In this document: positions 1 through 14,783 of the stretch, piece by piece
Position numbering within the stretch: position 1 is the first letter of the stretch
How the letters are laid out: each line of letters begins with the position of its first letter
Virus record (IMG/VR): IMGVR_UViG_2541047897_000004
DNA: 14,783 bases
Source of the DNA: a virus
Lineage: Duplodnaviria; Heunggongvirae; Uroviricota; Caudoviricetes
Reading direction: 5' to 3' (one strand)
Notes under the pieces: generated by a model
The model's input: only the letters and a program-made list of their open reading frames with translations
Database searches by the model: none
Told to the model about the DNA's origin: nothing
Made by a program: the position numbers and the translations under genes

Positions 1-114
1 ATAAAACCGGGTGATGCAAAAGTAGCCATTTGATTCACAAGGCCATTGACGCATCGCCCGGTTAGTTTTAACCTTGTCCACCGTGATTCACGTTCGTGAA
101 CATGTCCTTTCAGG

Positions 115-190
115 GCCGATATAGCTCAGTTGGTAGAGCAGCGCATTCGTAATGCGAAGGTCGTAGGTTCGACTCCTATTATCGGCACCA
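115..190 (+). tRNA. thrW: tRNA-Thr (anticodon CGU)
   Basis: 76-nt cloverleaf read directly: acceptor stem GCCGATA/TATCGGC, D-loop AGTTGGTA, anticodon loop TTCGTAA with anticodon CGT (reads ACG), T-arm GGTTCGACTCC, encoded 3' CCA. Matches my recollection of enterobacterial thrW, a known integration site. Confidence 0.92.
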
Positions 191-192
191 TT
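172..192. repeat. attL-type direct repeat (3' end of tRNA-Thr, actcctattatcggcaccatt)
   Basis: 21-bp sequence identical to 13313-13333; overlaps the tRNA 3' end, as is typical for tRNA-targeting integrases. Confidence 0.85.
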
Positions 193-794
193 AAGAAAAT
201 CAATAACTTAGCTTAACTTCTCTAAGAAATTGTATCTTCTGTTATCACTTACAAACGCCTATACGTTGTTATGGGCTTTGGTAGTGTAACACGTATGGGC
301 GAGTAGTTCACAGGCTCAACCTCGTAACAAGTTCCTTTGAAGCTGGAAGACGTGCCACCGTCTCTAAACCTTCTACCAAAACTCTTAGCAAGATGTTCCA
401 CACCTGGCGCGGTGTCCAATGATGCTACACGTCGTGAGACGTTGCAGAGGATAAACAGGCTAAATGATGGGAAGAGTTTTAAGTGCATAGTGGATTAAAG
501 CCCACCTCTTCAAAACCTAACTTGATCGGGAAAGAATCAAGCTCTAGCACGGTTTCGTCCACCGGAGTACAACGGGTGCCTGATAAGAGAAGAACTGCTA
601 AGACTTCATAGCTTTTGTGAAAAAGCCCTTTTTAGTGGATACGCCTACGGCGCTTATTTTTTGGTATAACCATCAAAGGCGCTTTATGGCTCCTATTGTC
701 TTGAAAATGTATCTTTACTTGTATTGTGTTTTATGCGTAGCCTTCCTGTGTAGTATGTAACTTGTTAATTTTCATATGAATACAGAGGCACACG

Positions 795-947
795 ATGAAA
801 AACATTGCAGCTATCAAACGTAATAACCGCAAGATTCACGCTCGTAAGTTCCTGTCTACGCCAGAAGGAAAAGCCTGGCTAGAGCGTAAACAGCGAGAGA
901 ACGAAGAAAGAAAACTCCTTAGTGAGTTGAAATGGCTTAAGGATTGA
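795..947 (+). CDS. small basic protein, 50 aa (MKNIAAIKRNNRKIHARKF...), hypothetical
   Basis: ATG at 795 with GAGG 7 nt upstream; ORF below the 60-aa cutoff of the supplied track; lysine/arginine-rich. Function unknown. Confidence 0.35.
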   Translation: MKNIAAIKRNNRKIHARKFLSTPEGKAWLERKQRENEERKLLSELKWLKD

Positions 948-1013
948 ATCACCAGTAGGCGCATAACACATCCAGCGATCAAAGATGTGTTTATGCACCT
1001 GATAGTGAAATTA

Positions 1014-1172
1014 TTAAAGTCGTTTAGTTAACATCGCCATTGCTTGAGCAATAATTGCAACAGCGTCCATCTCTTCACTGGAAGCGATGCAAATGCGGTA
1101 ACTAATAGCCACAACGAATACATCAATAACGAGAAAGTGAATAGTGTGAAGATGTTTTGAAAGTAAATGCAT
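1014..1172 (-). CDS. small hydrophobic peptide, 52 aa (MHLLSKHLHTIHFLVIDVFVVAISYRICIA...), hypothetical
   Basis: ATG preceded by GGAGGA (4-nt spacer) on the minus strand; hydrophobic core consistent with one membrane helix; not in the ORF track because it is under 60 aa. Could be spurious. Confidence 0.25.
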   Translation of the reverse strand: MHLLSKHLHTIHFLVIDVFVVAISYRICIASSEEMDAVAIIAQAMAMLTKRL

Positions 1173-1512
1173 AACTTCCTCCGGTTTTACGATAGGAAGA
1201 TTAGAACATGCATTAAATGATGTTACAAGGGTGGTAATTTACCCTAATAGTCTACTATTCACCTCAATCTACGTCAACCAATATTTGATGTAGATTTAAT
1301 TTTCTTTTAAAAACAATGTGTTGCAATTTGTTGAATTTTGGGGTTAGGTTGTTTTTTGAACGTTTTCATCAAGTGTAAAGATACGTTTAGCCTTCATAGT
1401 GAGTTCAGTTACTGTCTTTTTCTCTGAAATCGGCGCAGACGTGATCAATGTTTAACGCGAAGATCAGCGGCGTCAGGTCCACGCAGCGACAATTCTCAAA
1501 TATCAGGAGGCA

Positions 1513-2064
1513 TTACGCTTCCTGCTCTTTCTTGATACGTTGCACCGTCTGTGTGCTGACACTGAAATCTTTTGCTACGCTCCGAATTGATCCACCATTC
1601 GCGAGAGCGGCAACAATTCCCGCTCGATCAATTGCTTTTCCATTACCACGTTTTGCTATACGTCCAGCGGCCTTAGCTGCGGCGATCCCCTCACGCTGCC
1701 GCTCAAGCATCATTTCACGTTCCATTTGTGCCACTGCTGCAAGCACTGTGAGCATCATATTCCCTGCGGGAGAGTTCTTCCCTGTCTTAAAGTCTTCTTT
1801 ATGGAAATGCACAGACACGCCGCGCTCTGTTAATTGCTCAACCGTTGCCAGTAGGTCGGCTGTATTACGGCAAAGTCGATCAATGCTGTGAACATGCAAA
1901 ACATCACCTTCACGCACATAGTTCATCATTGCCTCAAACTGTGGGCGCTGGGTATTCTTGCCTGACGCTTTATCTTCAAAGACTTTATCAAGAGTTACTC
2001 CAGCTAATTGACGGTCTGTGTTTTGTTGGACAGTCGATACCCTAATGTATCCAATATTAGCCAT
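1513..2064 (-). CDS. serine recombinase (resolvase/DNA-invertase family), 183 aa from the second Met
   Basis: N-terminal IGYIRVSTVQQNTDRQ catalytic-serine motif, DKASG, TVLAAVAQMEREMMLER and a C-terminal HTH (SIRSVAKDFSVSTQTVQRI), all hallmarks of small serine recombinases. AGGA lies 8 nt upstream of the second ATG (2064); the ORF track starts two codons earlier at 2070. Confidence 0.9.
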   Translation of the reverse strand: MANIGYIRVSTVQQNTDRQLAGVTLDKVFEDKASGKNTQRPQFEAMMNYVREGDVLHVHSIDRLCRNTADLLATVEQLTERGVSVHFHKEDFKTGKNSPAGNMMLTVLAAVAQMEREMMLERQREGIAAAKAAGRIAKRGNGKAIDRAGIVAALANGGSIRSVAKDFSVSTQTVQRIKKEQEA

Positions 2065-2593
2065 TTTCATTTTCCTTCTGTGTTGATTTGTGTGTAGTGA
2101 TTATTGATCGTGTTGATTAGGTGTGTAAAGGACTTTTTTCACTACGAAATTCGAAGGTTTTTAGTGTGGTGATTTAGCCTGCTTTATCACTACACGTCTT
2201 GCATGAGAATCATGTAGTTACATTTTGGTAAAATTAGCAAGCTATTAAATAGTGTGTTTATTTTGAAAAAATAATTTTTTGTTGCATTAAAGGAAACTTG
2301 TTCGACAAATAATAGATTGATTTTTAATCAACAATTTCTGATAGTGCTCTGTAAGCCGCATTACACAAGGCTTTGCGAAAGTGATGTAAAAGTGAAGAAA
2401 GTAAGAATTGCACTTTTAAGCTACTTTTCATTGAATTTTTAGTATGGAATTACATAAGGATTAATCATCAATTAATCTTGAATTTAAGCCTGTTTTAGAT
2501 GTTTAATTTTGGTAGCAAGAAACACTTTTAGAAGATCATTGCACAGATGTTATGTGATAAATGGATGTAACGGTAGGTCACTGTGAACTACCC

Positions 2594-2724
2594 CCACAGA
2601 ATTCTGTTATCCTTAACTTTTAAAGAAATATGCACCCTAACAGAAAACTGTTACCCCAACCCTAACAGAATTATGTTATACACCCCCACAGAAAACTGTT
2701 AGCCACCCCTACAGAATTTTGTTA
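2594..2724. promoter_or_regulatory. array of five 16-bp palindromic sites, consensus yAACAG-N4-CTGTTA (iteron/operator-like)
   Basis: Sites at 2594-2609, 2638-2653, 2663-2678, 2686-2701 and 2709-2724, each preceded by a C-tract (cacccc); centre-to-centre spacing 44, 25, 23, 23 bp; site 2 is a perfect palindrome TAACAGAAAACTGTTA. Confidence 0.6.
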
Positions 2725-2841
2725 CCTATTAGATCAACTATCAAACTACAATTAAATTATCTTTTATAAATTCTTTTATCTTTAAAGAATAATTATAGGG
2801 ATACCCGTTAGGGGAGTCCTTGACTATCCCTTAATCTATTG

Positions 2842-3215
2842 GCATTCGCCAGAACCTTGCACAAGTTAGAGTGTTAGTCGTTAGACTGCTTGTCATAACA
2901 CATAGTTTTTGTTTGTTGATGTTAGTTAGTAGATCTATGTTCGCTAATGCCGCTCACAACGAATATGTAATCTACTATGTGCAAATAGCCTACGGCTTGC
3001 GTAAGGCTAAATAGTCTTGCGCTGTGCGCAGAACGATAATTAACTAACTACCATCTAACGATTGAAATTTACTTGTGCAATAACCTGAGCGTAAGCGAAT
3101 GGTTGTTAGTGTCTATGCGCTGTGCGCTTCAATAGTTCCATTGATGAGGCTTACGCCAATCTAACGATCATCAATCATCTAAAATAAATTTCTTGTGCAA
3201 TGTTCTGGCGAATGC
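2842..3215. repeat. 24-bp inverted repeat pair (GCATTCGCCAGAACcTTGCACAAG at 2842-2865; CTTGTGCAAtGTTCTGGCGAATGC at 3192-3215) flanking a 326-bp segment
   Basis: The reverse complement of the left copy matches the right copy at 23 of 24 positions; the intervening segment holds a degenerate ~100-120-bp tandem duplication (gcgctgtgcgc, atctaacgat and cttgtgcaat each occur twice). Confidence 0.6.
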
Positions 3216-3695
3216 AATTAGAGTAGCGTTACCCCTTTGGGGATGCTAACGCATAACTATAGATCAACCATCAAACAGACAAAAAAGAAAAATATGGTTT
3301 AAAGATGTTAGGTAGTAGATGAGATTCTACCGCTTAAATCAAGCCGTAGGCGAGCTAAACGTATATAAGGCAGGGAAACACTTAGCGGTAATAGATTATC
3401 TCGTTATAGAGCTTCTGAGGAGCTTTACAGGTATTTTATAAGGTGTCTGAAATTAGAGTTAATCTATCATCTCCTTTTCATATACCTAACAAATACAAAA
3501 TAAGCCCCTTAAATAAGCCTCTGGCGAGCTAAACAGCCTCTACATAAGGGAATGTATTGTATTTATCAAAACCTCGTCAGAGGGCGTTTTAGAGCGTTTT
3601 AGAGAATAAGGAAGAATAGGAGTACTCGTAAGAGCACGAATTGCTAAGAAAAATTATAACACACTGAAAATGATCAATATTTTTATGGCTAGGGG

Positions 3696-3724
3696 TTGAC
3701 AAAAGCTTTTAGTCGTGGTAAAGT
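3696..3724 (+). promoter_or_regulatory. sigma70-like promoter candidate (TTGACA-17 bp-TAAAGT) for the small-protein operon
   Basis: Perfect -35 hexamer at 3696-3701, 17-bp spacer, -10-like TAAAGT at 3719-3724; about 120 bp upstream of the first ORF at 3848. Confidence 0.4.
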
Positions 3725-3847
3725 AATATTAGGGACAGAAAACATTCTTATCCTCTAAGTAATTAAACCAATGCACCGCACTTTGAAGCCCAACAAGGCT
3801 TGCAAGGTGTTTTTTCTTTTAACCAAATAGAATAAGGAGGCTAATTA

Positions 3848-4024
3848 ATGAAATATTTTACTCCACAGGATGTAGTTGAAGCCTGGAAACGTGGTGAGAT
3901 TAATCGTTTTAAAGTAAGGATGAACAGGAACACAGCGCGACGCTGTGGTTATCCAGAGCGTGAAAAATGCTTTGACGATGCACTAAAAATTATTGATGAA
4001 CTGCGTAAGGCAGAGAAAGAATAA
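3848..4024 (+). CDS. small protein, 58 aa (MKYFTPQDVVEAWKRGEINRFKVRMNRNTARRCGYPEREKC...), hypothetical
   Basis: ATG preceded by a consensus AAGGAGG 7 nt upstream; absent from the ORF track only because it is under 60 aa. Confidence 0.6.
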   Translation: MKYFTPQDVVEAWKRGEINRFKVRMNRNTARRCGYPEREKCFDDALKIIDELRKAEKE

Positions 4025-4045
4025 TAACAGGAGAAGGAGAAAACT

Positions 4046-4216
4046 ATGAGCGAAACTACAGAAAAGAAAAGACAACCACGCACTTGCTTTCATATTCCTG
4101 ATGAAGTATTTCAGGTGTTGTTTAAAGAAGCCAGAAGTAAACGTATCACTGTTACAGATTACATTCTTGATATGTTGAAAAGAGAGGCTGAAACACTCTC
4201 AAACAAAAGCAAGTGA
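4046..4216 (+). CDS. ribbon-helix-helix (CopG/Arc-like) DNA-binding protein, 56 aa
   Basis: GGAGAAGGAG upstream of the ATG; sequence RTCFHIPDEVFQVLFKEARSKRITVTDYILDMLKRE fits the beta-strand/helix/helix pattern of RHH regulators and antitoxins; under 60 aa so not in the track. Confidence 0.6.
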   Translation: MSETTEKKRQPRTCFHIPDEVFQVLFKEARSKRITVTDYILDMLKREAETLSNKSK

Positions 4217-4269
4217 TTTTTATCACCATAGTAGCGCCGTAGAGCGTGATTACATCAAGGAGATTTTTA

Positions 4270-4839
4270 ATGATTAATGAAGAACAATTTGTAAAAGTTC
4301 CTATGTGGATTCTAAAAATAAGCCAAGTAAACGGGCATAAATTTACAGATAGTGCTAAAAACCTTTACTGCTATTTGAGAGGGTTTGATCGTGCATTTCC
4401 CTCTTACGCTAAGATAGGCGATGTTTTTGGCATAACACCAAGAGCAGCAGAAGAAAGGGTTAAGAAATTGCTCGAAATGGGATTAATTATAAAAGATGCA
4501 CGACCAGGAAGCTCTAACCTTTATCGAGTGCTTGATATTCCAAAAGGAGAATCATCACTACCTGATCCTTCTGAGAAAGAAGACGAATCTAATGGAATAT
4601 TGAATGTTTCCGAAATCATCATTGAAGAAGAAACACAGGAATCAGAGTTCCCTGAGCGGCCCGAAATTTTTACTTGGCTTCTTTCCCTTGATAAGAAGAA
4701 ACCACCACACGAAGAAACAGAAGATTTTGTAAAACGAGCATTAGATTCAAAGAATATCTATCTTTGTGAAAATGATTTTGACTCTTTGATAATTGATCTC
4801 AAAAGTGAGAGCACAATATATGATTCACTACCCTTCTAA
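4270..4839 (+). CDS. winged-helix/HTH DNA-binding protein with acidic C-terminal tail (possible replication initiator or regulator), 189 aa from the ATG
   Basis: AAGGAG 6 nt upstream of the ATG at 4270 (the track's 4246 start is a GTG); N-terminal ...LYCYLRGFDRAFPSYAKIGDVFGITPRAAEERVKKLLEMGLI resembles wHTH domains of plasmid/phage replication-organiser proteins; C-terminus is rich in Asp/Glu. Family assignment is by eye only. Confidence 0.75.
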   Translation: MINEEQFVKVPMWILKISQVNGHKFTDSAKNLYCYLRGFDRAFPSYAKIGDVFGITPRAAEERVKKLLEMGLIIKDARPGSSNLYRVLDIPKGESSLPDPSEKEDESNGILNVSEIIIEEETQESEFPERPEIFTWLLSLDKKKPPHEETEDFVKRALDSKNIYLCENDFDSLIIDLKSESTIYDSLPF

Positions 4840-4848
4840 GGAGAATAA

Positions 4849-5118
4849 ATGACTTATAACATCACTATAGGAAACAAAACTATTGAAATAACTGAAAGCG
4901 GATACAACATTTTAAAATCTATTTTGGACATAGAGTTCTCACCCCCGACAGTGGTTAGCTTTTGTAGTTTAGGCGGCTACAGCGCACAACACGTGAATCA
5001 TTGGTTAAACCATTTTACATCGTTCGGTGTGCTGGATTATGAAGGGATTAACAGCACTACATTTCGTCTTTTGAAATTAAACAAAGATTTTGAATTGTTT
5101 ATCACAAACAATCAATAA
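4849..5118 (+). CDS. hypothetical protein, 89 aa
   Basis: AAGGAG 5 nt upstream of the ATG; co-directional and tightly packed with neighbours; no recognisable motif. Confidence 0.7.
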   Translation: MTYNITIGNKTIEITESGYNILKSILDIEFSPPTVVSFCSLGGYSAQHVNHWLNHFTSFGVLDYEGINSTTFRLLKLNKDFELFITNNQ

Positions 5119-5214
5119 CAACAGATCGGGCAATACATATGGCAAATGCATTTATGGCGATATTCATCGTAACTATGGCATTCAGTTTTTATAATCCACA
5201 TAAAAAGAGGGAAA

Positions 5215-5598
5215 ATGGGAAGAAAGAAAAAGAACAACTTAAAACGTATTGAAAAAAACAGTAATTTCAATTCAACAAGACAACGTCCACCGACACATAC
5301 CAATAACGAAATTCCAGGGGAAGAGATAATCTTTATTCTTGAAACAGAATCCCCTGAATTAAGTGATGAAGAATTAGAAATAATCCAATCAATGCCAGGC
5401 GTTTACTTTCGCCCAAGAACAAGAAAACAAACTATCATTTCTGATGGCACTCTGAAACGTTGGCAGCTTTTAGGGTTTAGCTCCTATCATCATTTTTTGG
5501 GATTTAACGCTTTCAATAATTGTGTAGGTGGTGCATCGGAAGTCGATCTGATGGCTCATTTAGAAGATACATTAGCTTCTAACAAACGTTCTAACTAA
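5215..5598 (+). CDS. hypothetical protein with basic N-terminus, 127 aa
   Basis: AGAGGG Shine-Dalgarno upstream of the ATG; N-terminal MGRKKKNNLKRIEK; no recognisable catalytic motif. Confidence 0.65.
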   Translation: MGRKKKNNLKRIEKNSNFNSTRQRPPTHTNNEIPGEEIIFILETESPELSDEELEIIQSMPGVYFRPRTRKQTIISDGTLKRWQLLGFSSYHHFLGFNAFNNCVGGASEVDLMAHLEDTLASNKRSN

Positions 5599-5655
5599 TA
5601 AAATGATGGGTGTATGTATAAGCGCCCAATGAAAATATTCGAAAAAGGAAAAATA

Positions 5656-5859
5656 ATGATTGGCTATATTCAAGAAACACAATTATTTCAGATGATCCTG
5701 TCTGATGCAAAAAACTATGCTGAGTTAATTCGGCTGGCAAAAGAAACAGAAGACTACGAAGCATTAGAGCGTTACCGTGATGAAGTGCTGACGCTCAAGA
5801 CACCTTTTAACATCGTATTGAATATGATTAATGATGCATTACAAGGAGAAGACGCATAA
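5656..5859 (+). CDS. small acidic protein, 67 aa (ORF extends to 5614 for 81 aa)
   Basis: AAGGAAA 5 nt upstream of the internal ATG at 5656; stop overlaps the next start (TAATG at 5857-5861), implying translational coupling; net negative charge. Confidence 0.6.
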   Translation: MIGYIQETQLFQMILSDAKNYAELIRLAKETEDYEALERYRDEVLTLKTPFNIVLNMINDALQGEDA

Positions 5860-6167
5860 TGGAAGAAGATATTAGCAATGCAATGGAACAACTTTTAGAT
5901 CTGACTATCTCACTACAAACAAGAATAAATCAAGCCTATTCAGATTTATGCGATTACACGCTCTCACAATGCGTTATTAGCTTAATGAAGGTGAATGTAA
6001 GCCTTGACGATTTTATCTCTCTGGTGAGCGATTTAGAGCTATCAGAGGACGATGCAAAACAGTGTAATCAAATCATCACAGACATCGCCACCACGTTAAA
6101 GGTTGCAAGTGAAGAGATTCAGCAATTAGTAGATGATTTAGCAAAAAGTGCTATTTTCTCTAAATGA
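5859..6167 (+). CDS. strongly acidic small protein, 102 aa (about 19 Asp/Glu versus 6 Lys/Arg)
   Basis: ATG overlaps the upstream stop; AGGAGA upstream; composition counted directly from the translation. Confidence 0.7.
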   Translation: MEEDISNAMEQLLDLTISLQTRINQAYSDLCDYTLSQCVISLMKVNVSLDDFISLVSDLELSEDDAKQCNQIITDIATTLKVASEEIQQLVDDLAKSAIFSK

Positions 6168-6443
6168 TAATGAAAATTATTTGCATTTATAATGATTTTG
6201 TTATATAATAATTTTAGGGGTAGATAAAAAGATTTTAGTTGGTGTTAATCCTTCTACTGTCATAAATCCCTGCATATGGAAGGTGATAGCCTCAAAGGTT
6301 GAGTGGCATTAACCTCTAACAAATATTACCTTCCATCTCTCAAGAAGTTTTAGAATAATCATAACTCCCTCTTTGATTGTTGATTGTTGATTGTTTCTAC
6401 GTTGTGTTGATGAATGTTGTTAGGCATTGTGCTTAATTTTGAT

Positions 6444-6490
6444 AAAAGCGGGTAGGTGTTATCTCCTTGCCCTTCCCGCTTTTATTTTTC
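6444..6490 (+). terminator. rho-independent terminator candidate downstream of the small-protein operon
   Basis: AAAAGCGGG (6444-6452) pairs with CCCGCTTTT (6475-6483), followed by ATTTTTC. Confidence 0.55.
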
Positions 6491-7028
6491 ATCTATGCTT
6501 ATCCTAAAGCTCCTTATTTTGTCCGAAAACATTAAAGAGCCTTACACTGATAGTTATATTTTATAACTATTTACTAACATCATTAAACTCTTATTTAATG
6601 ACGGAAGTTAGTAACAGAATAATCTATTAAGTTGTTGTCAAAAACAATCATCTGCATAGCGTTAGCCGCAAGCAGAGAGAGTTTAGCTAAGAATTGTGCA
6701 ATAACCTTTGGAAATATTGATAGCAAAACGGGTTTTATAGACTGCAAATCTATAATCTTTGGTTGTAAAAACGCTTTTTCTGAAACGGTAGATTATTGTT
6801 GGTGTAGTTAATTCTATTAAAATTTGATCTGTGAGTAGATGAGAATTGGAATAGTGATTCCTTAAAGCCTTACTTTGTTGCATCCACAGCAAAAACAGGC
6901 AGCGGTTAGCCACCGCACCCAGAATATCAGATCTTAGTGATTCCAGTGGCAAACTCCTAAGAGCCTTCCTTTCTAAGGTCTGATATTCACTCTTTAAGCA
7001 TATCATCAAGTATATTTAAAAAGTGTAT

Positions 7029-7056
7029 TTGCTGATATGTTTAATCCTCTTATAGT
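7029..7056 (+). promoter_or_regulatory. sigma70-like promoter candidate (TTGCTG-16 bp-TATAGT) upstream of the cargo block
   Basis: Hexamers read directly at 7029-7034 and 7051-7056; followed by a terminator-like hairpin (AAGCCCC 7091-7097 / GGGGCTT 7130-7136 plus T-run) in the leader. Confidence 0.3.
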
Positions 7057-7169
7057 TTAACTTATCAATTATGTAATTGCCCGCACGTTAAAGCCCCTTT
7101 GCTGGTCAGAATTAACCTCTTACGGCATTGGGGCTTTTTATTTGTCTGGCACTAACAGGAACGTTATTT

Positions 7170-7367
7170 ATGAAACAAGAAATGATTATCAGCAAAGACG
7201 GGGAAACGATGATTGTTAGTGATGAAAACCTCATTAAGGTTGCCGCACTGTTGGGAGTTACTCCCGAAAGTCTTCGTTCTACCACTGCTCAATTATTTAA
7301 ATCGGCTGATGCGGTTAGTCTTGCTGATGCCCTTAAATCTAAAATTAAACAACTGAAAGGAAAATAA
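7170..7367 (+). CDS. small protein, 65 aa, possible HTH (…LIKVAALLGVTPESLRS…)
   Basis: ATG at 7170 with AGGA 9 nt upstream; the track's longer form starts at a TTG (7128) that overlaps the leader hairpin. Confidence 0.55.
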   Translation: MKQEMIISKDGETMIVSDENLIKVAALLGVTPESLRSTTAQLFKSADAVSLADALKSKIKQLKGK

Positions 7368-7371
7368 TCTT

Positions 7372-7755
7372 ATGGCTAACCCATATGGAAAATTAAAAGC
7401 AGTGAATGCGGATAATTCCCGTTCACGCTGTAAGGTAGTAGCTTACGCTGCTGATCCAGTGCTGCAAGATCGCCTCGTCAAACTGGCTTCACCTCTCACT
7501 GACGATCTTATTGTCGGGGCTTTGCTGAAAGCCGATGGCACCAAAGCAACAACCGCATCTGATATTGCTCACGTAGTAGTTGAACCGGCTTATGAAGGAC
7601 AGGAAAGCGTAGTGGTTGCACATCCTACTTTCGTTATTCTGGCTGAAGATGGGATTGAATTTAACAGCATGGAAAAGGCAAGTGTTATTGCAAAACTGCA
7701 ATCTCTCGGCTTTGTAATTGCTGGTTATGAAGAACTTGCGATCCCTACGACTTAA
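7372..7755 (+). CDS. hypothetical protein, 127 aa
   Basis: AAGGAAAA upstream; 4-bp gap after the preceding gene. I compared it to lambda D and U type small virion proteins and could not confirm either. Confidence 0.8.
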   Translation: MANPYGKLKAVNADNSRSRCKVVAYAADPVLQDRLVKLASPLTDDLIVGALLKADGTKATTASDIAHVVVEPAYEGQESVVVAHPTFVILAEDGIEFNSMEKASVIAKLQSLGFVIAGYEELAIPTT

Positions 7756-7769
7756 CAAGGAAAATAATA

Positions 7770-8801
7770 ATGAATGATTTATCAACATATTTTGGCGTTA
7801 ATACTGCGGTAGTAACTCCATTTGCTTATGAGAATGCACTTAATACCCTGATTACTAATCTCGATCTGTTCGATGTGCAATATCATACAGAAAACAGCAT
7901 TCTTCTTACCGACCTGATTGATCAGTTTGTGCAGGTAGCTGGGGAAACCTCGCCTTACGCTCAAAGCGACTGGAACGCCTCTAAACGTCAGGAATGGTCA
8001 AACAAACTTTTCCAGATGAAACACGTCGGCAGTATTAACGCTGTTACTTCTCGTGACCTGGAACAATACAGCCGCCAATATCCAAACCGTTCTGATGCTA
8101 TGCTGGTAGCGGTTAATGATTTCTCTGAGGCTCATTACCGTTCACACGCAAACCGTGTTGAAGTGGATCTGATTACCGCGCTGCTGGGACTGAAAGTTGA
8201 ATCTGAATATGCCGGACAAGGTGATCTCGACTTCCTCGACGGTCAGGCTAAAACCACGGTACCCGCTATCGACTTTGCATCGACTACTGTTAACCCGTTC
8301 CTTGCTATTCGTAAAGCGGTGCGCTTACAGAGTGAAAAGCTGGGGTCTGGTCTTGCTGCAAAGCGAACTGGTGTAATTATCTTTGCTGCTGGCGCTGCTG
8401 CTGATGGTTTGTCATCTAACCCGCTGATCAGTGACATGGTGAAATATGCAGGTGATGCGAGTGCTACGGCCCTGTTTACCCGTATGGTTGATTCTAACCC
8501 AGCCTATGACTCTTTCCAGATTGGTGGGATCACTGTTATTGATGTGTCAATGTTTCCTGAGATTGTTGCTCACATCGGAGAGAACGGTTTCGCAATTGTC
8601 CCGGTAATGGATAAATCGGTACAGTGTTACCAGCTTCACACAGGCGTTGGTGTGCGTCATGCTGAGTTAGGTCAAGATGCCGTGTTGCATCACCAATATC
8701 TAATCAAGGATGAATTCCAATTCCCATCTGTGGTTACTGAGACATCTTATCTGCCAGTAAACAACATTCCGCAAGCTATCATCTTCGGATCTGCTGCGTA
8801 A
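7770..8801 (+). CDS. hypothetical protein, 343 aa (possibly virion-structural-like; unverified)
   Basis: AAGGAAAA upstream; long clean ORF with higher GC than the left half of the element (by eye); Gly/Ala-rich segment GVIIFAAGAAADG; no Walker A, HxH or other catalytic motif seen. Size and position are compatible with a capsid or major tail subunit, but I see no diagnostic motif. Confidence 0.8.
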   Translation: MNDLSTYFGVNTAVVTPFAYENALNTLITNLDLFDVQYHTENSILLTDLIDQFVQVAGETSPYAQSDWNASKRQEWSNKLFQMKHVGSINAVTSRDLEQYSRQYPNRSDAMLVAVNDFSEAHYRSHANRVEVDLITALLGLKVESEYAGQGDLDFLDGQAKTTVPAIDFASTTVNPFLAIRKAVRLQSEKLGSGLAAKRTGVIIFAAGAAADGLSSNPLISDMVKYAGDASATALFTRMVDSNPAYDSFQIGGITVIDVSMFPEIVAHIGENGFAIVPVMDKSVQCYQLHTGVGVRHAELGQDAVLHHQYLIKDEFQFPSVVTETSYLPVNNIPQAIIFGSAA

Positions 8802-8954
8802 TAAAGCATTAATAGACGATTCCCATCGTCTGGAAAATAAGGGTAAAGGGATTACCTAACCTGTAGGCGCAAATACAGTAACGAATCTCTTTGCCTTTTT
8901 TGTTTTTCTACTGTCTACAAACCCAAATAAAAATATATATGTGAGAGAAAACCA

Positions 8955-9152
8955 ATGAACACAGAAAATTCACAGGCATTAATTCTTAAGTCTGTAAAAG
9001 AACTGGCAGCTATTAGCGATGACTCAATAATCAATGTCAGTGCCTTATGCAGAATGCTTTCAATTGATGCAAATAATGTGCGGCAGCGTGTGTTTCAGAC
9101 TGGGTGCAGCACTTTTGAAGCAATTACATACTACTGTTCTAAAAAACAATAA
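8955..9152 (+). CDS. small protein, 65 aa, HTH-like (…INVSALCRMLSIDANNVRQRV…)
   Basis: ATG with GAGAGA upstream; helix-turn-helix-like segment; sits between the 343-aa and 633-aa genes. Confidence 0.55.
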   Translation: MNTENSQALILKSVKELAAISDDSIINVSALCRMLSIDANNVRQRVFQTGCSTFEAITYYCSKKQ

Positions 9153-9186
9153 CAAACAACAATCATAATACAGGGAAACAATTAGC

Positions 9187-11088
9187 ATGTTAGAAATTAG
9201 CGCCTCACGAATTAGTAATGTTGTGACATTTACCACTGATTTCAAGAGCTTACAGAAAGCTAAGAATGAAGTGGATAAGCTACAAAAGAAGATGCAGGGG
9301 ATCAAACCTGTGCAAGTGGCGGCAGCACGTCAGAAAGATTTACAGAGGCTGGGAAAAGAGATTCAGCGCCAGCATGATCAGCATGTTAAGCAGGCTGTTA
9401 AATCTGAGACACAGGCATCTAAAGCCAGCACTAAACAGAAGCTACAGGAAGCTAAAAACCTCGCTAAAGCACAGGCTAAACGAGCCTCAATTGCTGAAAA
9501 GGCAGAGATCAAGCGCCTTGCATCATATCGCCAGTTACAAGGCATCAAGAACAATTCCCGCTATGGCGAAGGGATGGATATTAAGAAATATCACGATGCT
9601 CTACGTTACATTAAGGAACAAACCCGCCTCTATGAATCCGGCGCTATATCGCAAGCGAAGATGAATGCCCTGATCCGTGACCGCATCACATTAGAAAGAC
9701 GAGCCGCAGCCGCTGCTACGCGTCGTAATGCTGCCGCTGGGGGGGTATATCCAGTTACTTCTAAGAAGCTCCACAAAGAAGGTGTTAGCGGCGGTGGCGC
9801 GTTAATGATGGGCGGTGTTGGTGGCATTATCGGCGGCGCTGCCGTTGGCTTAGGAAGTATGGCTGTATCCGCTGGAATGGAAAAAGCCCGTGAACGTATG
9901 GAATTGCAGAAGATGAGCGATCTGGTAGGTGCCGATAGCAATCAGGTGGCTGCAATGGTTAATTGGGGGAGGGCAAACGGTGTATCAAGTGCAAGCGCGG
10001 ACAAGACCACTGATAATATCAAAGACTTAAACGAACGCATTGGTCATCAAAGCCGAACTGCTGAATGGGATAGTAAGAAAAAAGAGTGGCGAGGCGGGGA
10101 AGGATCATTAAATGATATTCAGAATGCCTTTGCATGGAACAAAGATAAGATAGCTTCCTACCAGGGGCGACCGCTGCAACTCTTGCAAGACGTGGTGAGA
10201 GAAGGTGAACGCCGAGGAATGACTAAAGAAGCCATCATATCCCTGATCGAACCATTAGCAGACGATGCCAGCCATTATCTCAAGATGTTTTCCCGTGATG
10301 GGGAAGAGTTCCGTAAAACGATGGTTGATATGGAAAACAACGGGCAGCTACTGACAGAAGCACAGAAAGAGCAATATCGCGCAGCTAACAAGACAGCTAC
10401 AGCCTTTGACCGTCTGACAGATGGACTATCGAATCAGGCTATTTTGGGCTTCTTTGATGGCATAGCCAACATGCCAGCACTCAAACCGGAAGAAAGCAAA
10501 GCCTTACAGAATGCAGCTTATGGTGTTGGTGCATCGTTCGGGGATTTGGCTAAACAAGGCGCTGTATTACTGACCTCTATGACTTCTTACGGGAATCAAA
10601 TCACAAGCTGGATTAATAAACATCTTAGCCGTGGTGAGAATGATAACCGACCTGAGACACAAAAGGTTATGGACGCTGTTACAGATGGGGAATGGTCGCC
10701 ATCAACGATTATCAATGAAGGTATTCGTTATGCAACTGGACTCGATACGAAAGATGTAGGGCGTATTGTGCGCGGTGAGGAAACACAGTCCGGCGTTCCA
10801 GGGTGGTGGACTGATTTAATTAATGGCAATGCTAACAGCTACGGATCAACCCTTGTTGCACGTAAAGCAGAAGCCTATCAGCCGACTGTAAGCCTACAAC
10901 GTCAATACGCAACCCCTGTTAACGTGAATGCACAGGTTACGGTGCCGAGTGATATGATCTCTGTTAACGTCATCCCTAACGGTCCCGGCTTTCAGGATTT
11001 AATCCGCACTGAGATCAGAGCGAACAACAATCAGTTTAGTTCGAATCTGATTCTTAGCACGTTGTCAGGACAGAGTAGCGTTAACTAA
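9187..11088 (+). CDS. large coiled-coil protein with Gly-rich hydrophobic segment, 633 aa (tape-measure-like; unverified)
   Basis: N-terminal ~180 aa is K/Q/A/E-rich with heptad-like character; GGGALMMGGVGGIIGGAAVGLGSMAVSAGM hydrophobic glycine-zipper segment; no nuclease or ATPase motif. This architecture is common in phage tail tape-measure proteins, but I cannot confirm homology. Confidence 0.8.
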   Translation: MLEISASRISNVVTFTTDFKSLQKAKNEVDKLQKKMQGIKPVQVAAARQKDLQRLGKEIQRQHDQHVKQAVKSETQASKASTKQKLQEAKNLAKAQAKRASIAEKAEIKRLASYRQLQGIKNNSRYGEGMDIKKYHDALRYIKEQTRLYESGAISQAKMNALIRDRITLERRAAAAATRRNAAAGGVYPVTSKKLHKEGVSGGGALMMGGVGGIIGGAAVGLGSMAVSAGMEKARERMELQKMSDLVGADSNQVAAMVNWGRANGVSSASADKTTDNIKDLNERIGHQSRTAEWDSKKKEWRGGEGSLNDIQNAFAWNKDKIASYQGRPLQLLQDVVREGERRGMTKEAIISLIEPLADDASHYLKMFSRDGEEFRKTMVDMENNGQLLTEAQKEQYRAANKTATAFDRLTDGLSNQAILGFFDGIANMPALKPEESKALQNAAYGVGASFGDLAKQGAVLLTSMTSYGNQITSWINKHLSRGENDNRPETQKVMDAVTDGEWSPSTIINEGIRYATGLDTKDVGRIVRGEETQSGVPGWWTDLINGNANSYGSTLVARKAEAYQPTVSLQRQYATPVNVNAQVTVPSDMISVNVIPNGPGFQDLIRTEIRANNNQFSSNLILSTLSGQSSVN

Positions 11089-11161
11089 GTTTAACGATAA
11101 CTAATAATAAAGCGGGGGCAATATTTATTGCTTTCCGCTCATTACACAAGGATTAATATAA

Positions 11162-11818
11162 ATGGCTATCAAAGAAAGTCAGATCAACAGCACATCTAAC
11201 ATTAATACATCTAACAGCAAGGTTAAATCTGATAACGGATTTGCCATTATATGTAGCAACCTGAATAACGAGAATGCATCAACGATAGCCAGTTATAAAG
11301 CTATTACTTTTGACGCTGTTCCGGCAACTAAGGTTTCACGTTCTGCCGATGTTACATCGTATCCTGTGCAGGATGGTAATGATGTATCTGATAATGTCAG
11401 GATCAAGAATAATAAACTTATGCTTTCAGGCATTATTACAGAAACACCATTAGCATTACGTGGTGATATGCTATCAAGTGCAGGGGTGAACGGTAACAGG
11501 TGTTCACAGGCTATTGCTTATCTTGATGAAATAATGAATGCCAGACAGCCTATTATTGTAAGCACAGAGCATAAGACGTTTGATAATATGATTCTGACAG
11601 GCATTGACTACGAATATAAAACAGAATCAGCTTTACAGTTTGATTTGCAGTTCGAACAGATAAGATTAGTGAGTTATGCAACTACTAACGCTATTGCTGT
11701 AAAGACCGCATCACCTAAGAGCACAGGCGGACAGGTAAAAAGCCAAGTGCCAACCAATGCAGGAACAGCCAGCACCACTAAAGACACCCTTCCGACGTAT
11801 GACGGAGAAGTGAAATAA
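11162..11818 (+). CDS. hypothetical protein, 218 aa (possibly tail-associated; unverified)
   Basis: AAGGA upstream; Ser/Thr/Asn-rich termini; follows the 633-aa gene in the position a distal-tail protein would occupy if that gene is a tape measure. Confidence 0.75.
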   Translation: MAIKESQINSTSNINTSNSKVKSDNGFAIICSNLNNENASTIASYKAITFDAVPATKVSRSADVTSYPVQDGNDVSDNVRIKNNKLMLSGIITETPLALRGDMLSSAGVNGNRCSQAIAYLDEIMNARQPIIVSTEHKTFDNMILTGIDYEYKTESALQFDLQFEQIRLVSYATTNAIAVKTASPKSTGGQVKSQVPTNAGTASTTKDTLPTYDGEVK

Positions 11819-11852
11819 TCCCTATAAAGAACGATGTAGCGAGATAATCATA

Positions 11853-11888
11853 AAAGAGGCTACCAATCTATATTGAAGCCTCTTTATT
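11853..11888. terminator. bidirectional hairpin terminator between convergent genes
   Basis: AAAGAGGCT (11853-11861) pairs with AGCCTCTTT (11877-11885), 15-nt loop, T-run after; lies between the stop of the 218-aa gene (plus) and the stop of the integrase (minus). Confidence 0.55.
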
Positions 11889-11892
11889 ACGT

Positions 11893-13170
11893 CTATAGCG
11901 TTGTTTTACGCCTTAAATTTGATTTTTTATTGATTGATAAGCCTTTCTCTATTTCAGGGTAGCGTAAAAGCTCAATATATTTTTTAAGCTCTATTGGAGA
12001 AGCTGCATTTTTGCTATATGTGCGGAATGTTTCTGTATTGCCGCGTGTATGGCCCAGGAGAAGGGCGATCCTGTCTTCTGGAATTTGATTTCGATCAAGA
12101 AGCTGTGCTACTCCGTGTCTCAGAGAATGAAACACCTTCCTTTCTGTTCCCTTTTCCCCTAAAGCCTTTCGTTTAGCTCTTGTAAATCTCTGCGTATGCC
12201 ACGTGGAACGTTTACCATCAGCACGCTCTGTAATGCTGGCGTGATAGAACAAAAAGCCATTGTGAGGCTTTTCACGCAGCGACAACACCAACGGAGTGAT
12301 AAGGCTATGCACAGGCACAAGACGTGCCGCAGCTTTCGTTTTTCCCTGTGTGATTTCAAAACACAGCACACCTTCGATCTCTTTCACATCGTCTATTGTG
12401 AGACTTGCTATCTCATTGATCCGCATACCTGTATATAAACCGATAAGACACAAAGCCATCATTTCTTTGTTTTCTGCTGAATTACCGGAAAATACTTGCA
12501 ACACCTGCAATAGCTCTTTGTTAGAAAATGCCTCGTAGCTCTCTCTACTTTGTGCCACATCAAGCCTATGCCCTCGCCAGGGGGAGAGCGCCCTTTCTGG
12601 CGCATCGTGGTAACGTGATGAAGCTAATTCCCATAGCTGGGCCATTGGGCTGATATAATTTGCAATTGATTGTTGTGAAAGAGTTTTTTGCATGTGTTCA
12701 ATCCAGCCTGTAACAGTGGTGCGGCTTACATCTTGCAATGCAATATCAGGCTTTTTACGGTAGGAGAGAAACATCTCTACCGCTTTTCTTGCCTTAGCTA
12801 AAGTGGCTGGCTTCTTCTTCGTGCTGTTAATTGTCAGGTAGATTTCAAGAATTTTAAGCAATGACGGACACGAAGACGCTGTATCTTGCATTCTGGTAGC
12901 TGTTTTGGCGTATTTAGCCTTACTGCGTAACAGTTCCAGCGTGTTTTCTATTGTGCTGTTTACAGGGGCAACACTCTCCCGTAAGCAATGGTATTCATCT
13001 GCAATCTGATCACGCTTTCTACGTGCAACACGAAGATTACTTGTGTGCAGACTTCTGACAAACGTCCTTTTTCCTTCAAAAAAGGGCTGCATATACACAG
13101 GCAGCGTGATCCTTAAATAGTAGTTACCGTAAGAATCACAGATTAAGTATTGGTTAGGCTTGTATCTCAT
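11893..13170 (-). CDS. tyrosine recombinase / phage-type integrase, 425 aa from the RBS-supported ATG
   Basis: C-terminal catalytic region with HSLRHGVAQ and LLGHTRGNTETFRTYSK (R/H/R/Y tetrad pattern); adjacent to the right att repeat. GGAG lies 5 nt upstream of the ATG at 13170; the track's longer ORF starts at a TTG (13257) with no Shine-Dalgarno. Confidence 0.9.
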   Translation of the reverse strand: MRYKPNQYLICDSYGNYYLRITLPVYMQPFFEGKRTFVRSLHTSNLRVARRKRDQIADEYHCLRESVAPVNSTIENTLELLRSKAKYAKTATRMQDTASSCPSLLKILEIYLTINSTKKKPATLAKARKAVEMFLSYRKKPDIALQDVSRTTVTGWIEHMQKTLSQQSIANYISPMAQLWELASSRYHDAPERALSPWRGHRLDVAQSRESYEAFSNKELLQVLQVFSGNSAENKEMMALCLIGLYTGMRINEIASLTIDDVKEIEGVLCFEITQGKTKAAARLVPVHSLITPLVLSLREKPHNGFLFYHASITERADGKRSTWHTQRFTRAKRKALGEKGTERKVFHSLRHGVAQLLDRNQIPEDRIALLLGHTRGNTETFRTYSKNAASPIELKKYIELLRYPEIEKGLSINKKSNLRRKTTL

Positions 13171-13312
13171 AAAATCTCCGGCTAAAGTGTCGGAGCGTTT
13201 GTAATGTGAAAATTGATTGTGACGCATAGAAAATGATGATTTTTCTATAAGATTCAATCAATTAGTAATGGTCGTAGGTGATGGCATTAACACGAGATTA
13301 ATCGAGTGTTTT

Positions 13313-13333
13313 ACTCCTATTATCGGCACCATT
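13313..13333. repeat. attR-type direct repeat (partial tRNA-Thr 3' end)
   Basis: Exact 21-bp copy of 172-192; a further 10-bp tRNA match (ggtcgtaggt, 13270-13279 versus 159-168) lies upstream, separated by a 33-bp insertion. Confidence 0.85.
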
Positions 13334-13485
13334 CTAACGTCTCCCCAAGTCTACTCAAGTATTTAAAAACCTCTTATAATCAGTATATTAATGCCCCTTT
13401 TAGTCTTTTGACGTCTATTTAAGTACCCCAAACTCTACAAGCAATTGAGGGGATTTGCTGTTCAGTTTAGTGGAGATACCCCCAA

Positions 13486-13824
13486 GTGAAACTCAATGCC
13501 CGTCAAATAGACACTGCCAAGCCAAAAGAGAAGGCTTACAAGTTGGCTGATGGTGGTGGTCTGTACCTCCTGGTAAAACCTGGTGGAGGAGAATATTGGC
13601 GTCTCAAGTATCGTGTAGCTGGTAAAGAGAAGCTGTTAGCACTAGGTGTGTATCCTGAGGTCACCTTAGCTGATGCTCCTGCAAAACTTGAAGAAGCTAA
13701 AAGAGGTATCTCTGGGGGAATCGATCTGATGGAAGTGAAGCGAGAGGAAAAGATTGCCCGGGAAACGCAGTTAAACAACACCTTCAAAGATATTGCCCTT
13801 GAGTGGCACAGTAACAAATTATAA
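13486..13824 (+). pseudogene. truncated N-terminal fragment of a P4-type (tRNA-associated) integrase, 112 codons
   Basis: Translation …ARQIDTAKPKEKAYKLADGGGLYLLVKPGGGEYWRLKYRVAGKEKLLALGVYPEVTLADA… matches the conserved arm-binding N-terminus of P4-family integrases as I recall them; the ORF stops after 112 codons with no catalytic domain and AT-rich non-coding DNA follows. Confidence 0.7.
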
Positions 13825-14258
13825 TCACAATAATAGTGTATATAATTATACATTGTATGCTTGGTAATCATATAATGATAAAAGCTTCCGATAATCAGTA
13901 TGAGATTTGTCCTTAAACTCCTAGACATGCTTTTCTAAATCTTCCAATGGTATATGTCCATTTATACAAATAAAATTCTAGTGATAAATACCTTCAGGTA
14001 TGATTAGACAACATCTTTATTCGATGGGGGTTAATCTATATTTGATATCTTTCTTTTAAATAACAACGCCATTAAAAACGCTTTGTTTAATGACGTTTTT
14101 TTATTGTTTCCTGTATAAAGCCTAACCAGCATAAACATTGGTGGCTCTTATGCTCATTGTAATTAAATGAGAGTGTGATTAATGTCTTTATATATTCAGG
14201 TAGTTATTCTCTCCAGAAGAATACATTGTAAGAAGATGACTGTTAGTATGTTTTAACA

Positions 14259-14753
14259 TCAATTAACATTAAGGTTTGATAATAATTTTTTGTTGGCGAG
14301 TTCAAATGTTTTCATTTCATCATCTGATAGCCCGCTCCAGATTTTCTTTAGCATTACATTTTGAGTGTTTATTAGTTTTTGAGCAAGTGTAACTCCGTCA
14401 GGGGTTAAGCAAATACTTTTGCTTCGACGATCGTTTTTATTATTAATTCTTTTGGCAATATTCTTTTTTTCTAATTTGTCTATGATGTGTGTGATGTTTG
14501 TTTTGGAGAATTGTAACTCCTTGTAAATATCAGAAGGGGACTGACAATAATCATCAGACATATATAATGAAACTAACACCATAAATGTTGAAGTGTTTAT
14601 TCTATACTCGCTCAATTCATTTTCTATAATACTCTGGATTTTGTCATTTACTCTAATATATAAGTGTATTAACAGACTCTCCTGAGCCGGGTATGCCGGA
14701 TTTTTGATTTTTTTGTAGTTTGTTATAGTTTTTAATAAATCTATATTATTCAT
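14259..14753 (-). CDS. MarR-family winged-helix transcriptional regulator (PapX/SfaX-like 17-kDa type?), 164 aa from the internal Met
   Basis: Wing motif …RINNKNDRRSKSICLTPDGVTLAQ… (DRR…LT..G) typical of MarR regulators; the ORF is open to the window edge at 14783, so the true start could be upstream. The PapX-like subfamily is a recollection, not verified. Confidence 0.75.
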   Translation of the reverse strand: MNNIDLLKTITNYKKIKNPAYPAQESLLIHLYIRVNDKIQSIIENELSEYRINTSTFMVLVSLYMSDDYCQSPSDIYKELQFSKTNITHIIDKLEKKNIAKRINNKNDRRSKSICLTPDGVTLAQKLINTQNVMLKKIWSGLSDDEMKTFELANKKLLSNLNVN

Positions 14754-14783
14754 AATTCCACCACACGGCAAAAGAAAACTCAT

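Follow-up and report, generated by a model that had tools for sequence, protein, structure and literature searches.

This locus (analysed here as a window of 14,783 nt, the whole stretch of DNA) raises the question of what kind of mobile element combines a tRNA-targeting integrase, a plasmid-like replicon and, in the words of the original prediction, unknown cargo. On the basis of sequence comparisons, we consider it to be, probably, a member of a satellite family not described so far, with virulent Stephanstirmvirinae phages as helpers, which would work in a PLE-like manner while having no sequence kinship to the PLEs. The features of the element are collected in Table 1.

Table 1. Coordinates of the features of the element at thrW, counted from the first letter of the window
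Position	Strand	Feature	Evidence
115..190	+	thrW, tRNA-Thr(CGT)	ARAGORN; Rfam tRNA 71.8 bits
172..192		attL core, left copy of the 21-bp repeat	Repeat search; empty-site junction
795..947	+	50-aa basic protein	tblastn; RefSeq CDS; 74-78% identical in Citrobacter, Kluyvera and Raoultella relatives
1427..1505	+	Putative packaging (pac) or cleavage site, resembling the terminal-repeat boundary of helper phages	Nucleotide similarity to phage termini
1513..2070	-	Small serine recombinase, resolvase/invertase type	Pfam Resolvase 1e-38
2585..2727	+	Putative origin of replication with five iteron copies (2590-2727), CCnnACAGAAnnnTGTTA	Motif search
2832..3225	.	Inverted repeat of 34 nt enclosing 326 bp; arms (2832-2865, 3192-3225) complementary at 88%	Repeat search
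3696..3724	+	Sigma-70-like promoter (TTGACA-17-TAAAGT), upstream of the operon at 3848-6167	Sequence
3848..4216	+	Two small ORFs, 58 aa and 56 aa; probable regulators	ORF calls; conserved in relatives
4246..4839	+	Winged-helix initiator (RefSeq start ~4270)	HTH_36 6e-4; PHROG replication initiators 1e-8
4849..6167	+	Four ORFs, 89, 127, 81 and 102 aa	dN/dS 0.16-0.46
7128..7755	+	Small ORF and 127-aa core protein, directly upstream of the capsid gene	dN/dS 0-0.24
7770..8801	+	Major capsid protein, HK97 fold (lambda gpE type)	Family profile and structure search; dN/dS 0.12-0.31
8955..9152	+	ORF of 65 aa, closely preceding the tape-measure gene	Conserved in several relatives
9187..11088	+	Tape-measure protein (TMP) homologue	PHROG 16051 1e-71
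11162..11818	+	Tail-tube initiator / Dit-like baseplate protein	Pfam Dit_like 5e-28
11893..13257	-	Tyrosine integrase (DUF6538, SAM-like and catalytic domains)	Domain search; reads inward
13313..13333		attR core, right copy of the 21-bp repeat	Repeat search; empty-site junction

Boundaries and distribution of the element

We confirmed that a perfect 21-bp direct repeat (172-192 = 13313-13333; 21/21) bounds a 13.1-kb insert at thrW, the 3' end of which is the integration target (attB). The similarity stretches to 24/26 positions from 167/13308, and the chance expectation for such a 21-bp pair in 14.8 kb is, by our own calculation, approximately 2.5e-5. In E. coli ZJ3920 the element occupies the proBA-thrW locus; APEC strain E16002 is another carrier. 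A synthetic empty junction (window positions 1-192 joined to 13334 onward) was searched for in complete E. coli genomes, and was present uninterrupted, at 99.9% identity, in 781 of 5426, including Nissle 1917 and ATCC 11775. These 781 genomes retain the right-hand flank of the element, and 38 genomes matched at least 80% of the whole window. A second, independent insertion with the same ends (172..13321) was identified in an IncF plasmid, within its sopC centromere; judging from the junctions, the crossover took place in or near TATT. The empty sites and plasmid junctions bear out the predicted att-bounded element and show a discrete mobile unit, inserted site-specifically at thrW and once at the secondary site sopC.

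The other predicted components (a serine recombinase, iterons, a winged-helix protein and a tRNA-distal tyrosine integrase reading inward) were all recovered by domain and motif searches, and an integrase of the same type is present in relatives. No excisionase or induction switch was identified in the element; the 50-aa protein encoded at 795-947, which had no family match in profile searches, is a candidate excision or regulatory factor.

The element belongs to an under-described class, and a literature search yielded no paper describing it. In E. coli and in Klebsiella, complete elements that share the core genes and have their own att repeats lie at tRNA-Gly. Genes related to the capsid gene were detected in eight further Enterobacterales genera, most with additional core genes nearby; in most of the other genera they adjoin genes for a 127-aa protein and a TMP-like protein. 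The family is under purifying selection (dN/dS about 0.1-0.3), and no pseudogenes are recorded in the RefSeq annotation of the element.

A putative iteron replicon and a partial virion module

The iteron motif (ACAGAAnnnTGTTA) has 6 matches against 0.48 expected; 6 matches were reached in 0/200 shuffles. The winged-helix protein can be assigned, from its profile matches, to the HTH_36/Rep-O-like type of initiators. Its N-terminal DNA-binding domain occurs in several alleles (four were seen) and its C-terminal domain is conserved; in the plasmid copy of the element, the N-terminus is divergent and the C-terminus approximately 88% identical. The iterons and this N-terminal domain have been replaced together in at least 7 copies, a co-variation which supports the pairing of iterons and initiator.

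The serine recombinase, which matches Tn3 and gamma-delta resolvase (1e-27) and Gin (1e-25), is missing in two copies (L013 and L015), and Klebsiella relatives have a 186-aa tyrosine recombinase instead. It is an accessory gene, probably serving multimer resolution. Scans of the ORFs with Pfam, PHROGs and NCBIfam gave no match to genes for partition, mobilisation or conjugation. Of the plasmid or phage-plasmid replication and partition-resolution unit originally predicted, the iteron replicon with its cognate initiator is retained; the label as a whole is not the best one, because partition genes are missing and the recombinase is not conserved in the family, and the element is better described as a phage satellite with a replicon of the iteron type.

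The 34-nt inverted repeat had an identical orientation in 13/13 copies compared. The region surrounding the promoter (3577-4261) shows 68% conservation with the Klebsiella element; a hairpin with a T-run was also read by eye in the leader downstream of this promoter (near 3773-3815). The second ORF of the pair at 3848-4216 (56 aa) is weakly Arc/ribbon-helix-helix-like, and the 127-aa protein encoded at 5215-5598 is a core gene of the element family.

The cargo turned out to be identifiable: by homology, it is a partial virion module comprising an HK97-fold capsid protein, a TMP and a tail-tube initiator, with homologues in Stephanstirmvirinae. The Pfam Phage_cap_E profile was matched by 11 of the 15 capsid family members. 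In a structure search with a low-confidence model, every match at E <= 2e-4 was a phage capsid protein, the remaining matches being capsid and encapsulin shells. The 127-aa protein encoded within 7128-7755 is possibly a decoration or scaffold protein, judging from its position only. The 65-aa ORF, which had no family match in profile searches, is a possible tail-assembly chaperone or accessory protein.

The TMP shares 32% identity over 450 aligned positions with the Phapecoctavirus TMP and matches Phi92_gp134 (1e-48); both of its ends are conserved with the helper TMP, and the first 45 nt of the gene share 82% identity with the beginning of its phage counterpart. The tube initiator is 64% identical to the Mt1B1_P17 protein encoded just after the TMP, and it matches Phi92_gp135 (1.9e-68) as well as a “tube initiator protein”; gp134 and gp135 are both solved phi92 baseplate proteins. 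Homologues of this pair occur almost exclusively in Stephanstirmvirinae-type phages. Between copies of the element, TMP/initiator alleles have been exchanged, with flanks remaining 96-99% identical.

In agreement with the original prediction, no terminase, portal, primase or helicase genes were detected with Pfam, PHROGs and NCBIfam, and neither were sheath, tube or lysis genes; a scaffold or protease gene was not found in the element either. Lacking terminase, portal, sheath, tube and lysis genes, the element is unable to make a virion alone. Since its capsid protein is only approximately 23% identical to that of Mt1B1_P17, co-assembly with the portal and scaffold of a helper is a proposal only.

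A copied phage terminus and a probable phage counter-nuclease

The segment 1427-1505 is 81-87% identical to positions 150846-150926 and 1-52 of Mt1B1_P17, the direct terminal repeat (DTR) of which (1-328) was deduced from a 328-bp repeat at both record ends and not from annotation. Two conserved boxes, TTAACGCGA (1452-1460) and CAAATATCA (1497-1505), surround a lineage-specific centre. Matches were obtained in 65 phage records; among the matches listed, all are of the Phapecoctavirus type and mostly in unannotated DNA, and many lie approximately 270-360 nt from the record end. In two independently deposited records, Mt1B1_P17 and phi92 (annotated DTR-L 1-343), the DTR boundary falls inside the shared box CTTAACGCGA. 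The centre varies in three ways, the window agreeing with Phapecoctavirus, L013/L015 with Justusliebigvirus (93.5-95.7%), and the Klebsiella element L005 with Klebsiella phage phi1_175008; the match of variant copies to phi92 lies at the end of its DTR-L. The segment 1427-1505 copies the DTR boundary of the proposed helpers in lineage-matched variants and is a putative packaging signal, with a predicted helper cut between positions 1453 and 1454. Just one terminal-repeat boundary is clearly copied in the element; a candidate second site (5927-5947) is a weak match and is missing from some relatives. The helpers are likely to be virulent myoviruses of approximately 150 kb in the subfamily Stephanstirmvirinae, belonging, as far as these similarities indicate, to Phapecoctavirus (phAPEC8, Mt1B1_P17) and Justusliebigvirus (phi92).

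Protein gp053 of Mt1B1_P17 consists of two winged-helix domains (wHTH#1 and wHTH#2) and a T5orf172/MUG113 nuclease. The first domain is 99% identical to initiator allele 1 of the element and the second 83% identical to allele 3; the nuclease part matches a PHROG endonuclease (2e-18), with Pfam nuclease matches just under the curated thresholds. The gene is sporadic among phages, and the iteron motif is not above chance anywhere in the Mt1B1_P17 genome. Protein gp053 looks like a nuclease aimed at the replication origin of the element. Its architecture is like that of ICP1 Odn, a T5orf172 nuclease directed against PLE with a DNA-binding domain borrowed from the PLE initiator (PMC8263062).

The alternative that survives best is a mobile defence island, in which TMP, tube initiator and capsid would serve as poison subunits and the copied terminus as a terminase decoy; phage assembly would be aborted, and the island would spread only by its integrase and conjugation or generalised transduction. 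Tail-assembly interference is used by satellites and islands (PMC11364771; Rta in PLE11), one copy of the element sits on a conjugative IncF plasmid, and gp053 as a counter-weapon is equally compatible with a pure defence element. Furthermore, the element was absent from every phage-collection record searched, and its attP junction was not found in metagenome contigs, the sole viral-contig match being a tandem array with a prophage. We nevertheless consider this explanation unlikely. An amplifying iteron replicon together with a precise, lineage-matched and fixed-orientation copy of a terminase cut site is what a packaged element needs, and a complete capsid protein with a conserved neighbour, under purifying selection across the genera of the family, exceeds the needs of a decoy. 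PADLOC gave no defence-system match in a scan of ten proteins other than the capsid, tape-measure, tube-initiator and integrase proteins. The two lifestyles, defence and satellite, do not exclude each other.

We regard as very improbable a helper-independent, integrative plasmid-like element with unrelated phage-derived cargo. Iterons, an initiator-like protein and a resolvase-type recombinase are all present, but the lack of partition, mobilisation and conjugation genes among the scanned ORFs and the dispensability of the recombinase argue against it, and it leaves the terminus mimic, its co-variation with phage lineage and the chimeric phage nuclease unexplained. The least credible reading, a degraded prophage, originally small or larger, in which a few structural genes survived by chance, accounts for the phage-type integrase, capsid and tail genes and for the several copies within predicted proviral contigs in IMG/VR, but is contradicted by the recurrence of the same compact set of intact ORFs in other genera and of complete elements at tRNA-Gly, by the low dN/dS and the absence of annotated pseudogenes, by the recent, precise move into a plasmid, and by the nature of the closest phage relatives, which are strictly virulent, 150 kb in size and non-integrating.

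As a satellite, the element would be excised by its integrase upon helper infection and would replicate from the iterons via the winged-helix initiator, with replisome proteins of the host or helper; multimers would perhaps be resolved by the small recombinase, where present. The helper terminase would recognise the mimic, cut near the predicted position and package the DNA of the satellite into small heads, whose shells the satellite capsid protein would form on the helper portal and scaffold. The tails would be chimeric, with helper sheath, tube, baseplate and fibres and the satellite TMP and tube initiator, and helper reproduction would probably be reduced. The phages may have responded with the chimeric nuclease bearing the origin-binding domains of the satellite, which in turn would escape by swapping iteron/initiator and tape-measure/initiator alleles.

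Comparison with known satellites and islands

The element resembles the PLEs in its probable helper, a virulent myovirus, in a putative iteron and initiator replicon with several alleles, and in encoding a tape-measure and a baseplate-hub-type protein of its own. PLEs use a large serine recombinase, whereas the element has a tyrosine integrase at a tRNA gene, and its hosts are Enterobacterales and its proposed helpers Stephanstirmvirinae. Judged on domain content only, no sequence relationship to the PLEs was detected and no RepA_N, CapR, NixI or LidI homologues were found. The PLE's own TMP and baseplate-hub-type protein have been shown experimentally, with ICP1, to give chimeric tails, and the swapping of TMP/initiator alleles in our element resembles the two tmp-tac types of PLE (PMC12987554). 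In contrast to PLE, which remodels the ICP1 coat with the scaffold TcaP (entry 8g1r), the element has a capsid gene of its own.

With the cfPICIs of Enterobacteriaceae, the element has in common its integrative nature, a size of ~10-15 kb and an HK97-fold capsid protein of its own. The cfPICI core includes terS, int, alpA and primase genes. It has been described as 11 components, among them terL, portal and head-tail adaptor/connector, with tail genes “forbidden” in the SatelliteFinder model (PMC10085698), and some cfPICIs are reported to have putative tmp genes (PMC12987554, Extended Data Fig. 10). Of this core the element has just the integrase and capsid, without terL, portal, connectors, terS, primase or AlpA; it carries tail genes, and it differs in copying the terminal-repeat site of a virulent phage. 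A classical PICI, defined by int, alpA or another regulator, primase or rep, and terS or capsid-redirection genes, was rejected in the same way, there being no primase, AlpA or TerS match, and tail genes being present though forbidden (PMC10085698). EPIPs of Mycolicibacterium are small satellites reported to encode capsid and tape-measure proteins (bioRxiv 2025, PMC12822802); by description, they differ in having a serine integrase, TerS, a head-tail adaptor/stopper, a temperate helper and an actinobacterial host.

Like the P4-like satellites (helper P2), the element is integrated at a tRNA gene in Enterobacterales, is probably a satellite and has a putative copy of the helper packaging site; it would also use helper structural proteins. 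P4 carries a copy of the helper cos, uses helper structural proteins and is not known to encode capsid or tail proteins of its own. Searches with Pfam, PHROGs and NCBIfam gave no alpha primase-helicase, Sid, Psu, Delta or Epsilon in the element, the packaging-site likeness is to Stephanstirmvirinae DTR boundaries and not to P2, and the proposed helper has direct terminal repeats and a virulent lifestyle, in contrast to a temperate cos phage. A temperate prophage (lambdoid, or P22-like at thrW) was rejected as well, given 13.1 kb against 35-45 kb and no full morphogenesis, lysis or immunity modules; DNA similarity to the P22/SfV group is confined to the tRNA/att region 145-210. The view that the layout fits neither a lambdoid prophage nor a P4-like element nor a PICI is thus upheld by gene content.

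The chromosomal place, between thrW and vatX-vat, is shared with the VAT-PAI, which was reportedly described by Parreira and Gyles in 2003 (GenBank AY151282) as a single pathogenicity island. Of the 33 ORFs of this island in APEC Ec222, vatX is ORF26 and vat is ORF27 (PMC6956023); therefore, from position only, ORF1-25 probably correspond to the element. The 13.1 kb presented here differ in being a separate mobile unit, absent from the 781 genomes keeping the right flank.

To conclude, we are inclined, on balance, to regard the element as the founding member of a new Enterobacterales satellite family living on ~150-kb virulent Stephanstirmvirinae, with its own shell on the helper portal and scaffold, chimeric tails, packaging from a mimicked site and an Odn-like arms race. 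If this is true, E. coli would have an equivalent of the ICP1-PLE system, and phages under development for therapy against APEC and ExPEC would be affected.

Chromosomal and plasmid insertions of the element

The window derives from the proBA-thrW region of E. coli. The original prediction of a 13.1-kb element bounded by 21-bp repeats at a tRNA-Thr gene was confirmed both by the repeats and by the existence of empty sites. A synthetic empty site (window 1-192 fused to 13334 onward) was queried against 5426 complete E. coli genomes, and the uninterrupted junction was found in 781 of them at 99.9% identity (Nissle 1917 and ATCC 11775 among them); 38 genomes of this set matched at least 80% of the whole window. 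The element is therefore precisely present or absent between the repeats, the pattern foreseen in the original prediction.

A second, independent insertion with identical ends (172..13321) was identified in the IncF APEC plasmid pEND_Eco 19019-1, where it sits in the sopC centromere, inside its 43-bp repeats. The junction sequences are ...CACTCATATT|ATCGGCACCAT... and ...TTTTACTCCTATT|GTTAGTCTG...; by our own count, the sopC target and the thrW core share 16 of 25 positions, with the crossover located in or adjoining TATT. The junctions, the core resemblance and the crossover position together point to integrase-mediated recombination at a secondary site and, judged by its sequence, the plasmid insertion provides a second, independent proof of mobility. 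This copy (NZ_CP126938.1, 8001-25084) lies directly 3' of sopAB on a conjugative IncFIB/FIC APEC plasmid and is broken by three IS3-family insertions. Its location may open a conjugative route of spread, and perhaps disturbs plasmid partition.

The search for the circular junction (attP) gave 0 matches in metagenome contigs. The lone match among viral contigs was rejected as a circle, since it is a tandem array: in one genome (IMGVR_UViG_2778261152_000005) the element lies behind a P22/Sf6-like prophage at thrW, whose right end has the same GTGTTTTACTCCTATT... arm, so that the array mimics attP. According to ORF translations, this prophage encodes a lysozyme, a spanin-like protein and an acyltransferase-like membrane protein. 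Terminal overlaps indicative of circular contigs were not found among the relatives, and neither an excisionase nor an induction switch was identified in the element. The window segment 145-213 (the tRNA 3' half and about 20 nt of the left end of the element) is 91-94% identical to the attP regions of the lambdoid phages SfI, SfII, SfV, SfX, HK75 and mEpX2, which use the same thrW site with a different integrase arrangement.

The presence of a P4-type integrase remnant and vatX to the right of attR indicates that the element stands in tandem before an older, decayed island. In the VAT-PAI of APEC Ec222, vatX and vat are ORF26 and ORF27 (PMC6956023). Judged by position, the element probably corresponds to ORF1-25 of this island; if so, it was already sequenced in 2003, but not seen as a separate unit, and part of a classical pathogenicity island would have to be re-read as a separate mobile parasite.

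Gene content and the element family

Features of the window and of the related phage gene (attR, right end of the element)
Feature	Coordinates	Strand	Remarks
tRNA-Thr(CGT), thrW	115-190
Direct repeat	172-192 = 13313-13333		perfect 21 bp; 24/26 on extension; encloses 13.1 kb
Serine recombinase	1513-2070	minus
Iterons, five copies	2590-2727		6 motif matches vs 0.48 expected
Winged-helix protein	4246-4839
Capsid protein	7770-8801
Tape-measure protein (TMP)	9187-11088		PHROG 16051, 1e-71
Tail-tube initiator, Dit-like	11162-11818
Tyrosine integrase	11893-13257	minus	inward-reading
Truncated P4-type integrase	13486-13824		arm-binding domain only; right of attR
VatX, MarR-family regulator	14259-14783		right of attR; followed by vat in related genomes
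gp053 of phage Mt1B1_P17	4042-5028 (phage sequence L003)		328 aa, three parts

The serine recombinase, iterons, winged-helix protein and inward tyrosine integrase noticed in the original prediction were each confirmed in place. Its overall interpretation was supported in part: the discrete element carrying these genes stood, but its “unknown cargo” is a partial virion module composed of a capsid protein, a TMP and a tail-tube initiator. The capsid protein matched Pfam Phage_cap_E in 11 of 15 family members. Fold matches of its structure model at E <= 2e-4 were all to phage capsid proteins (including the ICP1 coat, PhiTE, Bas63, Sf14 and lambda gpE) and weaker ones to capsid and encapsulin shells; because the model is of low confidence (pLDDT 56), these matches were treated as supporting evidence only. 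The TMP shares 32% identity with that of Phapecoctavirus over 450 aligned positions, the first 15 codons of its gene being likewise conserved with the phage gene, and the tail-tube initiator shares 64% identity with the product of the gene immediately 3' of the TMP gene in Mt1B1_P17 and matches the solved phi92 protein gp135 (1.9e-68). The nearest homologues of both proteins belong to the Stephanstirmvirinae (Phapecoctavirus, Justusliebigvirus/phi92), virulent myoviruses of about 150 kb.

Gene-content searches bore out the predicted absence of terminase, portal, primase and helicase genes from the element, in which sheath, tube, lysis and scaffold genes were not found either. The 127-aa protein encoded 5' of the capsid gene gave an unusable structure model (pLDDT 44), and its profile matched neither the phage protein at the same position nor PDB sequences. 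PADLOC defence-system models had no meaningful match among the ten proteins scanned, and Rfam recognized tRNA only. The non-coding segment 6205-6495 may encode a small RNA of about 280 nt: it has a sigma-70-like promoter (6180-6209), is predicted to fold strongly (z = -3.7), and shows near 6447-6490 a hairpin followed by a T-run, as in a terminator; the surrounding gap (6167-7128) is, over its entire length, not conserved with the glyU-type relative.

Relatives of the capsid protein are few (60 at E <= 1e-3 and 11 at E <= 1e-30 among 1.84 billion cluster representatives), and the loci around them are arranged alike. A small recombinase and some 2 kb of non-coding DNA come before small ORFs with the winged-helix protein; next are a 127-aa protein and a further non-coding gap, then another 127-aa protein with the capsid protein after it, a small ORF followed by a TMP-like protein (with a Dit-like protein after it in some), and an inward-reading DUF6538-type integrase. 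Complete relatives occupy tRNA-Gly(CCC) both in E. coli, where the element measures 14.3 kb with 22-bp repeats, and in Klebsiella, where it measures 12.7 kb with 21-bp repeats. Relatives of the capsid gene were also found in Citrobacter, Buttiauxella, Kluyvera, Kosakonia, Phytobacter, Scandinavium, Raoultella and Yersinia; adjoining genes for the 127-aa and TMP-like proteins accompany them in the majority of these eight genera. The core genes are under purifying selection (dN/dS 0.1-0.3).

The small recombinase is not part of this core, being replaced by a 186-aa tyrosine recombinase in the Klebsiella elements and lacking from two E. coli copies. In one E. coli copy (L013, 3670-4221) a 183-aa protein with an N-terminal hydrophobic, signal-like segment stands in place of the serine recombinase; this position may be a variable cargo site. 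Between the iterons and the operon promoter lies a 34-nt inverted repeat (2832-2865/3192-3225; 88% complementary) enclosing 326 bp. The invertible promoter switch that this repeat and the Hin-sized serine recombinase brought to mind was rejected, since all 13 copies compared have one orientation, with no inversion at 2832-3225, and some lack the recombinase. Relative to the window segments 3030-3110 and 3361-3504, E. coli ZJ3920 is without two short stretches (about 98 and 175 alignment columns) bordered by short direct repeats (TGCGCTGTGCGC; CTTAAATAAGCC...GCTAAAC), which suggests slippage or recombination inside the non-coding region.

A putative terminus mimic and variable replicon alleles

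The non-coding segment 1427-1505 is 81-87% identical to DNA across the boundary of the direct terminal repeat (DTR) of Mt1B1_P17 (1-328 = 150875-151202 in its record). It matches 65 phage records; among the matches listed, these are of Phapecoctavirus type, mostly in unannotated DNA, and many sit about 270-360 nt from the record end. A prediction made from this match was then tested: two further E. coli copies (L013, L015) differ in the central segment of the site, and their version shares 93.5-95.7% identity with Justusliebigvirus phages, lying in phi92 across the end of the left terminal repeat as annotated (1-343). The Klebsiella element has a third version, whose centre matches the DTR boundary of the Klebsiella Stephanstirmvirinae phage phi1_175008, a match that surfaced only in direct comparison with that phage and not in the whole-collection search. 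With three site versions matched to three phage groups, three element lineages track three phage lineages. The boxes TGCTTAACGC and CAAATATC are common to all six aligned sequences (three phage, three element), and in the two phage records where it is readable, the repeat boundary lies inside CTTAACGCGA, to within 1 nt. The tracked site is most likely the terminase cut site, with the cut in the window predicted at 1453|1454.

Only one terminal-repeat boundary is clearly copied in the element. A candidate second site, 5927-5947 (AAATCAAGCCTATTCAGATTT), lies in a coding region and resembles a conserved block found in both Mt1B1_P17 (284-304) and phi92 at 25-45 nt inward from the opposite DTR end; it is uncertain, because the pattern was derived after the match was seen and is missing from two relatives (L008, L019). 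If real, it would give the satellite a “terminal repeat” of 4.5 kb. Against the whole phage collection, the Klebsiella element (L005) gave only one match, of 48 nt at 5956-6001 (87.5%), to the terminal-repeat region of T5-like Salmonella phages, in non-coding DNA that lies near the record end in several records and under an annotated repeat region in one; the matching segment is 5' of the operon promoter, is probably promoter-like and may be a shared strong-promoter element.

The replicon was also found to be variable. In at least seven of 13 E. coli copies, the iteron block (~2590-2740) and the N-terminal winged-helix domain of the initiator (~4064-4546) were replaced together, and the C-terminal domain stayed about 88% identical across the swaps. 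The joint replacement speaks for a cognate pair of origin and initiator; the initiator has at least four alleles. The TMP/tube-initiator block (9202-11835) likewise has at least two alleles (TMPs 26% and tube initiators 53% identical) bordered by DNA of 96-99% identity, as PLEs, the Vibrio satellites of phage ICP1, have two tmp-tac types (PMC12987554).

Another link to the phages is gp053 of Mt1B1_P17. Its first winged-helix domain is 99% identical to initiator allele 1, that of the window (99.2% in DNA), its second is 83% identical to allele 3, and its C-terminus is a nuclease domain of T5orf172/MUG113 type, within the GIY-YIG superfamily (PHROG endonuclease, 2.4e-18; Pfam scores slightly under the curated cut-offs). 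Phage-borne iterons were rejected as an explanation of the shared domain, the motif being no more frequent than chance over the whole 151 kb of Mt1B1_P17, and gp053 was read instead as a candidate origin-directed anti-satellite nuclease whose winged-helix domains were taken from two different initiator alleles of the element. The same architecture, a nuclease joined to a satellite-initiator DNA-binding domain, is known from ICP1 Odn, which targets the PLE origin and combines a T5orf172 nuclease with a domain that shares 42% identity with the DNA-binding domain of PLE RepA (PMC8263062). Full-length versions of gp053 are confined to four distinct phages: Mt1B1_P17, BI-EHEC, muut and inny.

A probable satellite of virulent phages

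We consider it probable that the element is an integrative satellite of virulent Stephanstirmvirinae. On sequence grounds, it is a discrete mobile unit, dependent on a helper by its incomplete virion gene set, with a terminus mimic in variants matched to phage lineages, helper-homologous TMP and tube-initiator genes, its own capsid gene and a co-varying iteron/initiator pair, and it is faced by a phage chimera bearing satellite DNA-binding domains. The helper would trigger excision and iteron replication, and its terminase would cut at 1453|1454 and package the element into small capsids, for which the satellite would supply the capsid protein and the helper the portal and scaffold. Tails would be chimeric, with the TMP and tube initiator of the satellite, as demonstrated for PLE11, PLE1 and PLE4 (PMC12987554), and the element would interfere with the helper. 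The phage collection, metagenome and viral contigs searched gave no sign of encapsidation or of a circular form.

A pure defence island, with the virion proteins as poison subunits and the terminus copy as a terminase decoy, is plausible and could in part hold alongside the satellite reading; we nevertheless judge it unlikely, since it needs neither a replicon nor a conserved, complete capsid gene. Less probable still is a helper-independent integrative plasmid, for which partition or mobilisation genes were not found among the ORFs scanned and which would leave the phage-matched features unexplained. A decayed prophage is scarcely credible: related elements conserve the compact gene set, the genes are under purifying selection, the element has recently and precisely moved into a plasmid, and the nearest phage group is strictly virulent.

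As a satellite, the element is proposed from its genes to function like a PLE, yet it is not one: it has a tyrosine integrase and an initiator of a different fold family, and encodes its own capsid protein, whereas PLE remodels the helper coat with a scaffold. The original view that it fits neither P4-like satellites nor PICIs was upheld, as it is not P4-like and, in contrast to cfPICIs and PICIs, lacks terL, portal, connectors, terS, primase and alpA. TMP-encoding satellites were first reported only in 2025-2026 (PLEs, PMC12987554; EPIPs, PMC12822802); Extended Data Fig. 10 of the PLE paper refers to “cf-PICIs encoding putative tmp genes”. Nothing relevant on satellites of Phapecoctavirus, phAPEC8 or Stephanstirmvirinae was found in the literature, within incomplete coverage. 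The element would thereby represent a new family among the phage satellites. SatelliteFinder treats tail genes as “forbidden” components (PMC10085698) and would therefore not report it; if the satellite reading is true, a type excluded by the design of current detectors, and so missed by them, is added.

It would also follow that chimeric tails, origin-directed phage nucleases and allele swapping arose independently outside the Vibrio PLEs. A lineage-matched terminus mimic, a capsid/tail substitution module and an Odn-like counter-weapon would be unexpected in combination, and this can be tested directly with available strains and phages. If correct, this reading would provide a tractable satellite-helper system for E. 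coli and its relatives and for strictly lytic, therapy-relevant phages, those of phAPEC8/phi92 type infecting APEC, K1 and ExPEC strains. Strains carrying the element, approximately 1% of E. coli genomes, are predicted to resist Stephanstirmvirinae phages or to give lower yields of them.

Follow-up and report, generated by a model that had tools for sequence, protein, structure and literature searches.

What does an integrated element of 13.1 kb do with 1.8 kb of DNA that appears to encode nothing? The stretch of DNA analysed here as a whole, termed the window (14,783 nucleotides, IMG/VR record IMGVR_UViG_2541047897_000004), contains an island (191-13331) located at tRNA-Thr in Escherichia coli and flanked by a repeat of the 3′ end of that tRNA gene (168-190 and 13309-13331). 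The stretch that raises the question, 2071-3847, is hereafter the gap. We propose, with a probability of about three in four, that it is the cis-acting control region of an integrative, phage-satellite-like island, combining an origin module with a recombinase end and an operon-promoter end.

The longest open reading frames of the gap are three, of 40-47 amino acids; none of the eight that reach 25 amino acids is intact across 10 E. coli relatives, where no remnant of a reading frame was found either, and RefSeq carries no annotation there in any of 11 loci. The original prediction of a long region free of genes is thus borne out. A gap of 1.7-2.4 kb is kept at the same place in relatives from at least eight genera, in keeping with the further expectation that so long a non-coding stretch would be functional. 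The order is the same in the 11 E. coli loci, a small recombinase gene, the ORF-poor gap and an o58-like first gene, and it recurs in Citrobacter, Buttiauxella, Kluyvera, Phytobacter, Scandinavium and Raoultella, where the DNA can no longer be aligned. Related sequence is found in 747 of 5426 E. coli genomes, and the island in about 14% of complete E. coli genomes, ST131 and O104:H4 among them. At 35% GC, the gap contains seven pairs of exact repeats of at least 11 bases, compared with 1.65 ± 1.3 in shuffled sequence (maximum 5, n = 200); coding stretches of the same length contain four, two and none.

A packaging or transfer signal, also suggested at the outset, finds no echo here. The DNA of the gap had no match in the phage collection, and in the plasmid collection it matched two E. 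coli records only, both carrying this island; when the window was compared by short words with the first 100 kb of a candidate helper, phAPEC8_ev052, none matched in the gap, and the second long intergenic region of the island had none in the phage collection. The sole non-coding phage match of the island, 1427-1509, lies outside the gap.

The iteron array and its putative initiator

The features on which the origin module rests are the following.

2567-2590: one palindrome each of iteron types E (GTAACnnnnGT..) and C (TAGGTCACTGTGAACTA), immediately 5′ of the first A-type iteron
2585-2727, plus strand: array of five iterons, direct repeats of about 23 bp that share the palindromic core ACAGAAnnnTGTTA
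2596-2609, 2640-2653, 2665-2678, 2688-2701 and 2711-2724: iteron cores, spaced start to start by 44, 25, 23 and 23 bp
2728-2800: AT-rich stretch of 73 bp, candidate DNA-unwinding element, 17.8% GC against 35% for the whole gap
4270-4839, plus strand: gene of the predicted trans-acting partner of the iterons, 189 amino acids

Most likely, to judge from these features and from their distribution in relatives, the gap holds the replication origin of the island, with repeats that match the island's own initiator-like protein (hereafter Rep). The iteron core has five exact copies in the array and none elsewhere in the window, for an expectation of 0.48. The repeats follow one another in helical phase, at about 22 bp or a multiple of it. 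Some 1.0 kb separates the array from the main promoter downstream of it, and some 0.5 kb from that of the recombinase; it overlaps neither. Relatives display four or five palindromic iterons laid out as one, a gap, then three or four, with a spacing of 42-44 bp followed by 22-25 or 32-33 bp, and this layout recurs in other genera with different iteron sequences. The AT-rich stretch is kept beside the last, cognate, array, and the region 2567-2590 is 88-91% conserved in relatives that have a different type of cognate array.

In a structure model of the 189-residue protein, residues 8-90 form an N-terminal winged helix, which a disordered linker joins to a C-terminal domain of three helices. Its profile matches are phrog_270, 'replication initiation protein' (1.1e-8), and O-like families (2e-5); Pfam HTH_36 gives 19.9 bits, below its cut-off of 25, and a sequence search of the PDB gave no match. 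The C-terminal tail, ...YDSLPF, resembles the SSB-Ct motif DDDIPF (PMC5872125). Across relatives, the N- and C-terminal domains assort independently.

The type of iteron matches the N-terminal winged-helix domain of Rep in 18 of 18 loci, which fall into nine classes: A, B, C, D, a type common to L015 and L020, and the types of L018, L016, L024 and L025. This match persists despite the swapping of the intervening 1.1-1.5 kb, a part of which is occupied by one of two alternative modules, M1 or M2, considered below: type A iterons are accompanied by M1 in the window and by M2 in L004; of the loci with type B iterons, L003, L008 and L009 have M1, and L006 and L010 have M2. Type D iterons pair with a type D Rep in E. 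coli L005 and in Citrobacter L014 alike. Covariation between linked loci can in part reflect co-inheritance. In the Raoultella relative L021 we found neither such an initiator-like protein nor a clear array. In many relatives full non-cognate arrays are stacked upstream of the cognate one, and a simple model with one initiator and one origin does not account for them.

The gap contains no DnaA box of the form TTWTNCACA. Such boxes do not define origins of the lambda or PLE type; they are present in many plasmid origins and not in those of lambda or PLE. We may then picture dimers of the winged-helix protein binding the five palindromic iterons, which would lead to opening of the adjoining stretch of 18% GC, while the protein would probably bring in replisome proteins via its C-terminal domain and its SSB-like ...IPF tail. 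The part of the original prediction that placed an origin in the gap is accordingly upheld as far as an origin-like iteron module goes, on the strength of the covariation of iterons with Rep and of phage nucleases that carry the same DNA-binding domains.

The two ends and the middle of the gap

At the left end, the gap adjoins the recombinase gene.

1513-2070, minus strand: small serine recombinase gene, abutting the gap
2080-2096 and 2110-2127: direct repeats GTGTTGATTnGTGTGTA, overlapping the predicted recombinase promoter
2129-2124 (-35) and 2105-2100 (-10), minus strand: predicted recombinase promoter
2164-2195: 32-bp dyad GTGTGGTGAT-N12-ATCACTACAC, a candidate dimer site for the recombinase or a regulator, as judged from its sequence

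The recombinase matches the Tn3 and gamma-delta resolvases (1e-27) about as well as the Gin and Hin invertases (7e-25), which favours neither subtype; in other relatives a small tyrosine recombinase occupies its slot. This end would carry the promoter and the likely binding sites of a small site-specific recombinase. The two copies of gtgttgatt reported between 2080 and 2118 are indeed present. It had been suggested that these copies, GTGTTGATT at 2080-2088 and 2110-2118, could be res subsites. They are direct repeats, part of the longer GTGTTGATTnGTGTGTA, they sit on the predicted recombinase promoter and they are restricted to loci that have this recombinase allele. With the diverged allele of L005 and L010 comes a different pair of direct repeats at the equivalent place, and relatives in which the recombinase is another one share a conserved palindrome of their own, TTGGCAnnTCTAAACAnnTGTTTGAACnTTGCCAA, at about 215 bp from its start. 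The Tn3/gamma-delta layout, three subsites made of inverted motifs of about 12 bp, was not found, 2071-2200 containing no more than a pair of direct 17-bp repeats and a single 32-bp dyad, of which no conserved counterpart was seen in relatives. The proposal of a resolution site in the gap is not supported.

The right end belongs to the main operon.

3462-3695, plus strand: block C, kept in all E. coli relatives, with the second copy of GGCGAGCTAAAC and a tandem GCGTTTTAGA
3583-3603: tandem GCGTTTTAGA, two copies
3631-3648 and 3665-3676: boxes AGAGCACGAATTGCTAAG and TGAAAATGATCA, conserved across genera upstream of the promoter, candidate regulator sites
3696-3724, plus strand: predicted main-operon promoter of the sigma-70 type, TTGACA and TG-extended TAAAGT separated by 17 bp, matching the consensus at 10 of 12 positions
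3729-3847, plus strand: predicted leader RNA, with a 5′ stem-loop (about 3729-3758), the conserved single-stranded CTAAGTAATTAAAC and an intrinsic terminator
3778-3820, plus strand: intrinsic terminator, stem 3778-3810 with a bulged G, T-tract 3810-3820
3834-3840 and 3848, plus strand: ribosome-binding site and start codon

All E. coli relatives keep the -35 hexamer and have the -10 at the same position, and in five other genera a promoter close to consensus is found at the equivalent place. Across the 12 pairs of the terminator helix, 97.2% of alignment cells are paired, a share that drops to 34-48% on sliding the partners, and four of the pairs show compensatory changes; its covariation score of 0.242, against 0.085 in shuffles, was reached by none of 500. 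Covariation in the 5′ leader hairpin was seen by eye only, in a part where the alignment is unreliable. Within IMG/VR the leader motif is confined to this element family. A transcript from the main promoter would have to pass the terminator to express every downstream gene; since all these genes lie beyond a conserved terminator, their expression is probably switched on by antitermination, most plausibly triggered by infection with a helper phage. Of the structured RNA foreseen in the gap, a short one stands, the leader with its covarying terminator hairpin, and a large one is not supported: the Rfam scan that had been recommended (the window at E up to 1, the gap at E up to 10) returned nothing credible, the gap giving chance-level snoRNA and miRNA matches only, none at gathering score, and about half of the E. 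coli relatives lack the inverted-repeat module.

Between the two ends, conserved blocks alternate with a middle part that is readily exchanged.

2330-2560, plus strand: block A, kept in each of the 11 E. coli relatives irrespective of the type of recombinase or Rep
2360-2369, 2449-2458 and 2538-2547, plus strand: ATTRCACARG boxes of block A, 89 bp apart
2780-3461: module M1, lineage-specific, with three units of about 100 bp, each with an TCTAACGA box and an CTTGTGCAAT box
2856-2865, plus strand: further box of the ATTGCACAAG type
3018-3115 and 3116-3225: direct M1 units
3072-3081 and 3192-3201, minus strand: ATTGCACAAG boxes, the first being the 14-mer reported earlier
3226-3252: two-tier hairpin of M1
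6693-6707, minus strand: outlying ATTGCACAAT box in the second long intergenic region, second copy of the 14-mer

The recurrence of the 14-mer TTGTGCAATAACCT at 3073-3086 and 6694-6707 is confirmed. The 14.8-kb window contains four pairs of at least 14 bases where 1.25 ± 1.1 are expected, a single recurring 14-mer being close to chance, and this one is therefore meaningful only as a member of the 10-bp ATTRCACARG family. The latter has 15 copies in the window against 4.4 expected (a count reached by none of 200 shuffles), with 1.93 boxes per kb in gaps and 0.095 per kb outside, a 20-fold difference. In all 11 E. coli loci the boxes lie on the plus strand upstream of the iterons and on the minus strand further downstream. 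The outlying box keeps its relative place in L002 and L008, and was not found in L003 and L009. Independence can thus no longer be claimed for every repeat family, the 14-mer belonging to this wider one.

Module M1 is present only in the window, L001, L002, L003, L008 and L009, the remaining E. coli relatives having the non-homologous M2 with its own units of about 105 bp. Its unit number varies, L009 and H4-H12 lacking 98 bp and L008 about 115 bp. One of its units is inverted, which creates the 34-nt inverted-repeat arms 2832-2865 and 3192-3225 around 326 bp; the predicted fold of 2795-3260 has z values of -7.2 and -8.8 on the two strands, its strength on both being due to this long inverted repeat of the DNA. 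M1 was considered as a MITE and rejected: it is single-copy in each element and has no target-site duplication. The repeat of about 25 bp noticed earlier is present, GGCGAGCTAAAC at 3349-3360 in M1 and 3523-3534 in block C (chance expectation 0.06), as is the tandem 10-mer GCGTTTTAGA, each within one base of the place first given. Conservation of these repeats among homologues, a check that had been called for, proves unequal: the first GGCGAGCTAAAC copy and the gap copy of the 14-mer belong to the lineage-specific module, while the second GGCGAGCTAAAC copy and the tandem GCGTTTTAGA belong to the conserved block C. Convergent ATTRCACAAG boxes and a swappable middle module, here M1, would flank the origin. 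The proposed account does not extend to about 1 kb of the gap, made up of block A, M1 and 3480-3604.

Predicted phage nucleases with initiator-like domains

Four phages of the Stephanstirmvirinae already in culture collections (Mt1B1_P17, muut, inny and ESCO5) encode, at one syntenic locus, a fusion protein in three parts. The first is a variable winged helix-turn-helix domain, of type A (99% and 93% identity), of type D (100%, in muut) or like that of L025 (48%); the second is a constant type B domain of the same fold; the third is an endonuclease domain, which matches phrog_681 'endonuclease' at 2e-18 and Pfam MUG113 at 21.2-22.6 bits for a cut-off of 22.3. We take MUG113 to be related to T5orf172. 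In Mt1B1_P17, a Phapecoctavirus, residues 1-105 of the fusion are 99% identical to the N-terminal domain of the window Rep, and the DNA is 99.2% identical over 355 bp.

Tail genes, too, connect this phage group with the island. Its tape-measure-like protein (32% identity, 5e-59) and its 218-residue tail protein (64%, 4e-81) have their counterparts in consecutive tail genes of Stephanstirmvirinae phages; its capsid protein had no tblastn match in phages, the major head protein of phAPEC8 reaching E 0.08 only. From the homology of the tail genes we infer that Stephanstirmvirinae phages may act as helpers of the island.

In Vibrio cholerae, the nuclease Odn of phage ICP1 cuts the origin of the PLE satellite at its iterons, and the N-terminal domain of PLE RepA covaries with that origin (PMC8263062). 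The fusion of the E. coli phages has the architecture of Odn, and by analogy it would cleave the iterons of the island. Such a nuclease would carry two captured initiator DNA-binding domains, the constant one of type B and one swapped to suit the local satellite (A, D and others), and the stacked non-cognate arrays of the islands could serve as decoys or permit cross-activation. We would put at even odds the broader proposal that what seems to be an undescribed family of Enterobacteriaceae satellites parasitises the virulent Phapecoctavirus and Justusliebigvirus, that these phages answer with modular origin-directed nucleases, and that this pressure drove the emergence of at least nine iteron/initiator specificities and of stacked arrays. 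In the part of the literature that we covered, no description of the island family or of an Odn-like nuclease in E. coli was found, and an earlier one may exist.

Other readings and known systems

Could the array be something else than an origin? The palindromic repeats might be operators and the winged-helix protein an immunity or transcription regulator, the arrays setting the specificity of repression between related elements. Each repeat is palindromic, as are operators bound by dimers, relatives of the protein are named 'transcriptional regulator' (RefSeq) or 'ArsR family', and a fold search returned generic winged-helix regulators, LexA, ArsR, MarR and CadC, none with a significant E-value, the best initiator match being 4pta at E 0.16. 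Against this, the array overlaps neither of the two promoters and lies 0.5-1.0 kb away from them; four or five phased copies beside 73 bp of 18% GC are laid out as an origin, the PHROG matches are to replication initiators and O-like proteins, the SSB-Ct-like tail suits the recruitment of replication proteins, and the phage fusions of these very domains to an endonuclease mirror Odn. We consider this reading unlikely. It is improbable, too, that the gap is mainly a substrate for recombination, whether a res-type site for the resolution of multimers with GTGTTGATT as subsites or a switch inverted between the 34-nt repeats. The abutting serine recombinase with its balanced matches, its replacement elsewhere by a tyrosine recombinase, as if a site-specific recombination function were retained, the direct repeats and 32-bp dyad less than 130 bp from the gene start and the inverted repeat around 326 bp all speak for it. 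Against the switch, a synthetic inverted query found segment 2866-3191 inverted in none of 710 E. coli genomes, no fetched locus contained a minus-strand piece, and the inverted-repeat module is missing from relatives that have the same recombinases; against the res site, autoregulation accounts at least equally well for direct, allele-specific repeats placed on a promoter, no set of three dyad subsites was found, and a possible site within 2071-2270 would explain a small part of the 1.8 kb.

That the main product of the gap should be one or several non-coding RNAs, long or small, with 2795-3260 as a large structured RNA, we regard as a long shot. The predicted fold of that segment is strong, its hairpin 3226-3252 gives way in L002, L003 and L009 to another sequence that keeps the two-tier shape, 3407-3427 resembles a terminator hairpin, and the leader is itself a short structured RNA; yet a long inverted repeat in DNA always folds equally on both strands, nothing stands out in local 150-nt windows (z mostly from -2.9 to +1.6), Rfam is silent, no promoter-like site faces the module, which is not family-wide, and variation within M1 is too low for a test of covariation. 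As for decayed sequence, pseudogenes or recombination scars devoid of function, a mosaic structure with module swapping and stacked non-cognate arrays that could be scars are what might be invoked in its favour. The comparative data already contradict this hardly credible reading: the gap keeps its length and position from genus to genus, blocks are conserved among otherwise diverged elements, the boxes are enriched and ordered by orientation, structure and specificity each covary, and no coding remnants are left.

The reading of the gap as a control region with an origin at its core finds its closest parallel in PLE (PMC8263062), also an integrated satellite-type island whose large non-coding region contains semi-palindromic iterons, whose initiator has an N-terminal DNA-binding domain that covaries with them and a C-terminal domain that assorts separately, whose modules were repeatedly swapped, and whose virulent myovirus encodes a chimera of initiator DNA-binding domain and nuclease domain. 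The short non-coding phage match of the island recalls the pac mimicry of PLE (PMC11417361), though in the island it lies outside the gap. The two systems have no sequence relationship; the DNA-binding domain is HTH_36/O-like here and RepA_N in PLE, and the nuclease domain is MUG113/phrog_681 where T5orf172 is named for Odn; the phage nucleases here have two DNA-binding domains in tandem; the family has at least nine specificity classes where PLE has two, and many of its islands stack non-cognate arrays. The island moreover uses a tyrosine integrase together with a small serine or tyrosine recombinase, and encodes its own homologues of capsid, decoration, tape-measure and tail proteins. Judged from its sequence, the island would work like PLE without being a member of it, as its O-like initiator and its different gene content attest.

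Other systems resemble parts of the gap. In lambda and other lambdoid O/ori pairs, the origin has four or five iterons, each an internal dyad, an AT-rich region on one side and no DnaA box. Initiator dimers bind these iterons, with a specificity that resides in the N-terminal domain, and the C-terminal part recruits the next replication protein. The island shares the number of iterons, their dyads, the one-sided AT-rich region and the missing DnaA box; binding by dimers and this division of labour between domains are predicted for its protein, which matches 'O-like' PHROG families; it differs in that the lambda origin lies inside the O gene while its own iterons are 1.5 kb upstream of the gene, in non-coding DNA, that it has no P-like helicase loader gene, and that its initiator ends in an SSB-like tail. 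As in the origins of plasmids (P1, F, pSC101, R6K, RK2) and of SaPI/PICI elements, its direct repeats are phased and accompanied by an AT-rich stretch, and a presumably cognate Rep is encoded in cis; unlike in these origins, its iterons are palindromic and come without consensus DnaA boxes. SaPI/PICI origins adjoin or sit inside a primase-helicase rep gene, and the island has no such gene. The right end, with a constitutive-looking promoter, an intrinsic terminator within about 90 nt, placed before a whole operon, and a conserved 5′ stem-loop in the leader, evokes lambda PR′-tR′ with Q, HK022 put and the premature termination of P4 immunity, although no counterpart of Q, N or put, be it a sequence or a protein, was identified. 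The left end, a small serine recombinase gene beside non-coding DNA with repeats, evokes Tn3/gamma-delta res and the Hin and Gin segments, without a three-subsite res or an inverted form in the 710 genomes, and with 34-nt arms presumably unlike hix or gix sites.

More than 700 genomes leave these 1.8 kb blank and call the initiator-like protein a 'transcriptional regulator'. We know of no studied case of origin-directed interference other than that of PLE and ICP1. If the present account is true, E. coli, a tractable host, would offer a second and richer arms race of the same kind, which raises the question of whether the island alters susceptibility to the phAPEC8-like phages used in therapy cocktails, and that of how DNA-binding specificities co-evolve in an initiator, an origin and a nuclease. 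The gap would then be the meeting point of a satellite origin and the phage nuclease aimed at it.

Borders, gene content and distribution of the island

The ORF-poor gap that separates the recombinase gene from the rightward operon belongs to a 13.1-kb island, bounded by a repeat of a tRNA 3' end: the last 23 bases of tRNA-Thr recur, with two mismatches, at 13309-13331. The landmarks of this organization are as follows.

115-190: tRNA-Thr(CGT), at the start of the window
1513-2070, (-) strand: serine recombinase gene, left border of the gap
from 3848: first operon gene, right border of the gap
11893-13257, (-) strand: tyrosine integrase gene, the terminal gene of the island

Rightward from the gap come two small proteins, then a 189-aa protein matching phage replication-initiator and O-like families (phrog_270 at 1.1e-8), hereafter Rep, followed by several small proteins and a second long gap. 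Beyond it stand a decoration-like protein and a capsid protein of the lambda-gpE family (PF03864 in its relatives) and, further right, a tape-measure-like protein and a 218-aa tail protein. The second ORF-poor region (6168-7370, 1.2 kb), which separates the early operon from the structural genes, carries terminator-like hairpins at ~6444-6490 and ~7092-7140, TTGATTG repeated in a run at 6375-6400 and a single ATTGCACAAT box, and has no match in phages. Just past the right end of the island, 13486-13824 encodes an N-terminal fragment of another P4-type integrase, which suggests a tandem array or what is left of a second thrW island.

Of 5426 complete E. coli genomes, 747 have related DNA, located at thrW, leuX, glyU and near thiM; strains with the island include CE0021a as well as ST131 and O104:H4 isolates. 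A search with the capsid protein retrieved relatives in Citrobacter, Buttiauxella, Kluyvera, Kosakonia, Phytobacter, Scandinavium and Raoultella, while a search of IMG/VR with the leader motif added six more. Those that have this part share one layout, a small recombinase gene on the (-) strand, an ORF-poor gap of 1.7-2.4 kb and a homologue of the first small gene, and this layout is kept in other genera despite the fact that the DNA can no longer be aligned. To judge from these comparisons, the gap is among the features that the element family conserves. At the DNA level it found no match in the phage collection, and its matches in the plasmid collection were limited to two E. coli records bearing the same island.

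The original prediction had described the gap as free of ORFs, and this holds well: it contains just three, of 40-47 aa, none of its eight ORFs of at least 25 aa is intact across 10 E. coli relatives, and RefSeq places no feature there in any fetched locus. Its repeat content exceeds chance, with seven exact pairs of at least 11 bases as against 1.65 +/- 1.3 in shuffled sequences and 0-4 in coding stretches matched for length. Over the whole window, four exact pairs of at least 14 bases were observed against 1.25 +/- 1.1 by chance, so that one 14-mer recurring in such a window is roughly at chance level.

A mosaic of modules, repeats and a terminated leader

Comparison of the relatives reveals the E. 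coli gaps as a mosaic. On the left, 2268-2463 is found in all of them, with homology running on towards ~2600 in most and block A (2330-2560) as the core of the conserved segment; on the right, 3462-3847, which takes in the leader and the promoter as well as block C, likewise occurs in all. The iteron zone is exchanged among these relatives, and module M1 (2780-3461) is restricted to the window and five of the fetched relative loci (L001, L002, L003, L008 and L009), being replaced in the other E. coli relatives by a non-homologous module, M2. M1 consists of three copies of a ~100-bp unit, one of them inverted, which creates a 34-nt inverted repeat, and the number of units differs among strains. 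The inner segment of this inverted repeat was in the opposite orientation in none of 710 genomes. A hairpin at 3226-3252 has in L002, L003 and L009 a different sequence and the same two-tier shape.

All four repeats that had been listed from the sequence are present at the positions assigned to them.

3073-3086 and 6694-6707: the 14-mer TTGTGCAATAACCT
3349-3360 and 3523-3534: GGCGAGCTAAAC
3583-3603: GCGTTTTAGA, two copies in tandem
2080-2088 and 2110-2118: GTGTTGATT

Their description as several independent families needs amending, as the 14-mer is one copy of a wider family, that of the 10-bp box ATTRCACARG, of which the window holds 15 copies against 4.4 expected. In 11 of 11 E. coli loci, with M1 and M2 alike, this box lies on the plus strand upstream of the iterons and on the minus strand further downstream; per kb it occurs 1.93 times in gaps and 0.095 times elsewhere, and it is absent from other genera. 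The GGCGAGCTAAAC repeat reaches ~45 bp; its second copy falls within 3480-3604, conserved throughout E. coli, and its first is confined to M1. The GCGTTTTAGA tandem is kept in 9 of 10 relatives, loci of the M2 type having a third copy ~150-170 bp upstream. As for the two GTGTTGATT copies, proposed as res subsites bound by a resolvase, such a role is not supported: they lie inside a 17-bp direct repeat that overlaps the predicted promoter of the recombinase and is specific to this recombinase allele. Many E. coli copies have a serine enzyme in the slot itself; L008 (1893-2471) and L014-L021 have a small tyrosine enzyme there (190-205 aa), and this suggests that a site-specific recombination function is kept there through unrelated enzymes.

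Structured RNA had also been anticipated in the gap. A large one is not supported, the predicted folding of M1, a lineage-limited module, being strong on both strands, as is the case for any long DNA inverted repeat; what stands is a short leader ending in a terminator, preceded by a promoter and by boxes that are conserved across genera upstream of its -35 element.

3631-3648: conserved box AGAGCACGAATTGCTAAG
3665-3676: conserved box TGAAAATGATCA
3696-3724: promoter TTGACA-17-TAAAGT
3778-3810: terminator stem, bulged G included
3810-3820: terminator T-tract, ending 14 nt before the RBS

The promoter is kept in all E. coli relatives, and a consensus-like promoter occupies the same place in other genera. 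The leader of ~117 nt has three parts, a 5' stem-loop in which compensatory changes are apparent by eye, a conserved single-stranded stretch, and the terminator. In an alignment of 12 sequences from several genera, the 12-pair terminator helix has 97.2% of its cells paired, against 34-48% with slid partners, and compensatory changes at four pairs; its covariation score of 0.242 (0.085 in shuffles) was reached by none of 500 shuffles. There is no space for another promoter, so the entire operon depends on read-through, and phage infection would probably bring about antitermination and thereby transcription across 3778-3820.

Candidate helper phages and a candidate packaging signal

The structural genes tell us which phages might provide help. 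The tape-measure-like protein (9187-11088; 32% identity, 5e-59) and the 218-aa 'baseplate'/tail protein (11162-11818; 64% identity, 4e-81) both match tail genes of the phages ESCO5 and phAPEC8_ev052, where their counterparts are two consecutive genes, and the island order (decoration-capsid; small ORF-tape measure-tail protein) is that of the Phapecoctavirus structural module. The island capsid protein has no significant match in phages of the ESCO5/phAPEC8 type. The tail-gene kinship and the gene order point to virulent Phapecoctavirus phages as putative helpers.

The island has a sole non-coding similarity to ESCO5/phAPEC8-like phages, an 83-bp stretch just 3' of the recombinase gene (1427-1509) that is 81% identical overall and 97% identical over a core of 35 bp. 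Its phage counterpart lies inside a 1.5-kb unannotated region, and the match is confined to island copies that share this recombinase flank. Because the Vibrio cholerae satellite PLE mimics the pac site of its phage ICP1 via a comparable 89-bp match (PMC11417361), we propose 1427-1509 as a candidate pac-site mimic. The packaging signal expected within the gap is thus not supported, the gap lacking a phage match and this phage-like stretch lying outside it.

Iterons, their initiator-like protein and phage nucleases

The iteron module of the window consists of five direct repeats at 2596-2724, with core ACAGAAnnnTGTTA and start-to-start spacings of 44, 25, 23 and 23 bp, followed by an AT-rich stretch of 73 bp (17.8% GC). 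The array accounts for all five exact copies of the core in the window (expected number, 0.48). Relatives have other palindromic repeats at the same place, with the same '1 + gap + 3-4' layout, the window representing type A.

Type B: AGGAAnnnnnTTCCT
Type C: TAGGTCACTGTGACCTA
Type D: TATCAAnnnTGATA
Further palindromic types: GGTGTCAnnnTGGCACC, ATACATCAAAATGATGT, ATACACGGGAAAAACCCG, TGTGACGnnnnGTCACA

At all 18 loci where both the array and the Rep N-terminal domain can be read, including L006, where the type B repeats are degenerate, the array closest to the AT-rich stretch agrees with the type of that domain; type D array and type D Rep are paired in both E. coli and Citrobacter. Plain linkage does not account for this coupling, because the 1.1-1.5 kb separating array from gene is exchanged among loci (in the window type A is combined with M1, in L004 with M2; type B is combined with M1 in L003, L008 and L009, with M2 in L006 and L010), and because the C-terminal half of Rep, of which there are two or three types, assorts independently. 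No DnaA box was found in the gap.

In the predicted model of the 189-aa protein, residues 8-90 form a winged helix, which is followed by a disordered linker and a C-terminal domain of three helices. A fold search with this model returned nothing beyond generic winged-helix matches, so that initiator and regulator are not told apart by the fold. Every Rep variant ends in ...(I/L)PF (4825-4839 in the window), and the type-2 terminus, ...YEDFDIPF, is close to the DDDIPF motif at the C-terminus of E. coli SSB, which recruits many replication proteins (PMC5872125); from this resemblance, the Rep terminus may be a mimic of the SSB tail. Partners of the SSB motif include PriA, DnaG and chi.

Several relatives depart from this arrangement. 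Many in E. coli (L004, L007, L010 and L011; for example L004:3320-3730) hold, upstream of the cognate array, whole arrays of non-cognate type in the fixed nested order E-C-A-D-B-C-A, and in L007 and L011 AT-rich direct repeats of 23 bp flank the type C array, as if a cassette had been inserted. In L002 (5195-5755) and L022 the deletion of several genes fused a type A Rep gene in frame to the C-terminal part of an o81-like gene; the product terminates ...NMINDALQGEAA, the usual C-terminal domain and ...IPF tail being gone. Raoultella planticola L021 has no O-like protein and no clear iteron array in its gap; its Rep slot (6422-7891) encodes a 489-aa protein with a Walker-A-like motif, which may be an alternative replication module.

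The phages themselves provide a second line of evidence. When the O-like protein was compared by tblastn with 50,697 phage records, two phages only were retrieved, the Phapecoctavirus Mt1B1_P17 and BI-EHEC, each with a three-part protein of 328-329 aa. Residues 1-105 are 99% (Mt1B1_P17) and 93% (BI-EHEC) identical to the type A domain of the window, the middle part is a complete type B domain, and the C-terminal part is an endonuclease domain (phrog_681 at 2e-18; Pfam MUG113 about at its cut-off). Window 4229-4583, which takes in 41 bp ahead of the start codon, is matched by Mt1B1_P17 DNA at 99.2% identity. Other domain types retrieved a syntenic gene in two Justusliebigvirus phages, muut, with 100% identity to type D in its first domain, and inny, with 48% identity to the L025 type in that domain. 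All four phages belong to the Stephanstirmvirinae; the locus is syntenic, the first wHTH domain varies, and the type B and nuclease domains are constant in 4 of 4.

L032:2501-3487: fusion gene of Mt1B1_P17, product QNJ49226.1
L033:2477-3466: fusion gene of BI-EHEC
L034:1504-2502: fusion gene of muut
L035:1474-2577: fusion gene of inny

There is a precedent for such a protein. The origin-directed nuclease of ICP1, Odn, joins a nuclease to a copied PLE RepA DNA-binding domain and cleaves the PLE origin at its iterons, and in PLE the RepA N-terminal domain covaries with the origin but the RepA C-terminus does not (PMC8263062). Like Odn, the phage fusions pair a satellite-type DNA-binding domain with a nuclease domain and, on the basis of their domain composition, are Odn-like chimeras with two DNA-binding heads; as in PLE, the N-terminal domain of the island Rep covaries with the iterons while its C-terminal part assorts separately. 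These parallels lead us to interpret the type A iterons at 2585-2727 as the origin from which the island would replicate, and the same iterons are the predicted target of the Mt1B1_P17/BI-EHEC nuclease, which would cleave there. The origin foreseen for the gap is in this way supported by comparative evidence, namely array/Rep covariation and the phage fusions; with the short structured leader, it is what stands of the functions first proposed, the res site, the packaging signal in the gap and the large RNA not being supported. The literature searched yielded no account of the element family, its many specificity classes, its stacked arrays or the two-headed phage nucleases. The type of gap is itself already known: on this reading it is a satellite iteron origin together with its control region, as in PLE.

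Follow-up and report, generated by a model that had tools for sequence, protein, structure and literature searches.

A putative iteron array in a probable Escherichia coli phage satellite and its covariation with the winged-helix domain of the predicted initiator

Background

The closest described counterpart of the locus treated here is the replication module of PLE, a satellite that replicates during helper-phage infection only (PMC7145576). The N-terminal domain of its initiator RepA is available as 4RO3, and RepA_N iterons take the form of direct repeats that are semi-palindromic, with inverted sub-repeats converging toward an A-tract (PMC7145576). The phage ICP1 encodes Odn, a mimic of PLE RepA that binds the iterons of PLE and cleaves its origin (PMC8263062). 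For E. coli, Barth, Dunham and Seed (2023) predicted a satellite family computationally, with a modular RepA_N-like initiator, and noted that these satellites lack a primase-helicase Rep of the kind found in PICIs (PMC10448857). No origin was located in the E. coli satellites in that work; the term "iteron" is not used there, and "origin of replication" appears twice, both times for PLE (PMC10448857).

We analyzed a stretch of DNA of 14,783 nucleotides (the window) that contains an integrated satellite-like element of 13.1 kb, with five copies of a dyad-symmetric repeat in its non-coding region. With a probability that we put at about 0.78, this array is the iteron set at the replication origin of the satellite. 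The function proposed for the array and for the protein domain paired with it rests on family resemblance, anatomy and analogy with PLE.

The integrated element and its gene content

A 21-bp direct repeat, ACTCCTATTATCGGCACCATT, occurs on the plus strand at 172-192 (attL), at the 3' end of a tRNA-Thr gene (115-190), and again at 13313-13333 (attR), so the element spans approximately 172-13333. In an Rfam search at gathering thresholds, the tRNA was the only RNA found. The tyrosine integrase of the element is encoded on the minus strand at 11893-13257. The chromosome of E. coli strain CE0021a includes a segment with 100% identity to the region 2070-4900 (2,831 bp), for which matches exist in 747 of 5,426 complete E. 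coli genomes. Just past attR, an ORF at 13486-13824 encodes the arm-DNA-binding N-terminus alone of a P4-type integrase (Pfam Arm-DNA-bind_3, 9e-24) and resembles what would be left of a second island inserted at this tRNA; strain CE0021a has a full-length integrase gene at the corresponding position.

From left to right, the element has a serine recombinase gene, a gene-free region of 1.8 kb that includes the array, and a rightward operon of small proteins, followed by genes for a relative of major head proteins, a tape measure, a Dit-like baseplate protein and the tyrosine integrase. The serine recombinase (185 aa; 1513-2070, minus strand) matches Pfam Resolvase (1e-38) and a PHROG "DNA invertase" family (2e-62). 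Its gene is missing from three related loci (L005, L014 and L015), and an IS3 element takes its place in a fourth (L006). The first gene of the operon (3848-4024, plus strand) encodes a conserved protein of 58 aa. It is followed by the gene for a 56-aa protein (4046-4216, plus strand), described earlier as RHH, for which we found no family match, and by that for the predicted initiator, a RepA_N/DnaD-NTD-like protein of 189 aa (4270-4839, plus strand).

The 343-aa head-protein relative is a distant one, and the 633-aa tape measure has 32-34% identity to those of phAPEC8-like phages (~150 kb). The element is a member of the family of Barth et al., with which it shares a decoration protein, major capsid, tape measure, baseplate, tRNA-adjacent tyrosine integrase and RepA_N-like initiator. 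Its gene set lacks terminase, portal, helicase, primase and polymerase, as well as a partition NTPase (ParA/TubZ), a protease and Pri-Rep. Given that helicase, primase and polymerase are absent, the replication machinery probably comes from a Stephanstirmvirinae helper (phAPEC8-like, about 150 kb). Autonomous replication after excision, raised in the preliminary description, is doubtful on the same grounds, and the analogue PLE also needs its helper.

The gene-free region has several further features. A nested inverted repeat occupies 2832-3225; each of its outer arms (2832-2865 and 3192-3225) measures 34 nt, with 88% complementarity between the two, it has inner arms too, and as RNA it folds far better than shuffled sequences on both strands (z -6.1 and -7.9). 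We considered it as an invertible switch for the serine recombinase, but a query with the segment in inverted arrangement found it in 0 of 352 genomes, so it is not an active switch for this invertase-like enzyme. The inverted repeat is missing from the other backbone lineage of the family. A near-palindrome, CTTGnnCAA(G), occurs at 2856, 3072 and 3192, two of these copies lying within the inverted-repeat arms, and may be the binding site of one of the small proteins. In a conserved gene-free stretch upstream of the operon promoter, AAGCCnnnGGCGAGCTAAAC is found twice (3341-3360 and 3515-3534), and GCGTTTTAGA is present in tandem at 3584-3604.

The repeat array and its surroundings

The segment 2590-2724 holds five direct units of about 23 bp, each consisting of a C-tract and then a dyad core, ACAG-N4-nTGTTA. 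All five putative iterons read on the plus strand. Copy 1 (2590-2609, ACCCCCACAGAATTCTGTTA) is made up of ACCCCC and ACAGAATTCTGTTA, and its core is a perfect 12-bp palindrome, ACAGAATTCTGT. Copy 2 (2634-2653, ACCCTAACAGAAAACTGTTA) joins ACCCTA to ACAGAAAACTGTTA and has perfect 6-bp inverted arms, TAACAG/CTGTTA. Copy 3 (2659-2678, ACCCTAACAGAATTATGTTA) is ACCCTA plus ACAGAATTATGTTA, copy 4 (2682-2701, ACCCCCACAGAAAACTGTTA) is ACCCCC plus ACAGAAAACTGTTA, and copy 5 (2705-2724, ACCCCTACAGAATTTTGTTA) is ACCCCT plus ACAGAATTTTGTTA. The cores start at 2596, 2640, 2665, 2688 and 2711, which gives spacings of 44, 25, 23 and 23 bp, and their variants across the units can be written ACAG-(AAAA/AATT/AATTT)-CTGT.

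A search of both strands of the whole window with the pattern ACAGAANNCTGTTA, allowing up to two mismatches, gave eight matches, which are the five sites with three of them read on both strands. All lie inside 2594-2724, so that no cognate site was found outside the array at this stringency. Shuffled sequences gave a mean of 1.79 matches, and none of 200 shuffles reached eight. No ORF of at least 40 aa overlaps the array. The preliminary description had reported five spaced dyads with C-tracts, and its coordinates, spacing and symmetry all agree with the sequence and the pattern search. It had overlooked a single repeat of another family (type E, defined below), TAGGTCACTGTGAACTA, at 2574-2590 on the plus strand, which abuts copy 1 and is non-cognate for the initiator of this element. 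This site is itself preceded by a half type-C site, GTAACG, at 2566-2571 on the plus strand. In most relatives, too, the arrays are bordered on their left by such a leader of single non-cognate sites (2563-2590 in the window), and the type-E site recurs in this position in nearly all related arrays.

Directly 3' of the last iteron lies an A+T-rich stretch (2725-2800), a candidate DNA-unwinding element. It is 85-88% A+T in 40-nt windows, the highest value within 2300-3300, and in related elements it remains beside the array. Between 2000 and 3900 there was no DnaA box with at most one mismatch, and Rfam in E-value mode gave a single match, at chance level. One IHF-consensus match is located at 2310, about 280 bp from the array.

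Since the initiators of some relatives are annotated as "LexA family", we also considered the array as a set of LexA/SOS boxes. The SOS-box consensus is CTGT-N8-ACAG. The array instead has ACAG-N4-CTGT and is thus no SOS box.

The predicted initiator

The initiator has three parts: a winged-helix N-domain (aa ~1-92, type A), an acidic linker (aa ~93-127) and a C-domain (aa ~130-180). In the AlphaFold model, which has a mean pLDDT of 67.5 and is thus of moderate confidence, the winged helix covers residues 12-87 with pLDDT of about 80, the linker is disordered, and the C-domain has three helices. The modeled N-domain resembles the DnaD N-terminal domain, the N-terminal domain of PLE RepA and RepA of pSK41, with a small lead over ordinary winged-helix regulators.

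At the family level, the N-domain and its relatives from Klebsiella, Citrobacter, Serratia and Enterobacter match PHROG replication-initiation or O-like families (phrog_270 at 1e-8, and phrogs 428, 678, 391 and 8540) and no PHROG regulator family. The only Pfam match was the generic HTH_36, for which the window protein scored 19.9 bits, under the 25-bit cut-off, and the initiator did not match RepA_N (PF06970) in hmmscan. The fold evidence is supportive, not decisive.

We propose that initiator dimers would bind each semi-palindromic 23-bp unit through the N-terminal winged helix, that the loaded array would destabilize the adjoining A+T-rich stretch, and that the separate C-terminal domain would recruit the replication machinery.

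The preliminary description had left the choice between iterons and an operator array undecided. As a transcriptional operator or enhancer, the array would be the place where the winged-helix regulator acts cooperatively on the divergent recombinase gene or on the rightward operon, and we consider this unlikely. In NCBI sources the protein is named "transcriptional regulator" or "helix-turn-helix domain-containing", LexA, MarR and ArsR-type regulators are among its close structural matches, and PDB sequence searches returned generic winged-helix regulators only. The array also sits in intergenic space between divergent gene sets. Against this reading, no promoter-like site overlaps the array in a consensus scan, which weak promoters may escape, and the closest ones lie at 2129-2100 on the minus strand, at a distance of about 470 bp, and at 3696-3724 on the plus strand, at about 970 bp. 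The latter is the best sigma-70-like match, TTGACA-17-TAAAGT with TG, and belongs to the rightward operon. Cognate sites are absent near both promoters, as they are elsewhere in the window, and the family-level matches of the protein are all to replication initiators. The kinship of the N-domain, the A+T-rich stretch next to the array and the distance to promoters therefore point to replication initiation over transcription control. Iteron-replicon initiators often autoregulate as well, and a dual role is conceivable.

Array exchange and covariation with the initiator N-domain

With the conserved 58-aa gene as an anchor, we gathered 85 related loci from complete genomes and metagenomes. A scan of genome contigs yielded five loci only, so the family is essentially confined to Escherichia. 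In relatives with flanks 95-97% identical, the segment 2595-2739 has been cleanly exchanged for another repeat array. Among the 85 loci, the N-domain of the initiator occurs in just five types, which are 20-30% identical to each other, and each is paired with its own repeat family at the array position: cccnACAGAAnnCTGTTA for type A, AGGAAATGAnTTCC for type B, GTAACGAnnnGTTAC for type C, TATCAAnnnTGATAcccc for type D and TAGGTCACTGTGAGCTAggggg for type E.

We counted covariation in the 67 loci whose upstream sequence extends over 2 kb or more. In 57 of them the cognate repeat family was strictly the commonest; with shuffled labels the mean was 14.1 and the maximum 27 (0 of 10,000 shuffles reached 57). 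The exceptions include six loci with three degenerate type-B sites, two with reduced or variant type-E arrays, and one, L036, that is rearranged; L030 and L076 are genuine mismatches. Overall, the cognate array is kept in approximately 65 of the 67 loci. The count overstates the number of independent events, given that the 67 loci are mutually related and many of the metagenome loci are close kin. The clean swaps, together with the ten domain combinations described below, are a stronger argument than the locus count. On sequence grounds, the covariation proves a functional or physical linkage of array and N-domain, not the activity of the complex.

Of the two mismatched loci, L030 combines a type-E protein with a type-D array and a single E site (2105-2260), and L076 has a type-A protein with two type-E sites only (2221-2265). 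Both are from metagenomes and could be defective, recently recombined or wrongly assembled.

The other components of the locus do not follow the array. The array type is tracked neither by the C-terminal domain of the initiator, which occurs in three types and ten N x C combinations, nor by the 58-aa protein. The 56-aa protein has three variants, of which two are common to array types A, C, D and E, and it is identical in one type-A and one type-D element. The third variant, MNINFDSATYNA..., accompanies type-B initiators only (23 of 23 loci), a restriction that is explained equally well by physical linkage to the N-domain. RefSeq leaves this variant unannotated in L003, L010, L012 and L013. 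We therefore rejected the 56-aa RHH-like protein as the specificity determinant, and the winged-helix N-domain is the only component that tracks all five types. Of the two candidate binders suggested earlier, the RHH and the winged-helix protein, the evidence thus favors the latter.

The type-A arrays also vary among themselves. Across 13 distinct arrays on two diverged backbones, the cores are near-invariant and the outer flanks differ, and copy number varies, L082 having six units.

Some loci have stacked arrays of three to five repeat families, located in a longer non-coding region. These are L005 (3069-3471), L014 (3379-3809), L015 (3409-3804), L063 and L064.

It is very improbable that the arrays are mainly decoys or relics, that is, remnants of cassette exchange or sponges for anti-satellite nucleases with no role in replication. 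Non-cognate single sites and whole arrays do occur in many elements, as in the type-E site abutting copy 1; L005, L014, L015 and L064 carry three to five extra repeat families; and two loci have an initiator and no cognate array. Against these stand the retention of the cognate array in nearly all loci, with near-invariant cores on diverged backbones, and the joint exchange of array and N-domain, which this explanation leaves unaccounted for.

Phage nuclease fusions

The Stephanstirmvirinae phages Mt1B1_P17, BI-EHEC, inny and muut encode satellite-type N-domains fused to a MUG113/T5orf172 nuclease domain. Each fusion has two such domains: A and B in Mt1B1_P17 (QNJ49226.1; L008, 4042-5028) and in BI-EHEC (L018, 1141-2130, unannotated in the record), C and B in inny_184 (L016, 1522-2625), and D and B in muut_154 (L017, 1501-2499). 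The first domain (A, C or D) has 92-100% protein identity to the corresponding satellite type. At the DNA level, identity to the window is 99% for the A segment of Mt1B1_P17, and the longer segments in inny (C) and muut (D) match satellites at about 95% identity. The type-B core common to all four fusions has 86-93% protein identity to type-B satellite domains and, over 261 bp, 96-97% DNA identity to a type-B satellite gene. The C-terminus of the fusions scored 22.6 bits against Pfam MUG113 (cut-off 22.3), and its homologues match MUG113, T5orf172 and CapR. A protein word-index search with the phage nuclease domain alone gave no matches. Other Stephanstirmvirinae, such as phAPEC8 and nieznany, lack the fusion.

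A copy of the satellite 56-aa gene lies directly upstream of the fusion in inny (inny_185; L016, 1302-1484) and in muut (muut_153; L017, 1282-1449), the muut protein being identical to the variant in L005 and L006. These phages have apparently captured satellite DNA as one contiguous piece.

Barth et al. already proposed the coliphage fusion proteins as analogues of Odn, and a figure legend in that work states that the second RepA_N domain of the phages has no detectable homology to the cognate satellite repA (PMC10448857). In our comparison, by contrast, the second domain is the one with 96-97% DNA identity to the repA of type-B satellites. The architecture of the fusions, a satellite-type binding domain plus a nuclease, is like that of ICP1 Odn. 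The arrays are obvious candidates for the DNA targets of the phage nucleases, which would cleave there as Odn does in PLE. That the arrays are kept despite these nucleases argues that they are essential in cis, and the existence of phage nucleases with these domains suits a target that is essential in cis, for example an origin, better than an operator.

It is likewise very improbable that the array is a centromere-like or packaging (pac-like) site, comparable to TubR/tubC or to terminase small-subunit sites: a profile of the five N-domains does weakly match TubR, a centromere-binding winged-helix protein (E 0.0047), and satellites must have a packaging signal, none being identified in this terminase-free element, but it encodes neither a ParA/TubZ partition NTPase nor a terminase subunit to act on such a site, a site read by the helper should resemble helper sequence and the five arrays occur in 0 of 50,697 phage records at blastn sensitivity, and five interchangeable specificities matched to a satellite protein would be unexpected for a site of the helper terminase.

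Comparison with known replication origins

The likenesses to PLE RepA and its origin, known here from sequence alone, are numerous. In both systems a long stretch of non-coding DNA holds the origin, or putative origin, which is built of direct repeats, semi-palindromic in form, with an A/T center; the array shares the shape of RepA_N iterons in the form ACAG-AAAA/AATT-CTGT. In both, the initiator combines an N-domain, here one with a predicted resemblance to DnaD-NTD/RepA_N, with a separate C-terminal domain, and the N-domain and origin are exchanged jointly and the C-terminus is not. Neither satellite has a helicase or primase of its own, and each faces a lytic helper or, here, presumed helper lineage in which a satellite DNA-binding domain is fused to a T5orf172 nuclease. 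The differences are also clear. PLE RepA has no detectable sequence similarity to the initiator of this satellite, and PLE has three units of about 30 bp, whereas the array has five of 23 bp. Two specificity types are found in PLE and at least five here. The host and helper family differ, being E. coli and Stephanstirmvirinae in the present case; PLE has a large serine integrase instead of a tyrosine integrase; and, unlike in ICP1, the phage nucleases bear two satellite-type binding domains. By analogy, we infer that the array and initiator may work like the RepA/ori module of PLE.

Other well-described origins resemble the locus in part. The lambdoid origin is recognized by the O protein and has four dyad-symmetric iterons with an adjoining AT-rich region; the N-domain of lambda O sets iteron specificity and its C-domain contacts the replisome loader. 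The array is similar in having dyad iterons (five, against four) at roughly two-turn spacing, followed by an AT-rich tract, the division of roles proposed for the N- and C-domains of the initiator is alike, and the PHROG families matching the N-domain include "replication initiation O-like" ones. In lambda, however, the iterons are inside the O gene, whereas here they are non-coding and about 1.5 kb upstream of the initiator gene, and no counterpart of the P-like helicase loader of lambda was found in the element. Pfam Phage_rep_O gave no match above threshold, the best being that of a phage fusion protein (E 0.014).

Iteron plasmids (Rep_3 / RepA-pi-TrfA) and SaPI/PICI Pri-Rep origins have direct initiator sites of ~20-23 bp by an AT-rich region. 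The array is like them in its repeat length and setting and in the match of specificity between Rep and origin. It differs from the Rep_3 plasmids in that the element has no Rep_3 match, no Rep with two winged helices and no DnaA box, and from the PICIs in that it has no primase-helicase Rep. We therefore assign the locus to none of these classes, neither as a lambda-type, Rep_3 plasmid or PICI Pri-Rep origin nor as an operator overlapping a promoter.

Implications

In relation to the literature, what is new at the sequence level is the location and sequence of the predicted origin, the five specificity classes with their covariation with the initiator, and the match of the second binding domain of the phage nucleases to type-B satellites. 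These will be of use to the few groups working on conflict between satellites and phages, to whom they will be no surprise. The arrays provide a simple sequence marker with which to type these satellites.

The putative origin supplies the missing half of the replicon, the DNA that both the initiator and the origin-directed nucleases must recognize. With it, direct tests of the proposed arms race can be made in E. coli, which is much easier to work with than Vibrio and ICP1. As a tentative extension, which we regard as possible and not as probable, the arrays and N-domains would make up an allelic system with five or more members (A-E), whose diversity is maintained by an arms race against bispecific nucleases of the phages. 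Given that each nuclease has two satellite-derived domains, always B plus A, C or D, it could disable two replicon types. If this is true, satellites would escape by swapping origin and N-domain jointly, and the stacked arrays of L005, L014, L015, L063 and L064 would be either nuclease decoys or "universal" origins that can be fired by the initiators of co-resident satellites.

Follow-up and report, generated by a model that had tools for sequence, protein, structure and literature searches.

A candidate replication-and-control operon within a putative satellite of Escherichia coli linked to Stephanstirmvirinae phages

Results

The window, by which we mean the whole 14,783-nt stretch of viral DNA analyzed here (IMG/VR record IMGVR_UViG_2541047897_000004), carries seven co-directional genes on the + strand between positions 3848 and 6167, in agreement with an earlier note made from the sequence. 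Gene 1 (3848–4024) encodes a basic, helical orphan protein of 58 aa and gene 2 (4046–4216) a 56-aa protein that is probably a ribbon-helix-helix (RHH) DNA-binding protein; as the note had observed, both fall below a 60-aa ORF track. They are followed by gene 3 (4270–4839, with an alternative start at 4246), encoding a 189-aa candidate replication initiator; gene 4 (4849–5118), an 89-aa orphan; gene 5 (5215–5598), a 127-aa orphan with a basic N-terminus; gene 6 (5656–5859), a 67-aa orphan that would be 81 aa long from an alternative start at 5614; and gene 7 (5859–6167), an acidic orphan of 102 aa. In near-identical E. coli genomes, PGAP calls a CDS for all seven, placing the gene 3 start at ATG 4270 (189 aa) and that of gene 6 at ATG 5656 (67 aa). 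Strong Shine-Dalgarno sequences had been claimed for every gene, and this holds for genes 1 to 5 and 7 (AAGGAGG, GGAGAAGGAG, AAGGAG, AAGGAG, AAGAGGG, and AAGGAG, respectively) but not for gene 6, which has only a weak AAAGGAA; its stop codon overlaps the gene 7 start as TAATG. Conservation had been set beforehand as the check on whether the small ORFs are real genes, and orthologues proved to be intact, with dN/dS of 0.02–0.25 for gene 1, 0–0.4 for gene 2, and below 0.6 for the remaining genes (about 0.17 for gene 4 and 0.3–0.55 for gene 7). Purifying selection thus acts on all seven genes of the operon.

The TTGACA-17-TAAAGT promoter reported previously is present at 3696–3724 on the + strand, is of the sigma-70 type with an upstream TG, and matches 10 of 12 consensus positions. 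A promoter scan of the region returned 17 promoter-like sites against 19.7 expected by chance; with no such excess, the call is credible not by its scan score but because the -35 TTGACA is unchanged across 11 diverged relatives. The terminator placed downstream of the operon is likewise borne out: on the + strand at 6441–6495, a hairpin (6441–6486; -22.4 kcal/mol, z -5.4) is followed directly 3' by the U-run UUUUAUUUUU, an arrangement missed by a consensus terminator scan because of its long loop. A second, terminator-like hairpin lies on the + strand in the interval between promoter and gene 1 (3778–3821), consisting of a 13-bp stem with one bulge and then UUUUUUCUUUU. It folds at -16.5 kcal/mol with a modest z-score (-2.8) and the consensus scan did not list it, yet stem and U-tract are kept in 10 diverged loci, and the element fits the form of an intrinsic terminator, with a GC-containing hairpin and a U-run right after it. 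As the stem is almost invariant, it carries no co-variation support. We regard 3778–3821 as a putative intrinsic terminator ahead of gene 1. When Rfam was searched in gathering mode and in E-value mode, neither the leader nor the 1.7-kb ORF-free region matched a known RNA. Neither this hairpin nor the iteron array described below appeared in the earlier note.

Searches of the seven proteins against Pfam, PHROGs, NCBIfam, and PADLOC brought out nothing above threshold apart from the helix-turn-helix (HTH) and replication-initiator signals of gene 3; genes 1 and 4 to 7 had no match in any of the four, and PDB sequence searches with genes 1 to 5 and 7 found nothing. Gene 1 occurs in 39 clusters, exclusively in Escherichia. 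The earlier note had singled it out as Cys-containing, a feature without significance given that Cys33 is replaced by R or S in relatives; no metal-binding motif was found in the protein, and a zinc site was considered and rejected, just one Cys being conserved. An RHH protein had been proposed for gene 2, which is plausible, although every signal falls under family thresholds. The best scores were 0.011 for an Arc-like PHROG and, in relatives, 0.0095 for TacA1 and 0.17 for RHH_4, with a FitA-like match at 0.22 for a third allele, and hhalign places the protein in register with Arc/Mnt/CopG at a probability of 15%. Its alignment is shallow, with only nine matches among 1.8 billion representative proteins. 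We therefore describe gene 2 as a putative RHH DNA-binding protein. Intact copies of a second gene 2 allele are carried by phages muut and inny.

Genes 4 and 5 appear to be dispensable, since some relatives lack gene 4 and others lack both. Where present, gene 5 is kept at 29–70% identity in both lineages of the element; the quality of its AlphaFold model (pLDDT 56) did not suffice for fold searching. In the second lineage, unrelated genes stand in place of genes 6 and 7. Genes 1 and 4 to 7 encode satellite-specific small orphan proteins under purifying selection.

The gene 3 protein consists of a DNA-binding domain (aa 1 to about 93), a disordered acidic linker, and a small helical C-terminal domain that ends in ...IYDSLPF. 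Fold searches with the DNA-binding domain suggest a RepA_N/DnaD-like winged helix, with ordinary LexA, MarR, and ArsR winged helices scoring almost as high in both searches. At E-values up to 1, Pfam returned only HTH_36 (below its cut-off), HTH_24, HTH_AsnC, and LexA_DNA_bind, and the RepA_N model had no match; the best PHROG matches are replication initiators. No T5orf172 domain was found in the protein. The earlier note saw a winged-helix protein with an acidic tail; the protein is better explained as a replication initiator than as a generic regulator. Considering the fold together with co-variation with iterons and mimicry by phages, both described below, gene 3 most likely encodes a RepA_N/DnaD-like candidate replication initiator. 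Residues Y184, P188, and F189 at its C-terminal tip do not vary, the tip ending in ...YDSLPF or ...DFDIPF across relatives, and a phage single-stranded DNA-binding protein (SSB) carries PMDFDDDIPF. Over 4–6 residues the tip resembles the SSB C-terminal tail.

Approximately 1.5 kb upstream of gene 3, the interval 2585–2727 contains five copies of CCC(C/T)(A/T)ACAGAAnnnTGTTA, spaced by 44, 25, 23, and 23 bp and adjoined by an AT-rich stretch at 2728–2800, a candidate DNA-unwinding element; regional GC content here is 0.28–0.36. The copies are semi-palindromic direct repeats of the AACAGAAAACTGTTA type whose inverted repeats converge on an A-tract, which is how RepA_N iterons have been described (PMC7145576). 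Relatives with other iterons have an AT-rich stretch in the same position. Across 15 loci, which are not phylogenetically independent, iteron type tracks the type of the gene 3 DNA-binding domain, with one iteron type per domain type. The iterons of domain type C were ambiguous by motif counts and became consistent once tandem 22-bp arrays were compared, and one locus (L008) has three iteron types. Between 2290 and 7186, the window is 89–98% identical to loci L015, L016, and L018, except in the iteron cassette, in the cassette spanning gene 2 and the DNA-binding domain, and, for L018, in an unmatched segment at 3361–3505. This pattern suggests that the iterons and the DNA-binding domain of gene 3 are exchanged together as a cassette, and it makes 2585–2727 a candidate origin that would be recognized by the gene 3 protein.

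The operon is part of a 13.1-kb element at thrW whose borders are 21-bp att repeats. A tRNA search places thrW, a tRNA-Thr(CGU) gene, at 115–190, its 3' end overlapped by attL (ACTCCTATTATCGGCACCATT, 172–192), and attR (13313–13333) is an exact copy. Inside these borders are a small serine recombinase of the resolvase/invertase type (1513–2070, - strand; Pfam Resolvase 1e-38, PHROG DNA invertase 2e-62), a late-like module on the + strand (7128–11818), and a tyrosine integrase (11893–13257, - strand), the last two recognized by family matches. The late-like module comprises a small ORF and genes for decoration-like (127 aa), capsid-like (343 aa), 65-aa, tape-measure-like (633 aa), and Dit/baseplate-hub-like (218 aa) proteins. 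The capsid, tape-measure, and baseplate genes are diverged versions of those in lytic Stephanstirmvirinae phages. Compared with phage Mt1B1_P17, identity is 64% for the baseplate protein, 32% for the tape measure, and 23% for the capsid, and the capsid genes of relatives match Phage_cap_E; terminase, portal, sheath, and tube genes were not found in the window. A noncoding stretch at 1427–1509 immediately follows the 3' end of the serine recombinase gene and is approximately 81% identical to a sequence that lies between genes in about 64 Phapecoctavirus genomes. It goes with one recombinase allele and is missing in half of the relatives; a packaging signal for the satellite is one role that it might have.

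Elements of this architecture whose att sites are intact are found not only at thrW but also at leuX, at a tRNA-Gly gene, and at thiM. A match to window positions 2100–7100 is present in 746 of 5426 complete genomes (14%), with at least 80% of the interval covered in 175. Imperfect copies also occur, one without genes 4 and 5 (L004), one with a pseudogenized integrase (L009), and one with IS insertions (L007), and a minimal relative (L006) carries a GmrSD defense gene and has no late module.

Four phages encode proteins in which two satellite-derived DNA-binding domains, 88–99% identical to their counterparts, stand in tandem ahead of a nuclease domain of the T5orf172/GIY-YIG type. In Mt1B1_P17, the N-terminus of nuclease QNJ49226 matches aa 1–105 of gene 3 at 99%, and nucleotides 1–314 of gene 3 (domain A) are 100% identical to the QNJ49226 gene. 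The domains are A+D in Mt1B1_P17 and BI-EHEC, B+D in muut, and E+D in inny; domain D has 93% nucleotide identity to the repA of D-type satellites, that of HUSEC2011 included. The C-terminus scores 4e-4 for MUG113 and 0.037 for T5orf172, both under Pfam cut-offs, and tblastn ties it to annotated GIY-YIG and homing endonucleases. We predict that these four proteins are Odn-like origin-directed nucleases. That four phages from two genera carry nucleases with domains of satellite types A, B, and E plus a shared D argues for an active conflict.

Discussion

Taken together, the best explanation for the seven genes, to which we assign a probability of about three in four, is that they form an early operon for replication and control in an integrative satellite of 13.1 kb at thrW, belonging to a family linked to Stephanstirmvirinae. 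The putative helpers, judged from sequence, are lytic myophages of that subfamily, Phapecoctavirus and Justusliebigvirus. The strong sigma-70 promoter would start transcription of the operon and the leader hairpin would probably halt most transcripts at rest, with read-through presumably occurring upon helper infection. The gene 3 protein, a RepA_N/DnaD-type initiator without a helicase or primase domain, is proposed to bind the five iterons through its winged helix beside the AT-rich stretch and to fire the satellite origin, a step that we infer from co-variation, fold, and phage mimicry. More speculatively, its tip may attract replisome proteins that bind SSB, supplied by either host or helper. 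Gene 2 would supply a small DNA-binding regulator, probably of the RHH type, and genes 1 and 4 to 7 would add satellite-specific small proteins within the same operon. Helper phages appear to counter the satellite with Odn-like nucleases, each combining two captured initiator domains with a T5orf172-type nuclease, and these would in turn select for swapping of the cassettes that encode iterons and DNA-binding domain. We found no experimental report in the literature of excision, replication, or packaging for any member of the family.

One alternative, which we judge improbable, is that gene 3 encodes a LexA- or MarR-like repressor or activator, with 2585–2727 as its operators and no autonomous replication. 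In several genomes PGAP names the protein a "LexA family transcriptional regulator" or "transcriptional regulator", LexA, MarR, and ArsR proteins score near RepA_N/DnaD, and its Pfam matches are to generic HTH families at sub-threshold scores. The repeats, however, do not overlie the promoter but sit by the AT-rich stretch, about 1 kb farther upstream, and an array of 4–5 direct repeats at a spacing of about 22 bp has the form described for RepA_N iterons. The initiators among the best PHROG matches point the same way, as do the phages that fuse the gene 3 domain to a nuclease, as was done in ICP1 Odn with the RepA of PLE. We give similarly little weight to the possibility of a prophage remnant in decay, or of a defense island, whose phage likeness is left over from recombination, in which case the operon would have no satellite role. 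The damaged copies, the minimal relative with GmrSD and no late module, and the fact that mobilization of the family is only predicted are all compatible with decay, but the recurrence of the architecture with intact att sites at thrW and the three other integration sites, the frequency of the 2100–7100 interval among complete genomes, purifying selection on every operon gene, and the nucleases with satellite initiator domains in four phages from two genera are not what a remnant would lead one to expect.

Several small proteins of PLE and SaPI elements sabotage the helper phage, and genes 4 to 7, perhaps with gene 1, might similarly be helper-interference or anti-defense effectors co-expressed with the initiator rather than accessories of replication or regulation. 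These orphan genes are small, differ in presence between relatives, and are specific to lineages, as is typical of conflict genes, and the unrelated genes that replace genes 6 and 7 in the second lineage fit such a role. Their dN/dS is nevertheless low rather than elevated, they match no PADLOC, PHROG, or Pfam family, and phage homologues were not found. None of this contradicts an effector role, which we consider somewhat unlikely, though less so than either a regulatory gene 3 or a prophage remnant.

The early replication-and-control operon of a satellite remains our preferred reading, and it bears out the likeness to early or regulatory satellite regions suggested previously, in that the operon sits inside an att-flanked element belonging to a published set of putative satellites. 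Barth, Dunham and Seed (2023) predicted a family of RepA_N satellites in E. coli together with Odn-like phage nucleases (PMC10448857), so that an undescribed satellite family is rejected and both family and nucleases are already known as a prediction. The closest relative of the window, CP020545.1, matches 98% of the window at 98.7% identity; CP020545 is an entry in Table S6 of that paper with a range overlapping the window match, and the reverse complement of the 21-bp att repeat is the att site given there. The satellites of Barth et al. measure about 13 kb, have att repeats next to a tRNA gene and a tyrosine integrase at one end, encode a RepA_N-like protein whose N-terminal domain can be swapped, and carry genes for decoration, capsid, tape-measure, and baseplate-hub proteins. 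The element has the size, att sites, and integrase, a partial virion gene set, and, in gene 3, a homologue of the phage nuclease N-terminus without a nuclease domain; through its closest relative it also has the link to Table S6 that, like homology of at least 10 kb to a representative element, marks a member. Descriptions of the leader terminator, the origin, and the remaining six genes of the operon are absent from the paper, in which the word "iteron" occurs zero times. It also states that no cognate satellite is detectable for the second of the RepA_N domains in these nucleases, whereas a D-type cognate was found here, HUSEC2011 being already in the paper's own table. New here are the candidate origin, the conserved leader terminator, and the SSB-tail-like C-terminus of the initiator, as well as a satellite allele that is cognate to the second DNA-binding domain of the phage proteins and the intact phage-borne copies of gene 2.

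The elements also share much with PLE of Vibrio cholerae (PMC7145576, PMC8263062), a satellite of a lytic myophage with a RepA_N-type initiator lacking helicase and primase, semi-palindromic iterons in a noncoding region, and swapping of replicon modules; as in Odn of ICP1, the phage nuclease pairs a T5orf172 domain with a DNA-binding domain copied from RepA. PLE genes nonetheless have no sequence homology here, PLE uses a large serine recombinase rather than a tyrosine integrase, and the present element carries capsid, tape-measure, and baseplate genes of its own. Identity between captured and satellite domains is 42% for Odn compared with 88–99% here, where two domains stand in tandem in the predicted nucleases. 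An integrative satellite encoding its own capsid protein recalls the cfPICIs, but the cfPICI markers terminase (including the small subunit), prohead protease, alpA, head-tail adaptor, and Pri-Rep were not detected among the window proteins, and the tape-measure and baseplate genes are outside the signature cfPICI genes listed in PMC10448857; Barth et al. likewise set these satellites apart from cfPICIs (PMC10448857). With the RepA_N plasmid initiators of Firmicutes (pSK41, pTZ2162), gene 3 shares the form of the iterons and, as suggested by prediction, probably how its DNA-binding domain folds, yet it differs in having no Pfam RepA_N match and an unrelated C-terminal domain, and the replicon is integrated in a Gram-negative host.

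The arms race over a replication origin between Vibrio PLE and ICP1 appears to have its E. coli counterpart in these elements. Because the prediction of such a conflict has been published, no new field is opened; the practical value lies in a candidate origin, the domain boundaries of an initiator, and a likely transcriptional gate in a tractable host, and in indicating the satellites that each phage nuclease domain should cut. A bolder combined proposal, that an SSB-tail mimic on an initiator lacking helicase and primase recruits the replisome, that the nucleases are bispecific with stacked domains that both have living satellite cognates, and that the gene 2 copies of muut and inny might silence the satellite operon, is tentative and, taken jointly, slightly less probable than the effector role weighed above. 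Phapecoctavirus and Justusliebigvirus phages are studied for therapy, which makes the satellites relevant to that field, and carriage of such elements could limit these phages in therapeutic use.

The repA operon of a predicted satellite family

The seven-gene operon at 3848-6167 is the repA operon of a satellite family that has been predicted before and is not yet characterised, since most of the system is already present in the work of Barth, Dunham and Seed (2023; PMC10448857). That study described 224 putative E. coli satellites of ~13 kb carrying decoration, capsid, tape-measure, baseplate-hub, and integrase genes, reported the RepA_N-T5orf172 proteins of three phages (Inny, Muut, Mt1B1_P17) as well as bacterial RepA_N homologues, and noted a mirrored modularity of RepA_N domains. 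Its Table S6 lists CP020545.1, which is the closest relative of the window, along with CP010151.1 and HF572917.2, and gives the window's own att sequence. Iterons are mentioned nowhere in PMC10448857, and our literature search found no later paper on this satellite system. What our sequence comparisons add is a candidate origin that co-varies with the initiator domain, and a cognate satellite for the second domain of the phage nucleases; a terminator-like leader hairpin, an SSB-like protein tip, copies of gene 2 in phages, another (third) form of that gene, and a minimal relative are further additions. The earlier note had likened the operon to early or regulatory regions of satellites and plasmids, a reading that was right in outline and whose mechanism can now be sharpened to a probable replicon of RepA_N type under a transcriptional gate. 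The value of the analysis lies in a solid anatomy of a known prediction, together with a few new, testable details.

Element architecture

The window starts at thrW (tRNA-Thr CGU, 115-190), and a 21-bp repeat at 172-192 recurs exactly at 13313-13333 (attR), the two copies bounding a 13.1-kb element. On its left is a small serine recombinase gene on the minus strand (1513-2070), separated from the operon by 1.7 kb free of ORFs. After the operon and another stretch with no ORF comes a late-like module whose products resemble decoration, capsid (343 aa), tape-measure (633 aa), and Dit/baseplate (218 aa) proteins, and the rightmost gene encodes a tyrosine integrase. Phage relatives of the late genes were found only in the Stephanstirmvirinae (Phapecoctavirus, Justusliebigvirus), lytic myophages of roughly 150 kb. 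In comparisons with Mt1B1_P17, the element's baseplate protein shares 64% identity with the product of the gene after the tape-measure gene, the two tape-measure proteins share 32%, and the capsid protein aligns weakly with its phage counterpart (23%, E 0.07); the capsid genes of relatives match Pfam Phage_cap_E. The satellite has thrW on one side and an older island on the other: past attR, 13486-14783 holds the truncated N-terminus of a P4-type integrase and a gene of the MarR family, beyond which the vacuolating autotransporter toxin gene vat comes next in relatives.

Adjoining the serine recombinase gene on its 3' side, an 85-bp noncoding stretch (1427-1509) is ~81% identical to intergenic sequence in ~64 Phapecoctavirus genomes, with the core GCCGTCAGGTCCACGCAGCGACAATTCyCAAATATCA. 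The phage copies lie 25-1200 bp from the record end in many records and at both ends in some, and among relatives of the element the stretch occurs only with the window-type recombinase allele; it could be a terminus/packaging signal or a recombination site.

Genes, signals, and selection

All seven ORFs are present as the earlier note described, and in E. coli chromosomes that are nearly identical PGAP annotates them one after another as hypothetical proteins, starting gene 3 at ATG 4270 (189 aa) rather than GTG 4246 and gene 6 at ATG 5656 (67 aa) rather than 5614. Of the Shine-Dalgarno sequences, all proposed to be strong, six are clear and that of gene 6 is weak; the stop codon of gene 6 and the start codon of gene 7 overlap. 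A check of relatives for disrupted frames, which would have spoken against the small ORFs, favours real genes, with low dN/dS: 0.02 for gene 1 in pairs with 97% amino acid identity but 49% synonymous differences (0.05-0.25 in the remaining pairs), ~0.3 for gene 2 between two alleles of 44% identity, and 0.1-0.6 for genes 3-7. The description of the gene 1 product as Cys-containing carries no meaning, as its cysteines form no motif and Cys33 is Arg or Ser in relatives.

The proposed promoter, TTGACA-17-TAAAGT, is found with a TG extension at 3696-3724. Taken alone this match is no better than chance, with 17 promoter-like sites in the AT-rich region against 19.7 expected; its -35 hexamer is invariant in 11 relatives whose flanking sequence differs by 10-25%. 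The proposed terminator also holds, as a hairpin at 6441-6486 (-22.4 kcal/mol, z -5.4) followed by a U-run. The 117-nt leader contains another terminator-like hairpin with a U-run (3778-3821, -16.5 kcal/mol), kept in 10 diverged loci, and this conservation suggests a strong promoter gated by termination and read-through at the leader hairpin.

Searches with genes 1 and 5 detected no relatives beyond Escherichia and close kin, and genes 1 and 4-7 gave no family or structure matches and no phage homologues. A second lineage has counterparts of genes 4 and 5, at 21-48% identity, and none of genes 6 and 7. Some element copies lack gene 4, or both genes 4 and 5.

Gene 3 and a co-varying candidate origin

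The N-terminal half of the gene 3 product gave sub-threshold HTH_36 matches and PHROG replication-initiator matches at 1e-8. AlphaFold predicts a confident winged helix (aa 6-93, pLDDT 77-92) followed by a linker that is acidic and disordered, then by three helices of low confidence and a free tail. Gene 3 proteins all end in ...YDS(L/I)PF or ...YEDFD(I/L)PF, with Tyr, Pro, and Phe invariant, and this tip resembles the E. coli SSB C-terminal tip, DFDDDIPF. The Mt1B1_P17 SSB (QNJ49289, L005 5862-6794) contains the E. coli-type tail motif PMDFDDDIPF, which is not terminal there, 15 residues lying beyond it. Foldseek matches to gene 3 included the RepA_N structures 4pql, 4pt7, 5kbj, and 4ro3, the last being the RepA-NTD of the Vibrio cholerae satellite PLE (PMC7145576), with ~100 aligned columns for RepA_N structures versus 60-70 for ordinary regulators.

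RepA_N iterons are inverted repeats converging on an A-tract (PMC7145576), a description fitted by five copies of CCC(C/T)(A/T)ACAGAAnnnTGTTA at ~23-bp spacing in the ORF-free region (2585-2727), with an AT-rich stretch adjoining on the 3' side. Across 15 loci the gene 3 N-terminal domain falls into at least five unrelated types (A-E, the window being A), paired with two C-terminal types, and every domain type has its own iteron array at an unchanged position. The six type A loci carry five copies each of ACAGAAnnnTGTTA, of which other loci have at most one copy; type D (three loci) has 3-4 copies of CCTAGGAAATGAGTTCC, type C (four loci) 3-5 tandem copies of the 22-bp GGTAGGTCAyTGTGAGCTAGGG, and types B and E (one locus each) have GATACCCCTATCAA and GTAACGAT...GTTAC, respectively. 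The cleanest evidence for this co-variation comes from loci L015 (type E), L016 (C), and L018 (D), which are 89-98% identical to window 2290-7186 outside two swapped cassettes. One is the iteron array (about 2581/2594 to 2740/2828), and the other (about 4044/4277 to 4545) comprises gene 2 and the DNA-binding domain of gene 3. Only L018 has an additional unmatched stretch, at about 3361-3505. Coupled swapping of segments 1.5 kb apart is the pattern expected of an origin and of the specificity of its initiator.

In another locus, L008, three iteron arrays (B-like, D-like, and C) lie adjacent at 10296-10735 with a single initiator, of type C, which suggests a build-up of origin cassettes in the course of module swapping. 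Between the iterons and the promoter, ~900 bp without an ORF (2830-3700) are 78-93% conserved where element genes differ. An inverted repeat of 34 nt (2832-2865 with 3192-3225) lies in this region, as do the recurring motifs CTAACnnCnATCTAACGAT and TTCTTGTGCAAT and a tandem of GCGTTTTAGA at 3584-3604; the region gave no Rfam match.

Putative phage nucleases built from candidate initiator domains

Over 355 bp, gene 3 shares 99% identity with DNA of phage Mt1B1_P17, and over nucleotides 1-314 of the gene the identity is 100%. The phage protein, QNJ49226 (328 aa), joins domain A to a second HTH_36 domain and a nuclease-like C-terminus that is similar to MUG113/T5orf172 and has annotated GIY-YIG and homing endonucleases among its relatives. 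A BI-EHEC protein is arranged likewise, and the proteins of Justusliebigvirus muut and of inny begin instead with domains B (88% to L006) and E (93% to L015), respectively; the second domain and nuclease are common to all four. The ICP1 origin-directed nuclease, Odn, contains a copy of the DNA-binding domain of PLE RepA and cleaves the origin of PLE at the iterons (PMC8263062), and the phage proteins here have the same architecture of initiator DNA-binding domain plus predicted nuclease. According to PMC10448857, no cognate satellite is detectable for the second RepA_N domain in these phage proteins. We find that this domain matches repA of D-type satellites (e.g. HUSEC2011), which are very common, at 88-89% protein identity and 93% DNA identity (261 bp); with targets for both domains, the nucleases look bispecific.

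Gene 2, proposed to be an RHH protein, shows a strand-helix-helix pattern, and its weak matches are all RHH, with none significant: an Arc-like PHROG (E 0.011), a PDB antitoxin (E 0.52), and, for its relatives, TacA1 (E 0.0095) and RHH_4 (E 0.17). With hhalign it lies in register with Arc, Mnt, and CopG at 15% probability. Both muut (L020 1180-1347) and inny (L021 1218-1400) carry an intact gene 2 of allele 2 directly upstream of the Odn-like nuclease gene, 100% identical in protein and 99.6% in DNA to the L011 element locus, so the captured block was gene 2 plus the 5' part of repA. D-type elements have a third form at position 2, an unannotated RHH-looking ORF (L018 3877-4065) that overlaps the repA start and has a textbook-looking RHH N-terminus, MNINFDSATYNALLNRAKAEGKSIPKLVNELL.

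Distribution and a minimal relative

Window 2100-7100 was matched in 746 of 5426 complete E. coli genomes, with coverage of 80% or more in 175 of these. Members of the family are strongly mosaic, and related elements are inserted at thrW, leuX, a tRNA-Gly gene, and the thiM leader. The minimal relative, L006 (E. coli ATCC 8739, NZ_CP043852 1809674-1831773), is inserted at the thiM riboswitch and lacks a capsid or tail module; it contains an integrase, a GmrSD restriction gene, an HTH gene, the serine recombinase, the conserved noncoding region, and only genes 1-3 of the operon, and the TPP riboswitch is duplicated, with one copy at each end.

Follow-up and report, generated by a model that had tools for sequence, protein, structure and literature searches.

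What do the tightly packed, co-directional genes in the middle of a small integrative element encode, and could they serve to make virus particles? This question is raised by the 14,783-nt stretch of caudovirus DNA analysed here (IMG/VR record IMGVR_UViG_2541047897_000004; hereafter, the window). A preliminary description of its sequence recognised five such genes, labelled them as cargo with no assignable function, and offered a satellite, a decayed prophage or a defence system as possible readings. Our analysis favours the first of these. The gene block is probably the set of virion-morphogenesis genes of a phage satellite with helpers among the Stephanstirmvirinae, which would provide its own small head and the core of a chimeric tail.

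The element and its gene block

The element of 13.1 kb is a precise, att-bounded insertion at thrW. The 3′ end of this tRNA gene forms the left att copy (167–192), and window positions 1–192 joined to 13334–13533 match the empty site of 686 E. coli genomes, among them Nissle 1917 and ATCC 11775, with 100% identity over 392 nt. The remnant of a second integrase is located just past attR. The following features were assigned (strand in brackets where applicable):

115–190 (+): thrW, tRNA-Thr, integration target (ARAGORN and Rfam)
193–13333: the whole integrative element, a putative satellite (empty-site junction comparison)
1513–2070 (−): small serine recombinase (invertase/resolvase type), left end of element (Pfam Resolvase, 1e-38; phrog_125, 2e-62)
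2590–2724: five iterons (ACCCyhACAGAAwwnTGTTA), then an AT-rich stretch; putative replication origin (repeat analysis)
4270–4839 (+): Rep, winged-helix RepO-like DNA-binding domain (phrog_270, 1e-8; Pfam HTH_36)
7170–7367 (+): 65-aa protein (65a), candidate scaffold remnant (Yersinia homologue, jackhmmer, position)
7372–7755 (+): head decoration (cement) protein of the lambda gpD/P21 SHP type, 127 aa (AF2 and Foldseek)
7770–8801 (+): HK97-fold major capsid protein of the lambda gpE-like family, 343 aa (PF03864 homologues, Foldseek)
about 8832–8908 (+): terminator-like hairpin with T run between head and tail units (fold z = −3.0)
8955–9152 (+): 65-aa HTH-like protein (65b; conserved position in the family, sub-threshold HTH matches)
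9187–11088 (+): tape measure protein, 633 aa (phrog_16051, 1e-71)
11162–11818 (+): tube initiator/Dit-like inner baseplate protein, 218 aa (Pfam Dit_like, 5e-28)
11853–11888: hairpin where tube-initiator and integrase genes converge (z = −2.8)
11893–13257 (−): tyrosine integrase with DUF6538 arm-type N-terminus (Pfam Phage_integrase, 3e-17; DUF6538, 4e-9; phrog_1, 1.5e-32)
13308–13333: right copy of the att repeat (26-nt direct repeat with 167–192)

All five genes described previously are real and lie on the plus strand, but the block has six genes, the overlooked one being that for 65b, which is annotated by RefSeq. The same block genes are annotated by RefSeq in E. coli ZJ3920, and since related elements from about ten genera keep the ORFs intact, they represent genes rather than chance ORFs. 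The 343-aa and 633-aa genes are separated by 385 nt, which contain both the 65b gene and a terminator-like hairpin, and the block can thus be divided into two units, 65a-127-343 and 65b-633-218. This hairpin shares 73 conserved nt with a second E. coli type of the element, L006, and a terminator likewise follows the capsid gene of phage phAPEC8. The hairpin reported at the end of the block (arms AAAAGAGGCT...AGCCTCTTT) is real, and its function as a bidirectional terminator is plausible. A promoter-like leader had been placed at 7029–7140; in a promoter consensus scan, sites were no commoner than in shuffled sequence and none was located in this interval.

Head and tail proteins encoded by the block

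Four of the six proteins could be confidently assigned structural roles, and the earlier view of the block as cargo without assignable function was therefore abandoned. The gene order copies that of phAPEC8, where the protease gp117 is followed by gp116 (a scaffold by position), the decoration protein gp115 and the capsid protein gp114, and later by the chaperone gp106, gp105, the tape measure gp104 and gp103. Accordingly, the island has scaffold-decoration-capsid and tape measure-tube initiator in the same succession.

The 343-aa protein is a major capsid protein with the HK97 fold, and the Stephanstirmvirinae capsid protein is its distant sister. In homologues with 42–49% identity, which go by the name of major capsid protein E, PF03864 is present, and all of the 20 best Foldseek matches of its model in the PDB are capsid proteins (ICP1 coat, 1e-8; PhiTE, Bas63, Sf14 and lambda). 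While its identity to phAPEC8 gp114 amounts to 23% (E 7e-4), the Yersinia member of the family aligns with gp114 over the full length (E 2e-14). The capsid family is small and without a close phage member; by tblastn against the phage collection, the best match was an Aeromonas phage (E 3e-3). Directly 5′ of the capsid gene, as in phAPEC8, lies the gene for the 127-aa protein, which is, as judged from its AF2 model, a lambda gpD-type head decoration protein. About 17 of its 20 best Foldseek matches in the PDB were phage decoration proteins (Sf14, 6e-5, TM 0.58; Bas63; PhiTE; P21 SHP; lambda gpD), the other three being a gpD-fusion construct (5mfd). Its sequence gave a weak match to phrog_2680 and Phi92_gp123 as top PDB match. 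The structure search proposed in the preliminary description thus recovered both folds, with matches that were consistent although the models were of low confidence (pLDDT 59 for the decoration protein and 56 for the other model). Both proteins are remote from their helper counterparts, with similarity that is either undetectable or limited to 23% identity.

Protein 65a is probably a remnant of a helper-type scaffolding protein, consisting of an N-terminus-proximal segment (about gp116 40–79) and a basic C-terminus. The direct link between the window protein and gp116 is weak (hhalign E 0.15), and the assignment was made via relatives. The Yersinia protein encoded at this position shares 50% identity with the N-terminus of gp116 over 60 aa (E 5e-14) and matches phrog_2970 (1e-15). 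Moreover, a jackhmmer search with gp116 1–100 against 1023 ORFs recruited only ORFs directly upstream of a decoration gene, including the window 65a, which entered the profile at E 0.003 (weakest iteration step, E about 0.01). Two small proteins of the block had been considered HTH-like; an HTH look holds for 65b, whereas 65a rather resembles a scaffold remnant. The HTH matches of 65b (HTH_17, Sigma70_r4 and wHTH) were all sub-threshold, and no similarity to helper gp105 was found; 65b may be a regulator, an excisionase-like protein or a tail-assembly accessory.

The suspicion that the 633-aa protein is tape-measure-like was well founded: by sequence, it is a tape measure protein, with 32% identity to phAPEC8 gp104 over residues 197–632 (E 5e-62) and a match to Phi92_gp134 in PDB 21vq (1e-48). 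The Gly-rich hydrophobic segment mentioned earlier is present at about residues 200–230. The phage matches of this protein comprise 134 of 50,697 records, almost all of which are Stephanstirmvirinae-type phages of about 150 kb, and the tape measures of three divergent family members each match 134 phage records, again almost all of this type. Since its length is close to that of the helper protein (633 versus 662 aa), there is no clear size logic for the tail unit. Likewise on sequence grounds, the 218-aa protein is the tube initiator. It is 61–64% identical to the protein whose gene directly follows that of the tape measure in Phapecoctavirus phages (64% for phAPEC8 gp103) and matches Phi92_gp135 (PDB 21vq_N, 2e-68) as well as the PhiTE 'tube initiator protein' (7e-7).

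Pfam and PHROG searches of the 13.1-kb island revealed no portal, protease, terminase, sheath, tube, wedge or fibre genes, which extends the absences noted before, and the element is unable to build a particle alone. Nothing similar to the pac or cos of any phage was detected, and the non-coding regions of the element had no phage match.

A family of elements and a phage nuclease with Rep-derived domains

The block is the conserved core of integrative elements of 10–14 kb across the Enterobacterales, with members in Klebsiella, the second E. coli type, Citrobacter, Buttiauxella, Kluyvera, Phytobacter, Scandinavium, Raoultella and Yersinia. These occupy different chromosomal sites and share a layout of small recombinase, ORF-free stretch, small genes and Rep, 65a-decoration-capsid-65b-tape measure, and integrase, with the tube initiator being present in some members only. 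The protein identities of 24–71% and the intact ORFs in about ten genera indicate that the family is old and maintained, and not the product of a recent deletion. It is best read as a satellite family, undescribed so far. The IMG/VR matches do not represent virion DNA but prophage regions predicted in genomes.

The block is indeed richer in GC than the left arm (44.1% versus 37.2%). This difference is not good evidence for separate acquisition, because the phAPEC8 decoration and capsid genes are similarly GC-rich (45.4% and 46.7% in a genome of 39%) and the GC3 of the block genes is low (30–44%). The idea of a separately acquired module also fails because the block is the conserved part of the family, the swapped part being the replication arm. 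The small serine recombinase of L006 shows 100% amino acid identity to that of the window, and within the ORF-free region conservation with L006 breaks down only at the iteron segment; both the DNA-binding domain of Rep and the repeats of L006 are of another kind. Rep type and iterons co-vary.

Three Stephanstirmvirinae phages encode a nuclease with DNA-binding domains from Rep proteins of the island family. The N-terminal part of gp053 from phage Mt1B1_P17 is a copy of the window Rep domain (residues 1–105 versus Rep residues 9–113, 99% amino acid identity). At the nucleotide level, window bases 4229–4583 are 99.2% identical to the phage, a match extending 41 nt upstream of the Rep start (the ORF is open from 4246, and the ATG at 4270 matches the RefSeq start). 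Over 114 aa, the second domain of gp053 shares 75% identity with the Rep domain of the L006 type; the C-terminus of gp053 is a T5orf172/GIY-YIG-like endonuclease (phrog_681, 2e-18; Pfam MUG113, 4e-4). In phage inny, the nuclease variant has another N-terminal winged helix. The shared DNA segment and the Rep-derived domains imply that the island and Stephanstirmvirinae phages co-infect the same cells. In addition, the island hosts include APEC O1:K1 and O2:K1 strains, and phAPEC8 was isolated on the same kind of strain. As judged from these sequence relationships, virulent myoviruses of about 150 kb of the phAPEC8 and phi92 types are the likely helpers, the island probably parasitises these large lytic phages, and the iterons at 2590–2724 are the predicted target of the chimeric nuclease.

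Proposed assembly pathway, alternatives and known satellites

Upon helper infection, the element would excise and replicate from the iteron origin. Scaffold remnant, decoration and capsid proteins would then form a small shell fit for about 13 kb, built on the helper portal with the helper protease and terminase; since capsid and decoration are only remotely helper-like, assembly on the helper portal is an assumption. The HTH protein, tape measure and tube initiator would replace the tail-nucleating core of the helper, giving chimeric tails with helper tube, sheath, baseplate and fibres, as was shown experimentally for PLE and ICP1 (PMC12987554). Both substitutions would divert helper parts and lower helper yield. 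The phage nuclease would be the counter-move, its stolen Rep domain binding the satellite iterons so that the origin is cut.

Conceivably, the island is not packaged but stays chromosomal, or only replicates, and poisons assembly. The divergent capsid, decoration, tape measure and tube initiator proteins would then be dominant-negative decoys that co-assemble with phage parts, abort particles and protect the population. The helper homologues of the block proteins are precisely the components that nucleate the head and tail or set their size, the phage nuclease shows that the element harms Stephanstirmvirinae phages, and interference with tail assembly is a known defence of satellites and prophages (Tai systems, PMC11364771; PLE11 Rta). 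We nevertheless regard this explanation as unlikely, since PADLOC found no defence-system match in the element, and capsid and cement genes combined with integrase, att, Rep and origin at P4 or PICI size, in many genera and at different sites, look like a transmissible element. As interference and transfer are coupled in known systems, this explanation is in part a sub-case of the satellite one.

There is also a slim chance that the element is a satellite or defective phage of a different, unsampled helper, possibly a temperate one with related head and tail genes, in which case the likeness to Stephanstirmvirinae would merely reflect shared ancestry of these genes. The distance of capsid and decoration from phAPEC8, the Aeromonas phage as best capsid match and the small capsid family would fit this; the 61–64% identity of the tube initiator to Phapecoctavirus proteins, the near-restriction of tape measure matches to Stephanstirmvirinae-type phages, the DNA shared with Mt1B1_P17 and the three nucleases argue against it. 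That the block represents leftover head and tail genes of a once complete temperate phage is highly improbable. Structural genes do adjoin an integrase at a tRNA gene, with another integrase remnant nearby, but the same compact, intact gene set recurs at different sites in about ten genera, the insertion is precise, and integrase, Rep and iterons are intact. Furthermore, the homologous 150-kb phages are virulent according to record taxonomy, and lysogeny is not known for them.

For the satellite explanation, PLE provides a set of parallels. In PLE, the recombinase is a large serine enzyme and the initiator is of the RepA_N type, in contrast to the tyrosine integrase and RepO-like winged helix of the island. 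Both are integrative and measure 13–18 kb; PLE exploits a virulent myovirus, as the island probably does, and both have a modular Rep/iteron origin that co-varies with Rep type. The tail-nucleating genes of PLE encode TAC, tape measure and BhuB, with 20–41% identity to the helper proteins (PMC12987554), against 32% for the tape measure and 64% for the tube initiator of the island, and BhuB, a small hub protein beside the tape measure, is restricted to some variants, like the tube initiator. In both systems, a helper nuclease combines Rep-derived DNA binding with a T5orf172-type nuclease; ICP1 Odn, which acts against PLE (PMC8263062), has one such domain (42%), as opposed to two in tandem here (99% and 75%). 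PLE differs in having no capsid protein of its own, the ICP1 coat being remodelled via the external scaffold TcaP (title of PDB 8g1r).

The cf-PICIs resemble the island as satellites of Enterobacteriaceae with their own HK97-fold capsid protein and satellite-specific heads. Putative tape measure genes are noted for some in the legend to Extended Data Fig. 10 of PMC12987554. The cf-PICIs are defined by a core of about 11 components, among them portal, head-tail adaptor, connector, TerS and TerL, and tail genes are forbidden in the SatelliteFinder model (PMC10085698). The island, in contrast, has two tail genes and no head-completion or packaging genes. Both capsid and tape measure genes, together with altered head size and tail length, are reported for the EPIPs of Mycolicibacterium, also satellites (preprint, Dec 2025; PMC12822802). 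EPIPs also encode TerS, head-tail adaptor, stopper and serine integrase, have a temperate siphovirus helper, and were isolated as particles; there is no sequence or host relationship.

Enterobacterial as well, P4 is of similar size (about 11.6 kb) and has a tyrosine integrase, small heads and its own decoration protein, Psu. It differs by using the capsid protein of its temperate helper P2 with the external scaffold Sid, an alpha primase-helicase and cos; P4 core genes were not detectable in the island by Pfam and PHROG searches. A precedent for the 65-aa scaffold remnant is the very short scaffold-like protein CpmB of SaPIs. Like the island capsid protein, SaPIbov5 Ccm is encoded by a satellite and homologous to the capsid protein of the helper; it alters capsid size and shape (PMC8569155), the staphylococcal hosts, helpers and sequences being unrelated. 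Ccm takes up the pentamer positions only, the rest of the shell being helper protein. In the island, a cement protein accompanies a capsid protein of about 23% identity to that of the helper, which suggests that the whole shell is satellite-made.

An integrated element with its own recombination and replication genes

The window is a piece of E. coli chromosome. It begins with the end of proA and the tRNA-Thr gene thrW (115-190), and after the island come a remnant integrase, a MarR gene and the first part of the vat region. A 26-nt direct repeat encloses 13.1 kb; its left copy (167-192) forms the 3′ end of thrW, and its right copy spans 13308-13333. When the two flanks were joined (1-192 to 13334-13533), this empty-site query matched 686 complete E. 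coli genomes, including Nissle 1917 and ATCC 11775, with 100% identity over 392 nt. Since the att-site junction is intact in these 686 genomes, we conclude that 193-13333 is a precise site-specific insertion. The features of the island that are referred to below are the following.

1513-2070, minus strand: small serine recombinase, 185 aa, invertase type
2590-2724: five iterons, then an AT-rich stretch, in an ORF-free 1.8 kb; predicted replication origin
4270-4839: RepO-like winged-helix protein (Rep), within an operon of small genes
~8832-8908: terminator-like hairpin directly before the gene for the second 65-aa protein (65b), fold z = -3.0
11893-13257, minus strand: tyrosine integrase, assigned by Pfam

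In line with what characterizes satellites in general, the island is a self-contained integrative unit that brings along an integrase and att sites, it has its own replication module as predicted from sequence (Rep, iterons and AT-rich stretch), and it is devoid of the genes for an autonomous particle. Specifically, Pfam and PHROGs scans that covered all island ORFs but two short ones on the minus strand revealed neither portal, protease or terminase genes nor genes for sheath, tube, wedge, fibre or lysis. No pac or cos site shared with phages was found, the non-coding stretches 2071-3847 and 6168-7371 being unmatched in 50,697 phage records, and the tRNA was the sole match in an Rfam scan.

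To the right of the iterons, 2740-3847 is free of ORFs for ~1.1 kb, and its substitutions relative to the second E. coli type of the family (L006) lack a 3-base periodicity. Positions 3040-3139 are 100% and 3340-3440 are 98% identical between the two types, although the neighbouring proteins are just 29-71% identical. The region contains the repeated motifs CTTGTGCAAT and TGCGCTGTGCGC and a 34-nt inverted repeat (2832-2865 and 3192-3225), the minus strand of 2880-3240 has a fold z of -2.95, and Rfam gave no match in 2740-3847. Regulatory RNAs, operators or a packaging site may conceivably reside here; the Vibrio satellite PLE has SviR, a conserved regulatory sRNA. Within the left operon, a 127-aa protein (5215-5598) is kept in most family members at 29-50% identity and had zero matches in Pfam, PHROG or PADLOC, and it is a candidate regulator or anti-helper effector. 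To the right of attR lie a truncated Arm-DNA-binding integrase remnant (13486-13824) and a MarR-family gene starting at 14259, followed by vat in the reference genome. The putative satellite has inserted in front of an older thrW island, which is the region of the Vat autotransporter.

Six block genes and their counterparts in Stephanstirmvirinae phages

The preliminary description had presented the block (7170-11818, plus strand) as five genes with no assignable function. All five ORFs were indeed recovered, and a sixth gene of 65 aa (8955-9152) had been overlooked between the 343-aa and 633-aa genes. Because of this gene and the hairpin preceding it, the block reads as two units, 65a-127-343 and 65b-633-218, where 65a is the protein encoded at 7170-7367. 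The hairpin described at 11853-11888 proved to be real, and a consensus scan lent no support to a special promoter in the promoter-like leader proposed at 7029-7140. The block is also richer in GC than the left arm (44.1% versus 37.2%), as had been judged by eye, but this is not the mark of a separately acquired module: the homologous genes of phage phAPEC8, a representative of the presumed helpers, are equally GC-rich (decoration and capsid genes 45-47% within a 39% GC genome), and GC3 of the block is low (30-44%). The difference reflects Ala/Gly-rich structural proteins rather than a separate origin. The left operon and the block are separated by a gap of 1 kb, in which we further observed a clean terminator hairpin (6442-6485) and an unannotated, possibly coding minus-strand ORF of 108 aa with a TTG start (6683-7009).

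In RefSeq, the five ORFs of the preliminary description are annotated in near-identical islands, all as 'hypothetical' save the last, which is a 'phage baseplate protein'. Direct Pfam scans of the 65-, 127- and 343-aa proteins were empty, and PHROGs gave weak hints. Homologues of the 343-aa protein with 42-49% identity, however, contain PF03864 and are named major capsid protein E. The AF2 model of this protein was of low confidence (pLDDT 56, pTM 0.58), and all 20 of its 20 best PDB matches in Foldseek were HK97-fold capsid proteins with a TM of ~0.45, including the ICP1 coat protein (1e-8), PhiTE, Bas63, Sf14 and lambda gpE. Moreover, an alignment that starts at the N-terminus relates the protein to gp114, the capsid protein of phAPEC8 (23% identity, E 7e-4), while a Yersinia member of the capsid family aligned over its full length (E 2e-14) and outer family members reached E 1e-21. 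We read the 343-aa protein as a probable major capsid protein with the HK97 fold. Its family is a small one: within 1.84 billion proteins, it makes up 60 clusters at the 50% identity level.

A comparable picture was obtained for the 127-aa protein. In a Foldseek search with its AF2 model (pLDDT 59), ~17 of the top 20 matches were phage decoration proteins and three were a gpD-fusion construct; they included Sf14, Bas63, PhiTE, P21 SHP and lambda gpD, with E values down to 6e-5 and a TM of 0.5-0.63. The low pLDDT of both models is attributable to shallow alignments. The 127-aa and 343-aa models match the decoration and capsid proteins of the same phages, and the 127-aa protein combines a gpD-like fold with a gene adjoining the capsid gene, as is typical of gpD/SHP-type proteins. 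Judged by its modelled fold, it is a head decoration protein. The 127-aa family comprises 173 clusters at 90% identity, of which every source-named one is from Enterobacterales and called 'hypothetical'. A search of the PDB sequences with the family profile was swamped by spurious ABC-transporter matches and was replaced by the fold search.

In phAPEC8, the genes are ordered portal, protease gp117 (phrog_3017), gp116 (371 aa, phrog_2970), decoration gp115 and capsid gp114, and the position of gp116 between the protease and decoration genes suggests that it is the scaffold. The 96-aa Yersinia protein at the position of 65a is 50% identical to the N-terminus of gp116 over 60 aa (E 5e-14) and matches phrog_2970 at 1e-15. 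When the 1023 ORFs of all family loci were searched by jackhmmer with gp116 residues 1-100, only ORFs just 5′ of the decoration gene were recruited, and the 65a ORF of the window joined this profile at E 0.003. In hhalign, the 65a family chose the right segment of gp116, with an E of 0.15 that is not significant. 65a is therefore probably a drastically shortened scaffold, a reading that is suggestive rather than firm.

The tail unit was assigned more directly. The 633-aa protein matched phrog_16051 (1e-71), phAPEC8 gp104 (32% identity over residues 197-632, E 5e-62) and Phi92_gp134 of the solved tail 21vq (1e-48). It found 134 of the 50,697 phage records, nearly all of the Stephanstirmvirinae type of ~150 kb. 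With homology over most of its length and a gene placed before that of the tube initiator, synteny included, it is by homology a tape measure protein of the Stephanstirmvirinae type. In some RefSeq genomes PGAP labels this protein (9187-11088) 'cell envelope integrity TolA family protein', which is misleading and probably caused by its Ala/Lys-rich coiled-coil N-terminus. The 218-aa protein scored 98.2 bits with Pfam Dit_like PF21821 (cut-off 24.2) and is 61-64% identical to the product of the gene 3′ of the tape measure gene in Phapecoctavirus phages. It also matched Phi92_gp135 (2e-68), which places a homologue in a solved tail, and the PhiTE 'tube initiator protein' (7e-7), and we assign it as a tube initiator on the strength of these matches. 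As for 65b, it is kept in position across the family, and it gave only sub-threshold HTH matches in Pfam (HTH_17 among them) and the PDB. Its family shows no similarity to gp105 of the helper, and a role as tail-assembly chaperone, as PLE gene order would have, could not be supported. The tail unit corresponds to a later stretch of phAPEC8, chaperone-gp105-tape measure-gp103, and the block as a whole therefore reads as the helper's scaffold-decoration-capsid stretch and this later stretch brought together.

The element family and a phage nuclease built from Rep domains

Relatives of the capsid protein are found in elements of the same layout in Klebsiella (L003-L005) and in the second E. coli type, and further such elements are present in Citrobacter, Buttiauxella, Kluyvera, Phytobacter, Scandinavium and Raoultella; that of Yersinia (L016) is ~10.5 kb long and lies between cysB and acnA. 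The elements occupy differing chromosomal sites, and all of them combine the block and an integrase with a small recombinase, small genes and a stretch that lacks ORFs. Only the window type, L006 and L013 have the tube initiator. The tape measure proteins of three divergent members each found 134 phage records, nearly all of the Stephanstirmvirinae type. Replication proteins are interchanged among members, which have either a winged-helix Rep or a P-loop protein of 489-494 aa. In L007 (6038-7522) and L015 (6422-7891), a P-loop protein with the motif GSGKS replaces the RepO-like protein while the structural block is the same. Among 5426 complete E. coli genomes, 86 carry the block at ≥80% coverage and just 38 the whole window, from which it follows that the block travels with different arms. 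The IMG/VR matches come from isolate genomes, where they are prophage regions by prediction, or in one case from a metagenome contig, and they are flanked by host DNA; they were therefore rejected as virion evidence.

The small recombinase lies at the end opposite the integrase in every member, and its kind differs. The serine invertase of the window is 100% identical in amino acids to that of L006, whereas the Klebsiella element L003 has a tyrosine recombinase of 182-186 aa (3835-4395), which the Yersinia protein (L016, 4130-4678) resembles by length and position only. These recombinases may resolve multimers of the replicating element or make concatemers of it.

A connection to the phages themselves emerged from Rep. 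Window positions 4229-4583 are 99.2% identical in DNA to Mt1B1_P17, a Phapecoctavirus. The common stretch begins 41 nt 5′ of the Rep start codon, and in the phage it forms the start of gp053, a protein of 328 aa (L017, 3042-4028). Residues 1-105 of gp053 are 99% identical to the winged helix of the window Rep, and residues 119-226 share 75% identity with the DNA-binding domain at the N-terminus of the L006 Rep, an identity that looks higher in the winged-helix core when the alignment is inspected by eye. Residues 230-326 constitute an endonuclease (phrog_681, 2e-18; Pfam MUG113, 4e-4, just under the cut-off; T5orf172, 0.037), relatives of which are annotated as GIY-YIG or homing endonucleases. 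Phage BI-EHEC (L018) encodes the same protein, and gene 184 of the Justusliebigvirus inny (L019, 1438-2541) a variant in which a third kind of winged helix comes first. The linker of the inny nuclease resembles that of the L006 Rep, and the full tandem-domain architecture was seen in about three phages of the phage collection.

The two tandem winged helices correspond to the Rep proteins of different satellite lineages, which suggests modular, 'multi-specific' anti-satellite nucleases. In the ORF-free part, the zone that differs between the window and L006 is exactly that of the iterons; the repeats differ, and the iterons co-vary with the Rep type. Odn of phage ICP1 follows this pattern: it is a T5orf172 nuclease, shares 42% identity with the PLE RepA_N at its N-terminus and cuts the PLE origin in an iteron-dependent manner (PMC8263062). 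Like Odn, gp053 fuses a DNA-binding domain derived from a satellite Rep to a T5orf172/GIY-YIG nuclease, an architecture known here from sequence. The near-identity of gp053 and Rep implies a recent DNA exchange, with element and phages inside the same cells, and it likewise implies that replication of the element would be harmful to the phage. Mt1B1, the isolation host of phage P17, was not seen among the 60 best block-carrying genomes.

Proposed function and comparison with known satellites

These analyses establish the protein identities and the synteny with the helper, as well as the conservation of the family, the precise integration, the missing genes and the chimeric nuclease. Helper-dependent induction, packaging and transfer have only indirect support, from the homology to helper parts and from the phage nuclease with Rep domains. 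We consider it likely that the element is a satellite of Stephanstirmvirinae phages and that the block is its morphogenesis module. Upon infection by such a phage, the element would excise and replicate from its iterons. The head unit would then supply a small shell for ~13 kb, in which truncated scaffold, cement protein and capsid protein are assembled on the helper portal with the aid of helper protease and terminase. The tail unit would replace the helper tape measure and, in some members, the tube initiator, yielding chimeric tails from helper tube, sheath, baseplate and fibres. The phage would respond with an origin-directed nuclease that is bivalent, its DNA-binding parts having been taken from the Rep proteins of two different satellite lineages. 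For the small head with chimeric tail in particular, we regard the case as evenly balanced. We lean slightly towards the full proposal, in which no earlier satellite family of virulent Stephanstirmvirinae coliphages would be known and E. coli would have its own counterpart to PLE and ICP1 of Vibrio, differing from PLE in that a small capsid encoded by the satellite is built as well as a chimeric tail, and opposed by the bivalent phage nuclease. Weak points of the proposal are the great distance of the capsid and decoration proteins from those of the helper, the low confidence of both structure models and the absence of a shared pac or cos site from the search results. In length, the tape measure nearly equals that of the helper, so the tail unit is without a size logic.

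Other explanations would account for parts of these observations. The block proteins might act as decoys that poison phage assembly, making the island a defence without transfer. This is unlikely, as the package of integrase, att sites and Rep and the spread across genera argue for transfer, and PADLOC at E ≤ 0.01 returned no match for the six block proteins or four left-operon proteins. The element could instead be a satellite of an unsampled helper of another kind, which is quite improbable because a tube initiator 64% identical to that of the Phapecoctavirus phages, and the 99% identical DNA common to the element and Mt1B1_P17, are hard to square with it. A decayed prophage, raised in the preliminary description beside a satellite-type element, is very unlikely.

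By the defining gene sets, the element is neither a cf-PICI, a PICI or P4-like nor a PLE, and it appears to work most like PLE. Gram-negative PICIs carry an integrase, an AlpA-type regulator, a primase-replicase and TerS or Rpp-type packaging redirection and are without structural genes, whereas the element has structural genes and gave no match to AlpA, primase-replicase or TerS, HTH_17 being sub-threshold in the 65b family. P4-like satellites have Psu, Delta, Sid, the alpha primase-helicase, epsilon and cos; Psu, Delta, Sid, alpha and epsilon were unmatched among the island proteins in Pfam and PHROG. PLEs have a large serine recombinase as integrase, a RepA_N initiator, a Vibrio host and ICP1 as helper, in contrast to the tyrosine integrase, RepO-like winged helix and E. 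coli host of the element, whose 185-aa serine recombinase is of the small invertase type. Although it would work like PLE in several respects, the element is thus not a PLE member. The cf-PICIs, finally, encode capsid, protease, portal, head-tail adaptor and connector, TerS and TerL (HNH) and make whole heads (PMC10085698), while the head and packaging genes of the element are limited to capsid and decoration proteins, plus the scaffold remnant. Furthermore, SatelliteFinder forbids tail genes in cf-PICIs, and the element has a tape measure and a tube initiator.

PLE is a direct experimental precedent for the proposed tail step, and cf-PICIs and the SaPIbov5 Ccm are looser precedents for the head step. 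PLEs swap the TAC, tape measure and BhuB of ICP1 for their own versions, with 20%, 20% and 41% identity, and these are present in PLE virions and required for transduction, although the hub protein is not encoded by all PLEs (PMC12987554). Ccm is a capsid protein homologue that alters capsid size (PMC8569155). Capsid and tape measure together in one satellite have been reported only for the EPIPs of Mycolicibacterium, in a December 2025 preprint, and the EPIP gene set differs from that of the element (PMC12822802). When open-access papers and bioRxiv were searched by topic, phage name and protein accession, neither Stephanstirmvirinae satellites nor these proteins turned out to have been described. 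What appears new is the satellite family, the combination of hijacking parts and the phage counter-measure, all functional steps of which we infer.

To our knowledge, Vibrio is the only case in which satellites that exploit virulent phages have been worked out in detail, namely PLE with ICP1, and PICMI. If the family works as proposed, it would provide a comparable system in E. coli, Klebsiella, Enterobacter, Citrobacter and Yersinia, the organisms with the best genetics. It would also represent a new hijacking design, with a partial head set and a partial tail set. On one side of it would stand PLE, which lacks a capsid gene but has a tape measure of its own, and on the other the cf-PICIs, which make a complete head and steal whole tails. 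With its tandem, near-identical Rep domains, the phage nuclease would provide another, independent case of origin-directed immunity against satellites, the second so far, and such domains would offer a way to pair satellites with helpers from sequence alone. Phages of the phAPEC8 and phi92 types are therapy candidates against APEC and ExPEC. As the island sits in APEC/ExPEC-type strains, it could explain unexplained resistance to, or low yield with, therapy phages, and a gp053-type nuclease would mark the phages that escape. In hundreds of genomes, five 'hypothetical' genes and one 'TolA family protein' label could be corrected.

A 166-kb plasmid of APEC E19019 carries one copy of the block (NZ_CP126938.1, 29492-36754), which is interrupted by IS3-family elements, and several chromosomal copies are likewise broken by IS3 or IS66 elements.

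Follow-up and report, generated by a model that had tools for sequence, protein, structure and literature searches.

At the right-hand junction of an integrative element in Escherichia coli, homology to the threonine tRNA gene thrW is broken in two, and a truncated integrase gene lies just beyond it. This locus raises the question of whether the broken homology was left behind at thrW by successive integrations or belongs to one of the elements. We addressed it in a stretch of 14,783 nucleotides from a virus record assigned to the Caudoviricetes (IMG/VR IMGVR_UViG_2541047897_000004), referred to here as the window. A preliminary description, made from the letters and their open reading frames, had taken the junction for a footprint of serial integration at one tRNA. 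Its claims of two elements, a hotspot, and a truncated integrase stood; its claims that the footprint is local and that only a stub of the older element is left did not. The explanation that we regard as highly probable is that two elements are stacked at thrW of an extraintestinal-pathogenic-type E. coli and that the region is the boundary between them.

The window begins just downstream of proA with thrW, the gene for tRNA-Thr(CGT) (115..190, plus strand; ARAGORN; Rfam tRNA, 71.8 bits), which is annotated likewise in E. coli genomes and is the bacterial attachment target. An Rfam scan of the window passed only thrW; with a permissive threshold, 13100-14300 returned a sub-threshold Thr_leader match (14059-14170, 26.9 bits against a 55-bit cutoff). 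An exact 21-bp direct repeat, ACTCCTATTATCGGCACCATT, is composed of the last 19 nt of thrW plus TT. It occurs exactly twice in the window, where shuffled sequences gave an expectation of none, and it is the unique such pair. The left copy (172..192, plus strand; attL core) covers the last 3 nt of the T-loop, the 3' side of the T-stem, the 3' side of the acceptor stem, ACCA, and TT. The right copy (13313..13333, plus strand) is the attR core of the 13-kb element, and in element-free strains its bases form the 3' end of thrW and abut the older island. The spacing of the two copies is 13141, both are identical to the tRNA 3' end, and thrW is regenerated intact.

The sequence between the repeats is the body of the 13.1-kb integrative element (193..13312; 13,141 bp with one repeat copy). 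Pfam and PHROG analysis revealed that it encodes a DNA invertase, an O-like replication initiator (iterons at 2585-2727), head-like, tape-measure-like, and Dit-like proteins, and a tyrosine recombinase. The recombinase gene (11893..13170, minus strand) encodes 425 amino acids from the RefSeq start, with an open reading frame that extends as far back as a TTG at 13257. A gap of 142 nt separates the RefSeq start from the right-hand repeat to its right, and the gene points inward, into the element. The protein is comprised of DUF6538, SAM-like, and catalytic domains (Pfam PF20172, PF13102, and PF00589). It is intact, with all catalytic residues present, and R250, K277, H348, R351, H374, and Y385 were invariant in an alignment of eight family members. 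None of the small open reading frames of the element matched an excisionase family. A kinship of the element with CP4-6 of K-12, with which some strains share downstream context, was considered and rejected: IntF is just 24% identical to the recombinase, within the catalytic domain only, and the right end of CP4-6 in K-12 carries uninterrupted tRNA homology.

In order to determine which element arrived first, a synthetic empty site of 450 nt was assembled in which thrW is joined directly to position 13334 onward. It was 100% identical over all 450 nt to the chromosomes of CFT073, Nissle 1917, ATCC 25922, S88, IHE3034, and many others, and approximately 906 records covered at least 80% of it. 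Because these genomes carry the stub and vat directly behind thrW at a site identical to the reconstructed one, the 13,141 bp represent a later and precise insertion. Of the two, the stub-vatX-vat module was resident first, with the 13-kb element as the newcomer, and the claim that at least two elements used thrW at different times is borne out by the roughly 900 genomes, CFT073 and Nissle among them, that join the tRNA to the stub. The newcomer's place in the order is as expected with integration occurring at the intact tRNA. A search of viral and metagenome contigs for the excised circular junction (P arm, core, P' arm) found none, an absence from assemblies that does not show immobility. 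The sole viral-contig match to the circular-junction query was the right end of another element abutting the left end of the 13-kb element. From the empty sites and the varied downstream contexts described below, and from these only, we infer that the 13-kb element is still mobile; we likewise infer the exact crossover point within the repeat.

Further inspection of the right junction revealed a second piece of tRNA homology. The 10-mer GGTCGTAGGT (13270..13279, plus strand) corresponds to the variable loop, the 5' side of the T-stem, and the first base of the T-loop. Exactly two copies are present in the window, one inside the tRNA (159-168) and one at the junction, against 0.01 copies expected from shuffles, and two copies were seen in 0 of 200 shuffles. 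Strand and order at the junction are the same as in the tRNA, but the gap between the 10-mer and the repeat piece, which is 3 nt in the tRNA (TCG, in the T-loop), is 33 nt at the junction. The preliminary description had placed the 21-bp repeat, the further 10 bp, and the 33-bp gap at the right coordinates; it had also positioned the T-arm piece correctly while giving its letters as a "ggcgtaggt" type, when they are in fact GGTCGTAGGT and span the variable loop as well. The 33-bp spacer that takes the place of TCG (13280..13312, plus strand) contains an imperfect palindrome, AACACGAGATTAATCGAGTGTT (13289-13310), that is unique in the window. An alternative alignment matches 26 nt at 92% identity (GTTttACTCC... 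against GTTcgACTCC...), under which the interruption would amount to 30 bp and two substitutions. A third and weaker stretch of tRNA-like sequence, GCGTTTGTAATGTGAA, at approximately 13195-13210, resembles the anticodon arm and is marginal (P of approximately 0.03).

To establish whose sequence the 43 bp of 10-mer and spacer are, copies were collected from E. coli genomes and from viral-contig collections. GGTCGTAGGT, 33 nt, and the core were identical in 23 of 23 copies, and these always adjoined the integrase of the 13-kb element. They were followed by at least five unrelated downstream sequences, which included the stub, K-12-like yagP/paoD, the ends of P22-like prophages, and others. One variant lengthens the left tRNA piece to AAGGTCGTAGGT. 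The 33-mer was sought in viral contigs outside its GGTCGTAGGT-core setting, as a clue to its origin, and none was found. A thrW gene interrupted by the 33 bp, the reciprocal product of a crossover at the 10-mer, was present in 0 of 5426 genomes, and the empty sites that join thrW to the stub held no trace of the 43 bp. The interval from the integrase start to the core (13171..13312) is the P arm of the 13-kb element's attachment site and lies on the element side of the crossover; as the crossover falls inside the 21-bp repeat, all sequence left of the right-hand repeat derives from the site of the incoming element. The 10-mer and the 33-bp spacer are thus part of the 13-kb element's own attachment site and not a local scar. 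The view that they record serial integration at this spot fails, since the 43 bp travel with the element, being tied to one integrase end and absent from the empty sites, and have a homologue in a Citrobacter-type relative. The varied downstream contexts could in part be due to other elements that inserted later at the second core, and even then the 43 bp would remain within the excisable unit.

The course of events that we favor begins with integration of the vat island, whose P4-family integrase gene, at a distance of 152 bp from the end of the tRNA, precedes vatX and vat. A deletion removing all integrase sequence after codon 112 then immobilized the island. The 13,141-bp element, with its unrelated DUF6538-type recombinase, integrated later and site specifically through a crossover probably located within the last 19 to 21 bp of thrW. 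This insertion regenerated the tRNA at the left and displaced the old tRNA 3' end, along with the stub, to the right end, and the 10-bp match and 33-bp spacer were brought in with the attachment site of the younger element. The attP of the excised circle is accordingly predicted to read P arm, GGTCGTAGGT, 33 bp, core, and AAGAAAATCAAT. The palindromic insert may bind an accessory recombination protein or a regulatory protein upstream of the integrase gene. With all sequence left of the right-hand repeat coming from the younger element's site, the split homology would be a vestige, within that site, of a longer segment derived from a tRNA.

The comparison with relatives of the recombinase is consistent with this notion. 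In the Citrobacter-type relative, whose integrase is approximately 55% identical, the arm reads TGCGAAGGTCGTAG, 35 nt, and then ACTCCTATTATCGGCACCA (ACTCC...). Its overall length equals that of the E. coli arm, TGCGAAGGTCGTAG occupies the place of the 10-mer, and the insert is homologous: 19 of the 22 positions of the palindrome AACACGAGATTAATCGAGTGTT are conserved, whereas the flanks are only 44 to 50% identical. The integrase family yielded 870 hits at an E value below 1e-20. Related DUF6538-type integrases whose arms contain tRNA homology were found in Citrobacter, Klebsiella, and Enterobacter, and in several of them the homology is split by palindromic inserts of 31 to 40 bp. Some of these relatives have thrW split in the anticodon loop, where AGCGCATTCG is followed by approximately 40 nt (CAATGAC...GTCATTG) and then by CGAAGGTCG...ACCA. 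Others have leuX split in the anticodon loop, with (GCAG)TTGATTCAA(A) followed by 31 nt (GCTTGC...GCAAGC) and then by ACCGTAG...ACCA. Further relatives carry uninterrupted tRNA pieces of 38, 62, or 72 nt. On these alignments, the 10-mer is best read as the vestige of a once longer tRNA-derived arm segment with a palindrome-bearing insert in the T-loop, and the interruption is best read as older than the separation of the E. coli elements from the Citrobacter-type ones.

Two E. coli genomes, FDAARGOS_1300 and VTB96935v, carry the element with a genuine TCG instead of the spacer, and in VTB96935v three core bases are also missing. The integrase end of VTB96935v is nested within the diversity of the spacer-bearing copies, and judged from this position the no-spacer forms look secondary. 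If they are, exchange with genuine tRNA sequence must happen now and then on the spacer's left side. Nested forms of this kind also mean that a vestige of longer ancestral homology is not the whole story.

One reading that would go further is that the palindromic insert is a putative site for an accessory or regulatory protein (the integrase, an excision factor, or a repressor) that has been kept by selection. The insert would then lie in the integrase promoter region, and the left tRNA piece would serve as an extra integrase-binding site or as an alternative crossover site. We hold this to be possible, if short of probable. The 19 of 22 conserved palindrome positions argue for it when set beside flanks of 44 to 50% and integrases of approximately 55% identity, as do the inverted repeats in the inserts of other lineages, which include one compensatory change (CAATGAC/GTCATTG against CAATAAC/GTTATTG). 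The rare no-spacer variants, in turn, imply that exchange occurs left of the spacer. The integrase start lies 142 nt from the core, so the promoter must overlap the arm. The KplE1/HK620-type modules show such an overlap of integrase promoter and attachment arm (Panis et al. 2010, PMC2951348), and comparable KplE1 arms hold operators for the integrase and the excision factor (PMC2951348). The likeness to KplE1 lies in an integrase gene that adjoins the attachment site and points away from it, which forces regulatory and recombination sites to share the arm. The difference is that the arm described here was read from sequence alone and yielded neither a promoter-like site nor an excision factor.

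Other results weigh against such a role. Searches for a promoter, a terminator, and single-strand folding at the junction gave nothing above background; the spacer contained no promoter-like site, and its folding was no better than that of shuffles. The element holds no second copy of the palindrome and no recognized excisionase. The no-spacer variants appear to be integrated, which argues that the insert is not essential, and the conservation is known from two lineages. Within E. coli, the invariance of the spacer was not significant as a sign of constraint, as approximately 21% of 33-column windows of the integrase region were also without a variable site.

A broader form of the idea takes the arm of DUF6538-type elements in general as a copy of the target tRNA that is split by design (the 5' half of a stem plus the first loop bases, a palindromic insert of 31 to 40 bp, and the identity block), the split itself being functional. 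We advance this tentatively and rate it somewhat unlikely. Its possible functions are an operator or accessory-protein site that couples integrase expression to recombination, or a second and rarely used exchange point; the latter, if real, would explain the rare variants in which the insert is swapped for genuine tRNA sequence. A literature search for DUF6538 returned no papers, and no description of split tRNA homology across the family was found. Split tRNA homology that recurs across the family around a conserved palindromic insert is the only unreported detail that we found, and its significance is uncertain. If functional, split tRNA homology would add variation to how tRNA-targeting attachment sites are built.

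The edge of the spacer invites a different explanation. The spacer ends in GTGTTTT directly before the ACTCC core, and the viral contigs contain 36 right-end junctions of other thrW elements that bear this signature, in the form (C/T)TGTGTTTT[A/G/T]CTCCTATTATC(G)GCACCA. It is also present in the P4-like satellite of FDAARGOS_1300, and P4 itself has GATGTTT beside its core. The spacer could accordingly be a tip captured from the end of another element; alternatively, the signature could stem from a convergent requirement beside the core. Taken to its full extent, capture would mean that spacer and core together are the right-end tip of another thrW element, P4 type or similar, which was fused in an ancestral tandem array to an older site truncated in the T-loop, the chimera having been carried along since. 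This is unlikely, in our judgment, even though the 36 right ends, the satellite, and P4 all point toward it and the integrase relatives with uninterrupted long homology indicate that an interruption event must have occurred. Just 7 nt are held in common, and for the remaining 26 nt no counterpart was seen among the right ends recovered. At this place, GTGTTAC stands in the Citrobacter-type arm, and GTGTT may be half of the lineage's own palindrome. Moreover, a separate fusion would be needed for each of the splits that other lineages have in other loops.

To the right of the junction lies the integrase stub (13486..13824, plus strand). It begins with GTG 152 nt after the right repeat and consists of 112 codons and a stop created at the breakpoint 13821/13822. 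Pfam analysis matched it to the whole of Arm-DNA-bind_3 (PF13356, positions 1-83 of 83, E value of 9e-24), the integrase domain model NF007246 also matched, and alignment with residues 5-116 of the phage P4 integrase gave 56% identity (E value of 1e-34). An intact relative is found at the same position in FDAARGOS_1300, where a 404-amino-acid integrase is 92% identical to the stub over residues 1-112. DNA homology to its gene ends exactly after codon 112 (13821/13822), and TAA comes next. This relative has three domains (arm binding, central PF22022, and catalytic PF00589), the same three Pfam domains as the P4 integrase, to which it is 43% identical end to end. The core-binding and catalytic domains are missing from the stub, which is a gene fragment and not a functional member of the P4 family. 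RefSeq annotates it as a pseudogene missing its C terminus. The description of this open reading frame as a truncated P4-family integrase of 112 codons with a GTG start was therefore well founded in its domain content, its P4 similarity, and its homology breakpoint. Strain 536 and FDAARGOS_1300 have the identical stub before vatX, suggesting that the truncation is old and occurred once. A minus-strand open reading frame at 13536-13928 (130 amino acids) was taken as spurious because it overlaps the stub and has no family match.

The sequence between the right repeat and the stub (13334..13485, plus strand) has the geometry of a P4 attachment site and is the decaying P' arm of the older P4-type island. 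Core and start are 152 nt apart here and 151 nt apart in P4; in both, the T-loop is where the core begins, and arm repeats lie between core and start and over the start. The repeat overlapping the start codon is conserved (TACCCCCAAGTG here against TGCCCCCAAATG in P4). Compared with the intact satellite, a 12-nt deletion has removed one TTGGGGGTA repeat, one of two tandem arm-type repeats, and the tandem TTGGGGG repeats of P4 and the intact relative are reduced to one mutated copy at the stub. By these changes, the remnant arm is decaying along with the gene. The two systems differ in that P4 targets leuX whereas the stub element targets thrW, and in that the stub is cut after codon 112 with one arm repeat deleted.

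It could be argued from the preserved start codon and complete arm-binding domain that the 112-amino-acid product is retained as an arm-binding protein in its own right, one that modulates related P4-type integrases when they arrive at thrW. The stub matches a PHROG family of short proteins strongly (phrog_3423, E value of 1e-49), the same stub is kept in hundreds of genomes, and its pN/pS relative to the intact relative is 0.24, a value that says little, since the divergence arose mostly before the truncation. Conserved positions of the stub carry nonconservative changes (R to P and R to L), however; its own arm repeats are decaying, and vertical inheritance with vat explains its wide presence. 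We consider a retained protein very unlikely.

The older element has kept more than its integrase stub. The gene vatX, which encodes a MarR-family regulator of vat (14259..14753, minus strand; Pfam MarR; RefSeq), is its first cargo gene and lies inside the window. Many complete E. coli chromosomes match the right-hand 1.7 kb of the window at 100% identity; their sources are extraintestinal isolates from humans, dogs, and poultry, with APEC O1 and O2 strains among them. FDAARGOS_1262 and APEC O1 are two strains with the arrangement seen in the window. The RefSeq annotation of the matching chromosomes gives the order proA, thrW, approximately 12 kb of mostly hypothetical genes ending in the recombinase, the integrase pseudogene, and the MarR-family gene; these are followed by vat, IS1 remnants, a second integrase fragment (the third integrase of the locus), and yagU. 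The prediction that the locus is a hotspot with cargo beyond the stub and the window is thereby supported. The statement that the older element has been reduced to an integrase stub is not, with vatX and vat still present and IS1 remnants extending up to yagU.

In its position between proA/thrW and yagU and its possession of vat and vatX, the locus corresponds to the VAT-PAI. This island was reportedly described from avian pathogenic E. coli Ec222 by Parreira and Gyles in 2003 (GenBank AY151282). It is placed between proA/thrW and yagU, with 33 open reading frames of which vat is ORF27 and the MarR-type VatX is ORF26 (PMC6956023), and it is also listed as PAI-APECO1-thrW, of 20 kb (PMC7545054). 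Locus, MarR-type vatX, vat, and overall size (approximately 20 to 22 kb) agree. The difference is that one island of 33 open reading frames is described (PMC6956023), whereas we find a 13.1-kb element next to an older stub-vatX-vat module, and this module stands alone in CFT073-type strains. The locus, the process, and the integrase pseudogene are already known and the vat island is published; the finding of serial integration as originally stated changes little, since it re-identifies that island at a textbook integration hotspot. What emerges is that the "22-kb VAT-PAI" is a composite of a vat module fixed by the loss of its integrase and a separate 13-kb neighbor, which is apparently still competent and comes and goes between strains. 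This composite nature matters where presence of the island is used to mark virulence or lineage.

At the same tRNA, the stacks of other strains differ. FDAARGOS_1300 has three elements in tandem: the 13-kb element, with its integrase destroyed by an IS3-family insertion sequence; the intact P4-like satellite, which carries methyltransferase, DUF262, and HEPN genes; and stub-vatX-vat. In strain 536, PAI III lies before the same stub, and its right end bears an uninterrupted 47-bp thrW fragment. In K-12, CP4-6 occupies thrW, with a tRNA fragment of approximately 49 bp at its right end. These tandem tRNA arrays resemble the present one in that entry at the intact tRNA pushes older elements and tRNA fragments outward, and PAI III536 further resembles it in sitting before an identical stub-vat module at thrW; they differ in having other integrases and in the uninterrupted tRNA fragments at their right ends. 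The thrW gene of E. coli accepts at least four unrelated integrase types, and the order of the stack varies by strain. The 47-bp and approximately 49-bp pieces, and the degenerate third core beyond vat described below, indicate that tRNA fragments do build up at such hotspots, but the notion that the 10-mer and spacer were left here by an earlier integration and excision independent of the 13-kb element is effectively refuted already and scarcely credible, because element-free genomes join thrW to the stub without any trace of the 43 bp, the 43 bp stay attached to the element's integrase end whatever comes next, and another genus has a homologous split arm.

The preliminary description had also proposed a search for a third copy of the 21-bp repeat downstream of the window. 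A core was found at the far end of the island, beyond vat and the IS1 remnants, as a degenerate copy (TATTATC-----CATT) and not as a further exact repeat. This third core directly precedes a left arm and a 3' integrase fragment that, by comparison with other loci, apparently derive from a P22-like prophage.

The right junction of the 13-kb element, the 13,141-bp insertion at thrW, was found to carry the genuine tRNA bases TCG in place of the 33-bp spacer (13280-13312) in 2 of 5426 genomes. These spacer-less variants map to positions 26730-26790 of loci L005/L006 and 16001-16060 of locus L007, and in both of them the left junction reads ACCATC, whereas that of the window reads ACCATT. A diverged copy of the element's integrase end (approximately 5 to 7% different) is present in E. 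coli MB46 (L003, NZ_CP073958.1). Homology between this copy and the window stops at position 13266, where srsR/scpC fragments adjoin and no thrW core is seen. The arrangement suggests that the MB46 junction underwent rearrangement or deletion.

In E. coli FDAARGOS_1300 (L006, NZ_CP069996.1, 885000-930000), thrW carries a stack of three elements. Between the other two lies an intact P4-like satellite, which encodes a 404-aa integrase, AntA/B, an Icd-like protein, and a primase; its distal end holds a cluster of DNA methyltransferase, DUF262, and HEPN-like nuclease genes that looks like a defense-gene hotspot. The older thrW resident, the vat island, has its distal limit marked by a third, degenerate copy of the 3' end of thrW (TATTATC-----CATT; L001, 27420-27601), approximately 6.5 kb to the right of the window. 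Past this copy lie what looks like the arm of a P22-like prophage and a 3' integrase fragment. The L001 strain therefore holds the remains of at least three integrase families.

In a large class of other thrW-integrated elements (viral-contig loci L059-L145), the end consists of AAAACACAG, approximately 27 nt, and CTGTGTTTT, followed directly by ACTCCTATTATCGGCACCA; this forms a perfect 9-bp inverted repeat adjoining the core. The integrase of this class was not found within the flanks examined at these loci. At the right end of CP4-6 in K-12 (L029, 37185-37215), the arm beside the tRNA fragment reads ATGCATTAACA, compared with ATGGCATTAACA in the window spacer (13281-13293), a likeness that may reflect chance or common ancestry of attachment arms. 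Immediately to the right of the left repeat, window positions 198-210 (AATCAATAACTTA) fit the IHF consensus, WATCAANNNNTTR. In relatives (AATCAATGACTTG) as well as in P22-like arms (AATCAATAAGTTA), similar motifs adjoin the tRNA homology.

The 13-kb element contains four to five iteron-like repeats (ACCCNNACAGAAAACTGTTA; 2585-2727) approximately 1.5 kb upstream of a gene (4246-4839) for a 197-aa protein matching O-like replication initiators; after excision, it probably replicates autonomously. Three further products are encoded within 7770-11818. One, of 343 aa, is head-like (a weak PHROG match; a single genome has it annotated as major capsid protein); the others, of 633 and 218 aa, are tape-measure-like and Dit-like, respectively. 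Genes for terminase, portal, or lysis functions were not recognized in the element, which could represent either a degraded prophage or a kind of phage satellite that has not yet been described.

Downstream of vatX, the Rfam model of the threonine operon leader matched the minus strand at 14059-14170 below threshold (26.9 bits; cutoff, 55 bits); the match probably represents only a terminator-like hairpin.
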